Part shown: in pieces, positions 1 through 64,000 of the stretch | How the letters are laid out: every line of letters begins with the position of its first letter | Numbering within the stretch: the stretch's first letter is position 1 | From: Heterodontus francisci | Taxonomy: Eukaryota | Length of the DNA stretch: 64,000 nt | Assembly (NCBI RefSeq): GCF_036365525.1 | Contig: NC_090404.1 | Location: 6,820,001-6,884,000, forward strand | Direction: 5' to 3' | Notes under the pieces: generated by a model | Told to the model about the DNA's origin: nothing | The model's database searches: none | The model's input: only the letters and a program-made list of their open reading frames with translations | Program-made: the position numbers and the translations under genes

Positions 1-454
1 ATGATTCCCTCCCGAATTTGCTTCTCCCTGCAACTCAATTAATAATTCGAATTAAATTTAATTTCTAAAATCAGTCATTTGGAATGATGTTCTTTAAATG
101 GTCCATTTAATTTTCCAAGGTATCTTCCCACCCCTCACCAGTGAGAACTGGTGTTGCTGACTGTGTCGTTACAGACACCTCTTCTTGCTGCTTGCACCGA
201 CCATAATGTGAACATCAGGACAGGTTTCTTCAATAAATATCTGATATTGATAAAACCTAAACATTACACAAATATCAATCGGTTCCAAGCAAGGAAGGAC
301 GAAAAATACTGAAGTGTAATTGCTGTCATGGTCAACTCTCACTTCTGGTTGTGTTGGTAATTCAAACACCTGACCCCTATTGGTCAGATATTGAAAGATC
401 GCTCACCAATATGTTGGAAAAGAAATTGTCGATGTTGTTGGCGCAAAAGTTGGA

Positions 455-1600
455 CATATGGGCTTTCAAATGGCATTAGATAACATACCACTTCAGAGAA
501 CATTCGGGCAATAGAAGCGCGTGGATTGAAAGCAGGTGGTAACCTGCTTTATAAAAAGCAGAGAGAGACGGTGAACCAATGCTTTTCTGACTGGAAAGAA
601 TTAAGCATTATGATCCCCCTTGGGTCGGTCGGAGGATCATTGCATTTTTTGTTCTGTACAATGACGTGGACTTGGTTAGGGGGAGTAGAATTTCGTAATT
701 AGAGGATGATACAAAACAAATAGTGAGCAGGATTGTAACAGAGTTCAGGAAGACATAAACACACTGGTGAAATGTTCAGGGACAGAACAGATGCAATGTA
801 ATGCGGATAAATGTAAAGTGCTGCACTGTTTGAGGAACAACATGGAAAGTTAATGTAACCTAAATGGTACTAATTTGATAGGGGTAAAATATTAAAGGGA
901 CCTGAGATGCATATTCACACAGTTATGAAGGTGGTGAAGAAAGCGAATGGAATACTTGGTCTTGTAAAATGGAATATAGAATACAAAAAACAATGTAGAC
1001 TTATGAAATCTTGACAAATCACTGAGTGGGATGGAATATTTTTGCACATTTCTAGCCACCACACTTCAAGAAGGATGTTGGGGAGAATGCAGAGGGGGTT
1101 TTCCAGGACGATATCAGAAATGATGGTGTTCAGTTATGTGGAGAGATAATACAAGCTGAATTGTTCTCCTTCGGTGGTTATCTAATAAGTGTATTTAAAA
1201 TTATGGGATGTTTTGATATAGCAGTTAAGGAGAAACTGTTTCCTCTGGCAAGTGGGTCAGTAACAAAATAAATAATTGGCTAAACAAAATGGAGTGTTGG
1301 CAGTGGGCAGGGTAGTGGCTGCAGAAGGAGGTTTCTTTCTGGACAGAGGGTGTTTTTCTTCGAACCATAGAATGGCTACAGAAGTAAAGGAGGCCATTCG
1401 ATCCGTCGTGTCCGTGCAGGCTCTCTGCAAGCTCATCTGGAGTGCACAAGGGAACCAGACATATCCTCGAAGGAGTCTAACTTGCATGGTTATGACGAAA
1501 AAGCTGGCTTGTAAGATTAAATTGGAGAGCTTTTTGAGAGTGAACACAGGCATGACGGGCTGAATGGTCACATTACATGTGAGAAGATTCTATGATTCTA
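455..1600 (+). mobile_element. Decayed CR1-type LINE, RT/3' fragment
   Basis: Recognisable but heavily mutated homology to the CR1 RT C-terminal region seen intact elsewhere in the window (e.g. 53494-56601); no long ORF. Confidence 0.7.
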
Positions 1601-2319
1601 CCTGATTCAGTAGAATTAGTTCTTCCCAATTTAATGGGAGGCAAGGCTTCATAAATTTGAAGTTCTCTGTGACATATATTTTACTGCTTGTTGCAATGAA
1701 AGAGGACTTTGAAAATAAGAGGATCTGAGGGATTTAATACAAATGAGTCAATCAGATATTGTCAGAGACATAAATCTTATTGTGCTTGACATTGATTGCA
1801 GGCTAACTGTATTGCTTCAAAAGTTTCACGGAAGCTAACATCAGCTGCTTTGTACCCTCTGCTGTCACCCAGTCCAGTAATGACATCTCACCAGAGTTTA
1901 TCACTGCCTGTTACCTTTTGAAAATACTTGAACGAAATACTGGTTTAAACAAGAGAGTATCATGATGGTTATTTGGAACTGGAGTCTCGACTGTCTCCAT
2001 TTAAATCGCCAAAAGAACTTCCAGCCTCCCATCAGATCAGAACAGGCGCTGCTCTCTGGAGCGTTACAGTCACTTCCTGAAACTGTTCTGAAAATGCGCT
2101 AAAAATCAGGCTAATCTCATTCAATAATTATCAGGCACTTAACATATTGAAAAATTATTAATTCATTAAAATTTGGATTTGAATGAATATTAGAATCAAT
2201 TACTGTGCGTTGTTTCATCTGGGCAATGGAACAATTTATTTTCATATATCTGGGTCGAGAACTCACAGCTTATTAATAAGATGCTGATTCAGATTCCTGG
2301 AACACTTTGGGGAAAACAT

Positions 2320-2645
2320 TCTCAGGTCAGGTACAGGGCAGTTAAGCTGTAAATATCCCTCTATAAGGCCCTATCATGAGCTGTAAGGTCAGACATCGCA
2401 AGTGCTTTATTCCGTGGAAAGCCACCTCCATACTGCACTGTCACTCTGGGTTAGGTACAGGACAGGTTTAATATAAAATAAAGTTTCCTCTACACTATCT
2501 CATCAAATATATTCAGGGCAGGTTCAGCCCGGTTTGGATACAGAATAATTTCTCCATCTACACTGTCCCCATCAAACAGTCCCAGGACAGCTACAACATG
2601 GATTAAATATACAGTAATTCTTCCTCTACATTGCCGGATCAAACT
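2320..2645 (-). repeat. Degenerate ~65-bp tandem repeat (same family as 50930-51122 and 60620-60762)
   Basis: Repeated ctctacactgtcccatcaaaca..cccagg..aggtacag units, the reverse complement of the arrays at 50.9 kb and 60.6 kb. Confidence 0.7.
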
Positions 2646-3537
2646 CACGCATTATTGATTACCAACTGACCAAATGCCCTTCCACAGTCTGTCTGTTGTG
2701 TCTCTGAACGGTTATTACTGATTGTCACAGACTGGAATACTGATCTCATTGCTGAGGCGCCTCGTCAAACTTAAAGTCAGAATTTCAGGTTTCTGACAGG
2801 TTCAAGTTTCTTAAATAAATGGATCAAGTTGCATTCCTTAAAATGCAAGAGAAGGAACCAGACTGTTTACAACCTGGAGGGACACAGTGTGCAGGCACAC
2901 AGAAACAGGACTGGCATAAACGGTGCAAGAATCGGGCTCTCAGCAGACAGATCTGTCCAATCTGTCAATTTCAATTCGGTTGTTTGAGTCTAATTTATCA
3001 ATGATCAAATTGTGATCAGTCCAAGTCTGTAAATTCTTTGAGATTAAACTGATATGCATTTCAAAAGCTCCCTTCAACCTTTAACTGTTTCATGCTGTCT
3101 GTTTGCAATCTTGAAAATATGTAAGAGAAAGTTTCCCTTCAAATGAGTGCATCAAAACAAATCACTTTGAGGGAAATTTGATGTCAGTAACAGGAACTCT
3201 GTGACAGAGTAAGAATTTAGAAAATCAGGAGACGTTTAACTTGCAAACGGATTGCCCACATGTATGATACAATTGTATTGTTCTCTAAATTACTTTTAGA
3301 TGTAATTCACAATTCTCTCCTTGAGATTTTGCATTCATTGGAATCCTGGCAATTATGCTACTCAATTGTGGAAGGACATTTATATTTAATGAATGAGCAC
3401 TATTATATTCTTGGTTAATTTTCATGTTAGCTGATTTAATACTGAGTTTTTAAACATTAGTTAATATTAATTCAAGACCAGTTTCTGCCTGGTACCTTGT
3501 GAAATATTGGGGTTTAAATTAAATTGTGACACTTAAT

Positions 3538-4642
3538 CTGAAGAAGGAATTTTCCTCCACACAAGATCAGGGGGCAGGTTGTTCAACCTTGCCCGTCTAA
3601 GAGCGAAGTCCAAAGTACGGAAAGTCCTCATCAGAGAACTCCTCTTTGCTGACGATGCTGCTTTAACATCTCACACTGAAGAGTGCCTGCAGAGTCTCAT
3701 CGACAGGTTTGCGTCTGCCTGCAATGAATTTGGCCTAACCATCAGCCTCAAGAAAATGAACATCATGGGGCAGGATGTCAGAAATGCTCCATCCATCAAT
3801 ATTGGCGACCACGCTCTGGAAGTGGTTCAAGAGTTCACCTACCTAGGCTCAACTATCACCAATAACCTGTCTCTAGACGCAGAAATCAACAAGCACATGG
3901 GTAAGGCTTCCACTGCGATGTCCAGACTGGCCAAGAGAGTGTGGGAAAATGGCGCACTGACACGGAACACAAAAGTCCGAGTGTATCAGGCCTGTGTCCT
4001 CAGTACCTTGCTCTACGGCAGCGAGGCTTGGACAACTTATGCCAGCCAAGAGCGACGTCTCAATTCATTCCATCTTCGCTGCCTTCGGAGAATCCTTGGC
4101 ATCAGGTGGCAGGACTATATCTCCAACACAGAAGTCCTTGAAGCGGCCAACACCCCCAGCTTATACACACTACTGAGTCAACGGCGCTTGAGATGGCTTG
4201 GCCATGTGAGCCGCATGGAAGATGGCAGGATCCCCAAAGACACATTGTACAGCGAGCTCGCCACTGGTATCAGACCCACCGGCCGTCCATGTCTCCGCTA
4301 TAAAGACGTCTGCAAACGCGACATGAAATCGTGTGACATTGATCACAAGTCGTAGGAGTCAGTTGCCAGCATTCGCCAGAGCTGGCGGGCAGCCATAAAG
4401 ACAGGGCTAAATTGTGGCGAGTCGAAGAGACTTAGTAGTTGGCAGGAAAAAAGACAGAGGCGCAAGGGGAGAGCCAACTGTGCAACAGCCCCGACAAACA
4501 AATTTCTCTGCAGCACCTGTGGAAGAGCCTGGCACTCTAGAATTGGCCTTTATAGCCACTCCAGGCGCTGCTTCACAAACGACTGACCACCTCCAGGCGC
4601 GTATCCATTGTCTCTCGAGATAAGGAGGCCCAAAAGAAAGAA
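3538..4642 (+). mobile_element. 5'-truncated RTE-clade LINE (RT C-terminal half plus C-terminal Cys/His motif)
   Basis: ORF 3579-4355 with LLFADDAAL RT motif, FTYLGS and RRLRWLGHV motifs typical of RTE elements. In-frame TAG at 4353-4355, after which the frame continues to CSTCGRAWHSRIGLYSH; A-rich tail. Confidence 0.9.
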
Positions 4643-5467
4643 TCAATAGTAAATAATAAACTTCATATTAATAGATGAAACCATTCAGACAAATATATTA
4701 CTTTTACTTAAATCGAATCATAGTTCAATAATTTAAAATGAACAATAATTGTTAGTCCCGCCCTGCTTTCTATCTACAACCTTGTAACTGCGCACGTATC
4801 TGAATGTGTTGGTATATCACAAACTCCATCAACTCTCAGCGACTATTTCCCACCATGGATTTAAGAGTGGAATATTATAAATAGTTTGAAGCATGGCCAG
4901 GGTCACATCTCACTAACTGTCCATGGGCTGTAACATCACCTGTTTGTGAAAGCAGGACAATCGTATTTAAATCTTGTCATAAATCTTAACGATATAAAAA
5001 AAATCAAAAACATCCGAGCTGTTTGCGATCAGTGACGGTGCTGCCACTATTTAATCACACGATGTTTTTATATTTTACTCCCGTGGTTCACACAATACCT
5101 GCACATTAATTGTTAAATATTTTGGGCTTTTTTATTGAAAGAAGCTCCAACATGATCTCTGTAAAATTGGACGAAAACAATGCTTCAGATCATCTGCGAC
5201 ATTTGAAACGAAATGATCAAATGTGGCCGAGATTTTGTTGATCAATTTAATATTTAATAACAATTAAGCATAACTCTCATGTATACCACTGTATTTTCTG
5301 TCCTGTGTGCCGTACAGCTGTAACGGACAATATTCTGTTATTGAATTCAAAACTAACATTAACCTTGTGTAATTAATTGAAGCTGCTTGAATTTCAATTT
5401 GTTATTTGTTTGGCTCGAGCCTGATGCTGTCTGCACGTTTCTTCAATTTAAATAAAATCATATGAAC

Positions 5468-8400
5468 AATTCTTTGACTGCCAGCGAATTCTGGGCGGGA
5501 GGTTTGCTAGAGCTCTTCGGGAGGGTTTAAACTAGTTTGGCAGGGGGATGGGAACCGGAGCCACGGATCAGTGGATGGGTGAGCTGTTGAACAGGCAGAT
5601 ACAGAGTGCAGAGAGTCTGTAAGGAAGGTTAGACAATTGACACGACAAAGTTGCAACCAGTATGATGGGTTGAAGTGTTTCTATTTTAACGCAAGAAGTG
5701 TCAGGAATAAGGGTGATGAACTTAGAGCATGGATCAGTACTTGGAGCTACGATGTTGTGTCCATTACGGAGACGTGGATATCACAGGGGCAGGAAAGGAT
5801 GTTGGATGCTCTGGGGTTTAGATGTTTCAAAAGGAAAAAGGAGGGACGTAAAAGAGGTGGGGGAGTGGCATTGCAAATCAGGGATAGTATCACAGATGCG
5901 GAAAGGGAGGTCGTCGAGGAGGGTTTGTCTACTGAGTCATTATGGGTGGAAGTCAGAAACAGGAAAGGAGCAGTCACTTTGTTGGGAGTTTTCTATAGAC
6001 CCCCCAATAGCAACAGAGACACGGGGAACAGATTGGGAGGCAGATTTTGGAAAGGTGCAGAAGTAACAGGGTTGTTGGCATGGGTGACTTCAACTTCCCT
6101 AATATTGATTGGAACCTCCTTAGTGCAAATAGTTTGGATGGAGCAGTTAATGTCAAGTGTGTCCAGGAAGGTTTCCTGACTCAATATGTAGATAGGCCGA
6201 CTAGAGGGGAGGCTATGTTGGACTTGGTGCTTGGCAACGAACCAGGCCAGGTGGCAGATCTCTCGGTGGGAGAGCATTTCGGTGATAATGTTCACAACTC
6301 CCTGACCTTTACTATAGTCATGGAGAGGGACAGGAGCAGACGGGATGGGAAAATATTTAATTGGGGGAGGGGGAATTACAATGCTATTAGGCAGGAACTG
6401 GGGAGCATGAATTGGGAACAGATGTTCTCAGGGAAATGCACGACAGAAATGTGGAGGTTGTTTAGGGAGCACTTGTTGCGATTGTTGAATAGGTTTTCCC
6501 CGATGAGGCAGGGAAGGGATGGTAGGGTGAAGGAACCTTGGATGACAAGAGATGTGGAACAGCTAGTCAAGAGGAAGAAGGAAGCTTACTTAAGGTTGAG
6601 GAAGCAAGGATCAGACAGGGCTCTAGAGGGTTACAAGGTAGCCAGGAAGGAACTGAAGAATGGACTTAGGAGAGCTAGAAGGGAGCATGAAAAAGTCTTG
6701 GCGGGTAGGATTAAGGAAAATCCCAAAGCGTTCTACACTTATGTGAGGAACAAGAGGATGGCCAGAGTGAGGGTAGGGCCGATCAGGGATACTGGAGGGA
6801 ACTTGTGCCTGGAGTCGGAAAAGGTAGGGGAGGTCCTAAATGAATACTTTGTTTCAGTATTCACTAGTGAGAGGGACCTGGTCGTTTGTAAGGACAGCGT
6901 GAAACAGGCAGATATGCTCGAACAGGTTGATGTTAAGAGGGAGGATGTGCTGGAAATTTTGAATGATATGAGGACAGATAGGTCCCCGGGGCCAGACGGG
7001 ATATACCCAAGGATATTACGGGAAACGAGGGAAGAGATTGCCGCGCCTTTGGCGATGATCTTTGCGTCCTCACTGTCCACTGGAGTAGTACCTGATGTTT
7101 AGAGGGTGGCAAATATTATTCCCTTGTTCAAGAAAGGGAATAGGGATAACCCTGGGAATTGTAGACCAGTCAGTCTCACGTCGGTAGTGGGCAAATTATT
7201 GGAGAGGATTCTGAGAGACAGAATTTATGATTATTTGGAAAAGCATGGTTTGATTAGAGACAGTCAGCATGGCTTTGTGAGGGGCAGGTCATGCCTCACA
7301 AGCCTTATTGAATTCTTTGAAGATGTGACAAAACACATTGATGAAGGAAGAGCAGTGGATGTGGTGTATATGGATTTTAGCAAGGCGTTTGATAAGGTTC
7401 CCCATGGTAGGATCATTCAGAAAGTAAGGAGGCATGGGATACCGGGAAAGTTGGCTGTCTGGAATCAATATTGGTGGTGGTAGATGGAAAGTATTCAGCA
7501 TGGAGCTCGGTGACCAATCGTGTTCCACAAGGATCTGTTCTTCGTGATTTTTATAAATGACTTGGATGAGGAAGTGGAAGGCTGGGCTAGCAAGTTTGTC
7601 GATGACACGAAGGTTGCTGGAGTTGAGGATAGTGTGGAAGGCTGTTGTAGGTTGCAACGGGACATTGACAGGATGCAGAGCTGGGCTGAGAAGTGGCAGA
7701 TGGAGTTCAACCTGGAAAAGTGTGAAGTGATTCATTTTGGAAGGTCGAATTTGAATGCAGAATACAGGCTTAAAGACAGGATTCTTGGTAGTGTGGAGGA
7801 ACAGAGGGATCTTGGGGTCCATGTCCATAGATCGCTCAAAGTTGCCACCCAAGTTGATAGGGTTGTTAAGAAGCCGTATAGTGTGTTGGCTTTCATTAAC
7901 AGGGGGATTGAGTTTAAGAGCCGCGAGGTTATGCCGCACCTCTATAAGACCCTGGTTCGACCACACTTGGAATATTGTGTTCAGTTCTAGTCGCCTCATT
8001 CTTGGAAGGATGTGGAAGCTTTCGAGAGGGTGCAGAGGAGATTTGCCAGGATGCTGCCTGGAATGGAGGGCATGTCTTACGAAGAAAGATTGAGGGAGCT
8101 AGGGCTTTTCTCTTTGGAGCGAAGAAGGATGAGAGGTGACTTGATAGAGGGGTACAAGATGATGAGTGGCATAGATAGAGTGGATAGCCAAAAACTTTCT
8201 CCCAGTGCGGAAAGGGCTATCACCAGGGGGCATAATTTTAATGTGATTGGAGGAAGGTTTCGGGGAGATATCAGAGGTAGGTTCTTTACACAGTGAGTGG
8301 TGGGTGCGTGGAATGCACTGCCAGCAGTGGTAGTAGAAGTTGATGCATTAGGGACATTTAAGCGACTCTTGCATAGGTACATGGATGATAGTAGAATGAA

Positions 8401-8501
8401 GGGTATATAGGTAGTTTGATCTTAGAGTTTGTTAAAGGCTCGGCACAACATCGTGGGCCGAAGGGCCTGCACTGTGCTGCACTGTTCTATGTTCTATGTT
8501 C
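5468..8501 (+). mobile_element. CR1 LINE, end of ORF1 plus disrupted ORF2 (APE endonuclease and RT)
   Basis: ORFs 5637-6179 (FNARS, TETW, GGGVAL, FYRPP), 6047-7102 (GDFNFP, LDLVL, SPGPDG), 7106-7483, 7520-7990, 8012-8296; 3' tail gttctatgttctatgtt. Confidence 0.95.
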
Positions 8502-10133
8502 TTGTCTCAGGAAAATGGTTCATATTAGATTAGTGATAATTATCTCGCTAACCAACAACAAATGACATTTAAGGAAGAACATGGTTTGGGCTGCACGCAA
8601 AGAATGTAATAACCGGACAGATATATTGCATTGACAAACTGCAATTTACAACTCCTATTTAAGTTATAAGTAAATACAAGCTGTCGTTCATCTGTTTAAT
8701 CTGGAATATAACAATTAATTCAAAAGCGCTCATCAAACTGAACACAGCACTGGAATAAGTACACTCTTATTGAAATAACTTCTAGCATAATTAAAAATTG
8801 TCTCCAGCCCATAAAATGTTCTGGTCACGATAATTGTGCGAGTGGCACACCAGAATTGTAAAAGTCGATTAATGAATAATGCATCGATGTTAATATTAAA
8901 GCATATTTCGTTTATATGTGGAGATATTGTCGCATTATAATTGTTTGAATTGCATTAAATTCACTCTCCAATCTGCAAACTTACTGCTTTTGCAGGTTAT
9001 AATTGCAGTAACATTTCACGTACTGAAAGAGCGTCACAAACCATGGTTTAATAGACAAATCTGCAATTAAAGTTATAAAATGCCTTGAAATATTTTAAAG
9101 CATTTTTTTTTCATTTCTGAAACCTGGCAGTTTTCCTGCTACAATCGTCTTCCGTTTCAAACACGTAGAAAGTCTCCATTCGATTAGATAACCTGCAGCT
9201 GCTCGATGTCACAAAGCAGAAACGCCAGCTTCACAAATTTTACTTTGCAGCACAGCCACACACTCTCCTCAGCAGGTAAACCCCAACTCACATCACTGAG
9301 GGACTTAATCCCGCCTCAGTACTTTTCATGGAGAAGCAGCTTAATTCCGCAAACACTTTCATCAGAATCAAATGTAACATTGCAAAAAAAAATCTCAATG
9401 CAGAATCCGCCGAGTCCGCCTGTTTCTGAATTACTACATATATAAAACAATGGCAGCAGAATTGCTGATACAGAGAACATGTTTCATAAATTAATATTGA
9501 TACTATAGCATTTTAATTGATATTGGCTCATATCACTGCATTATAAGTGAGGTTATATTCATGGAAATCTGAATAAAGCAGCAAACTTGTTATTTATGTC
9601 GTACTTAATTACATCAAAAATGTACTGCATTACGTATGAGTATTCGTGAGCAGTAGATTGATAGATGAAAATTTTTTAATTACCGCAAACAGAAATAGAT
9701 CAAAATATAGTCAGGCGATTTTGACCTCTGAAAGTTTCTGCCTATAAACTTATTTCAAACATATTTAAAACTTATTGTTTGTGTTAGTTCAGAAAATCTG
9801 CAGCAGTTCGATGTCGTCGAGATTAAACATTGTCGGTACGTCAAAAAGTTTAACAGCAATTAGATATTTAACGTCGCCCAGACACACAATCACATCAGCA
9901 AACAAACACCAAATCACATCAATCAGGAGCTGAAACCCTCAAGAGCACCGATTGTGGAGAAACCATTAAAATCTTTCATCCCTTTGCAGCAGAATCACAT
10001 AACAAATTGCAACAAATCTCAATACAGAATCCACCGAATCCACATTTCAGTGAACCAATGCATCATTAAAATAAACAGGAATATAAAATAAAACACAAAC
10101 AAAACAGTTACTGAATGAGAGCTTGCTCCTTAA

Positions 10134-10181
10134 CTGCAGTCACCGTCACCATGGTCCCTTGTCCCCAGTAGTCCATGGCGT
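10134..10181 (-). pseudogene. IGHJ: IgH J segment (AMDYWGQGTMVTVTA) with mutated splice donor
   Basis: Minus strand reads AC GCC ATG GAC TAC TGG GGA CAA GGG ACC ATG GTG ACG GTG ACT GCA G, with the WGQG motif. It is followed by TTAAG where a phase-1 GTAAG donor is expected. Confidence 0.92.
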
Positions 10182-10220
10182 CACAGTGTTACATTCCCTG
10201 GGCTGGGTCACACATTAACA
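10182..10220 (-). other. 23-bp-spacer RSS 5' of JH
   Basis: Heptamer cacagtg 10182-10188, 23-nt spacer, nonamer-like acattaaca 10212-10220. Confidence 0.85.
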
Positions 10221-10546
10221 GGCTGTGCACAGAATAGAGAGAAATCCATCATTATTTTAAACATCCACACACCAGAGGCAAAATAAAATCATGATGGTTC
10301 TTCGTAAAATTGTAACTGCGCGAATGATTCTTTTCACTGTTGATACATTATCCTGATGTTTTATATTTCACTCAGTAACATATCAGCAATTATTGAAATC
10401 ACCAACTCATGAATGAATAATTAATCAGTTGATCCATGATAAACCGTGCTAGGAGAACAGTGCTGGACACAAATAGTACTTCACTGTGTACACATTTGGA
10501 TTGCGAAAACGAGCACTGACCCAGACTCTTAAATTAGTGCTGAGGG

Positions 10547-10574
10547 AGTTTTTGAATTGACAGTAACTGATGTG
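10547..10574 (-). other. 12-bp-spacer RSS directly 3' of the VH/D fusion
   Basis: Minus strand CACATCA + GTTACTGTCAAT (12 nt) + TCAAAAACT. Confidence 0.8.
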
Positions 10575-11056
10575 CCACCTGCCCTGCACAGTAATAGATG
10601 GCGGTGTCTTCAGTATTCAGGTTCTTCATGTCCAAAGCGAAGATATTATGTGAAGTGTCTTTGGACGCAGTAAATCAATCTTTAATCTCTGGGGCGTCGT
10701 TGTTGTCAGATGAACTATCGTAGTGAACCAACCACTCCAGCTCCTGCCCGGGAACCTGTCGGACCCAATGCATCCGATAGTTGCCATGATTGAATCCGCT
10801 GGTTTTACATGTCAGTCTCAGGGAGCCTCCGGGTCTCCTGGTCTCTGCATCTGGCTGAGTCAACACGATATCCGAATGGACACCTGTAAAAAATATCAAA
10901 AACCCTGAGGATTAATCCTGGTGAAATGAATCCTGACTCTGTAACATTCCAGAGAAAGACAAACACTGAGACAGTAACAGTGAGAGAATCAGACAATAAA
11001 AACTACTCACGGGATAAGAAAACCAGCAACAGACTGAGAGAAATCGCCGACCTCAT
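10575..11056 (-). pseudogene. IGHV: IgM-type VH pseudogene (leader exon 11056-11011, intron, V exon from 10883) joined to a short D remnant
   Basis: Leader MRSAISLSLLLVFLS with GTGAGT donor and TTTACAG acceptor. V reads [100 protein letters not shown], with TGA at 10677-10675 where R (CGA) is expected. Then CAGGTGG and a 12-RSS. Confidence 0.93.
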
Positions 11057-11147
11057 CCTTCTGGCAATTCGGGGAAAATGGTTCTGGTAAGAACTCACTG
11101 AGCAAACCGACTCCCGGACTGTTGTATTGCGGTCACAGTGACCGTCC

Positions 11148-11270
11148 TTTAAATACCCAGCAGAAGGGGGCGAGGTTCCAGGCGCCGCCTATCGATTCCC
11201 TGATAGAGGCGGTTACTGGATCCTCATCCCATCTTCCACATCACTAAAGTAATGGACTCACATCATTACA
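11148..11270 (-). promoter_or_regulatory. Putative VH promoter (TATA-like TATTTAAA and two AGTGATGT-like decamer boxes)
   Basis: TATTTAAA at 11155-11148, about 92 nt upstream of the ATG; AGTGATGTGG (~11236-11245) and AATGATGTGA (~11258-11267) on the minus strand; no perfect octamer seen. Confidence 0.45.
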
Positions 11271-13469
11271 CTGGGATATTATTAAATGTGAACGTTTTAT
11301 CTCTATCTTGGGATAGGTATTTGGATGTCTGGTTTGAATGCAAACTGTTACACGGTACTAAATGGTAATATTGCAGTTGAGAATGTGTTCAGTAACAAAT
11401 AATTGCATTGTGGACTGTGAATTAAACCCCTTTATTTCGGCAAAACTACACTAAGGATGTCAAAGCCTAAGATTAAATCATATTATCTGGGTCTGAAGCG
11501 ACTGCTCGTTGCTCTGTCTCTTGCTATCCAACCCTATAGCAATAAAGTATCCCCGATAATGTTTTTTAAAAATCATTTTATGCAATAAAATGCGGGATAT
11601 TAGAAAAGTGATTCTATTTGCAGCGTGAATGACTGTAGTTACCCTACTGAGGACCAGAGTGAATAGAAACACTTCACGTTACACAAGTCTTTCTCTCTCT
11701 CTCTCTCTCTCTGTATATTTCTCGAATTGTTCTTGATTCTATGACCCTAAGCGAGCCATTTGAAAATTACCTGCACAATAAGTTGACTTGCCTGATAATG
11801 AAGGAGTGACATGTAAAATTCAGATCAGCTTTTGAAAAACAGAAGCTCGTGAATCAGAACTGATATGGCGATCAGCAAATTTGTCCCCCTGCATGCTAAT
11901 TATTGCAGATAACTGTAATAGCGACAGACTGTGCAACATACTTTGGTGTTAGAAACGCAGCTATCAAGACTTGACGCCATGCTACATGGAAACGGATCAC
12001 AAACTGAGGATTTCTCGATCCATCGGTAGCCTGGCTATGAGAAGGCTAGTTTAACAATCGAAATCATCAAAAATTAAACTGTATGGTACGCAGCTGTTAT
12101 CAGTAATAAAGGAGTCATTAGTTTGAATGTAATTCACACCTCTGTGAGGAAACTCAAGGAAATGCTGCGGGTTCAAGGCAATTCCACCTATTTATTTATT
12201 ATGCTATTCCCACTTATATCAATATGATGTGGGTATGGACTTATTAAAATCTCACTCTAGGACATCATGCAGTAGGAACTAAATGGACTAAATTATCTTG
12301 AATCATATTTGATTGACATTTGGGTCAATTTATTATTTTGAGCTCCCATTATGTCATGACTTGAGCACTGAATTTACCTAAGGTCATTCTTTAGATGTGA
12401 TATCACGTAAAATGCAATTTTTAAAGAGCGCTGCTGATTAACTTAATGTTTAAATGTTTAAATCCAATTTTTGTCCATTCTATTCACGCTAATCTGCCCC
12501 ACACAGTATTTGGCAGCAAACCAGCTAAATGCTGTCAGGGAGCCTCGAATACCCAATATTATTTACAGGAAGCATCTGGGTGTTCTGTGCAGTAAATCAA
12601 AGATCTGTTTCCTCTTTACTGACCGCTTTGCTGCAAGCCAACTTCAAACTCTTAACATTGTGAATGAGGCCCATTCATAAACAAATCTACCCAGCAACAA
12701 TACTGGATTCAAATTTATTTTTTTCAGTTGTTAAACTCTGTGAACTGTTCCCATCTCTCAGGAAATGAAATACATTCAAACTCTAGACACACTTTTCGGA
12801 GCAACAGTCCACTGGAGAATCTGTCAGCACATCATAACATTGCAACAGAAATACAGACAGCCAAACATATATACAGACAGAGAGGGGATTAGAGAGAGGA
12901 TGACTTCTGAAAGAGATAAATATGCTGACTTGCATGGACAGAGGGACAGATGCAGCGATGCTGAAATGAATGGATAGCTGGAGGTATGAATGTTTTGTAT
13001 AAAGGACCGATGAACGGATTGATTGATGGATGTATGGATTGATAGATGTGAGAATGAATGGATGGATGGGCCTGAAAGATACTGTTTTACAGTCTCGTCT
13101 TTCTGATTGACTATTCCTAAGCTAAACCCGCCATTTGTATCAGTCTGACGCCTTCAGTCCTTCCTGATTTTCTGGATCATTTTAATTCCTAGGTTATCCG
13201 AAGTTAACGAGCTGAATTCACAAAGAGAAACCTGAGATATCCCTGTGGTACTGATATTCCTTCTCTGCTGATGGCGAATTTTCGTCTCAAAGGGAGAATA
13301 TGACTGGGTTGAGAAAGGACGATTGTAATATTTCTGAACATGTGGTCCTTTCACGCCCAACAAATCACTCACCCGAATTACTTCAATCGCATCAGACATG
13401 TCGCAAACGAGTAGATACATTTTTTCACTTCCCTACAGGAATTATTTTTTATTTATCTGGAGATGCAGC

Positions 13470-13750
13470 CCTGAAAACCACCGAGTCCACGCCGACCATC
13501 AACCACCCATTTATACGAATCCTACATTAATCCCATTACCCTCTCACATCCCCACCTTTTCCTGCACGAGGTAGCACAGTAGGGGCAGGTTATAGCGGCC
13601 AGTTTACCAATCAACTGTGGGAGGAATGCAGAGCACCCAGCGAAAACCCACGCAGTCACAAGGAGAACTTGTAAACTCTGCACAGGCAGTACTCAGAATC
13701 GAACGCGGGTTGTAGGAGCTGTGAAGCTGCGGTGCTAACCACTGCGCCAC
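13470..13750 (-). mobile_element. HE1-like V-SINE copy
   Basis: gagcacccagcgaaaacccacgcagtcacaaggagaacttgtaaactc core typical of V-SINEs; paralogous to 17830-18135. Confidence 0.7.
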
Positions 13751-14039
13751 CCTACTTGCGCCTCTGTGAAATTAGTACAGTCCCACATCGAAGGAGCATA
13801 AATTGCAACTTTATTTAACGCTTTATATTCATCGTAAGTCATTGCCACAGTTAAATATATCCTGTGGGTGTTACACATCGTGGTCACAAATTCAAACGTC
13901 CTGAACTCCTTTAAACACACTCCCCAGAGGCTCTCCATTCAGTCCATTCATGTACTGAATGAATTGTTCACGAATTGCACGTGTGAGTTCAGTACTTCAG
14001 TGAGATGTGCTCAGGTTGATGGGAAAGGGTCACTGTGAT

Positions 14040-14600
14040 AAGAATATAAGAAATAAGGGCAGGATTAGGCCATTAGGCCCCTCCAGCCTGCCAACCATTC
14101 AATAAGTTCATGGCTGATCTGATTGCTACCTCAACTCCACTTTCCTGCTTGCCTCCCATAACACTTGACCCCCTAGTCAATCACAAATTGGCAAATTTTG
14201 AGATTCTGCTCTGTATTCCAAGATCCAAGTCATTTATATGTCGCCTTTGGTTACGTTGCAGTTCACCTTGAATCTGTTCCCTCTGGTTACTGACCCTTCT
14301 TTCACTGGAAATATTTTCAGCTTATTTATTCTACCAAAATGCTTCATGATTTTGAACGCCTCTATGAAATCTTCTTTTAATCTTCTCTGCTATCAGCGGA
14401 ACAATCTCGTTTCCTTCACTCTCTCCACGTAATTGAAATCTTTCATCCCTGGCGGTACCATTTCAGAAAATCTTTTCCAGACCCTCTCCAACTCCCCGAA
14501 GTCCTTCTGAAAATGTGGTAGCCAGAACTGGGCACAATACTCCCGCTGAGACCGACTGGAGTTTTGGAAAAGTTTATCATAAGCATTCTTTTTCAACTCG
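14040..14600 (-). mobile_element. CR1 3' fragment
   Basis: Minus translation EYCAQFWLPHFQKDFGELERVWKRF; CR1-type 3' end near 14040. Confidence 0.75.
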
Positions 14601-15518
14601 AGTAATCTATGGCCGAGTGTAATGAGAACTGAGGTAAGAGTTAATGTAATATAAACAGATACATGGCGTGGTTTAGTTATTACTGAGTCAGAATCTAGTG
14701 CAGTATGAATTGACGCATTGTGCAAAGCAGTAATAAATGAGACAGTATCTAGTGTCATAGAAACAAAGCCGTAGTGGAATGCAGTAATAATTGAGACGAT
14801 GTCGAGTGTAATATAGACAGAGACGTGACATACCGTAATAGAAACATTGAAATCATCTTGCGTAATAAATTTAGAGCTTTGGTCAAATGTATTAAATTAT
14901 CAGCAACTACGCTTTGAATAGAAGGAAGTAAAATGCTAAAACATAATTTCTGGAGATAATAATCTATCTTAATCGAATCCACTTGTACGTATGTATTACA
15001 ACGTGCCTTCTATACAAACACACATATTATATATATGCATATATAAACACACAGATGCATACATACATGCACATACATACACACTTGTGCGTGTGTTTGT
15101 GTGTTTGTGTGTTTATGTGTGCTTGGTTAGTTTTCGGTTGTTCCGATCTCGCAGCTGAGAGTTATGCTATTCAGTGGATTTTAGGACCATGTGGCAGCCC
15201 ATACAGCTGTGCTGTGTGATCACAGTTCCAGACTCTTTCTGACACAGTCAATGGGTCAGACGAAAGCTAAAGAGAAACCCCTGCAGGGTAAAAAGAAAAT
15301 CAATCCTTCACCACAAAAAGAAACTGTCAGCAATTATCACAGTACAGCACAAGAGTGTATTAGTAAACGTGAACACAACAGTTTATCACTAAGTAGTGTA
15401 TCCATATAATAGTGAAACGATCTGGCCGGGCCTCATATAATATAAAAAAAAAGTCATGGTCCAATGTAATTAAACAGTGTTATGATCTAACGTGATATTC
15501 AATTCAATTCAATTTCAG

Positions 15519-15755
15519 TTTATTGACGATAAGTTGAATTGGGCGGAACATTGTAGAGATGTGGTGCCAAAGAACGTAAACGAATGTCCTACCTCAGAAA
15601 GTTAAAATCCTTTCGAGTAGATCCCACAATCATGAAACTCTTCTATGCGGCTGTAGTTGAGAGTGCTATCCTTTTCGGATGTCTCTCCTGCTACTGATGT
15701 CTTAGGAATGGAGATTTTGTAAGAGTACAGAGATTATTGAACCAGGCAGGAAGGG
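15519..15755 (+). mobile_element. Rex1/Babar-like LINE RT C-terminal fragment
   Basis: Translates IDDKLNWAEH...RMSYLRKLKSFRVDPTIMKLFYAAVVESAILFG, resembling the post-RT domain of Rex1/Babar elements. Confidence 0.65.
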
Positions 15756-16479
15756 TAGAAAGATAGAAAATCCAGCAGGAAAAACATCACTTCGCAATAA
15801 AAAGAAACCGTGAGCAATTGTCACAGTACTAGATAACAGTGAATTAGTAAATTTTAACACAACTTTCTGAAAAATAGTGAAAAATAAAATGCACTATTGC
15901 TCACCTTTAGTCCTGTCCTTCATTCCCAGTTCATCTCTGGGTGATTGTTATGTTATTCCAGCTGAGGCCTACCCTTTTTTTTGGAAAAGATTGGCATAAT
16001 CATTATTTTTCTGCTCGAATCGTCTATGGCTTAGTAACAATGAGAACTCAGGCAAGGCCGAATGCAGTAGACTAAGCTTTATTCTGTGCACTTTAGAAGA
16101 ATGAGAGATGATCTCATTCAAACATGCAAAATTCTTACAGGACTCGGCCTGTTAGATGCAGGAAGCATGTTTCCCCCGGCTGGGGAGTCTAGAACTAGGA
16201 GGCATAGTCTCAGAATAAGGGGCAGGCCATTTAGTACTAAGATGAGAAGGAATGCTCTGTCCCAGAGGGCTGTGGAGGCTCAGTCTTTGAGTATGTTCAA
16301 GACTGAGATCAGTAGATTTCTACAGTTTAAAAACAACAAGGGATACTGGAATAGTGCAGGAAATTGGTATTGAAGTTAAAGATCATCTATGATCTAATTG
16401 AATGGTGGAGCGGACTCTAAGAGCTGAATGGCCTACTCCTGCTCTCATTTCTTATGTAATATAAACATAGAAATAGTCC

Positions 16480-17085
16480 TGTGGTACACATTACATTACA
16501 CTCGACCCTGTTTACGTTACGCTCGATACTGCCTCAGGTCTTACTGCACGAGACAATCTCTCTCTCTCTCTCTCTGTCTGTTTCTCTCTCTCTCTCTCTC
16601 TCACTCTCCCCCTCTCTCTCTGTTTATATTGCACCTTCTCCTCCCTCAATTATTAAACCATGTTTCTATTTCCATTGCACTAGATCCTGCCTCAGTTATT
16701 ACTCGACTAAATCAAGTCTATGCTGACATTTCACGAATTTCACTAGATCCTGTCTCTGTTTATGTTACACTAGCCCCTGCCTCCTTTATTACTGCAATAG
16801 AACATGTCTCTGTTTATATTGCACCAGGCTCTGTTCCAGCTTACTATATTAGAGCAGTGTAGTTATTAGTGCAGGAGACCATTTTTCTGTTTATAATACA
16901 TTAGGCCTTGCCCATTTATTACTGCATTAGATCATGTTCCCTATATATTACACTAGACTATGTTGCTTTTTATATTATGCTGGGCCGTGCCTCAGTTATT
17001 GCTGCACTAGGACATATCTCTATTTATACCATTAAACCATATCATTCCGTGTAGTATGTTAGTTTCTGCCTCAGTTATTAATGAA
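16480..17085 (+). repeat. 27-bp degenerate minisatellite array, with a CT microsatellite at 16557-16620
   Basis: Units like ctagaccctgtctctgtttatattaca. Confidence 0.8.
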
Positions 17086-17829
17086 CTTAATCATAAAAAT
17101 ATTTTCATATAAAAATATACATCAGGGAGGAAATAATGAAGGTAACAGGCTAAAAATGAAGTGACTGGCAACAGAAATGGTGCGAAATTCACTGGAAATC
17201 ATCTAGTGTTTCATTCCTATGCAAAGAAGTAAAATAACAAATCAGTCATTTACAGATTTATTAACTTCACATCAGGTACAGTAGTTTCATTTTTACCATC
17301 ACTTGCATAAATCATCACACATGTGAGGTACATACCAGCAGCTACTGTGTGACGGTGAGGTGATTATTAAACAATAAAACACAGAGACTGGTGAGTAGCT
17401 GCTCATTATCCTCGAACTGCAATTACATTCTGAATTTTAAAAATTGCTAAAAAATGATTGAAGATAATTATTTATATTTGTGGAATTGCAAACAATATGT
17501 TGTGTTCTGTACACATACACAAACGCATATATAATGAACAATTTGGGGGTTATTTTGGTAAAAGGGGGAAAGCAGGGGCTAAATGGGCACTGTTCTAATG
17601 AAACACCCCTCTTTGAATGTCTGGATTTAGCACCCAATTCTGATCTAAATGCTGATTACCATAATTGAACTTGCCTGGAGTAGCTAAACCGGTGACCTGC
17701 AGATTCAGCACTAAAGTACTGAATAACAACAATTTTCTTGAAGCAGTATATGTGAGTTCCATGCACCCACTTCCCCAATAAGTGTGGGGCGGTCTTGCTG
17801 ACAGACAGTGACATGTTTCAGGATAGAGT

Positions 17830-18135
17830 CATAAACTGATACAGCACTGAAACAGGCCCTTCGGCACACCGAGTCTGTGCCGACCAACAACCACCCATAT
17901 ATATGCTACATTAATCCCATATTCCCTACCACATCTCTATCATTCTCCTACCACCTACCTACACTAGAGGCAATTTACAATGGCAAACTTACCCATCAAC
18001 CTGCAGTCTTTGGCTGTGTGAGGAAACCGGAGCATCCGGTGTAAACCCACGCGGTCACAGGGAGAACTTGTAAACTCCATACAGGCAGTACACAGGACTG
18101 AACCCGCATCGCTGGAGATATGAGGCTGCGGTGCT
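17830..18135 (-). mobile_element. HE1-like V-SINE copy
   Basis: gaggaaaccggagcatccggtgtaaacccacgcggtcacagggagaacttgtaaactcc core with a CR1-like 3' tail. Confidence 0.7.
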
Positions 18136-18153
18136 CAGGAACCAATTACGTGA

Positions 18154-18243
18154 ATGCACAGATTCTCAGACACAGCATTGTAGGTCCTGGTGGAGGAGAT
18201 CCAGGGGAGGAGGGATATCCTGTACCCGCAACGGGGAGGAAGC
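18154..18243 (+). mobile_element. Fragment of a Myb/SANT-like gene of a PIF/Harbinger-type transposon
   Basis: MHRFSDTAL*VLVEEIQGRRDILYP resembles the RFS..L..LV.E....R..L. helix of Harbinger Myb-like proteins. Confidence 0.5.
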
Positions 18244-19192
18244 CCAGTTCACCCTCCTTTCTCACTATCCTACAGCTACTGTGGCTGCTCTGCCTGGCCT
18301 CAAGTCCTGCCCCCATTCGTCCAACCAGCAAGATGCCAATGATCAAGTACTTCTTTTCTCCTCGTGACTCCTCTAAGGTAAGGTCGCACAGCTCTTACAC
18401 TATTCGGGTGAAGCCCCGTAGAATTTCCAAGAATAAATGTTGATAGGGTGTTCGCGAAGTCGAAAAAGTGTCCCAGAAATTCTCCCGATGGGTTTCAAAA
18501 GTCCTCTTCAAACATTCAGCAGCAAATGGACAGGAAAAGGTGATGTACCTTGAAGTGGCACAAAAACCTCTGCAACAACTTTTTACTCTTAATCAGCTGG
18601 TTGCTGTTTAGAGAGAGGGTCGGGCAAGTTCTAGTTAACAAAATGGAGTGCAGCCTTTTTAATGAGAGCTAACATACAATTTCAGTGACAATCGGCTGCT
18701 GAATGAGCCTCTAGGCAGCCTCTTCTAGCTCAAGGATCAACTCTTTTACCAAGAAGGCATCTTCCGTTAAACGCAGGCTGATTCAATGCTTCAGCTTCAT
18801 ATCCAACCTTGGCTCCATTGGAAGCTCAATGGCTCTTAAAGTATCTGGGAAACCGCCCCCACTGTCATATCATGAACCAATAATCTCTCCATTCCCCCTT
18901 GTCTGTTGATGCAGACATTAAAGCTCCCATGGTTCCCACACTGTGTCCTTGTCAACATTCCTCCTTTCTACCAAGATCAACAAAAACACATTTACAAGAG
19001 TACAGCCACTTTACTCTATTACTGATGTTTCTGCGCAGAAATCGGCCACGTTTTTCTGGAATTAGTTGCACCTCAAAATTTGAGAGCTCCCAGAGAAGGT
19101 GATTAGGTGGTACATCAACACAAGTTGTTTTTTGATGTATTTATGTCAGGATTTGACATCGACATTTTCACAATAGGCGCAATGGCGAAACG

Positions 19193-19211
19193 TGGCCACC
19201 AGGTGTCAGTA
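19193..19211 (+). promoter_or_regulatory. CTCF-like motif
   Basis: tggccaccaggtgtcagta versus consensus TGGCCACCAGGKGGCRCTA. Confidence 0.6.
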
Positions 19212-19249
19212 AAAGCTCGATTGTTCACATTACATGAAACAGGCGGTGC

Positions 19250-21265
19250 CTCAATTATTACTGCTCTTGACCCTGTCTCTGTTTATATTACATTATGCCC
19301 TGTATCAGTTATTACTGCACACGTCTCTGACTCTGTTTATATTACACTAAGCTCAGTTTCTATTTATAATACACGAGACCCTGTCTCCGTTTAAATAAAA
19401 CTTGACCCTGTCTCTGTTATTACTGCACTAGGCCATATCTCTGTTTATATTACACTAAATGCTGTCTCTGTTAATGTTGCACTGTCATTTCCTATTTGTA
19501 TTGCAACAAATGTTGTCTCTGATCATATTAAAAAAGTCCATGTCTCAGTTATTTATGTATTGTTCCAATCTCAGGTGTTTCTGTTTATTGAACACAATGC
19601 CCTGTCCCAGTTATTAGTGCGTCTGTTTATATTATACGAGGCCTTGTCTCAGTTCTTATGGCACTAGGCCCTGTTTCTGTTTAAATTACATTAGACCGTT
19701 TCTCTGCTTATATTACACAGTATCCTGTCTCCGCTTATATTGCATTAGACCCTACTTTAGTCCATTTTGCATCAGATGTTGGCTGTTTATATTGCACTTG
19801 GTAATTTTTCTATTTGTATTTCAACAAACATTGTCTTTGATCATAATAAAGCAGTCCATGCCTCATTTTTTTCCACATTTGCCCAATCTCAGGTGTGAAT
19901 ATACTAAACAATGTTTCTGCTTGTATCACGCAATGCCCTATCTCAGGCATTAATGCATTAGACCCGTGTGTCTGTTTATATTGCTGTAGGCCCTGCCTTG
20001 GTTATTGCTGCACTAGATTATGTTTATCTTTGTATCACAGAATGCCCTGTCTCTGTTATTATTGCACTAAACCATCTCTCTGTTACTATTACATGGATCC
20101 CTGTCTCACTAATTGCACACTTGTTCTTATCTCACCTCATAAAAAAAATGAGACCCTGTGTCAGTAATCACGACACTCAGGTCTGTCTCAGTTTATATTG
20201 CACAATGTCCTCTATTAGTTGAACCTGCACTGGACCTTGACTCAGTTTTTCATATACTAGACCCTGTCTCACTTGTTACTACACTCTACCATGCCCCTGT
20301 TCATATTACACAAGACTCTGTCTCAATTATTACTGCACTCAACTCACTTCATGTTACACTCGATTATATATCTGTTTAAATTACATCAGACCATATCTGT
20401 TGTTCCTGCACTAGACCCAATCTCAGTTTATACTACAATGGGCCCTGTCTTGGTAATTACTGAACTACACCCAGTGTTGGTTTATATTACTGTAGGTCCT
20501 GTAATTTGTGCACTGGACCCTGGCTTTGTATTACTGCACCAGACCCTGTTCCTGTTTATAATACAACAGAGCCTGTCTATGACTCTGTCCCAGTTCTTTC
20601 AACATTCGACCCTGTCTCAGCTGTTACTGCACTGGTCACTGTCTCTATTTATATTACACTCTGTAAAATCTCAGTTAGTGTTGAACATGTCTTTGTTTAT
20701 ATTATATTAGGCCCTTTCTCAGTTAATGTTGCACTGGTCCATGTCTCAGTTGATATTAATTGAGGCCTTGCATCAATCATTACTGTACTAGGCCCTGCCA
20801 CAGTTATTACTGCACCACATAATGTCTGTTTGTTTTGCACTAGAGACTGTCTCATATTAGACTAGACCTTGTTTCAGTCGTCACTGGACATTGTCGTGTC
20901 TCTGTTTATATTACACTAGACCCTGTCTCTGTTTATATTACACTGGACCCTGTCTCTGTTATATCACACTAGACCATGTCCCTGTTTATATTGCGTGAGA
21001 CCCTGTTTCTGTTGTTATTAAACAAGACCGTGTCTCTGTTTATATTACTGTAGACCCTATCTCTATTTATATTACTCTATGCCCAGTTTCAGACCCTATT
21101 AGACCTATTACACTTGATCCTATTCATATTAAACTAGACCATGTCTGTTTATATTGCACTAGATCCTGCCTCTACTTACGTTACTCGAGGCCCAGTCTCC
21201 ACATCCTATTAGACCTATTGCACTTGAACCTGTCGGGTTATCACTGAAATAGGCCATGTCTCATT
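19250..21265 (+). repeat. Large 27-bp minisatellite array
   Basis: Near-perfect adjacent units at 20901-20960 (tctgtttatattacactagaccctgtc); degenerate units throughout. Confidence 0.9.
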
Positions 21266-21297
21266 GAGATGATGAAATATTATTATAAAAAGATGTT

Positions 21298-21483
21298 AGG
21301 CTGGAAATTGGTCTCGTGTATCAGCTCAAAACGGGCACTATCTGATCGGCCGCCCGTTCTACCCAACCCCTGATATTCAGTTTCATTTCAGTCAATGGAA
21401 TTAAATATCAGGTGCTGCCTATACCGGGCGATCAGTCCAATACTGACCGTTCTGTGCCACTGCCTGAGACCAATTTCTAACTC
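21298..21483. mobile_element. MITE-like element with terminal inverted repeats
   Basis: ggctggaaattggtctc ... gagaccaatttctaac termini and an internal palindrome cctgatatt...aatatcagg. Confidence 0.65.
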
Positions 21484-22204
21484 ATATATTTATGTGTGTG
21501 GGAAGGTGTAATCATTTTCTGTCTGACAGAATATTCTTGTTAATAGCTTTCCGCAGATCTGTGCAATTTCTATTTTTCTTGTATAATGTGGGTAATATTT
21601 AGGTTGAATGGATGGGGTGAATCTTGTAACAATCTCCCAGAGATGAACTGGGATTGAGGAACAGGACCAAAGTCGAGCAGTAGTGCACTGCACTTTACAC
21701 TACTTAGTGACAAACAGCGTTGTGTAAAGTGTACTAATTCATACTTGTGATGTACTGTGACCATTGCTCAGTTTTCAATGTTAAAGATTTATTTCCCTGC
21801 AGGACTTTTCAATTTAACTTTCACCTGACCTACTGACTGTGTTAGACAGAGCCTGGAACAGTAACCTCACAGAATAAGATGATGGACAGCAACTGACTCC
21901 TAATGCCAACCTTTTTCATTCATTCATGGGATGTGAGATTTACAACGCATTCCTAATTGCCTTTGAGAAGATGGTGAGCTGCCTGACTGAATCGCTTCAG
22001 TCCTTGAGGTTTCGCTACACCCGCAGTGCTGCTAAGGAGGGAGTTCCATGTTTTTGACCCAGCGACAGTGAAGAAACAGCGATATAGTTCCATGTCAGGA
22101 TGGTATGTGACTTGGAGGGGAACTTGCATGTGGTGGTGTTCCCATGCATCTGCTGCCCTTGTCCATCTACGTGGTAGAGGTCTTGGGTTTGGAAGGTGCT
22201 GTCG

Positions 22205-23400
22205 AGAGAGATATGGTCAAGTGCAGTAATAAAAGAGATAAGACCTGTTGTTATAAGAAAAGATATATGGGCTAGTACAGTAATAAATACAGACAGGATC
22301 TCGTGTGATATTAATATAGGTATGGGCTGGTGCAGTAAAAACAGAGACAGGACTTGGTGTCATATAAATGGAGATATGGACTAGTGCAGCAGTAACAGAG
22401 ACAAGACCTGGTCAAATATAAACAGAGATATGGACGAGTGGAGTAATAACAGATCCAGGACCTGGCGTAATAGGAACAGATATTTGGAACTAGTGCAGTA
22501 ATAACAGCGCAGGCCCTGATGTAATAGAAATAGAGATATGGACTAGTGCAGTATAAATGGAACAGTAAAATAAAAGCAAAATACTGCGGATGCTGGAAAT
22601 CTGAAACAAAAACAAGAAATGCTGGATTCACTCAGCAGGTCTGGCAGCATCTGTGGAAAGAGAAGCAGAGTTAACGTTTCGGGTCAGTGACCCTTCTTCG
22701 GAACAGTAAATGGAACAGTACCTGGTGTAATATAAACAGAGATATGGACGACTGCAGTAATAAAAGAGACAGGCCTGGTGTAATATAAACAGAGAAATGG
22801 GCTAGTGCAGAAATAACAGAGCCAGGACCTCAGGTGAAACTGGAAGAAACATGTCTTTAATAATAATTGAAACAATATTTTGTACAATAATAACTGTAAG
22901 TTGTCACAGTGTAACACTAACAAGCACAAGGTCGACGTTAACAGTAGCAGAAACAGACTTCTATTAAAACCGTACCGAGACAGGTTTCTGATACAAATAA
23001 TAGGCATGCACTAGAATTGGAATAACAGGCAGGTTATTTTTCTAATAACAGTGCCATGTCTAAGTCTAACAATTACACAGACAGGGTCTAATACAATAAG
23101 AGTGGAGACAGGCCCAGAGTAATAACAACAAAGTCTTGGCTAACTTTCAGTGTAACACAGACAGTGTTTGGTCCAACAGTACAGAGGCAGGTTGACGTGT
23201 ATGACTGAACACATCACTGGATCCAGTGTGATGATAACACTGTCCGTATTATTGCACTGAAAGCAAAGTTTGCATATCATATAATAGTGTGCGTGTGTCA
23301 GGGCCGATTGATATAACAGCAAATGCTTTGCCTAATGCCTAATAAACTGCAATCGGAATGGGATGGGGTTAATGTAATAACGCAGGTACGGCCTCGTGTA
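22205..23400 (-). repeat. 27-bp minisatellite array, inverted orientation
   Basis: Units such as gtgtaatataaacagagatatggacta, the reverse complement of the 19-21 kb array. Confidence 0.75.
22571..22704 (-). mobile_element. Short Penelope-like insert with minimal hammerhead-like core
   Basis: Flanking direct repeat taaatggaacagta; minus strand GTT CCGAAGA A GGGTC ACT GACCC GAAA CGTT AAC. Confidence 0.65.
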
Positions 23401-24145
23401 ATTTGAACTGGGAGCAGATTATGTCAGTATTGACTAATTGGTTACACTCTTACCCCGAGTCAGAAGGTTGTGGGTTCAAACCCCAGTCCAGAGAGTCGAC
23501 CGCATTATATAGCCTGATGCTCATCGTACTGGTATAACTGCAAGTCTTTCTGCTCGTTTGCCCACTACTTTCTTAGACTCAGAAGAGTGAGGAGAATGAC
23601 AGACGGAGCAACTCTGGACACTTTCTCCATCCAGAGAGGCAGGGGTTCCTGGGACATCATTGCAGGTTTGACGTGCCCACCCACTCCTGAAAAAACAACC
23701 TCTTCCCCCTTTGGTTGGTGAAGGGACTGCAGAGTCCGGGGCAGACTGGGACCTGGTATAATAATAATCACAGAGGCCAACTCCAGGGTATCAGTAACAG
23801 AGGCTGCTTTTACTGCAGGAACTCTTACACTGAGGAAAGCAGGAGGCCTAATAAACATCCCATTGTAAAGGAAGACGAGGTGCAGCGAAGCAATGATGTG
23901 TTGGGCCTAGTGCAGGCGTCTGTGTTATGGTGAGTGACACAGGGATTTGTGTGATAAAATAGGAGTGGAAACATCATGACAGAGGCACGTGTGACTGACT
24001 CCACCTGACTAAGAGCTGATACACAAAAGGCCTTGATCATGAGGACATGACGGACTTCAGAGATTTCTGATATCTGAGGTGACAATGGTGCATCTCTCAG
24101 AGGAACCGAAAAGATTCTGTTCCTTCGCACCCTTCTTCAGCGGTC

Positions 24146-24530
24146 AGCTGTGCCTCAGTTGGTAACACGCTCATCTCTGAGTCACAATCTTCCGGGTTCA
24201 AGAACTACTCCAGAGCTTGAGCACATAAATCAAGCCTGACACTATATTTCAGTACTGAGCAAGCGCTGCACTGTCGGAGGTGTCGTCTTTCAGATGAGAT
24301 GTTAAACCGAGGCCCCATCTGCCTGCTCGGGTGAATATAAAAGATAGCACGGTACTAATTGGGAGGAGAGCAAGGGAGTTATCCCCGGTGTTCTGGCCAA
24401 TATTTATTCCCCAATTGGTTGTTACATTTCCTACATTACAACAGTGACAACACTTCAAAAGTACTTAATTGGCTGTAAAGCTTTTTGAAACGTCCGTTGG
24501 TTGAGGAAGGCGCTATATAACTGCAAGCCT
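24146..24530 (+). mobile_element. tRNA-headed DeuSINE-like element
   Basis: A/B-box-like head (ctcagttggta...gggttcaag) and Deu-domain-like core gcgctgcactgtcggaggtgtcgtctttcagatgagatgttaaaccgaggcccc. Confidence 0.7.
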
Positions 24531-26939
24531 CTTTTTTTCTTTTTTGCAGTCGCCATGTTACACAGAAACACAGCGGCTGGATCTGACAGTTCATAGAAAC
24601 CGATGTTTTAAATTTTCTGTTTGAGGCATATAGTGCCTGAAAAGATAACACTTCAAAACGTCACCAGAGGAAAATTCAGTGTTAAAAAAATGAGTGAGCT
24701 GTCCAATTAGTCCCATTCCTCAAAACGCTGCCAATTTGCTTCCCATCAGGTAATTATCCAATTCCCTTTGCAAGTTACTATTCAATCTGCTTCCAGCGGC
24801 CTTTCATGCTGTGCATTCCAGTTCACAACAAAGCGCTGTATTAAACAAAAAAAAATTCTCACCTCCCCCTCTGGTTCTGTTCCAAAATATCTTAAATCTC
24901 TGTGCCCTCTGGTTACAAACCCTCCTGCTATTTGAAACAGTTTCTCCCGATCTACTCTATCAAAAATCCTTCCAGTTTTTGCATACCTCTATTAAATTTC
25001 CCCTTAACCTCGTCTGCTCTAAAGAGGACAACCCATGTTTCTCCTTATAGATCCGATCAAGAACCCCGCATTGTTTTGAACATCTCTATCAAATAGGAAA
25101 ACACACAGATGGGGAGAGATTCGGGGAGAACGAGAGACAGAAAGCCATGACACAAAAACAGAGAGACTTTTAAAAAAGGCAGAATCATGAGACGGTGAGA
25201 GATAAAAGCTGAGAAATAGAGGGAACAAGGAACACACAGAGAGAATGATATAAAATGAAAGGGAAAAAAAACTACTAGCTCCCAGTTTCAGAGAGCAGAG
25301 GGAGCTCAGTGACTGATCCACAGACACTGCCAGTTATGTCCTGGAATGGAGACTCGAAACAGAAACAACAGGTTCATTTGTAAATGTCACCACATTGTGA
25401 TCTGTGTGACTCTGCACCGACTCTGTGGACAGATATAGGCCGCCTTGGCGGATGTTTCCATCAGATTGTGGCCGCTGGATTTATTTTTTGCTCAAAAGTG
25501 AGATGTGCGGTTTTGAACTGGCAGCAAAGTAACAGGAAGTTGTGTTACCTGAGAATGAAATCGCAGGCGTCAGTTTCATGTTATCGCCATGAACAGTCTT
25601 CCTGCCTGTGAGGGATGATTCACTCTGACAGCACCAAGAACCAGCACACAGATTGCTTCTGGTCTCAACATTACATTCACCTCCATTTACATTTAAAGAA
25701 TAAAACACATGAGTTTATTTGGGTTTCAACACATTTGCTGAAGGGGAGATGGATTTAGGATCATCACTTGGAGAAATCAACAAAATGAAATTTCCCCAAA
25801 GACAATGATTAGAAAATAGGAGAGTTTAAGCGAGTCAGAGGCTGTCTGACAGAGAGCGAGAGAGAGAGAGAGACAGAGAGAGAGAGGGAGAGAGAGGCTA
25901 GAGTTTCAGGGAGCTCAGTCGGCAAGAACGGAGAAAGGTTCAGTAAGTTCTGGTGTCTGAGAAAGGTGAGAGGTTCAGTGAGCTCAGTCTGGGAGAGAGG
26001 AGTGATGCTGAGAGTGAGTTCAGTGACAGACCCGCTCGCCTGAGTAACAAAATGGTGTGAGGTCGGTTTTCTAACCAAGAGTGGGTTGTGAATAATTGTT
26101 ATTAAACGATTTGCAATATTTTGAATAAATTGAAATTGAATTAAATGCTGAAAAACACTTGGTGGATGTAATCACTTATCTTGGTGCAATGCATTGCAAG
26201 CTTTGAGAAGTATGTGTTCTCGGCAAGCCGTATCCACACACAAACGCACACACAACAAACACAGACGACACACACACACATATACCTCACACACAGCCAC
26301 CCACAGAGCACTCACCCACACCCACACACATAAATACACATAATCCCCCCACACAGCTACACACCACACGCATCACCCCCCACCCCACACCCCACTCACA
26401 AGCACACGCACAAAGTCACACACACAGCCACACATATAGCAAGCATTTTGTGTGAGATCGTTTCAGTTGCACCTCTTAACCAGTTGAGATATTTCTAATG
26501 AGGTGGGCGTTAGGACCCTAAGGCAGCCCTTCTGGTGGTGCTGTGAGGAAATTGTACCAGATTCTATCCAACACAAGCAGTGGGTCAGGCGAAAGTTAAA
26601 TAGAAAATCCGACAGAAAAAAAGATCCTTAACATAAAAAAACTGTCAGCAATGGACACAGTATAAAATAAGTATGAATTAGTAAACTTTAACAGAACAGA
26701 TGTTGTCACTAAATAATGTCAAGTACTATTGCACACCTTTAGTCCCGCCCCTCAATCCCAGTTCATATCTGAGAGATTGTTACAAGATTCACCCCATCCT
26801 TTTAACACGAATATTGCTCACATAATATCAGAGCAATTAGAAATTGCACACAGCTGCCTACCAATCAAAACTGATCAAATCCTCACACAGAAATGTATAT
26901 CTTTATTTAATATTAATATGTATGATCCTCACTGTCTGT

Positions 26940-27002
<63 letters not shown>
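26940..27002 (+). repeat. (TATC)n microsatellite
   Basis: Direct reading. Confidence 0.95.
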
Positions 27003-27003
<1 letters not shown>

Positions 27004-27580
27004 AAGAAAGTAAGAAATAGGAGCAGGAGTATGCCATTCAGCCCCTCGAGCTAGCTCCGTCATTTAACAAGATTATGGCTGATTTGATCGTGGCCTTCAC
27101 TCCACTTTCCTGCCTGCCCCCATAACCATTGCCTCTCTTGTAGATCAAAAAAATTGTCTAACTTAGCTTTGAATATAGAAAATGACCCAGCCTCCACTGC
27201 CCTCTGGGGAAGAGAATTGCAAACACTAAAGACCCTCTGAGAGAAGTAATTCCTCTTCACCTTAAATTGGAGACCCCTTATTTTGAAAATGTGGCCCACT
27301 AGTTCTAGACGCCCCATGAAGGAAACATCCTCTCAGCATCTACCCTGTCAAATCCCCTCAGAACCATATATGTTACAATAAGATCACCGCTCATTCTTCG
27401 AAATTCTAATGATTATAGGTCCAACCTGGTCGAACTTTCCTCATATGACAACCAGGAATCAGCCTAGTGAAACTTCTCTGAACTGCTTTCAATGCAAGGA
27501 CATTCTATCCTTAAATAAGGAGATTAGAACTGTATGCAGTACAGCAGGTGCAGTTTAACTAATGCCCTGTAAAGTTGTAC
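27003..27580 (-). mobile_element. CR1 3' fragment
   Basis: ORF 27060-27317 (-) GHIFKIRG...RNYFSQRVFSVCNSLP; CR1 tail at 27003. Confidence 0.8.
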
Positions 27581-27616
27581 TACACTCTTTAAAATTGTAC
27601 CATTTAGCCGATACTA

Positions 27617-27750
27617 TAAAAGCAAAATACTGCAGATGCTGGAAATCTGAAATAAAAACAAGAAATACTGGAAATACTCAGCAGGTCTGGCAGCATCTGT
27701 GGAGAGAGAAGCAGAGTTAACGTTTCAGTTCAGTGACTCTTCGTCAGAAC
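27617..27750 (-). mobile_element. Short Penelope-like insert with hammerhead-like core
   Basis: Target duplication accatttag(c/t)cgat at 27599-27612 and 27749-27762; minus strand GTT CTGACGA...GAAA CGTT AAC. Confidence 0.65.
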
Positions 27751-27767
27751 CATTTAGTCGATTTTGC

Positions 27768-29148
27768 CAAAGGGGAGTAGAGACAGCTCTGGTAATTATA
27801 GACCTGTGAGCCTTACTTCGGTTGTGGGTAAAATTTTGGAAAAGGTTATAAGAGATAGGATTTATAATCATCTTGAAAAGAATAAGTTCATTAGCGATAG
27901 TCAGCACGGTTTTGTGAAGGGTAGATCGTGCCTCACAAACCTTATTGAGTTTTTCGAGAAGGTGACCAAACAGGTGGATGAGGGTAAAGCAGTGGATGTG
28001 GTGTATATGGATTTCAGTAAGGCGTTTGATAAGGTTCCCCACGGTAGGCTATTGCAGAAAATACGGAAGTATGGGGTTGAAGGTGATTTGGAGCTTTGGA
28101 TCAGAAATTGGCTAGCTGAAAGAAGACAGAGGGTGGTGGTTGATGGCAAATGTTCATCCTGGAGTTTAGTTACTAGTGGTGTACTGCAAGGATCTGTTTT
28201 GGGGCCACTGCTGTTTGTCATTTCTATAAATGACCTGGATGAGGGTGTAGAAGGGTGGGTTGGTAAATTTGCGGATGACACTAAGGTCGGTGGAGTTGTG
28301 GATAGTGCCAAAGGATGTTGTAGGGTACAGAGGGACATAGATAGGCTGCAGAGCTGGGCTGAGAGATGGCAAATGGAGTTTAATGCGGAAAAGTGAGAGG
28401 TGATTCACTTTGGAAGGAGTAACAGGAATCCAGAGTACTGGGCTAATGGGAAGATTCTTGGTAGTGTAGATGAGCAGAGAGATCTTGGTGTCCAGGTACA
28501 TAAATCCCTGAAAGTTGCTACCCAGGTTAATAGGGCTGTTAAGAAGGCATATGGTGTGTTAGCTTTTATTAGTAGGGGGATCGAGTTTCGGAGCCACGAG
28601 GTCATGCTGCAGCTGTACACAACTCTGGTGAGGCTGCACCTGGAGTATTGCGTGCAGTTCTGGTTACCGCATTATAGGAAGGATGTGGAAGCTTTGGAAA
28701 GGGTGCAGAGGAGATTTACTAGGATGTTGCCTGGTATGGAGGGAAGGTCTTACGAGGAAAGGCTGAGGGACTTGAGGTTGTTTTCGTTGGAAAGAAGGAG
28801 GAGGAGAGGTGACTTAATAGAGACATATAAGATAATCAGAGGGTTAGATAGGGTGGATAGTGAGTCTTTTTCCTCGGATGGTGATGGCAAACACGAGGGG
28901 ACATAGCTTTAGGTTGAGGGGTGATAGATAAAGGACAGATGTTAGAGGTAGTTTCTTTACTCAGAGAGTAGTAGGGGCGTGGAACGCCCTGCCTGCAACA
29001 GTAGTAGACGCGCCAATTTTAAGGGCATTTAAGTGGTCATTGGATAGACATATGGATGAAAATGGAATAGTGTAGGTCAGATGGTTTCACAGGTCGGCGC
29101 AACATCGAGGGACGAAGGGCCTGTACTGCGCTGTAATGTTCTAATTGT
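27768..29148 (+). mobile_element. 5'-truncated CR1 LINE (RT domain)
   Basis: ORFs 27764-28396 (NYRPVSLTS, QGSVLGP, FADD) and 28400-28906; tail ctaattgtaattct. Confidence 0.95.
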
Positions 29149-29451
29149 AATTCTCACATTCCTCTGTATTGAATTCCATCTGCCACTGTCCGCCCGTTGT
29201 GCCCACCTATCTATGTCTTGTTGCCGTTGAATGATTTCATCATTACTGCCTGCCAAATGATTTTGTAAATGTCCTGCTAGTACGTCCTTAATCATGGGCT
29301 CTAGCATTTTCCCAATGTCAAATAATTGGCTATCTGCTTTTGATTCAATCATGGGATGTGGGCGTCGCTGGCTATGCCAGCATTTATTGCCTATCCCCAA
29401 TTGCCCTTGAGAAGGTGGTGATGAGCTTAGTTTCCTAGTTTCCTCCTTGCT

Positions 29452-29456
29452 GTCTG

Positions 29457-29518
<62 letters not shown>
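29452..29518 (+). repeat. (TATC)n microsatellite
   Basis: Direct reading. Confidence 0.95.
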
Positions 29519-29554
29519 GATTCTCGTAGCTAGCTATCTATTCAAAAGATGTTT

Positions 29555-30135
29555 TACAGTGCAGCAATGAATAAGATAGGACCTGGTGTGATATAAAAAA
29601 AGAGACAGGATAAAGTGCACTCTTGTTTGAGAGAGGGCTGCGTGTAATATAACTTGAGACTGGGCCTTGTGCAGTAATAATTGAGACATTGCCGAATGCA
29701 AAATAAACAGAGACATGGTCTAGTCCAATAATAATCTAGACATGTTTCAGTGTAATATAAACTAGGACTAGGGGTGGCGTAGTGCAATATAAAAAGAAAC
29801 ATGGCCATGTCAATATAAAGTGAGTGACGGCCGAGTGTAATATAACCAGATATTTGGTCTAGAGTAATGGAAATATGAATGGTCAATTATATGGTAAACA
29901 GAGGCACCGGCAAACGCAGCAATAACTGAGACAGTGCCAAGTGAAGCTAAGGGAGCTACAGGACCTAGAATAAAATAAACTGAGACAGGGGCAAGTGCCG
30001 AGATTACTGATACAGGGCCTAGATTAATTTAAACTGAGTAACGGTCTAGGCCAGAAATTCCTGATACAGGGTCTAGTGTAGGAACTAATGACACGGGGTC
30101 TAGGTTAATATAAACTGAGACAGGGTCTAGTGCAG
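29555..30135 (-). repeat. 27-bp minisatellite array, inverted orientation
   Basis: Units such as aatataaactgagacagggtctagtg. Confidence 0.75.
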
Positions 30136-32075
30136 TGATTTCCCAATTATGTGCTGTGCACAAAAAGCAGGACAAATGCAATCCAGCCAATTACCACCTT
30201 CTCAGACTACTCTCGATCATCAACAAAGTTATGGAAAGGATCATGGACACTGATATCAAGCGACACTGCTCAGCAATAACTTGCTCACTGACGCTCAGTT
30301 TAGGTTCCGTCAGGGCCACTCAGCTCCTGACCTCGTAACAGCCTTGGTCCAAATATGGACAAAAGATCTGATCTCCAGGGGTAACTTTTGCTGATATATA
30401 TTAATGACCTAGACCTTGGTGTACAGGGCACAAGTTCAAAGTTTGCAGATGTTACGAAACTTGGAAGCATTATGACCAGTGAGGAAAATAGCGGAGAACT
30501 TCAAAAGGATATAGCCAAGTTGATGGAATGGGCAGACAGGTGGCAGATGAAGTTCAATGCATAGAAATGTGAAGTGAATCATTTTTGTAGGAGGAACATG
30601 AAGAGACAATATCGAATAAAGGGAACAATTCTAAAGGGGGCGCAGGAGCAAAGGGACCTAGGTGCATATGTGCATAAGTCATTGAAGGTGGCAGGAAAGG
30701 TTGAGAGAGCGGTTAATAAAGCATACAGTATCCCAGTCTTTTTTAATAGGGACATAGAGTACAAGAGCAAGGAAGTTATGTTGAACTTGTATAACATACT
30801 TCTTTGGCCTCAGCTGGAGTATTGCGTCCATTTCTGGGCGCCGCACGTGAGGAAGGACATGAGGGCATTGGAGAGAGTGCAGAAAATATTCACGAGAACA
30901 GTTCCAGTGATGAGGAATTTCAGTTATGAAGATAGATTGGAGAGGTTAGGACTGTTTTCTTTGGAGAAGAGAAGGCTGAGAGGTGATTTGATACAAGTTT
31001 TCAAAATCATGAGCGGTCTGGAAAGAGTAACTGTTCCCACTCGTGAAAGGGTTGAGAACGAGTGGGCACAAATTTAAAGTATTTGGTAAGAGAAACAAAG
31101 TGACATGAGAAAACACATTTTCACGCAGTGAGTTGTTACGGTCTGGAATGCACTGCCTGAAAACGTGGTGGAGGCAGGTTTAGTTGAAGAATTCAAAAAG
31201 GAATTAGACAGTTATATGAAAAGGAAGAATGTGCAGGGTTACGGAGAGGCAGGGGAATGGAACTGAGGGCATTGATCTTTCAGCGAACCAGTGCGGACAT
31301 GATGGGCCGAATGACCTCCTTCTGCGCTGTAACAATTCTGTGATTCTGTGAAGTGACGTGATAGTGACTGCATTTGACATCAAGGCAGCATTTGACTCAG
31401 TATGGCATCAAGGAACCCCAGTAAAACTGAAGTCAATGGAATTCAGGGGGAGAACTCTACACTGGTTGGAGTCATACGTAGCAGAAATGAAATTGGTTGG
31501 GGTTGCTGGAGGCCAATCCTCTCTGTCCCACGAAATCATTGCAGGAGTTCCACAGGGTAGTGTCTTAAGTCCAACCATCTTCAGATGCATCATCATAAGG
31601 TCAGAACGGGAATGTTCACTGATGATTGCACAATGTTCAGAACCATTTCAGTCTCCTCTGATGCAGCAAGACGTGGACAATATACAGGCTTGGGCCAATA
31701 AGTGGCAAGTAACATTCGCGCCACAGAGGTGCCAAACAATGACCATTTCAAGCAAAAGAGAATCCAACCATCTCACCTTGATGTTCAGTGGCATTACCAT
31801 CGCTGAATCTCCCATTAGCAACATCCTGGGGATTACCATTGACTAACGCTGAACTGGACCAGCCACAAAATACGGTGGATACAAGAGCAGCCTCTGACCT
31901 GCTCTTGCAGCCACCGTATTTTTGTGGCTGGTCCAGTTCAGTTTCTGGTCAATGGCGACCCCCAGGATGTCGATAGTGGGGGATTCAACGATGGTATTCC
32001 CATTGAACTTCAATGAGAGATGGTTAGATTCTTTCTCTTTTGTTTGATATGGTTATTACCTGTTGTTGTTATTGT
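30136..32075 (+). mobile_element. Older CR1/L2-group LINE RT fragment with a nested CR1 fragment (~30385-31350) and an inverted piece after ~31890
   Basis: ORFs 30135-30338 (NPANY..SIINKVME) and 31358-31846 (AFD..WH, GVPQGSVL) are split by CR1 ORF 30574-31077 ending in the tail ttctgtgattctgtga. Confidence 0.75.
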
Positions 32076-32099
32076 AGACGTGTCTCTGTTAATATACAG

Positions 32100-32440
32100 T
32101 CGGACCTGTGCTTGCTATTCGATGGCGGCCAGTGACCCCGCTGCCCGGGCCCGTCACCGCGGCGTAAACACAGGGCCTGCGCCTTCTTATTCGGGGACTC
32201 AGGTCTACACCATGTGCCAGACGGCGGAACACAGCGGGAATTCACCGGTTGATCGTATTGGGACCCGAAAGCTGTTCACCAACTTTCTTCCCCTTCAGCC
32301 GCCTCGCAGTTTCTGAACCTCGCGGTCGCGCTTCCACCGAACTGCTGCGCTTGCGCATCGGCTTCCTGGGACAGGGATAGGGCGGATTCGACCGTGCGGA
32401 GCATTCTGGGCAATGACGCACGCCATTGAATGTCATAAAC
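32100..32440. promoter_or_regulatory. CpG-rich island with housekeeping-promoter motifs
   Basis: High CpG density against a CpG-poor background; NRF1-like tgcgcttgcgca 32346-32357, GC box gggcgg 32380-32385, ATF/CRE-like tgacgca 32414-32420. Confidence 0.55.
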
Positions 32441-34465
32441 TGGAGAATTTACTGATACGATGAGACGGAGCGAAATTAAATCAACTGAACAAAACTATAA
32501 AAGCCCACGGTCATTAATTATTTGAATAAGGAATCAAAACTGCGCCCTCCCAAACAGCTTTAAATAGAAGCCTTTGAACGTGTCAATGATGCTTAAAGAG
32601 ACAATACTCTCTCTCTGTCATTGGCAGTTAAAAGGACAGAGTTAAAGGTAAAGTTTCTCTGTCTGTCTTTGTGAGTGATGCAGTTTGTTGAAAATTTCAG
32701 AAAGCAATTCACTCAGTTAAACACCCACGTTTACACATTGATAAGACCAGCTGGTTCGCACTGGCAAAAGATCATTTCATTGTCTGATAAATGAAAAGAA
32801 CTCAAAAAGCAAGAAAAAAACTCTGCAGACAAATCAAACCATTCGCTCAAGGGAGAGACTGCTTGCCTTCTGAGTGTGGGAAATAAATTAGTCCTTCATC
32901 CAACCTGGTGAGACTTCAGCGAGTTCATGTGACCACGAACGCAAGAACACAAGAAAGAGGAGCTGAAGTAGTAGATATGGCCCATCGAGCCTGCTCCGCC
33001 ATTCAAAACGATCATGGCTGATCTGTGACCTAACTTTATATACCTGCCTTTGCCCCATTCCCTTAATGCCTCAGGTCTAAAATTAACATTGATTCAGTAT
33101 AAATTTCTGTTTGTGGAAGAGAGTTCCAAACTTCTACCATCCTTTGTGTGCAGAACTGCATCCTAACTTTACTGCTGGAAGGTCTAGCTCTACGTTGTAG
33201 ACTATCCCCCTAGTCCTAGATTACTCAGCTAGTGAAAATAATTTTTCACTAACTACCCTCGCAATTCCAATTAATGTCTTAAAAACATTGATCAAGCCAC
33301 ACCTTCATCTTCTAAATTCCAATGAATACAACCCTCATAGGAAGATTATGCATTTTGGTAGAAGGGATAGAGAGAGGCAACATATACTTAATGGCACAGT
33401 TCTCAAGAGAGCGTAGGGACAGGGAAGCCTGGAGGTTCATTCCCATAGACCATTGAAGGCGGAAGGACATATTGAGAGAGTAGTTAGCAAAGCATATGGA
33501 TTTTGGACTTCATAAGTAGAGATATTTAGTTCTTTCATGGGATCTGGGTGTCGCTGGCATGGCCAACATTTGCCACCCATCCCTAATGGCCCATACAAAA
33601 GTGGTGGTGGGCCGCGTTCTTGAAACACTGCAGTCTATGTGGTGTAGGTAGACTCACATTGCTGTTAGGAAGGGATTTCCAGGATTTTGACTCAGTGACA
33701 ATGAAGGAACGACGATTTAGTTCCAATACAGGATGGTGTGGCCTGGAGGGAAACTTTCAGGTGGTGGTGTTCCCATGAAGCTGCTGCCCTGCCGTTCTAG
33801 GTGCTAGAGGTCGCGGGTTTGGAAGGTGCTGTCGAAGGAGGTTTGACAAGTTGTTGATTGTATCTTACATATTGTACACACTGCTGTTATTGTGCATCGG
33901 TGGTGGAGGGACAATAGCAGGGAAGTGGCGCTGAACGTTTCTAAAGCTCTATTCGGCCGCAAGTAGAGTATTGTGTCCATTTCTTGTCACCACACTTTAG
34001 GAAGAATGTGAAGGTCCGTGAGATCATGCAGAGGAGATTCACCAGAATGGTTCCAGGGATGGGGGTTTTTGGTTACAAGGTTACTTTGGAAAAGCAGGGG
34101 TTGTTCTCCTCGGAGCAAAGGTGTTTCAGAGACGATCTGATAGAGGCGTATAAGATAATAATATGTTTAGATAAGGGAGACAAAGAAAAGTTGTTTCCAT
34201 TAGCTGATGTTACAAATACTAGGGGGTATAGATTTAACGTTTTGAGCGAAAGAGACAAAGGGGCTGTGAGGAAGAACTTTTTTATGTAGTGAATGGCAAT
34301 AACCTGAAGTACACTGCCTACAAGGGTGGCAGAAGCGGAGATGATCAATAATTTCAAAAGGGAATTCGATAGGCATTTGAGGGAAATAAACTTTTTAAAG
34401 TTACTGTTGAATCTTCTTTCAGCACCTGTTCATCCAGTGTGTTCCAGATCATAACAGCTCATTGC

Positions 34466-34683
34466 ATAAAAGCAAAATACTACAGATGCTGGAAATCTGA
34501 AACACAAACAAGAAATGCTGGAAATACTCAGTAGGTCTGGCAGCATCTGTGGAGAGAGAAGCAGAGTTAAGGTTTCAGGTCAGTTCTGAAGAAGGGTCAC
34601 TGACCTGAAACGACAACTCTGCTTCTCTCTCCACAGATGCTGCCAGACCTACTGAGTATTTCCAGCATTTTTTGTTTGTGTTG
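34466..34683. mobile_element. Inverted-repeat Penelope-like insert with hammerhead-like core
   Basis: Perfect 15-bp direct repeat cagctcattgcataa at 34455-34469 and 34684-34698; long inverted arms; + strand AGTT CTGAAGA AGGGTCACTGACCT GAAA CGAC AACT. Confidence 0.7.
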
Positions 34684-35684
34684 CAGCTCATTGCATAATG
34701 TTTTCCCTCATATCGTCTCTGGTTCTTTTGTCAGTTACCTTAAACCTGTGTCATCTGCTTACTGATCCTTCTGATACTGGAAACAGTTTCGCCTTACTAA
34801 GAGGGTTGCAGAGCTGGAGGAGGTCACAGAGATAGGGAGTGGTGAGGATATGGAGGGAATTGAACAAAAGGATGAGTATTTTGAAGGTGGAAGCCTCCAG
34901 GCATCTCCCCCGTGCAGAATGCGAATCACTAACAGAAAGGTTGTTTCTTTAACTACTAAATGTGTAGAAAGGTGAGAGTTTGCTTCTCTAGGTATTGCAA
35001 AGGAATGTTGGGGGGAAATCAATCTCTGTATCTCTCACAGCGACATAGAAAGAGGGAAATGAATGAACTTTAAACATCTGATCATCTTGATACTGAAGTG
35101 TCTGAAACTCAGAAAAGGAATTCCAGGAAAACAAATAACTGACAAATGTGAAAGCTGTTTGGTGATAAAAGAAACATTCATTTCACTTTGAGAGGCGCAA
35201 TAGTTTACCTGGGGTTCACACTGACTCACCTGACGGGCAGCCTCGGGTTGCAGCCCTCAAAGGCCGCGATTGTTTTCAGAAGTCGCTGCTCCCTTGGCCC
35301 TACGGCCTCTGAGCTTCTTCCTGTTGCTTCCCAGGAAGGAGTTAGGATACAATAATCGGTGTGACGTACTGTCAGTCACGTGTTGAACTGGCTACCATTC
35401 TTTTCAGTGTGGGCGATCAAAGCCCGGATTTATCGCCCATCTTGTTTTGCCCCATATAACTGACTATTTTTCTGGGTCAGTTCACAAGAATCGTGGCAGT
35501 TAATCACGATTGTGTGGGGCTGAAGTCCCCATCTCAGGACAACTGGTGTCACTGGTGATAAATGCAGCCTCGCAAGCGACACCAGCATCCAGAGATTGAA
35601 TTAACATGTCACATCTGTTCATCCAGTCAGACTACTCTGTACCTCCCACATGTCAAGTAATCTCAAAGGATGTTGAGCGGATGT

Positions 35685-35800
35685 CCTTGATTGGCTTAAC
35701 CTGGCGCATGTGAGGCGTCATTGTCCAATATTGCCGCGAGCGGTTCAGCTTTATCAGCTTCCGAGCAAAGGACAGATTTTTGTAAATCAGCTCAACCTGA
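35685..35800 (+). promoter_or_regulatory. Putative TCR V promoter (CRE-like and CCAAT motifs)
   Basis: gattgg at ~35689, tgaggcgtca 35711-35720 and ccaat at ~35725, 110-145 nt upstream of the leader ATG. Confidence 0.45.
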
Positions 35801-35833
35801 AGAGACTCACCGTGGCTGGGATTGCCCTCAATC

Positions 35834-36304
35834 ATGCATTGCAAATTCACCCTTTTGACTACTCTCATCTGTTTAACATTTGGTAAGTCTTTAACTGATG
35901 ATATTGTACAAACCTTTGTAAGACACAAGAGTGTTTAAAATGAAACTCGCAATTAATTTATAATCATACTTTCAATCTTTCCACCAGATCTGCTTCAGGG
36001 AGATTCTGTGTCTCAGGATTGGTCGGCTGTAGTCATGAAAGTGGGACAGACTTTCAGAACCCAATGTAGCTATTCGACAACAGTAGGCAGCTACGACCTG
36101 TACTGGTACAGAAAGTATCCCGATGCTCCCCCGGAGATGATCGTGTGGAGAAGTGCCAGTGGCAGTCAGGGAAAAGCAAAAAACATTGGGAATCGCTTCA
36201 CTTCTGAATTAACCACATCGTCAAAAGTGTCTATTTTAACCGTCACTGATCTCCAGCTGAGAGACACGGCGCTGTACATTTGTGGATTCGCTCGATCATT
36301 CCGA
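35834..36304 (+). CDS. TRDV/TRAV: Intact TCR delta/alpha-type V segment (leader exon 35834-35882, V exon 35988-36304)
   Basis: Leader MHCKFTLLTTLICLTF + GTAAGT; acceptor ccaccag. V reads DLLQG-DSVSQDWSAVVMKVGQTFRTQCSYSTTVGSYDLYWYRKYPDAPPEMIVW...NRFTSEL...LTVTDLQLRDTALYICGFARSFR, with both cysteines and the conserved W. Confidence 0.93.
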
Positions 36305-36343
36305 CACAGTGATACAACCTAATGGTTCACTCGTACAAAAACT
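36305..36343 (+). other. Canonical 23-RSS
   Basis: cacagtg + 23 nt + acaaaaact. Confidence 0.95.
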
Positions 36344-38589
36344 GACTGCGGTCTGTTTTGGCAGAGGATGTGCTTCAGTGCGGTCAGATAGAGCTGCAGC
36401 ACCGAGTGCAATTCCTGACAGCTGAATCATACCATCAAACAGCGCGGAAGGCGGCCATTCGGCCATGGTACCTATACCAGCTTTTTGAAAGATCTATCCA
36501 ATTAGTTTCACTGCCCTGTTCTTTCCCCACAGCATTGCAATTTCTTTCCCCTTCAATTATTTATTAAATGCTTTATTGAAAGTGCTTCGACAACCCTTTC
36601 AAGCTGTGCAGTCCAGATCACAAGAGGTCGAAGTGCAAAACAAACATCTCATGATCCCTTTAATTATTTTCCCAGTCTCATTGCAGCAGTGTCCTCCTGT
36701 TGAGCACCTTTCTGCCATTGGAAGCAGTTTATCTCTATCTGCTCCATCAAACCCATCCAATTTTGAACATCTCTATTGAAGCTGATCTCATCCGTCTTTG
36801 CTCAAACGAGAACAATCCCAGTCTCTCGAGTCCCTCCATATAACTAAAGTTCATTATCCCTGGTCCCACTCCAATACACCTTCTCTGCACACACTCGAAT
36901 CCTTGGCATCCTGTCTAAATTGTGGTTTTCAGAATTGTATATAGTTCTCTGGCTGAGGTCTAAACAGTGAGTTATCGAGGTGCAGTAAAGTTCCATTGCC
37001 TTTGCTATCTATGCCTCTACGTATAAAATCTCACAATGCTATGTGTTTGTTTTCAACAGATCATTAACTTGTCCTGCCACCTTCAAATAGGATGAAGTAG
37101 CAAGTAGAGAACAGCGGATGGTGGGCGAGGTGTTGAGGGAAAATTCCTCCATGGGGCAAATCACGAAGTGGAGCTGGAGTTAGCAGAGCAAATAAACAAT
37201 ACATGATCAGTGCTGAGGAAGGTGGCACATTAGTACAACTGAAGAATGAGGGACTGGGTGTCCACTTCAATATACATATCGAGCTTCCTACTCCACTTCC
37301 ACAGAGGTCACAAGCTACCGAGTTAGCAGGGAGCAGCCTTCCGTCTTATTGATCTCAAGAGAACCTAAACTGAAATGAACCTTCCATCAGATGTCACACA
37401 CACGTTACTCCCATCTCCTTGCCCCCACAAATATGCAGATGCAAAATTAAAAGCTGGTAGATTTTTCCTCCTACCAGTCTTGCTCAAGATGCTATTTTTA
37501 GCACAAAGGTGAAGTTAGCAATATGGAATTCTGTCCCCTAAAAGACTATGGATTCTTGAGTGGGGGGTGGGGGGCAGGGGGCGGGGAGGGGGTAGAATTG
37601 GACCTTTCAATATTAAGATTGATGTATTTTTGTTTGGTATCAAAAGATGTGGAGCAAAGGTGGATAAATGGAGTGAGGTAAACATCAGACATGATGCAAT
37701 GAAATGACAGAGCAAGCGGGAGGGATGAATGGCTCCATCTTGTTCTTATTTAACAGGCCCAAAAAGCTGAAAGATCTTCTCCTGTTCCCATGCTGCTGTG
37801 CGAGGTTGTGAAGAGATCTGGAGTAGAGACGTGTCCAAAGGTGTCCAACCGGAGATCAGCCAGGATCTAATTCAACGGCAGAATATTTTCAAGAGGCACA
37901 ATGTCCTCCTTATTATCCTATGTTGCCTCTGTAAGCGTGTCAATGTGTATGGAGCTCAGGCAGGTAAAAAGGTTAAGATGCAAATCAGCCCTGGTCTGAT
38001 TTTATTTTTATTCATTTGAGGGATGTGGGCGTCGCTGGCTAGGCCAGCATTTATTGCCCCATCCCTAATTGCGCTTGAACTGAGTGGCTTGCGCGGCTAT
38101 TTCAGAGGGCATTTTCAAGCACATTGCTGTGAGTCTAGAGTCACATGTAGGTCAGACTGAGTAAAGACAGCTGATTTCCTTCCCTAAAGGGAATTTGTGA
38201 ACCAGAAGGGTTTTTACAACAATGGTTTCATAGTCGTCGTAATCCTAGTTTTTTTTAAAATTCCAGATGTAATAATTGATTTGAAATTTGACTCTCTGCC
38301 ATAATGGGATGCGAACTAATGTCCCCAGAACATTAGCCTGGGCTTTGGATTACTCGTCCCGTGACATTGCCACTACGCCACTGCCTCTCCCACTGAATGG
38401 AGGAGCAGGCTGAAGTGGCGGAATAGCGTTCTCATGTGACTATTTGACAGCAATGCCAGGCAGAGAGAACGTGATCAGTCCTCGGATGTGGGGTGACAGC
38501 GATGTGCGCTTGTCCAGAGAGAACCGGCTGTCCTTCAGCTTGGTTATTTTTCCCTCCTCAGGAAAAACATTCTCATGTGTATCAGGTAA

Positions 38590-39540
38590 TCTCAGAATTA
38601 TTACAACACAGAAGAAGCCCATTCGGTCGGTCGTGTCTGCGTTGGCTCTCCGAAGGAGCAAGGTACCTAGTGCCAGTGTCCTACCTTCTCCCCATAACCC
38701 TGCACATTCTTCCCTTTCAGATAACAGTCTAATTCCCTTTTGAATGCCTTGATTGAAGCTACCTCCGCCACAGTCTCAGGCCGTGTATTCCAGATCCCAA
38801 ACACTCGCTGTGTGAAAAATCTTTTCCTGATGTCTCCATTGCTTCTTTTGCCAATTACCTTAAATCTGTTCCCTCTTGTTCTCGATCCTTCCACCAATGG
38901 GAACCGGTTTCCCTTACCTACTCTGTCCACAATCATTGTGATTTTTAACAACTCTATCAAACCTCCTCTCAACCTTCTCTTCTCCAAGGAAAGCAGTCTC
39001 AAACTCCCCAATATAGCTACGTAACTGAAGTTCCCCATCTCTGGAACAATTGTCGTCAATCTTTCCTGCTCCCTGCCCAACGTCTTCACATCTGTCCGAA
39101 CGTGTGCGATCCAGAACTTGCCGCAGTACTCCAGTTGAGGCCGAACCAGGGCTTTATACAAGTTTAACATGACTTCCAACTCTATTAATGAAGCCTCGGA
39201 TACTGTATGCTTTATTAACTGCTCTCTCAACCTGTCCTGCCAGCTTCAAGGATTTATGCACATAGACACCCAGGTCTCTCTGCTCCTGCACTCCATTTAG
39301 TATTGTATCTTTTATTTTATATTGTCTCTCCGTGGTCTTCCTACAAAAATGAATTATTTCACACTTCTCTGCATTAAATTACATCAGCCACTTGTCCACC
39401 TATTCCACCAACCTGCCGATGTCCTTTTGAGGTTATACTATTCTCCTAAAATTTCAAAATGCCTCCACGTTTCGCATCATCCAAAAGTTTCGAAATTGTA
39501 CCATGTATGCCAAGGTCTAAGTCATTAATATATATTAGGA
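38590..39540 (-). mobile_element. CR1 3' fragment
   Basis: ORF 38667-39230 (-) LYKALVRPQLEYC...FFTQRVFGIWN. Confidence 0.85.
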
Positions 39541-40544
39541 AGGGCAAAGGTCTTCACACCGACCACTGCAAATCTTCCTCCAGCCCGAACACATCCATGA
39601 ATTACGATTGCCCATATTGGAACTAAATGAGCAAAAGATATAGTCAGAAGGAACATTTAGTTGGCGGTTGAATTTTTTAAACTCTAGGTCAGTACTAAAC
39701 AGAGGAAGCAAGTTGAAAGCAAGTTTCATGATTCGTTGCTCCAAGCGGCCGATTTAAACATTATGGCCACCAAATGGGAGAGAGAGGACTCTCCTGCTCC
39801 CAGGACTCTATCACTCCAGATTATAACTGGGCAGATTCTGAGGAAATTCATTTATATGAAAATATGAGTTTAAATTAACAAGTAGAAAAGATAACAATCA
39901 CAGCCAGAATACAAAAAATGGATCCTGGCATATTCATGGAGTGATCAGTATCAAGTTGCTGTGTCAGCAAACATTTTCTCGGAGCTGATCCGAACATAGA
40001 ACTGCAACGTTTGGAGGATAAAGTTGATCAGATGCTGGAAGAGTAGTTTAACCGCAAATGCATTCTTTGATCACTTTTTCTGTCTGTTTGGATTATGCAG
40101 TTTGTTTTCTCAGCCGGTCCTGGAAACAATTGGGTGACAGTTTGATACGAGGTTAATTTGGTTTCCTCTGGATGTGTGTTTGAAAATCTAACAGCGTGCT
40201 GCACATTGTAGCAGCGAAACCCCTATTAAACTGTTCACTTTGTGCCTTTGTATTGATTAATATAAACATGAATCTATACACATGATTCAATATCCTTCTC
40301 CTGTTGTCTCTCTGAATCACTCACTGTACTAAGTCTCACCTTTCTTTATTTCCTTATGTATAACTCTCTGTACTCAGTCTGGCCTTCATCTCCCTCTATT
40401 AGTGTTTCTCTGTATCACTGTACTCAGTCACAACGTGTTCTATCTTCCTCTGTTGTCGTCGCTCTCTATCACTGCACTGAGTAACATCTTTATTTATCTC
40501 CTTCTGTTGGTGTCTCTCTGTACTCTGTCTCACCTTTATCTATA

Positions 40545-40750
40545 ATAAAAGCAAAATACTGCAGATACTGGAGATCTGAAATAAAAAACAGAAAGTGCTG
40601 AAATACTCAGCAGGTCTGGCAGTATCTGTGGAGAGAGAAGCAGAGTTTCAGTTCGGATGAAAGGTCACAGGCCTTAAAAGTTAACTCTGCATCTCTGTCC
40701 ACAGATAGTGCCTGACCTGTTGAGTACTTCCAGCATTTCCTGTTTTTATT
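40545..40750. mobile_element. Inverted-repeat Penelope-like insert, degenerate
   Basis: Direct repeat tcacc(t/a)ttatctat at 40530-40543 and 40751-40764; same arms as the 34.5 kb copy. Confidence 0.65.
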
Positions 40751-41024
40751 TCACCATTATCTATGTTCCTCATTTTGCAGTTCTCGCAAAGTGTGCAGAC
40801 AGGCACAGGGCGAATCTATGGAGGGAGTCACTCAGCTGCACATCACTGTTGATCAAATCTTTAACTATTGAGAACAGACAGACTCTGAGCTGATGCACCT
40901 TGGGGTGCCTCACTCATTCATCTGCACAGAAATTTGCCCAGCTCTTCAATCATTGAGATCTGACCAGGATAGGGCAGATCCACAGATGGGAGAATCACGA
41001 ACCTCCACAGGCAAAAAGATCTAG

Positions 41025-41295
41025 CACGATGTAAAGAGACAGGGTCCAGTGTACCATAAAGAGAGTCGTGGTCGAGTGTGATATAAATAGACACCGAGTC
41101 CAATGTAGTATAAACAGTGACATGGTCTAGTCTAAAATAAACAGACACAAGGTCTAACGTAATATAAACAGATACGTGGTCGAGTGTAGTCATAACTGGG
41201 ACAGGGCCTAGTGTAATATAAACAGGGACATGGCCTCGTTCAGTACTTATTGAGGCACGGTCCAGTGTAAAATAAGCAAATATCATGTCTATTAC
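41025..41295 (-). repeat. 27-bp minisatellite array, inverted orientation
   Basis: Units such as gtgtaatataaacagggacatggcc. Confidence 0.75.
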
Positions 41296-44200
41296 ATAGA
41301 AATATAGAAAATAGGAACAGGAGTAGGGCACTCAGTCCTTCGAGCCTGCTCTGCCATTCTTTTTGATCCTGGCTGATCATCCAACTCAATAACCTGTTCC
41401 CGCTTTCTCTCCGATATCTTTTGATCCCTTTCGTCCAAAGAGCTATATCTAACACCTTCTTGAAAACGTAAAATGTTTTGGCCTCAACTGCTTTCTATGG
41501 TAGCGAATTCCACAGACTCACCACTCTCTGGGTGAAGACATTTCTCCTCATCTCAGTCCTGAAAGGTTTACCCCGTATCCTTGGACTATGACCCCTGCTT
41601 CTGGACTCCCCACCATCGGGAACATCCTTCCTGCATCTAGCCTGTCAAGTCCTGTGAGAAATTTATAGGTTTCTATGAGATCCTCCCTCACTCTTCTGAA
41701 CTCCAGCGAATATAATCCTAACAGACTCAATCTCTCCTCATACGTCAGTCCCGCTATCCCAGGAATCAGTCTGGTAAACCTTCGCTGCACTCCCTCTATC
41801 GCAAGATCATGGTTCCTCAGATAAGAAGACCAAAACTGCACACAATATTCCAGGGGTGGCCTCACCAAGGCCCAGTATAGTTGCAGCAAGACATCCCTGC
41901 TCCTGTACTCGAATCCTCTCGCTCCGAAGGCCAAAATAACATTTGACTTTTTTTTCCTGCCTGTTGCACCTGCTCACCTTCAGCGACTGGTGTGTGAGAA
42001 CACCCAGGTCTCGTTGCCTATTCCCCTCTCCCAGTTTATAGCCGTTCAGATAATAATCTGCCTTCCTGTTTTTGCGACCAAAGTGGATAACCTCACATTT
42101 ATCCACATTATACTGCATCAGCCATGCATTTGTCCACTCACGCAACTTGTCCAAATCACGCTGAAGCCTTTCTGCATCCTCTTCACAAGCCACCCTCCCA
42201 CCCAGATTTGTGTAAACTTCAAATTTGGAGATATTACATTTAGTTCACTCATCTAAATCATTAATATATATTGTGAATAGCTGGGGTCCGAGCACTGATC
42301 GCTGCGGTATCCCACTAGTCACTGCCTGCCATTCCGTAAAAGACCCAGTTATTCCTACTCTTTGTTTCCTGTCTGCCAACCAATTTTCTTTCCATCGCAA
42401 AACATTACCCCCAATCCCATGCGCTTTCATTTTACACGTTAATCGCTTATGTGGGACTTTGTCGAAAGCCTTCTGAAAGTCCAAATACATCACATCCACT
42501 GGCTCCCCCTCATCAACTCTACGAGTTACATCCTCAAAGTGTTCTGGTAGATTTGTCGAGCCTTTTCCCCATAAAATGTCCCTTTCGTAAATCCATGCTG
42601 ATTCTGCTTCATTCTACCAGTGTTCTCCAAGTGCTCTGCTATAAAATCTTTGATAATGGACTCTAGAATTTTCCCCACTACCGACGTCAGGCTGACTGGT
42701 CCATAATATCCTGTTTTATTCTCTATCTCCTTTTTTAAATAGTGGGGTTACATTAGCTACCCTCCAATCTGTAGGAACTGTTCCAGAGTCTATAGAATCT
42801 TGGAAGATGACCACCAATGCATCCATTATTTCTAGGGCCACTTCCTTACGTAATTTGGGATGTAGATTATCAGGTCCAGGGATTTATCGGCCTTCAATCC
42901 CATCAATTTCCCCAACACCATTTCTCTACTAATACAGATTTTTTTCAGTTCCTCTCTCTCATTAAGCCCTGTGTTTCCCAACATTTTCGGTGTATTTGTG
43001 TCCTCCTTTGTGAAGAGAGAACCAAAGTGTGCATTTAGTTGGTCAGCCTATTCTTTGTTCCTCATCATAAATTTCCCTGTATCTGACCGTAAAGGACCTA
43101 CATCTGTCTTCACCAGTCATGTCTTACCAACTTAATAGAATTCTTTGAGGAAGAGACAAAGTTGATTGATGAGGGGAGGGCTGTAGATGTCATATACATG
43201 GACTTCAGTAAGGCGTTTGATAAGGTTCCCCATGGTAGGTTGATGGAGAAAGTGAAGTCGCATGGGTTCCAGGGTGTACTAGCTAGATGGATAAAGAACT
43301 GGCTGGGCAACAGGAGACAGAGAGTAGCAGTGGAAGGAAGTTTCTCAAAATGGAGAAGTGTGATCAGTGGTGTTCCACAGGGATCCGTGCTAGGACCACT
43401 GTTGTTTGTGATATACATAAATGATTTGGAGGAAAGTATACGTGGTCTGATTAGCAAGTTTTCAGACGACACTAAGACTGGTGGAGTAGCAGATCGTGAA
43501 GGGCACTGTCAGAGAGTACAGCAGAATATAGATAGATTGGAGAGTTGGGCAGAGAAATGGCAGATGGAGTTCAATCCGGGCAAATGCGAGGTGATGCATT
43601 TTGGAAGATCCAATTCAAAAGTGAACTATACAATAAATGGAAAAGTCCTGGGGAAAATTGATGTACAGAGAGATTTGGGTGTTCAGGTCCATTGTTCCCT
43701 GAAGGTGGCAACGCAGGTCAATAGAGTGGTCAAGAATGCATACGGTATGCTTTCCTTCATCGGACGGGGTATTGAGTACAAGAGTTGGCAGGTCATGTTA
43801 CAGTTGTAAAAGACTTTGGTTCGGCCACATTTGGAATACTGCGTACAGTTCTGGTCGCCACATTACCAAAAGGATGTAGATGCTTTGGAGAGGGTGCAGA
43901 GGAGGTTGACCAGGATGTTGCCTGGTATGGAGGGCGCTTGCTATGAAGAGAGTTTGTGTAGATTAGGATTATTTTCATTAGAAAGACGGAGGTTGAGGGG
44001 GGACCTGATTGAGGTGTACAAAATCATGAGAGGTATAGACAGGGTGGATAGCAAGAAGCTTTTTCCCAGAGTGGGGGATTCAATTAATAGGGGTCACGAG
44101 TTCAAAGTGAGAGTGGAAAAGGTTAGGGGGGATATGCGTGGAAAGTTCTTTACGCAGAGGGTGGTGGATGCCTGGAACGCGTTGCCAGTGGAGTTGGTAG

Positions 44201-44745
44201 ACGCGGGCATGATAGCGTCTTTTCAGATGTATCTCAACAGATACATGAATGGGCAGGAAGCAAAGAGAAACAGACCCTCAGAACATAGGCGACAGGTTTA
44301 GATAGAGGATCTGGAGGGCCGAAGGGCCTGTTCCTGTGCTGCAATTTTCTTTGTTCTTGTTCTTTTTTGTTCTTTTTCTCTTTACATATCTATAGAAACT
44401 TTTACAGTCAGTTTTTATGTTTCCTGCAAGCTTACTCTTGTACTCTATTTTCCCCTTCTTAATTCATCCCTTGGTCCTCCGTTGCTGAATTCGAAACTGC
44501 TCCCAATCCTCAGGTCTGTTATTTTTCCTGACGAATTTCTTATGTCTCTTCCTTGGATCTAATGCTATCTCTAACTTCCCTTGTAAGCCATGGTTTGGCT
44601 ACTTTTCCCATTTTATTTTTGCGCCAGACAGGGATAAACAATTGTTGCAGTTCATCCATGCGCTCTTTGAATGTTTGCCATTGCCAATCCACCGTCATCC
44701 CTTTAAGTAACGTTTCCCAATCCATCAGAGCCAACTCACACCTCC
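41296..44745 (-). mobile_element. CR1 LINE with disrupted ORF2, interrupted by a younger CR1
   Basis: Minus ORFs 41548-41934, 41807-42193, 42245-42499, 44540-44779; the host sequence resumes after ~44372. Confidence 0.9.
43119..44372 (+). mobile_element. Young 5'-truncated CR1 nested in an older CR1; same subfamily as 53413-57564
   Basis: ORFs 43162-43809 and 43816-44301 are nearly identical to the C-terminal part of ORF 53494-56601; ttctttg-type tail; gtc microhomology at the 5' junction. Confidence 0.93.
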
Positions 44746-46121
44746 TAGCTCTGGAACGACGGAGGTGGAGGGGCGACATGATAGCAGTTTACAAAGTTAT
44801 AAGCCGCATGTAACACAAATATAGAATGTTCCAAAATTCAGGCAGTAAACATAATCCTCAAAACATACATTGACCATTTAACTATCGACTCACCGGGCAG
44901 CAAGGGCATTATTATCAATAAGGAATATAGGAAGTAAGTAGTGTTAGGTTTAGAGTTCCACAGAAAATAAAAGAATGTTCAAAATATGTTGACCTTTCCA
45001 GTGTGATATTAAACTGTAAACTGATATCAGGACTGGCTTCACTTAACGGGAAACAGAGGGCGATTCCCAGGGATAGGATTGGCTGGTCTGTCAGAACTGA
45101 TGATAGCTGGGTTCCAATCAATGACAACTGTAGAAAATTATTTTCTTTGATCTTTTCTTTTTCACTTTCTGACTTTCTTGGTGTACCTGTCTCTCTCTCG
45201 GTGTCTGTCTGTCCCTGTCATTCGCTCTGCCACTCTCTTCGGTGTTCCGTGAAATTGCGTAGTTTTGAAATTCTAACTTATTTCTGAATCTCATTTGAAC
45301 GAGTTCCCCACACAAAGTAAAGAAAAGAACTGTGTTTCATTGGTGTTCCATTAATCCTAACAGTTAAGATACGAACCGCAGCTCAGAGACAAGTTTAAAA
45401 TGGCACCAATTACATTTAAAATATCCCACCATTTATTAGATAGTCGGGAGTCATGAGAAAATCCAAACCCTATGTATGAGGCGCAGAACCTAAGAGTTGG
45501 AATTTGCAATATATTTATACAGTTATTTGATAATATCGCAAACTTATTATTGTTGGTATTAGTATTATACACTTTAATTCAGACAGCCAAATGTGTCTAC
45601 TATCTACAAGACGCGCTGCAGCAACACACCACGGCTCCTTAGACAGCAATTTCAAACCCGCAACCTCTTGCACCTGGAAGGACAGGTTCAACAGACGCAT
45701 GTGAACACCAACAATTGTGAGTTCCTCTCCAAGCCCCACACCATCCTGACTTGAAACTATATCACCGCTCCTTCACTATCTCTGGATCACTATCTGTATT
45801 CACTCTTACTAAATTAAAAGTCTAGTCAGATGAATTGTGGAATTATTAATGTGAAGTCCAACTAATTTTTGCAAATTAACATACAATATGCTAGGGACTT
45901 GGGCATGCCAGAAAACGGAGACAAAAAAATCTCAGAATTAATAGAAAATAGCATCGGTAGCTACAGTAAAACAATAAAATGACTGCAGTTACAGCAATAA
46001 TACAAATAAAACCATGACAACTATAATATTTTAGCATGATAATAGGTCAACATGATCATGCAGCAGTTTCGCTGATGAATTGTGAATCCAAATATTTCAC
46101 AGACAGGGGTGTATTTACCTT

Positions 46122-46338
46122 AAATAAAAACAAGAAATGTTGGAAATACTCAGCAGGTCTGGCAGCATCTGTGCAGGGAGAAGTAGAGCTAACGTTTCAG
46201 GTCAGTGAACTTTCTTCAGAACTGACCTGAAACGTTAACTCTGCTTCTCTCTCCACAGATGCTACCAGACCTGCTGAGTATTTCCAGCATGTCTTGTTTT
46301 TATTTCAGATTTCCAGCATCCGCGGTATTTTGCTTTTA
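46122..46338. mobile_element. Inverted-repeat Penelope-like insert with hammerhead-like core
   Basis: Absent from the paralogous copy at ~51598; direct repeat gg(g/a)gtgtatt(t/a)acc at 46106-46119 and 46343-46356; minus strand AGTT CTGAAGA AAGTTCACTGACCT GAAA CGTT AGCT. Confidence 0.7.
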
Positions 46339-46361
46339 TATTGGAGTGTATTAACCGCCTG

Positions 46362-46380
46362 ACGCCACTGGATGGCGGTC
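46362..46380 (+). promoter_or_regulatory. CTCF-like motif
   Basis: acgccactggatggcggtc. Confidence 0.5.
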
Positions 46381-49300
46381 CAGCACCTCATCTTTGGCCA
46401 AAATCGGCAGAGCCATCAGTTTAATGATTTCACAGGAGACAGCTGGAGATTACAGGATATACTTCTGTGTGATATCACCGCACAAGGTGGTGTATTGACA
46501 GCAAGGGTAAATTACAGGTATTACGGCATGGTTGACTCAGGTAGTGAACTTTTGGAGTCATTGTCTTTTCATTAATCTAATGTCACTGTACAGTCTGATG
46601 AATACGGTAACAATTCTTCTTTTCAAAATGGTACTTCACTGTGTCATAAACAGACAGACATGCAAAGAATTTTATCGATTGTTTTGTGACCGGATGATGC
46701 TTATTTGCTGGTGATAAATTGGAATTATCTGGAAAGCATCTGAACTCCCAAATCCCTTTGTTCCTCCACAAGTGTTAGATTGACAAAACATTTTGTCAGA
46801 CAATGAAACTTCTCACCTTATTCTGTGAAAATAATATTTCTTGCATTGAAACAGCGACGTCACCTGAAAAGTATTTCCTTGGCTGTAAGGCACTCTGGAC
46901 GCACTGAGGCCGGGAAAGGCGAAACATAAATAAAAGTCTCACCGTTTCTAGTATGAAAATACATTTTCTTCCGTGAGATATGTCACTGGAGGGATTAACT
47001 TTATTGCCCGCCTATTTCCTCGGGCACAGGTAGAGTTTCTTTGGTTCAATTGTCTTTGATTGACGAGCGATCAACACCTGTTGTGATGTTGTGGATTTGG
47101 TCTCAGGTCTGCTCAGAAACTCTCCGCTCAACGGGGCACCCGCAATCTGTTTTTTGTATTCTTTTATGCGATGTGGGAGACTGTGGCAAGGCCAACATTG
47201 GCTGCCCATCCCTAATTCTCCCTGAGAGGTTTGCAGTGAGCCACTTCATGAGCTGCTGCAGCCCGTCTTATGTATGTATACCCACAATGCTGTTAGGGAG
47301 CGAGAATGAGGTTTCTGACTGAGCAAAACTGAAGAAACGGCGATATGGTTCCAAGTCAGGATGGTGTGTGGCCTTGGAGAGGAACTTGCAGGTAGTGGTT
47401 TTCCCATACGTCTGTTGCCCTTGTTCTTTTAGCGGGTAGAGGTGCTGTCGAAGGAGCCTTGGTGAGTTGCAGCAGTGCATCTTGCAGATGATACATACTG
47501 CTGTCACTGCGCCTTGGTGATGGAGGGAGTGAATTTTGAAGGTGGGGGATGGATTGCCAATCAAGCGGGCTGCTTTGTCCTTATAGCGTCAAACTTCTTG
47601 AGTGTTGCTGGAGCTACCCTTCCCCAGGCAAGTGAACAGTATCTCATCACACTGCTGACTTGTTCCTCGTAGATGATGGAAAGGCTTTGGGGAGTGACGA
47701 TGTGAGTTACTGGGCACAAAGCTCCCAGCCTCTGACCTGCTCGAGCTGCCACTATATTTATATGGCAGGTCCACTTAAGTTTCTGGAACATGGAAACCCC
47801 AGGATGTTGATGGTGGGGAATTCAGTGATGGCAATGTATTTGAACCTCAAGCGGATGTGATTAGATACTCTTTTGTTGGGGATGGTCATTGCCTGTAAAT
47901 TACGTAGTGTGAAGTTTACTTGCACTTATCAGCCCAAGCCTGAATGTTGTCCAGCATTTGCGGGCACGGACTGCTTCAGTGTCTGAGGAGTTTTCAATTG
48001 TGCAGACTACTGTGCAATCACCAGACAACATTCACACTCTGACCTTATGATGGAGGGATGGTCATTGATGAAGTAGCTGAAGATTGTTGGGCCTAGGGCA
48101 CTACCCTGAGGAACTCCTGCAGCAATGTCTTCGGGGTCACATGATTACCCTTCAACAACAGCCAACATCTTTTCTTTGTGCTCGGTATGACTCCAACCAG
48201 TGGAGAGTTTTGCCCCGATTCACATGGGCTTCAATTTTGCGAGGGCTGCTTGATGCCATACACGGTCAAATGCAGCCTTGAGGTCAAAGGCAGCCATTCT
48301 CACTTCACGTCTGGAAGTCATCTGTTTGTCCATGTTTAAACCAAGGCTGTAATGAGGTCTGTAACTGATTGTCCCAAACTGAGCATCGGTGAGCAGGTTA
48401 TTGCTGAGTAGCTGCCACTTGATAACATTGTCAATGATACCTTCATCAGTTTGCTGATGATCATGATTTGACCAATGGGGCGGTAATTGGCAGGTTTGGA
48501 TCTGTCGTAGCTTCACGAGGTTGGCACCTCATCTTTAAGTCTGTCGAGACCAACAACCCAGGCAGCTTCCGCTGGAAGAAGGTTGGGTTTTGCTTCATTC
48601 AGTAAATGACTGGGCCATGGAGGGCTGAGGTTCCCACAAGTCACAGCGGCTGGGAAAGGTCCCCTATCTGTGGCACGGGCCGCGCTGCACTTTGGGAGAC
48701 CCGACAACACATGCGCACATCACCAATCGCCTTTCATATTCTCGCACTCAACATCACACCATGGTAAAATCAATACAGAGATTACAGTTGATTTCGGGTG
48801 CGAATATATTGTTCACTGCCTTTGGCAAACACGCAGTTACCCGAAGCCACCACCAAGTCACGCGCCTGTCTGGTGTAGAGTTTCCACATTGATGTCGGAT
48901 TTAAAGAACAATCAGAAATTGCCGTTTGTGTTTATTTCGTACCATAAATCCACAGTGACCAGAAAGCATAGGGATATCACGTTACATATAAAGTGAGAAA
49001 ACAAGGGAAGGAAATATGAACATTATTTTAAGGGTGTCCGTAAGGAGAAAGATTGAGGGGCTCAGATAAATAAGGTTTGAAACAAGGCTGTAAAATTCTA
49101 TGATTCCAGATGCGCTGAACATTTGGGATAGAAATAGACAAAGATTAAATCTTCCTGAACCACTTAATTCATCACTACTCAGAGCAAGAAGAGAAATTCA
49201 TTCCCAGTGAAGGGTCAGGGCTTTTCTTTTTGTCTTGAGAAACAGCCAAACCCCTAGAGGCTTAGCGAATGACGTCTGGTGACAACATCCGATTATAGTC

Positions 49301-49461
49301 CGATTGGCGAATGTCGCCCATCAGTCTCACACTGTACGAGGAGAATGTAAAGCTCTCCCCTCTCCTCCCCCTCCTCACCATTGAGAGTCTGGGACTCGGC
49401 AGCATGTCCCAGTCTGGACATCAGACCCTGATTGATGCGCCTTTTGTCCTTCTTCACCATC

Positions 49462-49888
49462 ATGAACAGAAACCTCCACAAAAACCTGTCTCCAGTTGGA
49501 GTTCTGCTGCTGTTGATGTTGGGTGAGTTTATTTATCTGATCATAGACTTTGTTTCACCAATATCTTAATACCTTGTGGTTGTTGAATAATTTTGTTTTG
49601 CTCACAGCCGTTCAGTGTGAGGATCAGAGCTCACACCCTGAGCAGGTGGTGTCTCGGGAAGGGGAACGGGTTGAACTGGACTGCTGGCTCTCCATTGCTG
49701 CTGGGGATACAGTAGACTGGTACAGACAAACACTGACAAGGCACCGACATTTATCGGCTCCATATACCAGGGGACTGAGACTACAGGACGCTACACACTG
49801 TCGTTGGACCCAGTTCAGAAGTCCAACACCATTTCTATAGATCCCACCGAGGCCCAGGACGCCGGTCTGTATCACTGTGCAATGGGGA
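49462..49888 (+). pseudogene. TRAV/TRDV: TCR alpha/delta-type V segment with a single 1-nt frameshift (leader 49462-49522, V exon 49608-49888)
   Basis: Leader MNRNLHKNLSPVGVLLLLML + GTGAGT; acceptor ctcacag. V reads AVQC-EDQSSHPEQVVSREGERVELDCWLSIAAGDTVDWYRQT, shifts at ~49733, then DKAPTFIGSIYQGTETTGRYTLSLDPVQKSNTISIDPTEAQDAGLYHCAMG. CRE-like tgacgtct at 49270-49277 upstream. Confidence 0.88.
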
Positions 49889-49927
49889 CACAGTGAGGCA
49901 AAGAGCGGATCCGGCTGCACAATATCT
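49889..49927 (+). other. 23-RSS
   Basis: cacagtg + 23 nt + acaatatct. Confidence 0.85.
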
Positions 49928-50381
49928 TGTTTAGTGCCGTGTCCCTGCTGCATCTTTAACCTTTCCCCAAACCAAGCCCTTTGGAAGTATTGGTGATATT
50001 CAGAAATGTTAATGGTCCGTGTTTAAACTTCCCTCTGGATAAAGTTTCATCATTCTATAGCTGTCACTGCAGATACAGTGCATCGAAACATAATTAACTG
50101 AGATATTATATGTTTAGTTGCACAACATACAGAGTAAATAGATGAACAAACATTGAACAATGCCTCCCACACAACATCGATAAATAAATAGCGCAAGAAA
50201 GAGGGAGGCAAATTAATATATAGATAGAGAGATAGATATAGATGGATATATAGTTGTACCGATTGATAAACCGACAGGTAAGTAGATAGATCGATAGATA
50301 GGTATGTAGATTAGTTCATTTTACCTGTATCAATTCTCTTTGCGTTTATCATTATAATAATTATTGATCTTGCTTTGACAG

Positions 50382-50662
50382 CTGTTCCTTGTCACTCGGA
50401 GACATTCCAAATGTCGGTGCATCAAGGAACTGAAGGACAAACCATTTCACTTCATCACAACGCTGCTTTCGCTCCAGCTGATTCGATATTCTGGTGCCAG
50501 CAGTTCTCCAATCAAGCTCCCCAGTATCTCCTCTCCACATACAGAGATGAGAAAGTTGAGGGAAGGTTTAAAATATCTGTCGACAGTGAGAAGGGCTCCA
50601 CTACTCTTATGGTAAACACGGCTCGGCTGTCAGACGCTGCGGTGTATTACAGTGCAGTGAGA
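50382..50662 (+). pseudogene. TRAV: TCR alpha-type V exon, open frame but both canonical cysteines lost; no intact leader found
   Basis: Acceptor tttgacag. Reads VPCHSETFQMSVHQGTEGQTISLHHNAAFAPADSIFWCQQFSNQAPQYLLSTYRDEKVEGRFKISVDSEKGSTTLMVNTARLSDAAVYYSAVR. Confidence 0.85.
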
Positions 50663-50701
50663 CAAAGTGAAATAAAGTAATGAGGAGCCTGTACAATAAC
50701 T
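50663..50701 (+). other. 23-RSS with broken heptamer
   Basis: caaagtg (CAC changed to CAA) + 23 nt + acaataact. Confidence 0.8.
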
Positions 50702-50929
50702 CACTGGGCATGGGAACTGAAGGGAGAACAAGTTCACGGGACCCAGCATGTGTGTGACACAAGTAAAAGCAGAACTAATGTAATTAAAATGAGTAACAGC
50801 ATTATGAGAGTCATTATTTTAACATAATGAAATAATACTTACCGTTTACTTGGAATTACATTTATTTTTGTCACCATTTCATGCCTCAACGGGACTGATC
50901 CAGGCAGTACCTCTCTGCATATTATCTCG

Positions 50930-51122
50930 TGTTGTATCTGCTCTGGGGGTGTTTGATGGGGCAGTGCAGAGGGAGCTTTAATCTGTACCTAACCCGTGCT
51001 GTACCTGCCCTGGGATTGTTTGAGGGGACTGTGTTGAGGGAGCTTTCTTCTGTATCTAACCTATGTGTACCTACTCTGGGAGTGTGTGATTGGATAGTTC
51101 ACAGGGAGCTTTGCTCTCTTAA
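50930..51122 (+). repeat. ~65-bp tandem repeat
   Basis: Units agagggagcttt..tctgtatctaacc..tgctgtacctgccctgggagtgtttga. Confidence 0.8.
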
Positions 51123-51614
51123 CACCTGATGTTGCCAACTCGGATTGTTTGATATGCAATGACATTGATTTACATTGTCTATATAATGTTTGATTCAACA
51201 TGCAGATTAAATCTCAACAGCAAAACACCTTCGCTTCATGGAGTTAATGAGTGTTGCTTGATTTTCGAATTTGATGACTTGAGAGGTCGAAAGACTTTGA
51301 TTTCTAGCAAATTAGAAATCCAATCATATGAACTGAGGAATTATTAACGTGAAGTCCTTCTAATGTTTGCAAATGCGCGGGTAATGTGTTCGTGACACCT
51401 CCAGAAAAGTGAGACACGAAATCTCAGAATTAATGTAAAATAGCAACGGTAGAAACTGCAAACCAATAAAATGACAGCAGTTACAGTGATGATAAAAATA
51501 AAACAGCGATAACTATAGAATTCTAGCATAATAAGAGTTCAACATGATCATGCAGCAGTTTCGCTAATAAATTGAGAATCCAAATTTTTCAGTCAGAATT
51601 GCATTTGCCGCCTC

Positions 51615-51633
51615 ACGCCACTGGGTGGCGCTC
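51615..51633 (+). promoter_or_regulatory. CTCF-like motif with upstream TGCA module
   Basis: tgcatttgccgcctc-acgccactgggtggcgctc. Confidence 0.6.
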
Positions 51634-53412
51634 CAGCACCTCATTTTTGACCAAACGTTGCAGAGCCATCAGTTTCGTGGTTTCACAGGTGACAGCTGGA
51701 GATAACAGGCAATATTTCAGTGTGGTAACACCGCACACGACGGGGTATTTACAGCGAGAGTAAATTATAGGTGTCACGGCACGGTTGACTAAAACAGTGA
51801 AGTGTTGCAATCAATGTTTTTCATGAACCCAATGTCACTGTACAGTCTGACGAAGGATAACAATTGTTCTGTTCGGAACGGTATTTCAATGTGTTATAAA
51901 CAGACAGACAGGCAGACAATTGTATCGATTGCTTGTGATAGGATATTGTTTTATTATTGATGATCAATTGGAATTATCTGGAAAGTACCTGCATTTCAAA
52001 ATCCCTTCACATCCACAAGGGTCAGATTGACAAAATGTTCTGTCAGAGATTTAAATATTCTCACCTCACTCGATGTAAATAATATTTCCTGCATTGGAAC
52101 AGTGACTACACCGGAAACGTATTTCCTTAAATATAAGACGCTTTTGGACGACCTGAAGCCATGAAAGGCGCTGCATAAATTAATGTATCTCCTTTACTAT
52201 TATACAAAGTAAAACTGCTTCTTCCGTGTGATATATCACTCTCGGGGTTACATTTATGGTCCTCTTGCTTCCACGGGGATCCGTAGAGTTTCTTCTTTCC
52301 GTTTCGTTGCTTCAATACGTGTTTGGTTGATGAGCGGACACCACCTCTTGTGATGTTCTGGATTCAGTCTCGAATCTGCTCAGAGGTTCTCTCCGCTCAG
52401 CAGGACACCGCAGTCTGTTTTTTTCCCATTATTTCATGGGATATGTGAGTCTCTGACTGTGCCAACATTGGCTGTACATCCCTAATTGCCCTTGTGAAGG
52501 TGGTGGTGAGCTGCCTTCTTGAACATCTGCAGGCCATTGGGTCTCGGTACACCCACGGTGCTGTTAGGGAAGTTGTTCCTGGCTTTTGATCAAGTGAGAG
52601 TGAAAAAACGGCAATTTAGATCCACGTCAGGATGATGTGTGGCTTGAAAGGGAACTTGTATCTGATGGTGTTCCCATGCGTTTGCTGCCCTTGTAGATCT
52701 AGGTAGGTAGAGGTCACGGATTTGAAAAGTCCCTGTGAAGGAAGCGAGATGAGTTGCCGCAGTGCATCTTGGAGATGGTACACACTGCTGCCAGTCTGCG
52801 CCACTGGTGGAGGGAAGGGATGGTTAAAGTGGTGTATGGTCTGTTGATGAAGTGGGTTGCTATGCCCTGGATGGTGTCTAGCTTTTTGAGTGTTGTTAGA
52901 GCTGCAGTCATTCAGGAATGTGGAGAGTATTCCATCACACTCCTGACATGTACCTTCGAAATGGTGGACAGGCTTTGGGAAGTCTAGAGGTAAGTTACTC
53001 GCCACAGGATTCCTCGCCTCTGGCCTACTGTTGTAGCCACAGTATTAATATGTGTTGTCCAATTAAGTTACCTGTTAATATTAACTCCCAGGATGTTGAT
53101 GGTGGGGAATGCAGCGATGGTAGTGTAATTGAACGTGAAGAGGAGATGGTCAGATCCTCTCTTGTTGGGGATGGTCCTTGCCTGGCACCTAGGTGGCGCG
53201 AATGTCATTTGTCACTTAACAACCTAAGCCTGAATGCTGCCCAGATCTTGCTGCATGCGGGTGCAGAATGCTTCATATCTGGAGGAGACATGAATGATAT
53301 TGAACAGTGCAATCATTAACGAACATCCCAACTTCTGACCTTATGATGGAGAGAAAATCATTGATGAAACAGCTGAAGATGGTTGGGCCTAGGACATTAC
53401 CCTGAGGAACTC

Positions 53413-56400
53413 AAAGAACAAAGTACAAAGAAAATTACAGCACAGGAACAGGCCCTTCGGCCATCCAAGCCTGCGCCGATCCAGATCCTCTATCTAAACC
53501 TGTCGCCTATTTTCTAAGGGTCTGTATCTCTTTGCTTCCTGCCCATTCATGTATCTGTCTAGATACATCTTAAAAGACGCTATCGTGCCTGCGTCTACCA
53601 CCTCCGCTGGCAAAGCGTTCCAGGCACCCACCACCCTCTGCGTAAAGAACTTTCCACGCGTATCCCCCCTAAACTTTTCCCCTCTCACTTTGAACTCGTG
53701 ACCTCTAGTAATTGAATCCCCCACTCTGGGAAAAAGCTTCTTGCTATCAACCCTGTCTATACCTCTCATGATTTTGTACACTTCAATCAGGTGCCCCCTC
53801 AAACTCCGTCTTTCCAAAGAAAATAATCCTAATCTACTCAACCTCTCTTCATAGCTAGCGCCCTCCATACCAGGCAACATCCTGGTGAACCTCCTCTGCA
53901 CCCTCTCCAAAGCATCTACATCCTTTTGGCAAAGTGGCGACCAGAACTGCACGCAGTATTCCAAATGTGGCCGAACCAAAGTCTTATACAACTGGAACAT
54001 GACCTGCCAAACCTTGTACTCAATACCCCGTCCGATGAAGGAGAGCCTGCCGAATGCCTTCTTGACAACTCGATTGACCTGCGTTGCCACCTTCAGGGAA
54101 CAATGGACCTGAACACCCAAATCTCTCTGCACATCAATTTTCCCCAGGACTTTTCCATTTACTGTATAGTTCACTCTTGAATTGGATCTTCCAAAATGCA
54201 TTACCAAGCATTTGCCCGGATTGAACTCCATCTGCCATTTCTCTGCCCAGCTCTCCAATCTATCTATATTCTGCTGTATTCTCTGACAGTTCCCTTCACT
54301 ATCTGCTACTCCACCAATCTTAGTGTCGTCTGCAAACTTGCTAATCAGACCACCTATACTTTCCTCCAAATCATTTATGTATATCACAAACAACAGTGGT
54401 CCCAGCACGGATCCCTGTGGAACACCACTGGTCACACGTCTCCATTTTGAGAAACTTCCTTCCACTGCTACTCTCTGTCTCCTGTTGCCCAGCCAGTTCT
54501 TTATCCATCTAGCTAGTACACCCTGGAACCCATGCGACTTCACTTTCTCCATCAGCCTACCATGGGGAACCTTATCAAACGCCTTACTGAAGTCCATGTA
54601 TATGACATCTACAGCCCTTCCCTCATCAATCAACTTTGTCACTTCCTCAAAGAATTCTATTAAGTTGGAAAGACATGACCTTCCCTGCACAAAACCATGT
54701 TGCCTATCAGTGATAAGCCCATTTTCTTCCAAATGGGAATAGATCCTATCCCTCAGTATCGTCTCCAGCAGCTTCCCTACCACTGACGTCAGGCTCAACG
54801 GTCTATAATTAGCTGGATTTTCCTTGCTACCCTTCTTAAACAAGGGGACAACATTAGCAATTCTCCAGTCCTCCGGGACCTCACCTGTGTTTAAGGATGC
54901 TGCAAAGATATCTGTTAAGGCCCCAGCTATTTCCTCTCTCGTTTCCCTCAGTAACCTGGGATAGATCCCATCCGGACCTGGGGACTTGTCCACCTTAATG
55001 CCTTTTAGAATACCCATCACTTCCTCCCTCCTTATGCCGACTTGACCTAGAGTAATCAAACATCTGTCCCTAACTTCAACATCCGTCATGTCCCTCTCCT
55101 CGGTGAATACCGATGCAAAGTACTTGTTTAGAATCTCACCCATTTTCCCTGACTCCACGCATAACTTTCCTCCTTTGTCCTTGAGTGGGCCAATCCTTTC
55201 TCTAGTTACCCTCTTGCTCCTTATATATGAATAAAAGGCTTTGGGATTTTCCTTAACCCTGTTTGCTAAAGATATTTCATGACCCCTTTTAGCCCTCTTA
55301 ATTCCTCGTTTCAGATTGGTCCTACATTCCCGATATTCTTTCAAAGCTTCGTCTTTCTTCAGCCTTCTAGACCTTATGTATGCTTCCTTTTTCCTCTTAG
55401 CTCGTCTCACAATTTCACCTGTCATCCATGGTTCCCTAATCTTGCCATTCCTATCCCTCATTTTCACAGGAACATGTCTCTCCTGCACGCTAATCAACCT
55501 CTCTTTAAAAGCCTCCCACATATCAAATGTGGATTTACCTTCAAACAGCTGCTCCCAATCTACATTCCCCAGCTCCTGCTGAATTTTGGTATAGTTGGCC
55601 TTCCCCCAATTTAGCACTCTTCCTTTGGGACCACTCTCATCTTTGTCCATGAGTATTCTAAAACTTAGGGAATTGTAATCACTATTCCCAAAGTAGTCCC
55701 CTACTGAAACTTCAACCACCTGGCCGGGCTCATTCCCCAACACCAGGTCCAGTATGGCCCCTTCCCGAGTTGGACTATTTACATACTGCTCCAGAAAACC
55801 CTCCTGGGTGCTCCTTACAAATTCTGCTCCATCTAGACCTCTCACACTAAGTGAATCCCAGTCAATGTTGGGAAAATTAAAATCTCCTATCACCACCACC
55901 CTGTTGCTCCTACATCTTTCCATAATCTGTTTACATATTTGTACCTCTATCTCACGTTCGCTGTTGGGAGGCCTGTAGTACAGCCCCAACATTGTTACCG
56001 CACCCTTCCTATTTCTGAGTTCTGCCCATATTGCCTCACTGCTCGAGTCCTCCATAGTGCCCTCCTTCAGCACAGCTGTGATATCATCTTTGACCAGTAA
56101 TGCAACTCCTCCACCCCTTTTATCTCCCTCTCTTTCCCGGATGAAGCATCGATATCCTGGGATATTTAGTTGCCAATCATGCCCTTCCCTCAACCAAGTC
56201 TCAGTAACAGCAATAACATCATACTCCCAGGTACTAATCCAAGCGCTAAGTTCATCTGCCTTTCCTACTACACTTCTTGCATTAAAACAAATGCACCTCA
56301 GACCACCAGTCCCTTTGCGTGCATCATCTGCTCCCTGCCTACTCTTTCCCTTAGTCACGCTGACTTCATTATGTAGTTCCTTACAGGCTTTCGTTGCTAC

Positions 56401-57564
56401 TTCCTTACTGTTCACTGACCTCCTGATTTGGTTCCCACCCCCCTGCAACATTAGTTTAAACCCTCCCCAACAGCAAAAGCACCCCCAAGGACATTGGTCC
56501 CAGTCTGGACGAGGTGTCGACCGTCCAATTTGTAATAGTCCCACCTCCCCCAGAACCGGTCCCAATGTCCCAAAAATCTGAACCCCTCCCTCCTGCACCA
56601 TCTCTCAAGCCACGCATTCATCCTGATTATTCTTTCATTTCTACTCTGACTATCACGTGGCACTGGTAGCAATCTTGAGATTACTACCTGTGAGGTCCTA
56701 CTTTATAACTTGGCTCCTAACTCCCTAAATTCTGCTTGTTGGACCTCATCCCGTTTTTTACCTATATCATTGGTGCCTATGTGCACAGTGACAACTGGCT
56801 GCTCACGCTCACCTTTCAGAATGTTCTGCAGCTGATCTGAGACATCCCTGACCCGTGCACCTGGGAGGCAACATACCATTCGGGAGTCTCGTTTTCGACC
56901 ACAGAACCGCCTATCTACTCCCCTTACAATCGAATCCCCTATGACTATAGCCCTTCCACTCTTTTTCCCGCCCTTCCGAACAGCAGAGCCAGCCACGGTG
57001 CCATGAAACTGGCTACTGCTGCCTTCCCCTGGTGAGCCATCTCCCTCAACAGTATCCAAAACGGTATACCTGTTTTCGAGGGAGATGACCGCAGGGGACA
57101 CCTGCGCTGCCTTCCTGCTCTTTCTCTGCCTTTTGGTCACCCATTCCCTTTCTCCCTCAGCAATCCTAATCTGTGGTGTGACCAATTCGCTAAACGTGCT
57201 ATCCACGACCTCCTCAGCATCGCGGATGCTCCGAAGTCAGTCCACCCGCAGCTCCAGAGCAGTCATGCGGTCTAACAAGAGCTGCAGCTGGACACGCTTC
57301 CTGCACGTGAAGGAGTCAGGGACATCAGCCGTGTCCCTGAGCTCCCACATTGAGCAAGAGGAGCATAACACGGTTCTGAGATCTCCTGCCATTTTTAATC
57401 TTAAGCTTAACTTAGTCTTAACTTAGATAAATGAAAAAGGAGCGAAAGGTTTTTACCAATCACGCGATTAAAAAAAAGAGAAATAGGAAAAGCCTTACCT
57501 TATCTACACACCACCGAGTCTTTTTTTTTTTGGTTCGAGGAGGAGGTGGGAGACACTACACGTG
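53413..57564 (-). mobile_element. Near full-length young CR1 LINE: ORF1 (Cys-rich N-terminus plus SGNH esterase-like domain, two stops) and open ORF2
   Basis: ORF1 ATG at 57392 (MAGDLRTVLCSSCSMW...), GDSIVRG, CLPGARV and HIGTND motifs, stops at ~57238 and ~56704; tail ttctttgtactttgttcttt. Confidence 0.96.
53494..56601 (-). CDS. CR1 ORF2: APE endonuclease plus reverse transcriptase (true start probably downstream of 56601)
   Basis: 1035-aa open frame with FNARS, TETW, YYRPP, GDFNFP, LDLVL, NYRPLSLTS, QGSVLGP, FADD. Confidence 0.92.
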   Translation of the reverse strand: MVQEGGVQIFGTLGPVLGEVGLLQIGRSTPRPDWDQCPWGCFCCWGGFKLMLQGGGNQIRRSVNSKEVATKACKELHNEVSVTKGKSRQGADDARKGTGGLRCICFNARSVVGKADELSAWISTWEYDVIAVTETWLREGHDWQLNIPGYRCFIREREGDKRGGGVALLVKDDITAVLKEGTMEDSSSEAIWAELRNRKGAVTMLGLYYRPPNSEREIEVQICKQIMERCRSNRVVVIGDFNFPNIDWDSLSVRGLDGAEFVRSTQEGFLEQYVNSPTREGAILDLVLGNEPGQVVEVSVGDYFGNSDYNSLSFRILMDKDESGPKGRVLNWGKANYTKIQQELGNVDWEQLFEGKSTFDMWEAFKERLISVQERHVPVKMRDRNGKIREPWMTGEIVRRAKRKKEAYIRSRRLKKDEALKEYRECRTNLKRGIKRAKRGHEISLANRVKENPKAFYSYIRSKRVTRERIGPLKDKGGKLCVESGKMGEILNKYFASVFTEERDMTDVEVRDRCLITLGQVGIRREEVMGILKGIKVDKSPGPDGIYPRLLRETREEIAGALTDIFAASLNTGEVPEDWRIANVVPLFKKGSKENPANYRPLSLTSVVGKLLETILRDRIYSHLEENGLITDRQHGFVQGRSCLSNLIEFFEEVTKLIDEGRAVDVIYMDFSKAFDKVPHGRLMEKVKSHGFQGVLARWIKNWLGNRRQRVAVEGSFSKWRRVTSGVPQGSVLGPLLFVIYINDLEESIGGLISKFADDTKIGGVADSEGNCQRIQQNIDRLESWAEKWQMEFNPGKCLVMHFGRSNSRVNYTVNGKVLGKIDVQRDLGVQVHCSLKVATQVNRVVKKAFGRLSFIGRGIEYKVWQVMFQLYKTLVRPHLEYCVQFWSPLCQKDVDALERVQRRFTRMLPGMEGASYEERLSRLGLFSLERRSLRGHLIEVYKIMRGIDRVDSKKLFPRVGDSITRGHEFKVRGEKFRGDTRGKFFTQRVVGAWNALPAEVVDAGTIASFKMYLDRYMNGQEAKRYRPLENRRQV

Positions 57565-58949
57565 CAATGATTTCCTGGGGCTGTTCCGATTGACCTCTAA
57601 CAACCACATCCATTTGTGCCAGGTTTGGCCAGAACCAGTGCAGTATTTTCCCCCGGATTCCCATTGACTTCAGTTTTGCTGGAGTTCTTCGATGCCACAC
57701 TCAGTCAAATGCTGCCTTGATGTCAAAGGCAGTCACTCCCAACTCACCTCTGGAAGTCAGCTCCTTTGTCCACGTTTATACGCAGGCTGTAATGAAGTCT
57801 GGATCCAAGCTGCCCTGGCTGCACCTAAACTGAGCATCGGAGAGCTGGTTATTGCTGAGAAACTGCCACTCGATATCAGTGCCAATGAAACCTTCCATTA
57901 CTTTGCTGATGTCTGAAAATGCGCTGATGGGCTGGTAATTAGCAGGGCTGAATTGTCTTACTTTCGGTGGACAGGGCATACCTGGACAATTTTCCACATT
58001 TCCGGGTACATGCAGGTGTTATAGCTGTACTGGAACAACTTGGTTCGAGGTAAAGCCAGTTCTGGAGCACAGGTCTTCCATACTGTAGCTGGGATGTCAG
58101 TGCTGTCAGCCGTTTTGTTGATATCACGTGGAGTGAATTGAATTAGCTGAAGAGTGGCATCCGTGATGCTGGGGACCTCAAGAGGAGCCGAAATTCACAG
58201 CAGCTGTGAAAGGTATGGGTCGCGCCGCACTCTGGTAGTCCAGGCTGCCCATGCGCTCATCGGCAACTGGTTTAAACATAGCTTTTTGTATGCTGGCGCG
58301 GTGAAACCTTCACTTTTATAATTGAATATGGAACAGCAATTTTGATGGAAACTAAATTCCTTTCAATCCAGTTGTTCTTTTTAATCAACAGTGAACACCG
58401 TGTGACGTCACTGTAAAATGTCCGACCGTACACCACACAAAGATGGTGAAGCGTACGTCTCAGAAGCACGGCGGACGCCAGTTGGCCCAGCTGTGGATGA
58501 CGGAACAATGTTTTCAGTACTCACCGCACTGTGATTGGTTATTTCCCCCATTGATTGAGGGTCAGTGGGCCACGGCCGTCTCCAGCCTCCACGCGGCCCC
58601 TGTGATCTCTGACTCGTGGCTGTGACCCAAGGCAGGTTTGTCCAGCATCTTAAAGGGGCCGTGCACCAATGAGACTGACCCAGTCTGGGGAAATGTCAGA
58701 GGGACAGAAGGAGACAGCGAGGGCACTTAAAGATAAATGTAGCTTAGAGGACAGAACGGCCCCAAATGACAGTGGTGGGGGATGAGGGAGGCAAGAGATT
58801 GGGATAGAGAAAGACTTCACGCATCAACACCACCCATTCCCAAATATCATTCACGGTCTTTCAAAAGGGCTGTTATTCTTCCATCCCTTAACCTGATGTG
58901 ATATTCAGCCACAGGAGACCTGGCACCTGAATATCAGTTGTTTTGTAAT

Positions 58950-59885
58950 TACTTCATGTGATGTGGGCGTCGCTGGCTCGGCCAATTTTTTTCCCATCCC
59001 TAATTGCCCTCGTGAAGGTGGTGACGAGCTGCCTTCTTGAACTGCTGCAGTGGCTGTGGGTTGGTACACCCAAACTGCTGTTCGGAACGGACTTCCAGGA
59101 TTTTGATCCAGATGCAGTGAAGGAACGGCGGTATAGTTCCAAGACAGGATGGTATGTGGCTGGGAGGAACACTTGCAGATGGTGGTGTTCCCATATGCTG
59201 TCTTAGTCATTCTAGTTGGTAGAGGTCGTATGTTTGGATGGTGCTGTCTAAGGAGCCTTGCTGAGTTGCTGCAGTGCATCATGTAGATGGTACACACTGC
59301 TGCCACTGTGTGTTGGTGGTTGAAATAGTGAATATTGTGATTGGTGTGCTAATCAAGCAGTTTGCTTTGTCCTGGATGGTGTCGAGTTTCTTAAGTGTTG
59401 TTGGAGCTGCACCCAGCCAGGCAAGTGGAGAGTATTCCATCACACTACCGACTTGTGCCTTGTAGATGGCGGACATGCTTTGGTGAGTCAGGAGGTGAGT
59501 TACTCACTGCAGGATTCCTAGCCTTGGTATTGATATGGCTACTCTTTTTCAGTTTCTGGTCACTGGTAACCCCCAGATGTTGATAGTAGGGGTTTCAGCG
59601 ACCGGAATGCCATTGAAAGTCGGGGGGGGGGGGGGCGGGGGGTGGGGGGGATGATTAGATTCTCTCTTATTGGAGATCGTCATAGACTGGTACTTAAGTG
59701 GCAAGTAACATCTGCACCACACATCAGCCCAGGCCTGAATATTGTCCAGATCTTGCTTCTACACGGAGTGCCTCAGTATTTGAGGAGTTGCGAATGCTGC
59801 TGAACATTGTGCAATCATCAGCGAACATCCCCACTTCTGACCTTATGATTGTCGGAAGGTCATTGATGAAGCAGCTGAAGATGAA
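58950..59885 (-). mobile_element. Old CR1/L2-group LINE 3' fragment (same family as at 47.2 and 52.4 kb), with a poly-G tract at 59622-59650
   Basis: Minus ORFs with FINDLP...MFADDCTMF and IYKAQVGSVMEYSPLAW. Confidence 0.8.
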
Positions 59886-60619
59886 GGAAAAGCGGCTCCG
59901 CATTGGAAGCATATTTAGGAAGATGCTCGGATCTGATCAGAAATCTCTGAAGATGTTCCCGTGACTGGGAGGCGCCAAAAGAATCCGATGAGACTGTGAA
60001 GGAGGTGGAGAGCTACTTCAGTTTTTGAATGGAGAATCCCTAGGGTGTTGTTCAGTGTGTTCAGGGAGATGGTATCAGAGGGAATGTACTGGAGCAGAGG
60101 GAAAGGTCATCAGGGAAACATGTGACAGAGGAAGAGGGGTCACGGGTACAGTCGAAAAGGTGGAAGCAGAGAGTCGGCATGTGCATACCAGAAAAGTGGA
60201 GCATGCGTGTGCATCTAACTTAATAGGTAGAGAGTGAGGTATGTGTGTGCAGCAAAACATGCAAAGATAGAGTCACTGTTTCAGATAGGCCTCACACTCC
60301 GGGAGTCATTCCTGAAATTTATGCTCTCTCTTGTGACTGACAGGACCCAGGCTCGGGGAATCAACCGAGGAATTCTGCTTCCTTGTTTTTTACATAGATT
60401 CAAGCCTTGGAAATCATTCCCAGGGGTTGCCCTCTCCAGTGTACTAGAAATCCCCCAGGCTGTGGGATCATTTTTAGGCTATATGCTCCCTGTTGTGTCA
60501 GATGGACCCCAGACTCTTGGAATAATTCCCCGCATTTGCGCTCAATGGTATATTGTGTCAGATATTCACCGGTCTCTAGGAATCATTCCCAGGGTTTGTG
60601 CTCCCTCATGTGTCTGTGT

Positions 60620-60762
60620 TATATCTAACCAGTGCTGTACCTGTCCTGGAGTGCTTGATGGGACAGTGTAGAAGGAGTTTTACTCTGTATCTAAACCGGG
60701 CTGTGCCTGCCCCGGGAGTGTTTGATGGCACAGTATAGAGGAAGCTTTACTCAGGATCTAAC
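60620..60762 (+). repeat. ~65-bp tandem repeat abutting the Tx1 element
   Basis: Same unit as 50930-51122. Confidence 0.75.
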
Positions 60763-63700
60763 CTTGGAAGTGGGGCAGGCAATCAGGGAGGACGGACCCC
60801 CGGACGGCCCGCAGCCTGAACCTATGAATTGCCACATTGGCCAGGCCCAGGAGCCGACCAACGAGGAGATCCTCCACCTGGCCCATGCCCCACTGCACCG
60901 TGTGCCCAAAGGTCAGGAGCGTGGGGCTGAAGTGCAACAAAAACCTGAAGAGCAGCCCCTTTAAATTCTGAAACAGGGGCTGCAGCCTTGTAGACTCCAT
61001 AGATACATGGAACACGGACTCCTCCAGGCCACAGAAATTGCAGGCGGCCAGGGAGTCCGCGAACCTACTTAAAAGCTTATTGCACAGCACTCCCTGTACA
61101 GCACCATTCACCCCAGGTCCCCGATGTAAAGGGGGAGGACTCTTGCGTACTGAGACTTCCACCGGGGTTTCCCCTCGCCGCCAGATGACAACACGGACCG
61201 CCAGGATGCGTCTGGCAGGCTGGCGAGGGCGAGGAAATGGACAGTGTGCAGGAGCACCCCGAACAGTAAACCCCTCCGCCCCGTTTGGAATGGCGGCTTG
61301 GGTTGTGCAGTACTGGCTCCCGAGGAGGGTTTTGAGGCCTGTGTCTGATGAACAGTTCCGGCCGAGCGGGTGTCAGCTTGGCCGGAAGCGCTCTGCGCTC
61401 CCGAGCCCCCTCGTCACCCGCAGTGAGGGGCATCCCAGGTTCTTCGGCTACTCCTCTGCCTTTCGGTCCATCCCCGAAGCCAGCCAACCGGATAGCCAAG
61501 GAACTCTCCTCCGCCGGCGGGGGAGTGCCCTGATTGGAGGCGACCATGTTCCGGACTCTGAATAGATCCCAGTTAAAGATAGGCAACACACTCAGAGAGG
61601 TGCGGCTAATGGTTCTCGCCGGGAGCTGCGTGTCGTCCTGAAGGCAGTTACACTGGCGGAAAAAATACATCACCAGTGCACACCATCTGGGAAGACGATC
61701 GACGTACAGGTATCTCTGCAGGGTCTGAAGGTGGAGCTTGACAGCCTGGGTGTGGATGCACACCCGCGACTGGCCGCCCACCTCGTTCAGGAGACTCAGG
61801 ACCTCGACAGAAACTCAGTGTTTCCTCTTGCCCCAGAAGAAATCGACGAGCTTCTTCTGGAACTGGGTGGAAAATGCAAGGGGCGGGGCCAAAGTGACCA
61901 ACCGGTACCACAGCATCGAGGCCACCAGTTCATTTAGGAGCAGCTGGCCCGGGCAGAGCCAATCCCGTCAACCTCCTGCGAAGCAGGCACAGGAATGACT
62001 CCACGCAGAGGGAATACAATTGGCTGGACATGGGGCACCCCTGACGCACTCCACTCCCAAAGTGAAGGAGCACCGTCAAAGGCCCGTTACCTTTGACCAG
62101 ACACTCTGCAGCAGTGTATAAAGTCAGACCCGGGCCACAAAATGCGACCTGAGTCTGAATGTGCGCAGAGTCCCGAAAAGGTATTCGTGATCCAGCCTGT
62201 CGAACGCCTTCTCCTGATTGAGGGAGAGAAAGGCGACCGACAGACCAGTCCTCTGGGAAAGATGGATCAGGTCCCGGACCAGGTGGATGTTGTTCTGCAT
62301 GCATCGGCCTGGTACCATGTATGACTGGTCGGGGTGGATCAGGTGGGCCAGCAATAAGCACAGGCGGGTAGTCATAGCCCCGGCTAAGATCATCTATCCC
62401 ACGCTGAGGAGGGAGACCGGACAGCGGTTTTTAAGCAAGCAGAGATCGCCCCACTTCGGCAGCAAGACAATGACTGCCCTGCACCATGAGAGGGGCATCC
62501 CCCGGGTCACCAGGCTTTCCCCCAGGACCCGCATGTAATTATCCCCCAGGACGTCCCAGAGTGCTCTGAGGAACTTCATAGTCCACCCGTCCAGCCCCGC
62601 GGATTTGTCCCTCGAGAGCTGGTGGAGGGCGTCGATCAGCTCTGCCAATGTGAACGGAGTCTCCAATCTTCGGCACCCTGCAGACTGACCTTCGGCGCGT
62701 CCTCCCACAAAACCCTGTGCACGTCCTCGATGGACCATTCCAGACGAACAACACACCATAACAGGTATGGACCAGGATGCCCATTCGTTCCAGGTCCGTG
62801 ATGGAGGATCTGTTGTCGGCCAGCACACCATCATTTTACCAGCGAAGGGAGAGGCGCAGTCCAAATCTTCCAGGACCTGGATCCGTGACCTCACGTACAT
62901 GCCCTGGGACAGAATGAGCTGCAGGTCCCTCAGCGCACCCTTCTTCTCTTTGTACGCCTGCTACAGGGCCAGGTCCACAAAGGCATGACCGAGGTGGAAC
63001 TCCAAGGCGAGCACTTCCCTCTCTCGGCACCCGATCTCGGCTTCCCGCCTCTTGGTCGACCCCTTCGAGTACTCCTAACAGAAGACATGGATGTGAGTCT
63101 TGCCCACATCACCCAATGTCTCAAGGAGAGGAAGCCCCCCTGCTTCCTTCTCCAGTCGGCCTAGAATCGATGGAACGAGTCATGGAATCGCTCGTCCTCC
63201 AGCAACCAGTTGTTAAAGTGCCAGTTCGCGGACCCCGCCCGCGTGCGGAGCGGAGTGTATTCCGCCCACACCAGGCGGTGATCCGAGCACGGCACCAGCC
63301 GCATGGAGGCCGCTGAGACGCGGGAGACATCCGCCTGTGAAAAGTAGAGGTGGTCGATTCGGGACCATCCACCTCCAGATCTCCATGTGAAGGCGCTGCA
63401 GTCGTGATGGAGATTCCACCAGACGTCCACCACGTTGAGGGAGCTGATCAGCGATGCCCTACCTCGAGGGTGCAGTTACAATTCCCCGCGAGGTTGATGC
63501 ACTCACCCCTATTGATGGAGCTCAAGAGAGAGGACACTTCTTCGAAGAAGCGCGCTTACAATGCACCGGCTTTGGGCACGTACACGTTCACAAAGTGGAA
63601 CGACACACTACCCGGGTGAATGGCGAGCTGGAGCAAGCGGCCCAGCACGAGCTGCTTGACACCCAAGATCACCGGTTGAAAAGTCGGAGACAACAGGATA

Positions 63701-64000
63701 GCCACCCCACTAGAAATAGGGGTGAGGTGACTCATGTAGACCCCACCCTGCCACTCCAGGAGCCAGGTGGCTTCGTCCCCTGGTACGATGTGGGATTCCT
63801 GCAGTAAGCCCACTGCATATCTCCCTTCCCTGAGGACTGAGAGATTGTGAAATCTGCAGTGAGACCCCCTGCTGCCATTGATGTTGAAGCTGGCTATCGT
63901 TATCTTCATGTCAAAGGTACTTCAAAACCGACACCAACACCTCACTGTGACTAGGGAGCAGAATTGCACCTGGCCTTCCAATCCCCCAGCAACCCATTGA
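60763..64000 (-). mobile_element. Tx1/L1-clade LINE, disrupted ORF2 (ATG at 63909), continues beyond the window
   Basis: MKITIASFNINGSR..LLQESH..SSGVAILL..VNVY, SRIDHLY..PCSDH..WHFNNWLL, DQSYMVPGR, EKAFDRLDH, GVRQGCPMS, and C-terminal CNFCGLEESVFH zinc knuckle. Confidence 0.9.

Follow-up and report, generated by a model that had tools for sequence, protein, structure and literature searches.

How does a heavy-chain variable segment come to end, in an assembled genome, in the last nucleotides of a diversity segment while its joining segment still lies unjoined beside it? The question is raised by a unit on the minus strand, 11056-10134, of the 64-kb stretch of DNA analysed here (the window), which by its sequence and open frames is an IgM-type heavy-chain minicluster whose VH is joined to the 3' part of D2 and whose JH is unjoined. 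The fusion is very probably a RAG coding joint that was made in a germ cell and then inherited. The parts of the unit, in its own reading direction, are as follows.

11148..11155, minus strand: TATA-like box seen in the sequence upstream of the VH leader, with a presumed promoter function
11011..11056, minus strand: VH leader exon, intact, with a GT donor at 11010
10884..11010, minus strand: leader intron of 127 nt, GT-AG
10585..10883, minus strand: IgM-type VH exon without frameshift, with TGA at 10677-10675, a 3' end that is 6 nt short, and no RSS
10580..10584, minus strand: five putative junction nucleotides, GGGCA, which differ from the V end of the paralogues
10575..10579, minus strand: last five nucleotides of D2, GGTGG, the first eight D2 nucleotides being lost
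10547..10574, minus strand: D2 3' RSS, CACATCA-12-TCAAAAACT, with three heptamer and two nonamer mismatches to consensus
10221..10546, minus strand: D2-J interval of 326 nt, covered by paralogue contigs
10182..10220, minus strand: JH 5' RSS, TGTTAATGT-23-CACTGTG, with a perfect heptamer and three nonamer mismatches
10134..10181, minus strand: unjoined JH, DAMDYWGQGTMVTVT, with TT, not GT, as splice donor at 10133-10132

The initial annotation had described a 12-spacer RSS followed some 330 bp on by a JH with its 23-RSS, and this arrangement was found on the minus strand with an interval of 326 nt. It had also counted seven nucleotides between a terminal YYCAG and the RSS; extra nucleotides are present, but they divide differently, in that V homology ends at 10585 and is followed by five junction nucleotides and five from D2. 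It had missed the setting of the unit among TCR alpha/delta-type V segments, as well as the closest relative, which is from the horn shark.

That relative is HV01 of Heterodontus francisci (P0022), which among named proteins stands closest: the VH is identical to it at 76 of 99 residues (77%) and to other shark VHs at 62-74%, and the first 15 leader residues, compared by eye, are also those of HV01. A domain search assigns the exon to Pfam V-set (E 4.7e-16), and the shark heavy chains among 20 longer relatives are 62-76% identical to it. The VH groups with shark VHs (support 93/81, not starred) in a tree that was built without P0018, P0001-3, P0013, P0017 and P0020, that has low resolution (stars on 3 of its 17 branches), and that serves solely to part VH from TCR V. 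When orthologous joined genes were sought with the read-through protein, three candidates came up, all of which matched the V framework alone, and self-BLAST found no second VH within the 64-kb window.

What the fusion removed can be judged from unjoined paralogues. Public runs X1, X4, X5 and X9 were aligned to 9500-11600 at 80% likeness and gave 139, 238, 13608 and 52 records, respectively; these are 4 of the 13 listed runs, with X2, X3, X6-X8, X13 and the RAD runs X10-X12 left out, and individual contigs and letters are described from the rows listed (24 of 14411 pieces, 19 of 231 loose ends and 40 of 696 letter rows). Among these rows, four X1 and four X4 contigs follow VH and depart from it at 10585 into six more V nucleotides, a canonical heptamer and a spacer. 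The lack of a 23-RSS after VH, reported from the outset, is apparent both in the sequence and from unjoined paralogues whose heptamer stands 6 nt past this V end. On the D2 side the comparison is with one X1 contig, either a paralogue or an unjoined allele of the locus, which follows the D2-J interval to 10579 and then runs into eight more D nucleotides and a 5' heptamer. It had been predicted that 10547-10580 would prove to be the D2 3' end with its flank, and this contig, by continuing into the rest of D2, bears the prediction out; the companion prediction, that 10220-10547 is the D2-J interval, agrees with the match to the paralogue interval. Over 10148-10434, paralogue records 5 and 13 of that interval have 38 differences in 286, and the summed depth of the interval is 26-56 in X1 and 105-280 in X4. 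The D2 end can also be recognized, by eye, in 6 of 12 listed rearranged junctions of X5, once as a variant ending like the window. In a literature search, the Heterodontus paper PMC2191167 has two occurrences of the D2 motif and one of the D1 motif; the 10-nt junction motif does not occur in the one paper that contains at least two of the terms searched.

As a separate observation, two further X4 contigs among the rows listed depart at 10586 with a worn V heptamer, so that the genome has other decayed unjoined clusters.

By comparison with the paralogues, against which (and not against the true ancestor) trimming was counted, the locus is without six V nucleotides, the V RSS, D1 with its flanks, the D2 5' RSS and eight D2 nucleotides, and has five nucleotides instead. 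Motifs for the V RSS and the D2 5' side have no match in the window (three against 2.25 expected when three mismatches are allowed), which argues against inversion or nearby reinsertion of the excised piece. The five nucleotides GGGCA, 10584-10580, are likely to be N additions, with a D1 remnant as the alternative. By eye, the D1 motif matches at most 4 nt at the junction, which is within chance. Of the V-D1-D2 join first proposed, the V-to-D2 part holds; D1 may or may not have taken part, as no D1 sequence is identifiable and one V-to-D2 step fits as well. A single step is modestly preferred over two steps via D1.

In the proposed pathway, a single RAG step would have brought together the V 23-RSS and the D2 5' 12-RSS, with deletion of the ~0.8 kb between V and D2, trimming of 6 nt from V and 8 nt from D2, and addition of up to five untemplated nucleotides. 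The D2 3' 12-RSS would have been left facing the JH 23-RSS, and one more joining step, in somatic cells, would have sufficed to finish it; thereafter the copy would have drifted without selection, decay presumably following the join. A RAG coding joint is indicated because the two breaks, at the V and D2 signals of a 12/23-compatible pair, are both on the coding side and no more than 10 nt away, and are accompanied by trimming and an insert; trimming with insertion is given as the mark of germline RAG joints in passages of PMC2193153. The same V RSS, D1 and most of D2 might instead have been taken by a non-RAG deletion in a decaying pseudogene, a reading with which the decay of the locus, the abundance of LINE fragments in the window and the lack of visible P nucleotides at the junction are all compatible. 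P nucleotides, however, are not expected at trimmed ends, and a random deletion in a 2-kb unit would hit both coding ends of the compatible pair with a rough chance of 2e-4, and a short untemplated insert is present. The unjoined paralogues already largely indicate breakpoints at the two coding ends, free of microhomology; such a deletion is considered most improbable.

The RSS beyond the fusion is assigned to D2. Taken alone this 12-RSS is weak, with five mismatches to consensus in all. An equally relaxed scan found eight RSS sites in the window where 2.7 +/- 1.4 were expected from 30 Markov simulations, and the remaining seven have no V or D context; the chance of a 12-RSS this good in a given 20-nt stretch past the V end is ~4e-4, and a pattern tailored after the fact gave one match against 0.02 expected. 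A 22/23-spacer reading of the nonamer was rejected, as none of the four registers (spacers of 21-24) starts with CAC. The decisive support for assigning the putative 12-RSS to D2 is homology to the unjoined paralogues.

That homology also bears on whether there is a V-D2 joint at all, since the unit could be a native gene type with a 12-RSS behind V, derived by a hybrid-joint RSS swap or representing a TCR-associated Ig-like V. Although passages of PMC2193153 record, for horn shark, a hybrid joint that swapped an RSS in the germline, and although TCR-type V segments lie 25-40 kb away, a hybrid joint would set the RSS directly on the V end, whereas here five D2 coding nucleotides precede the heptamer and the 326 nt downstream correspond to the D2-J interval. 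Moreover, this IgM-type V is accompanied by a JH of its own and points away from the TCR V segments. The initial annotation would have been contradicted by unjoined paralogues carrying the same 12-RSS after V; they have instead a canonical heptamer, 6 nt past V, and a long-spacer RSS, and a native gene of this type has very little probability.

Germline status of the RAG-type join is likely, given DNA contigs that match the window exactly in the flanks. Two DNA runs contain such contigs, X1 at 9647-9976 (depth 2.5) and X4 at 9673-9992 (depth 9.1). X5 contigs also match exactly upstream of the promoter, at 11350-11600, where the paralogue pieces listed differ by 9-17%, so that the divergence is locus-wide and extends beyond the transcribed part. 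X5 is presumably RNA, and the listed holders include no RNA run on record; its exact-match contigs occur in both flanks, may be DNA and were not counted as expression. Four DNA runs of one sample contain 28-37% of the sampled words, and all holders come from a single sample, which may be the one sequenced for the assembly.

The opposing reading is that the germline is unjoined and that the assembly caught a VDD-J formed somatically, and perhaps hypermutated, in a lymphocyte or thymocyte. According to passages of PMC2435157, nurse shark thymocytes often contain VDD-J, and mutations were present in 9 of 15 cDNA clones of this form. Across 10575-10590 no record among the rows listed spans the junction with the window's letters, and X9, from another individual, has a mean depth of 0 to 0.13 across the junction bins. 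Inside the gene the window's letter is in no X1 or X4 contig at the listed positions 10133, 10215, 10408-10456, 10615 and 10869, in letter rows that were selected for missing window letters, at low depth and from contigs that drop rare variants. Yet the locus-specific letters are backed by contigs that match exactly on either side of the gene, the region upstream of the promoter included, and non-paralogue letters do occur at low depth inside the gene, at 10787 in X1 (2.6) and at 10930 and 10961 in X5 (10.9). Somatic junctions, furthermore, are unique per cell (PMC2435157, in the passages concerned), and a junction from a single cell would therefore be expected to be outvoted in the assembly rather than to win the consensus. 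A captured somatic rearrangement is accordingly given only a small probability, and a joint inherited through the germline is preferred.

The VH-D2/JH gene is dead, having a stop codon in FR3 and TT as JH donor, and it would now be unable to encode a heavy chain. Arg occupies the position of the FR3 stop in 14 of 15 aligned VH relatives, and a GT-type letter accounts for all X1 and X4 depth and for 15 of 15 X9 reads at 10133; the stop and the TT, the latter as read from the assembly, are thus lesions of this copy. Both had been reported initially and both are present, while the CGA ancestor then claimed for the TGA is a plausible origin in view of the Arg in the relatives. At 10215 and 10220, in the JH RSS, the paralogues differ from this copy towards consensus. 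As for the D2 heptamer, said to be worn, its three mismatches from consensus are confirmed, but a normal D2 heptamer for comparison was not found in print, a literature search having given unrelated matches only.

It is conceivable, though rather unlikely, that the pre-joined V-D2 was duplicated and that a living sister copy finishes the D2-to-J step in B cells, as a half-made antibody gene. One X5 contig (probably RNA, depth 1165) aligns on its V side as far as 10575, precisely where D2 ends, and continues through 6 nt into the untrimmed start of JH at 10181, in frame by hand count. Among 13608 contigs, however, an ordinary short junction could align in this way too, for an untrimmed V followed directly by trimmed D2 would agree with 6-7 of the 10 junction letters. 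An X4 contig of depth 23.8, covering 10220-10372 of the D2-J interval, has the window's letters at eight listed positions, not at 10215 or 10225, and looks like a close sister copy or an allele. X5 also includes 17 contigs, paralogue transcripts at 80% likeness, in which the 127-nt leader intron is skipped. Horn shark germline-joined H genes are reported as not expressed, in work cited in passages of PMC2193156; an expressed sister, if real, would overturn that report and offer a natural experiment on the purpose of pre-joining. The locus would matter more only if the sister copy proved to be expressed.

Germline VD-J and VDD-J IgM clusters are known in horn shark and little skate from passages of PMC2193153, PMC2193156, PMC5192425 and PMC6795676, the same four papers through which the first description of the partly joined configuration in horn shark, by Kokubu et al. 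1988, is cited. In those clusters, as here, V is fused to D, J is separate, and the family has unjoined members too; this VH is closest to Heterodontus HV01, and the D1 and D2 motifs occur once and twice, respectively, in the Heterodontus paper PMC2191167. Nothing categorical sets the present copy apart, except that it is a pseudogene and lies among TCR-type V segments. Judged from later accounts of the 1988 work, it adds a further example to a kind already described then. The nurse shark NS4 light-chain genes (PMC2193156) likewise have a trimmed coding joint and a joined form derived from a split one, but they are light-chain genes that are fully joined, with several in frame and expressed, and their joining was dated by phylogeny. 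Nurse shark IgM1gj, too, is a germline-rearranged IgM-type heavy-chain gene, but as described in passages of PMC5192425 it is a fully joined VDJ expressed in neonates, whereas the locus here is partly joined and has a stop codon and a TT donor.

The surroundings of the minicluster include three TCR alpha/delta-type V segments, all on the plus strand of the window.

35834..36343, plus strand: intact-looking TCR alpha/delta-type V with leader, intron, open frame and a 23-RSS with one mismatch
49565..49927, plus strand: decayed TCR-type V with 23-RSS, by sequence and homology
50381..50701, plus strand: decayed TCR-type V with second Cys lost and a worn 23-RSS, by sequence and homology

The first of these looks functional and lies on the strand opposite the IgM pseudogene, 25 kb upstream; it is 71% identical to P0021, which has a V-J-C layout and, in single-domain comparison with the PDB, matches TCR delta and alpha chains best. 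The decayed pair at 49.6 and 50.4 kb matches, in order, a TCR-type V pair situated just 3' of C-mu in the catshark model P0008, a likeness that suggests a conserved neighbourhood of IgM cluster and TCR V. A NARTCR reading of this pair was rejected, since both V segments are followed by a 23-RSS and neither D nor J was seen in the DNA between them.

Immunoglobulin V segments of the TAILV type, or IgH V used on TCR delta, rearrange to a TCR delta D through their 23-RSS. The VH of the minicluster was considered as such a segment and set aside, for it has no 23-RSS behind it, has its own JH and lies on the strand opposite the TCR-type V segments. Under the 12/23 rule, loss of the V 23-RSS would have left this V unable to be donated to TCR delta D segments. 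Linkage of IgH clusters to TCR alpha/delta in an elasmobranch antigen receptor complex was described in 2025 (PMC12227049), with TCR-type V exons between the IgH clusters as here; the relevant section of the paper is on four other species and describes no germline-joined cluster in the complex. Two points of interest follow from the locus. A clean RAG-type footprint appears to be fixed in an inherited genome, and it could be used to count and date such events when the clusters of this genome have all been compared; and a pre-joined cluster sits inside an IgH/TCR alpha-delta neighbourhood, where the loss of the V 23-RSS would bar the V from Ig-TCR chimeric use. Neither footprint nor linkage would surprise a specialist, the horn shark configuration dating from 1988 and the linkage from 2025.

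Downstream of JH the window continues for 10.1 kb, of which at least 3.9 kb is repeat and ~6.3 kb is non-repeat DNA. No credible C exon was detected in the window by tblastn with 20 proteins or by phmmer with 43 C-region pieces, the best match having E 0.04 at 62 kb. The distance from J to C-mu 1 in nurse shark is 6.3-6.8 kb (PMC2435157), and since the non-repeat DNA about equals it, C-mu may lie just past the window edge. The description of the unit as an orphan cluster was set aside as unproven, the edge being too near. The J-C intron contains a direct duplication of ~167 bp, 9250-9417 and 9876-10041, whose copies are 69% alike by self-BLAST.

Elsewhere in the window, a LINE at 53494-56604 on the minus strand has an uninterrupted frame of 1036 aa for endonuclease and reverse transcriptase and is probably a young copy, with older relatives at 5.6-8.5, 27.7-29.1 and 43.1-44.3 kb. 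A 27/54-bp tandem repeat family forms dispersed arrays on both strands, at 19.2-22.8, 29.9-30.1 and 41.0-41.3 kb.

Follow-up and report, generated by a model that had tools for sequence, protein, structure and literature searches.

[quoted passage not shown] In Table S1 of that study, entries for IgM, for "IgM pseudo?" and for a single "IgM (gj)" stand among TCR alpha/delta V segments, in both orientations, together with Ig-like V segments beside C-delta and C-alpha, and the interleaved layout is shown there for white shark and for stingray (PMC12227049). TAILV and Ig-TCR-delta V segments are named in the same paper, and Ig-TCR linkage and Ig-TCR-delta chimeras have been noted elsewhere (PMC3964593, PMC5931798). 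Germline-joined IgM clusters of the types VD-J, VD-DJ and VDJ have been described in sharks, and are credited to RAG activity in germ cells (PMC5192425). In shark thymocytes, VDD-J has been reported to be more frequent than any other somatic intermediate (PMC2435157).

The stretch of DNA analysed here (the window, 64,000 nucleotides) corresponds to C34:6820001-6884000 on the plus strand, C34 being contig NC_090404.1 (59.5 Mb) of a 6.0 Gb genome. The genome is that of a shark, most likely a horn shark, as the V exon of one locus (L079) agrees at every base with the V of P0066, a sequence labelled by its source Heterodontus francisci. The window contains no N, and lies within an array at C34:3.37-13.9 Mb that is full of V-like exons in both orientations. 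Coordinates without the prefix C34 are counted from the first base of the window. The initial annotation had reported a minus-strand VH/JH near three plus-strand V segments, and these segments are real. Sequence inspection revealed a minus-strand IgM VH-D/JH and three plus-strand V exons, V1 (35988-36304), V2 (49608-49888) and V3 (50382-50662). Among the three exons scanned (V1, V3 and VH), the Pfam V-set cut-off was passed by V1, V3 and the 5' part of VH.

The order of IgM clusters and TCR V segments on C34 is the same as in the elasmobranch antigen receptor complex (PMC12227049). The table of that paper covers four other species by automatic gene models and holds neither a junction-level census nor a second C-delta, unlike the present analysis. 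The physical linkage of IgH and TCR alpha/delta segments claimed in the initial annotation is thus real but not special, as it is the normal published layout (PMC12227049). The window contains a broken shark IgM gene among TCR V segments, and since this layout has already been published for other sharks and rays the feature is ordinary: as originally framed, the finding is one more dead cluster in a known arrangement. We consider it highly probable that the locus is an inactivated IgM minicluster, its V fused to D2 likely by RAG in the germline, inside a multi-megabase TCR alpha/delta V array.

The inactivated IgM minicluster

All parts of the cluster are on the minus strand. The leader exon (11011..11056) is open and has a GT donor, whereas the VH exon (10585..10883) is a pseudogene with an in-frame TGA at 10677-10675, in FR3. 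The VH exon is followed by the V-D junction (10575..10584), which in comparison with unjoined paralogs ends in the last bases of D2, and by the D2 3' RSS with a 12-bp spacer (10547..10574), whose heptamer and nonamer each differ from the paralogs by one base. About 390 bases beyond this 12-RSS lies the JH segment DAMDYWGQGTMVTVTA (10134..10181), preceded by an RSS with a 23-bp spacer (10182..10220) that has an intact heptamer and two changes in the nonamer relative to the paralogs. The JH splice donor (10133-10132) reads TT, whereas it is GT in the other 44 pattern-matched JH segments.

The JH-Cmu1 intron occupies 1..10133 and continues past the left window edge. Cmu1 (C34:6818869-6818570) is found 1.1 kb beyond this edge, and the four exons Cmu1-4 together span C34:6818869-6815237, on the minus strand. 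The C-mu exons, which the initial annotation had proposed to look for on the left, are therefore all in place. Its statement that there is no CH exon holds inside the window, but is an effect of the window edge: the distance from JH to Cmu1 is 11.3 kb in this cluster, compared to 5.9-9.4 kb in five neighbouring clusters, which is why no CH was seen. Stops are present in Cmu2 and Cmu3, and Cmu4 contains both a frameshift and a stop.

The window cluster and a neighbouring one (C34:6762306) are colinear, starting at V and continuing past the last C exon, and the C exons of the window cluster are 76–90% identical to those of an intact neighbour. The last C exon and tailpiece of an intact neighbour match IgM constant regions at PDB ranks 3-8 (rank 1 is an IgG hybrid, rank 2 is unnamed). 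The colinear neighbour, at C34:6762306-6778401 on the plus strand, is a VDD-J cluster with an open VH and open Cmu1-4, and is arranged tail to tail with the window cluster.

The window cluster thus has what an IgM minicluster consists of, namely a V, a remnant of D2, a JH and four C exons in one orientation, with a mu-type constant region that has a secretory tailpiece. It does not have what a functional IgM gene needs: five separate lesions affect V, the donor of J and Cmu2-4, and the two RSSs that remain are damaged as well. The cluster is an IgM heavy-chain minicluster that is complete, yet inactivated. The VH TGA, the TT donor of JH and the damaged RSSs were absent from the initial annotation, which also did not report that V2 is frameshifted and that V3 has a broken heptamer and lacks its cysteines, as described below.

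Unjoined paralogs are organized as V-23, 12-D1-22, 12-D2-12 and 23-J. The distance from V to J is 0.42 kb in the window cluster against approximately 1.27 kb in the unjoined clusters, a shortening by about 850 bp. The deletion has one end at the V coding end and the other within D2, and lies precisely between coding ends bounded by RSSs; the D2 3' RSS and JH have been kept, and D1 has been lost or reduced. The configuration is likely of the VDD-J type, the other reading being a V joined directly to D2; the junction consists of 10 bases only, too few to decide between the two, and N addition and later mutation look alike in it. We infer that RAG cut the V 23-RSS and a D 12-RSS in the germline, which would have deleted the ~850 bp, and that the cluster probably decayed after joining. 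In its present state it would give rise neither to IgM nor to a VH-TCR-delta chain. As a partial join within a cluster it does not differ in kind from the germline-joined IgM clusters described in PMC5192425, and the window copy is a pseudogene.

The VH stop codon is covered, without differences, by short-read contigs from DNA runs X1 and X4, which possibly come from the assembly's own sample. None of the listed read contigs spans the V-D junction, and positions 10404-10520 have zero depth in every run. The germline status of the join therefore rests on the assembly consensus, and the fusion might instead have arisen by somatic rearrangement, in lymphocytes of the tissue that was sequenced, or by misassembly at this place, with the germline cluster unjoined. 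The frequency of VDD-J in thymocytes (PMC2435157) is consistent with a somatic origin. Somatic joins, however, should be clonally varied and would be unlikely to become the consensus; moreover, the window has no N, and the colinearity with the neighbour runs from V to beyond Cmu4. We consider this alternative very improbable, and favour a join present in the germline.

Very deep V-D-J joints in run X5 were considered as transcripts of the window copy. They were rejected as such and are read as transcripts of live paralogs, because their short side comprises 22-27 bases only and the letters in between resemble germline D1 and D2. None of the listed RNA data sets contained the window cluster.

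Joined and unjoined IgM clusters on the contig

A JH pattern gave 45 matches in the genome, all of them at C34:3.59-13.88 Mb (21 forward, 24 reverse), and a reversed control pattern gave none. These matches and one added cluster make up a census of 46 IgM-type clusters, in which clusters with a divergent JH may be missed. There are 25 full-length clusters, 10 VDD-J, 3 VDJ, 5 with other partial joins and 3 without a V within 2.2 kb. The other partial joins comprise one VD-D-J, one V-DD-J and three in which the D-J part is shortened and the V 23-RSS retained. In total, 18 of the 43 V-bearing clusters are joined in some way, whereas the nurse shark is said to be without canonical joined IgM (PMC5192425).

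None of the 25 full-length clusters has a stop or frameshift in V, compared to 8 of the 18 joined clusters, a contrast inflated by recent duplicates, as the eight defective joined V segments become five when four identical copies are counted once. Among the VDD-J clusters four out of ten V segments are open (C34:6032026, 6761150, 10106744 and 13619006) and six contain stops. The window VH and the V of its nearest full-length paralog are 89.8% identical, and a rapidly built DNA tree that carries no support values places the window VH as sister to a dead family of four copies. This tree contained 41 of the 46 clusters, the five omitted being the three without a V and two of a divergent VH family.

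At C34:6.95-7.38 Mb, there are about four repeats of a unit of approximately 105 kb, composed of one full-length and one dead VDD-J cluster. One junction and one stop are common to the four VDD-J copies of this unit, and joins have therefore been inherited and duplicated in this genome. A single junction shared by four copies nearby also speaks against a somatic or misassembled origin of the window fusion.

Three further arrangements were observed in the array. The clusters at C34:3591663, 3870964 and 6393513 are fully joined VDJ with open V frames, and their V-to-J lengths are multiples of three. In a full-length cluster at C34:4250989-4253389, part of the D2-J interval is inverted and a search for the RSS motifs of its D segments found none; possibly this is a germline inversional join. 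Finally, four identical VH exons in alternating orientation are present at C34:6699477-6731221. They have neither a JH pattern match nor a C exon in their vicinity, and either stem from a recent duplication with inversion or are an artefact of assembly.

The plus-strand V segments and a family without canonical cysteines

V1 has a leader at 35834-35882, an exon at 35988-36304 and a 23-RSS at 36305-36343, is open and is the only one of the three plus-strand V segments that appears intact. V2 (leader 49462-49522, exon 49608-49888, 23-RSS 49889-49927) has a frameshift in FR2 and is a pseudogene; its family also has open members. V3 consists of an open exon (50382-50662) and an RSS with a 23-bp spacer (50663-50701), whose heptamer lacks the invariant CAC in this copy. 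In a search with V2 and with V3, all 16 matches of each were located in the C34 array, where the tandem pair is repeated, the V3-type segment usually following the V2-type segment at a distance that ranges from some hundreds of bases to 1 kb. Splicing of V2 to V3 in frame, via the GT of the heptamer, was considered and rejected, as the phases differ. Another V-end-like motif on the plus strand at 46378-46500 (46448), beside a repeat, was dropped, since searches with the collected V segments at the protein and DNA levels gave no support for it.

In a protein tree, V1 fell inside a clade of 15 rows together with the delta-chain V of a sawshark (P0075), with a support of 87/80. The V2 and V3 families formed a separate clade with a support of 97/96, the window V2 being replaced in this tree by three V2 paralogs. 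The plus-strand V families did not group with beta-like or IgL-like rows, in a tree with unresolved deep nodes, unsettled bootstrap values and no TCR-gamma row. Rows were called beta-like or light-chain-like by RSS spacer and by sequence motifs, and these labels are presumptive.

The second match of V1 in an Atlas search was named TCR alpha/delta variable. The top 60 matches of V1 in PDB were antibodies and not TCRs, the search being swamped by multi-domain antibodies, and word-index protein searches with V1 gave no match, which is weak evidence only. For V3 and an open V2 paralog, every TCR chain among the top 60 PDB matches was alpha where a class was named, and the names in the Atlas also favour alpha. 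All three segments have an RSS with a 23-bp spacer, broken at the heptamer in V3, and are located in an array linked to D/J/C-delta and J/C-alpha. By these features, the three plus-strand V segments look like the TCR alpha/delta type.

In V3, the two canonical cysteines are replaced by His and Ser, and no leader exon was recognised. The seven paralogs inspected likewise all have His or Gln-His in the region of the first cysteine and Ser at the second. The frames are open in all eight copies inspected and the acceptor is conserved; a leader exon was not recognised in the family. Lower-ranked matches to V3 include broken copies, stops being present in 3 of 16. The mean dN/dS of the V3 family is 0.50, compared to 0.42 for five open V2 paralogs. 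Furthermore, P0153, a sequence from a short public contig that is 62% identical, is also without both cysteines. It is conceivable, though we regard it as rather unlikely, that V3 represents an undescribed working family of TCR alpha/delta V segments without canonical cysteines or a leader of its own, which would rearrange via the 23-RSS and borrow the leader of the V upstream. If so, sharks would have a disulfide-free TCR V domain.

The TCR delta/alpha core and the 12/23 rule

A representative search gave the sawshark chain P0075, which best matches human TCR-delta chains. With its C domain we found two exons, both on C34, and the TCR core was mapped by inspection of 360 kb of C34 DNA around them. 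The first delta/alpha core is on the minus strand, with one D (12-D-23) at C34:3343717, 16 J segments, C-delta1 at C34:3303943-3301755, 80 further J segments and, near C34:3184000, a C-alpha-like exon with a transmembrane exon. A search for C-alpha with the Pfam profile PF09291 did not find it, and gave one unrelated match on C26.

The initial annotation had proposed to look for D/J/C-delta and C-alpha to the right. They were found to the left instead, C-delta and C-alpha at 3.4-3.7 Mb from the window and D-delta about 3.5 Mb from its VH. Since this core is on the minus strand, it is the window VH and not the three TCR V segments that shares its orientation. The VH is thus inverted relative to the three nearby V segments only, not relative to the main D-J-C-delta/J-C-alpha core, and the plus-strand V segments would need an inversion to join the minus-strand D/J. 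The closeness of this VH to three TCR V segments probably results from repeated duplications and inversions, by which IgM clusters and TCR V segments come to alternate in both orientations, and it implies no special partnership.

A second TCR-delta unit, inverted relative to the first, was also observed. It is located at C34:3443366-3461947 on the plus strand, and consists of one D (12-D-23), eight J segments and an open C-delta2 with a transmembrane exon. C-delta2 shares 57% identity (55 of 96) with C-delta1 and its AG and GT sites are present, and IgH-like V segments are found between the two units. Neither a second C-delta unit nor a cysteine-less V was found in papers by title or start of abstract, or in a word search of PMC5931798; the main shark TCR papers were outside this search, and novelty is thus not implied.

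Seven of the eight IgH-like V segments beside the two D-delta units have a 23-RSS. TAILV segments are IgH-like V segments with a 23-RSS and without a JH or C of their own, and TAILV-like candidates on this contig are the C-less IgH-like V segments at C34:3.369-3.426 Mb that have a 23-RSS; in the tree, two of them make up a separate clade. The window VH resembles TAILV in being an IgH-type V inside the TCR alpha/delta locus. Unlike TAILV as so defined, it has its own D, JH and Cmu1-4, ends in a 12-RSS and groups with IgM V segments.

Under the 12/23 rule, a V that ends in a 12-RSS cannot join a 12-RSS of a J or on the 5' side of D-delta. All 104 J candidates found and both D-delta 5' RSSs have 12-bp spacers, and the fused window V ends in a 12-RSS, so that the 12/23 logic of the initial annotation is borne out. 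Its suggestion that germline joining removed an IgHV from the chimeric TCR repertoire is not demonstrable, as nothing in this analysis points to use of the V with C-delta; the V is also independently dead by its stop codon. The argument is valid but trivial here, because 25 full-length clusters with open V segments remain.

Another reading would be that germline VDD joining acts as a lineage filter: with a 12-RSS in place of the V 23-RSS, the D of such a cluster could still join JH in B cells, whereas D-delta and J-delta would be barred to the V, and joining would have taken the window V, then still alive, out of the chimeric TCR-delta pool. The RSS spacers of this genome fit this speculation, as do the open V segments in four of the ten VDD-J clusters and the open Cmu1-4 of the neighbour at C34:6762306; open VDD-J clusters imply that joining can precede decay. 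Evidence that the window V ever paired with C-delta is, however, lacking, and this V is dead anyway. Moreover, the loss would be negligible, as a 23- or 22-RSS is retained at the end of 30 of the 43 clusters with a V, 13 full-length ones being nearer to D-delta than the window V, in addition to the seven IgH-like 23-RSS V segments beside D-delta. Stops in six out of ten VDD-J V segments fit decay and not a selected class restricted to B cells. We find the lineage filter improbable, and retain the reading of an IgM cluster that was likely joined in the germline and then probably decayed.

The value of the census is modest: 18 of 43 IgM clusters in a TCR alpha/delta V array are pre-joined, in one assembly. 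The four open VDD-J clusters named above provide a test set for the 12/23 "B-cell-only" idea, and the VDD-J cluster at C34:6762306 is a better test case than the window copy. The second D-J-C-delta unit and the cysteine-less V family would be of interest to comparative immunology, if they are expressed.
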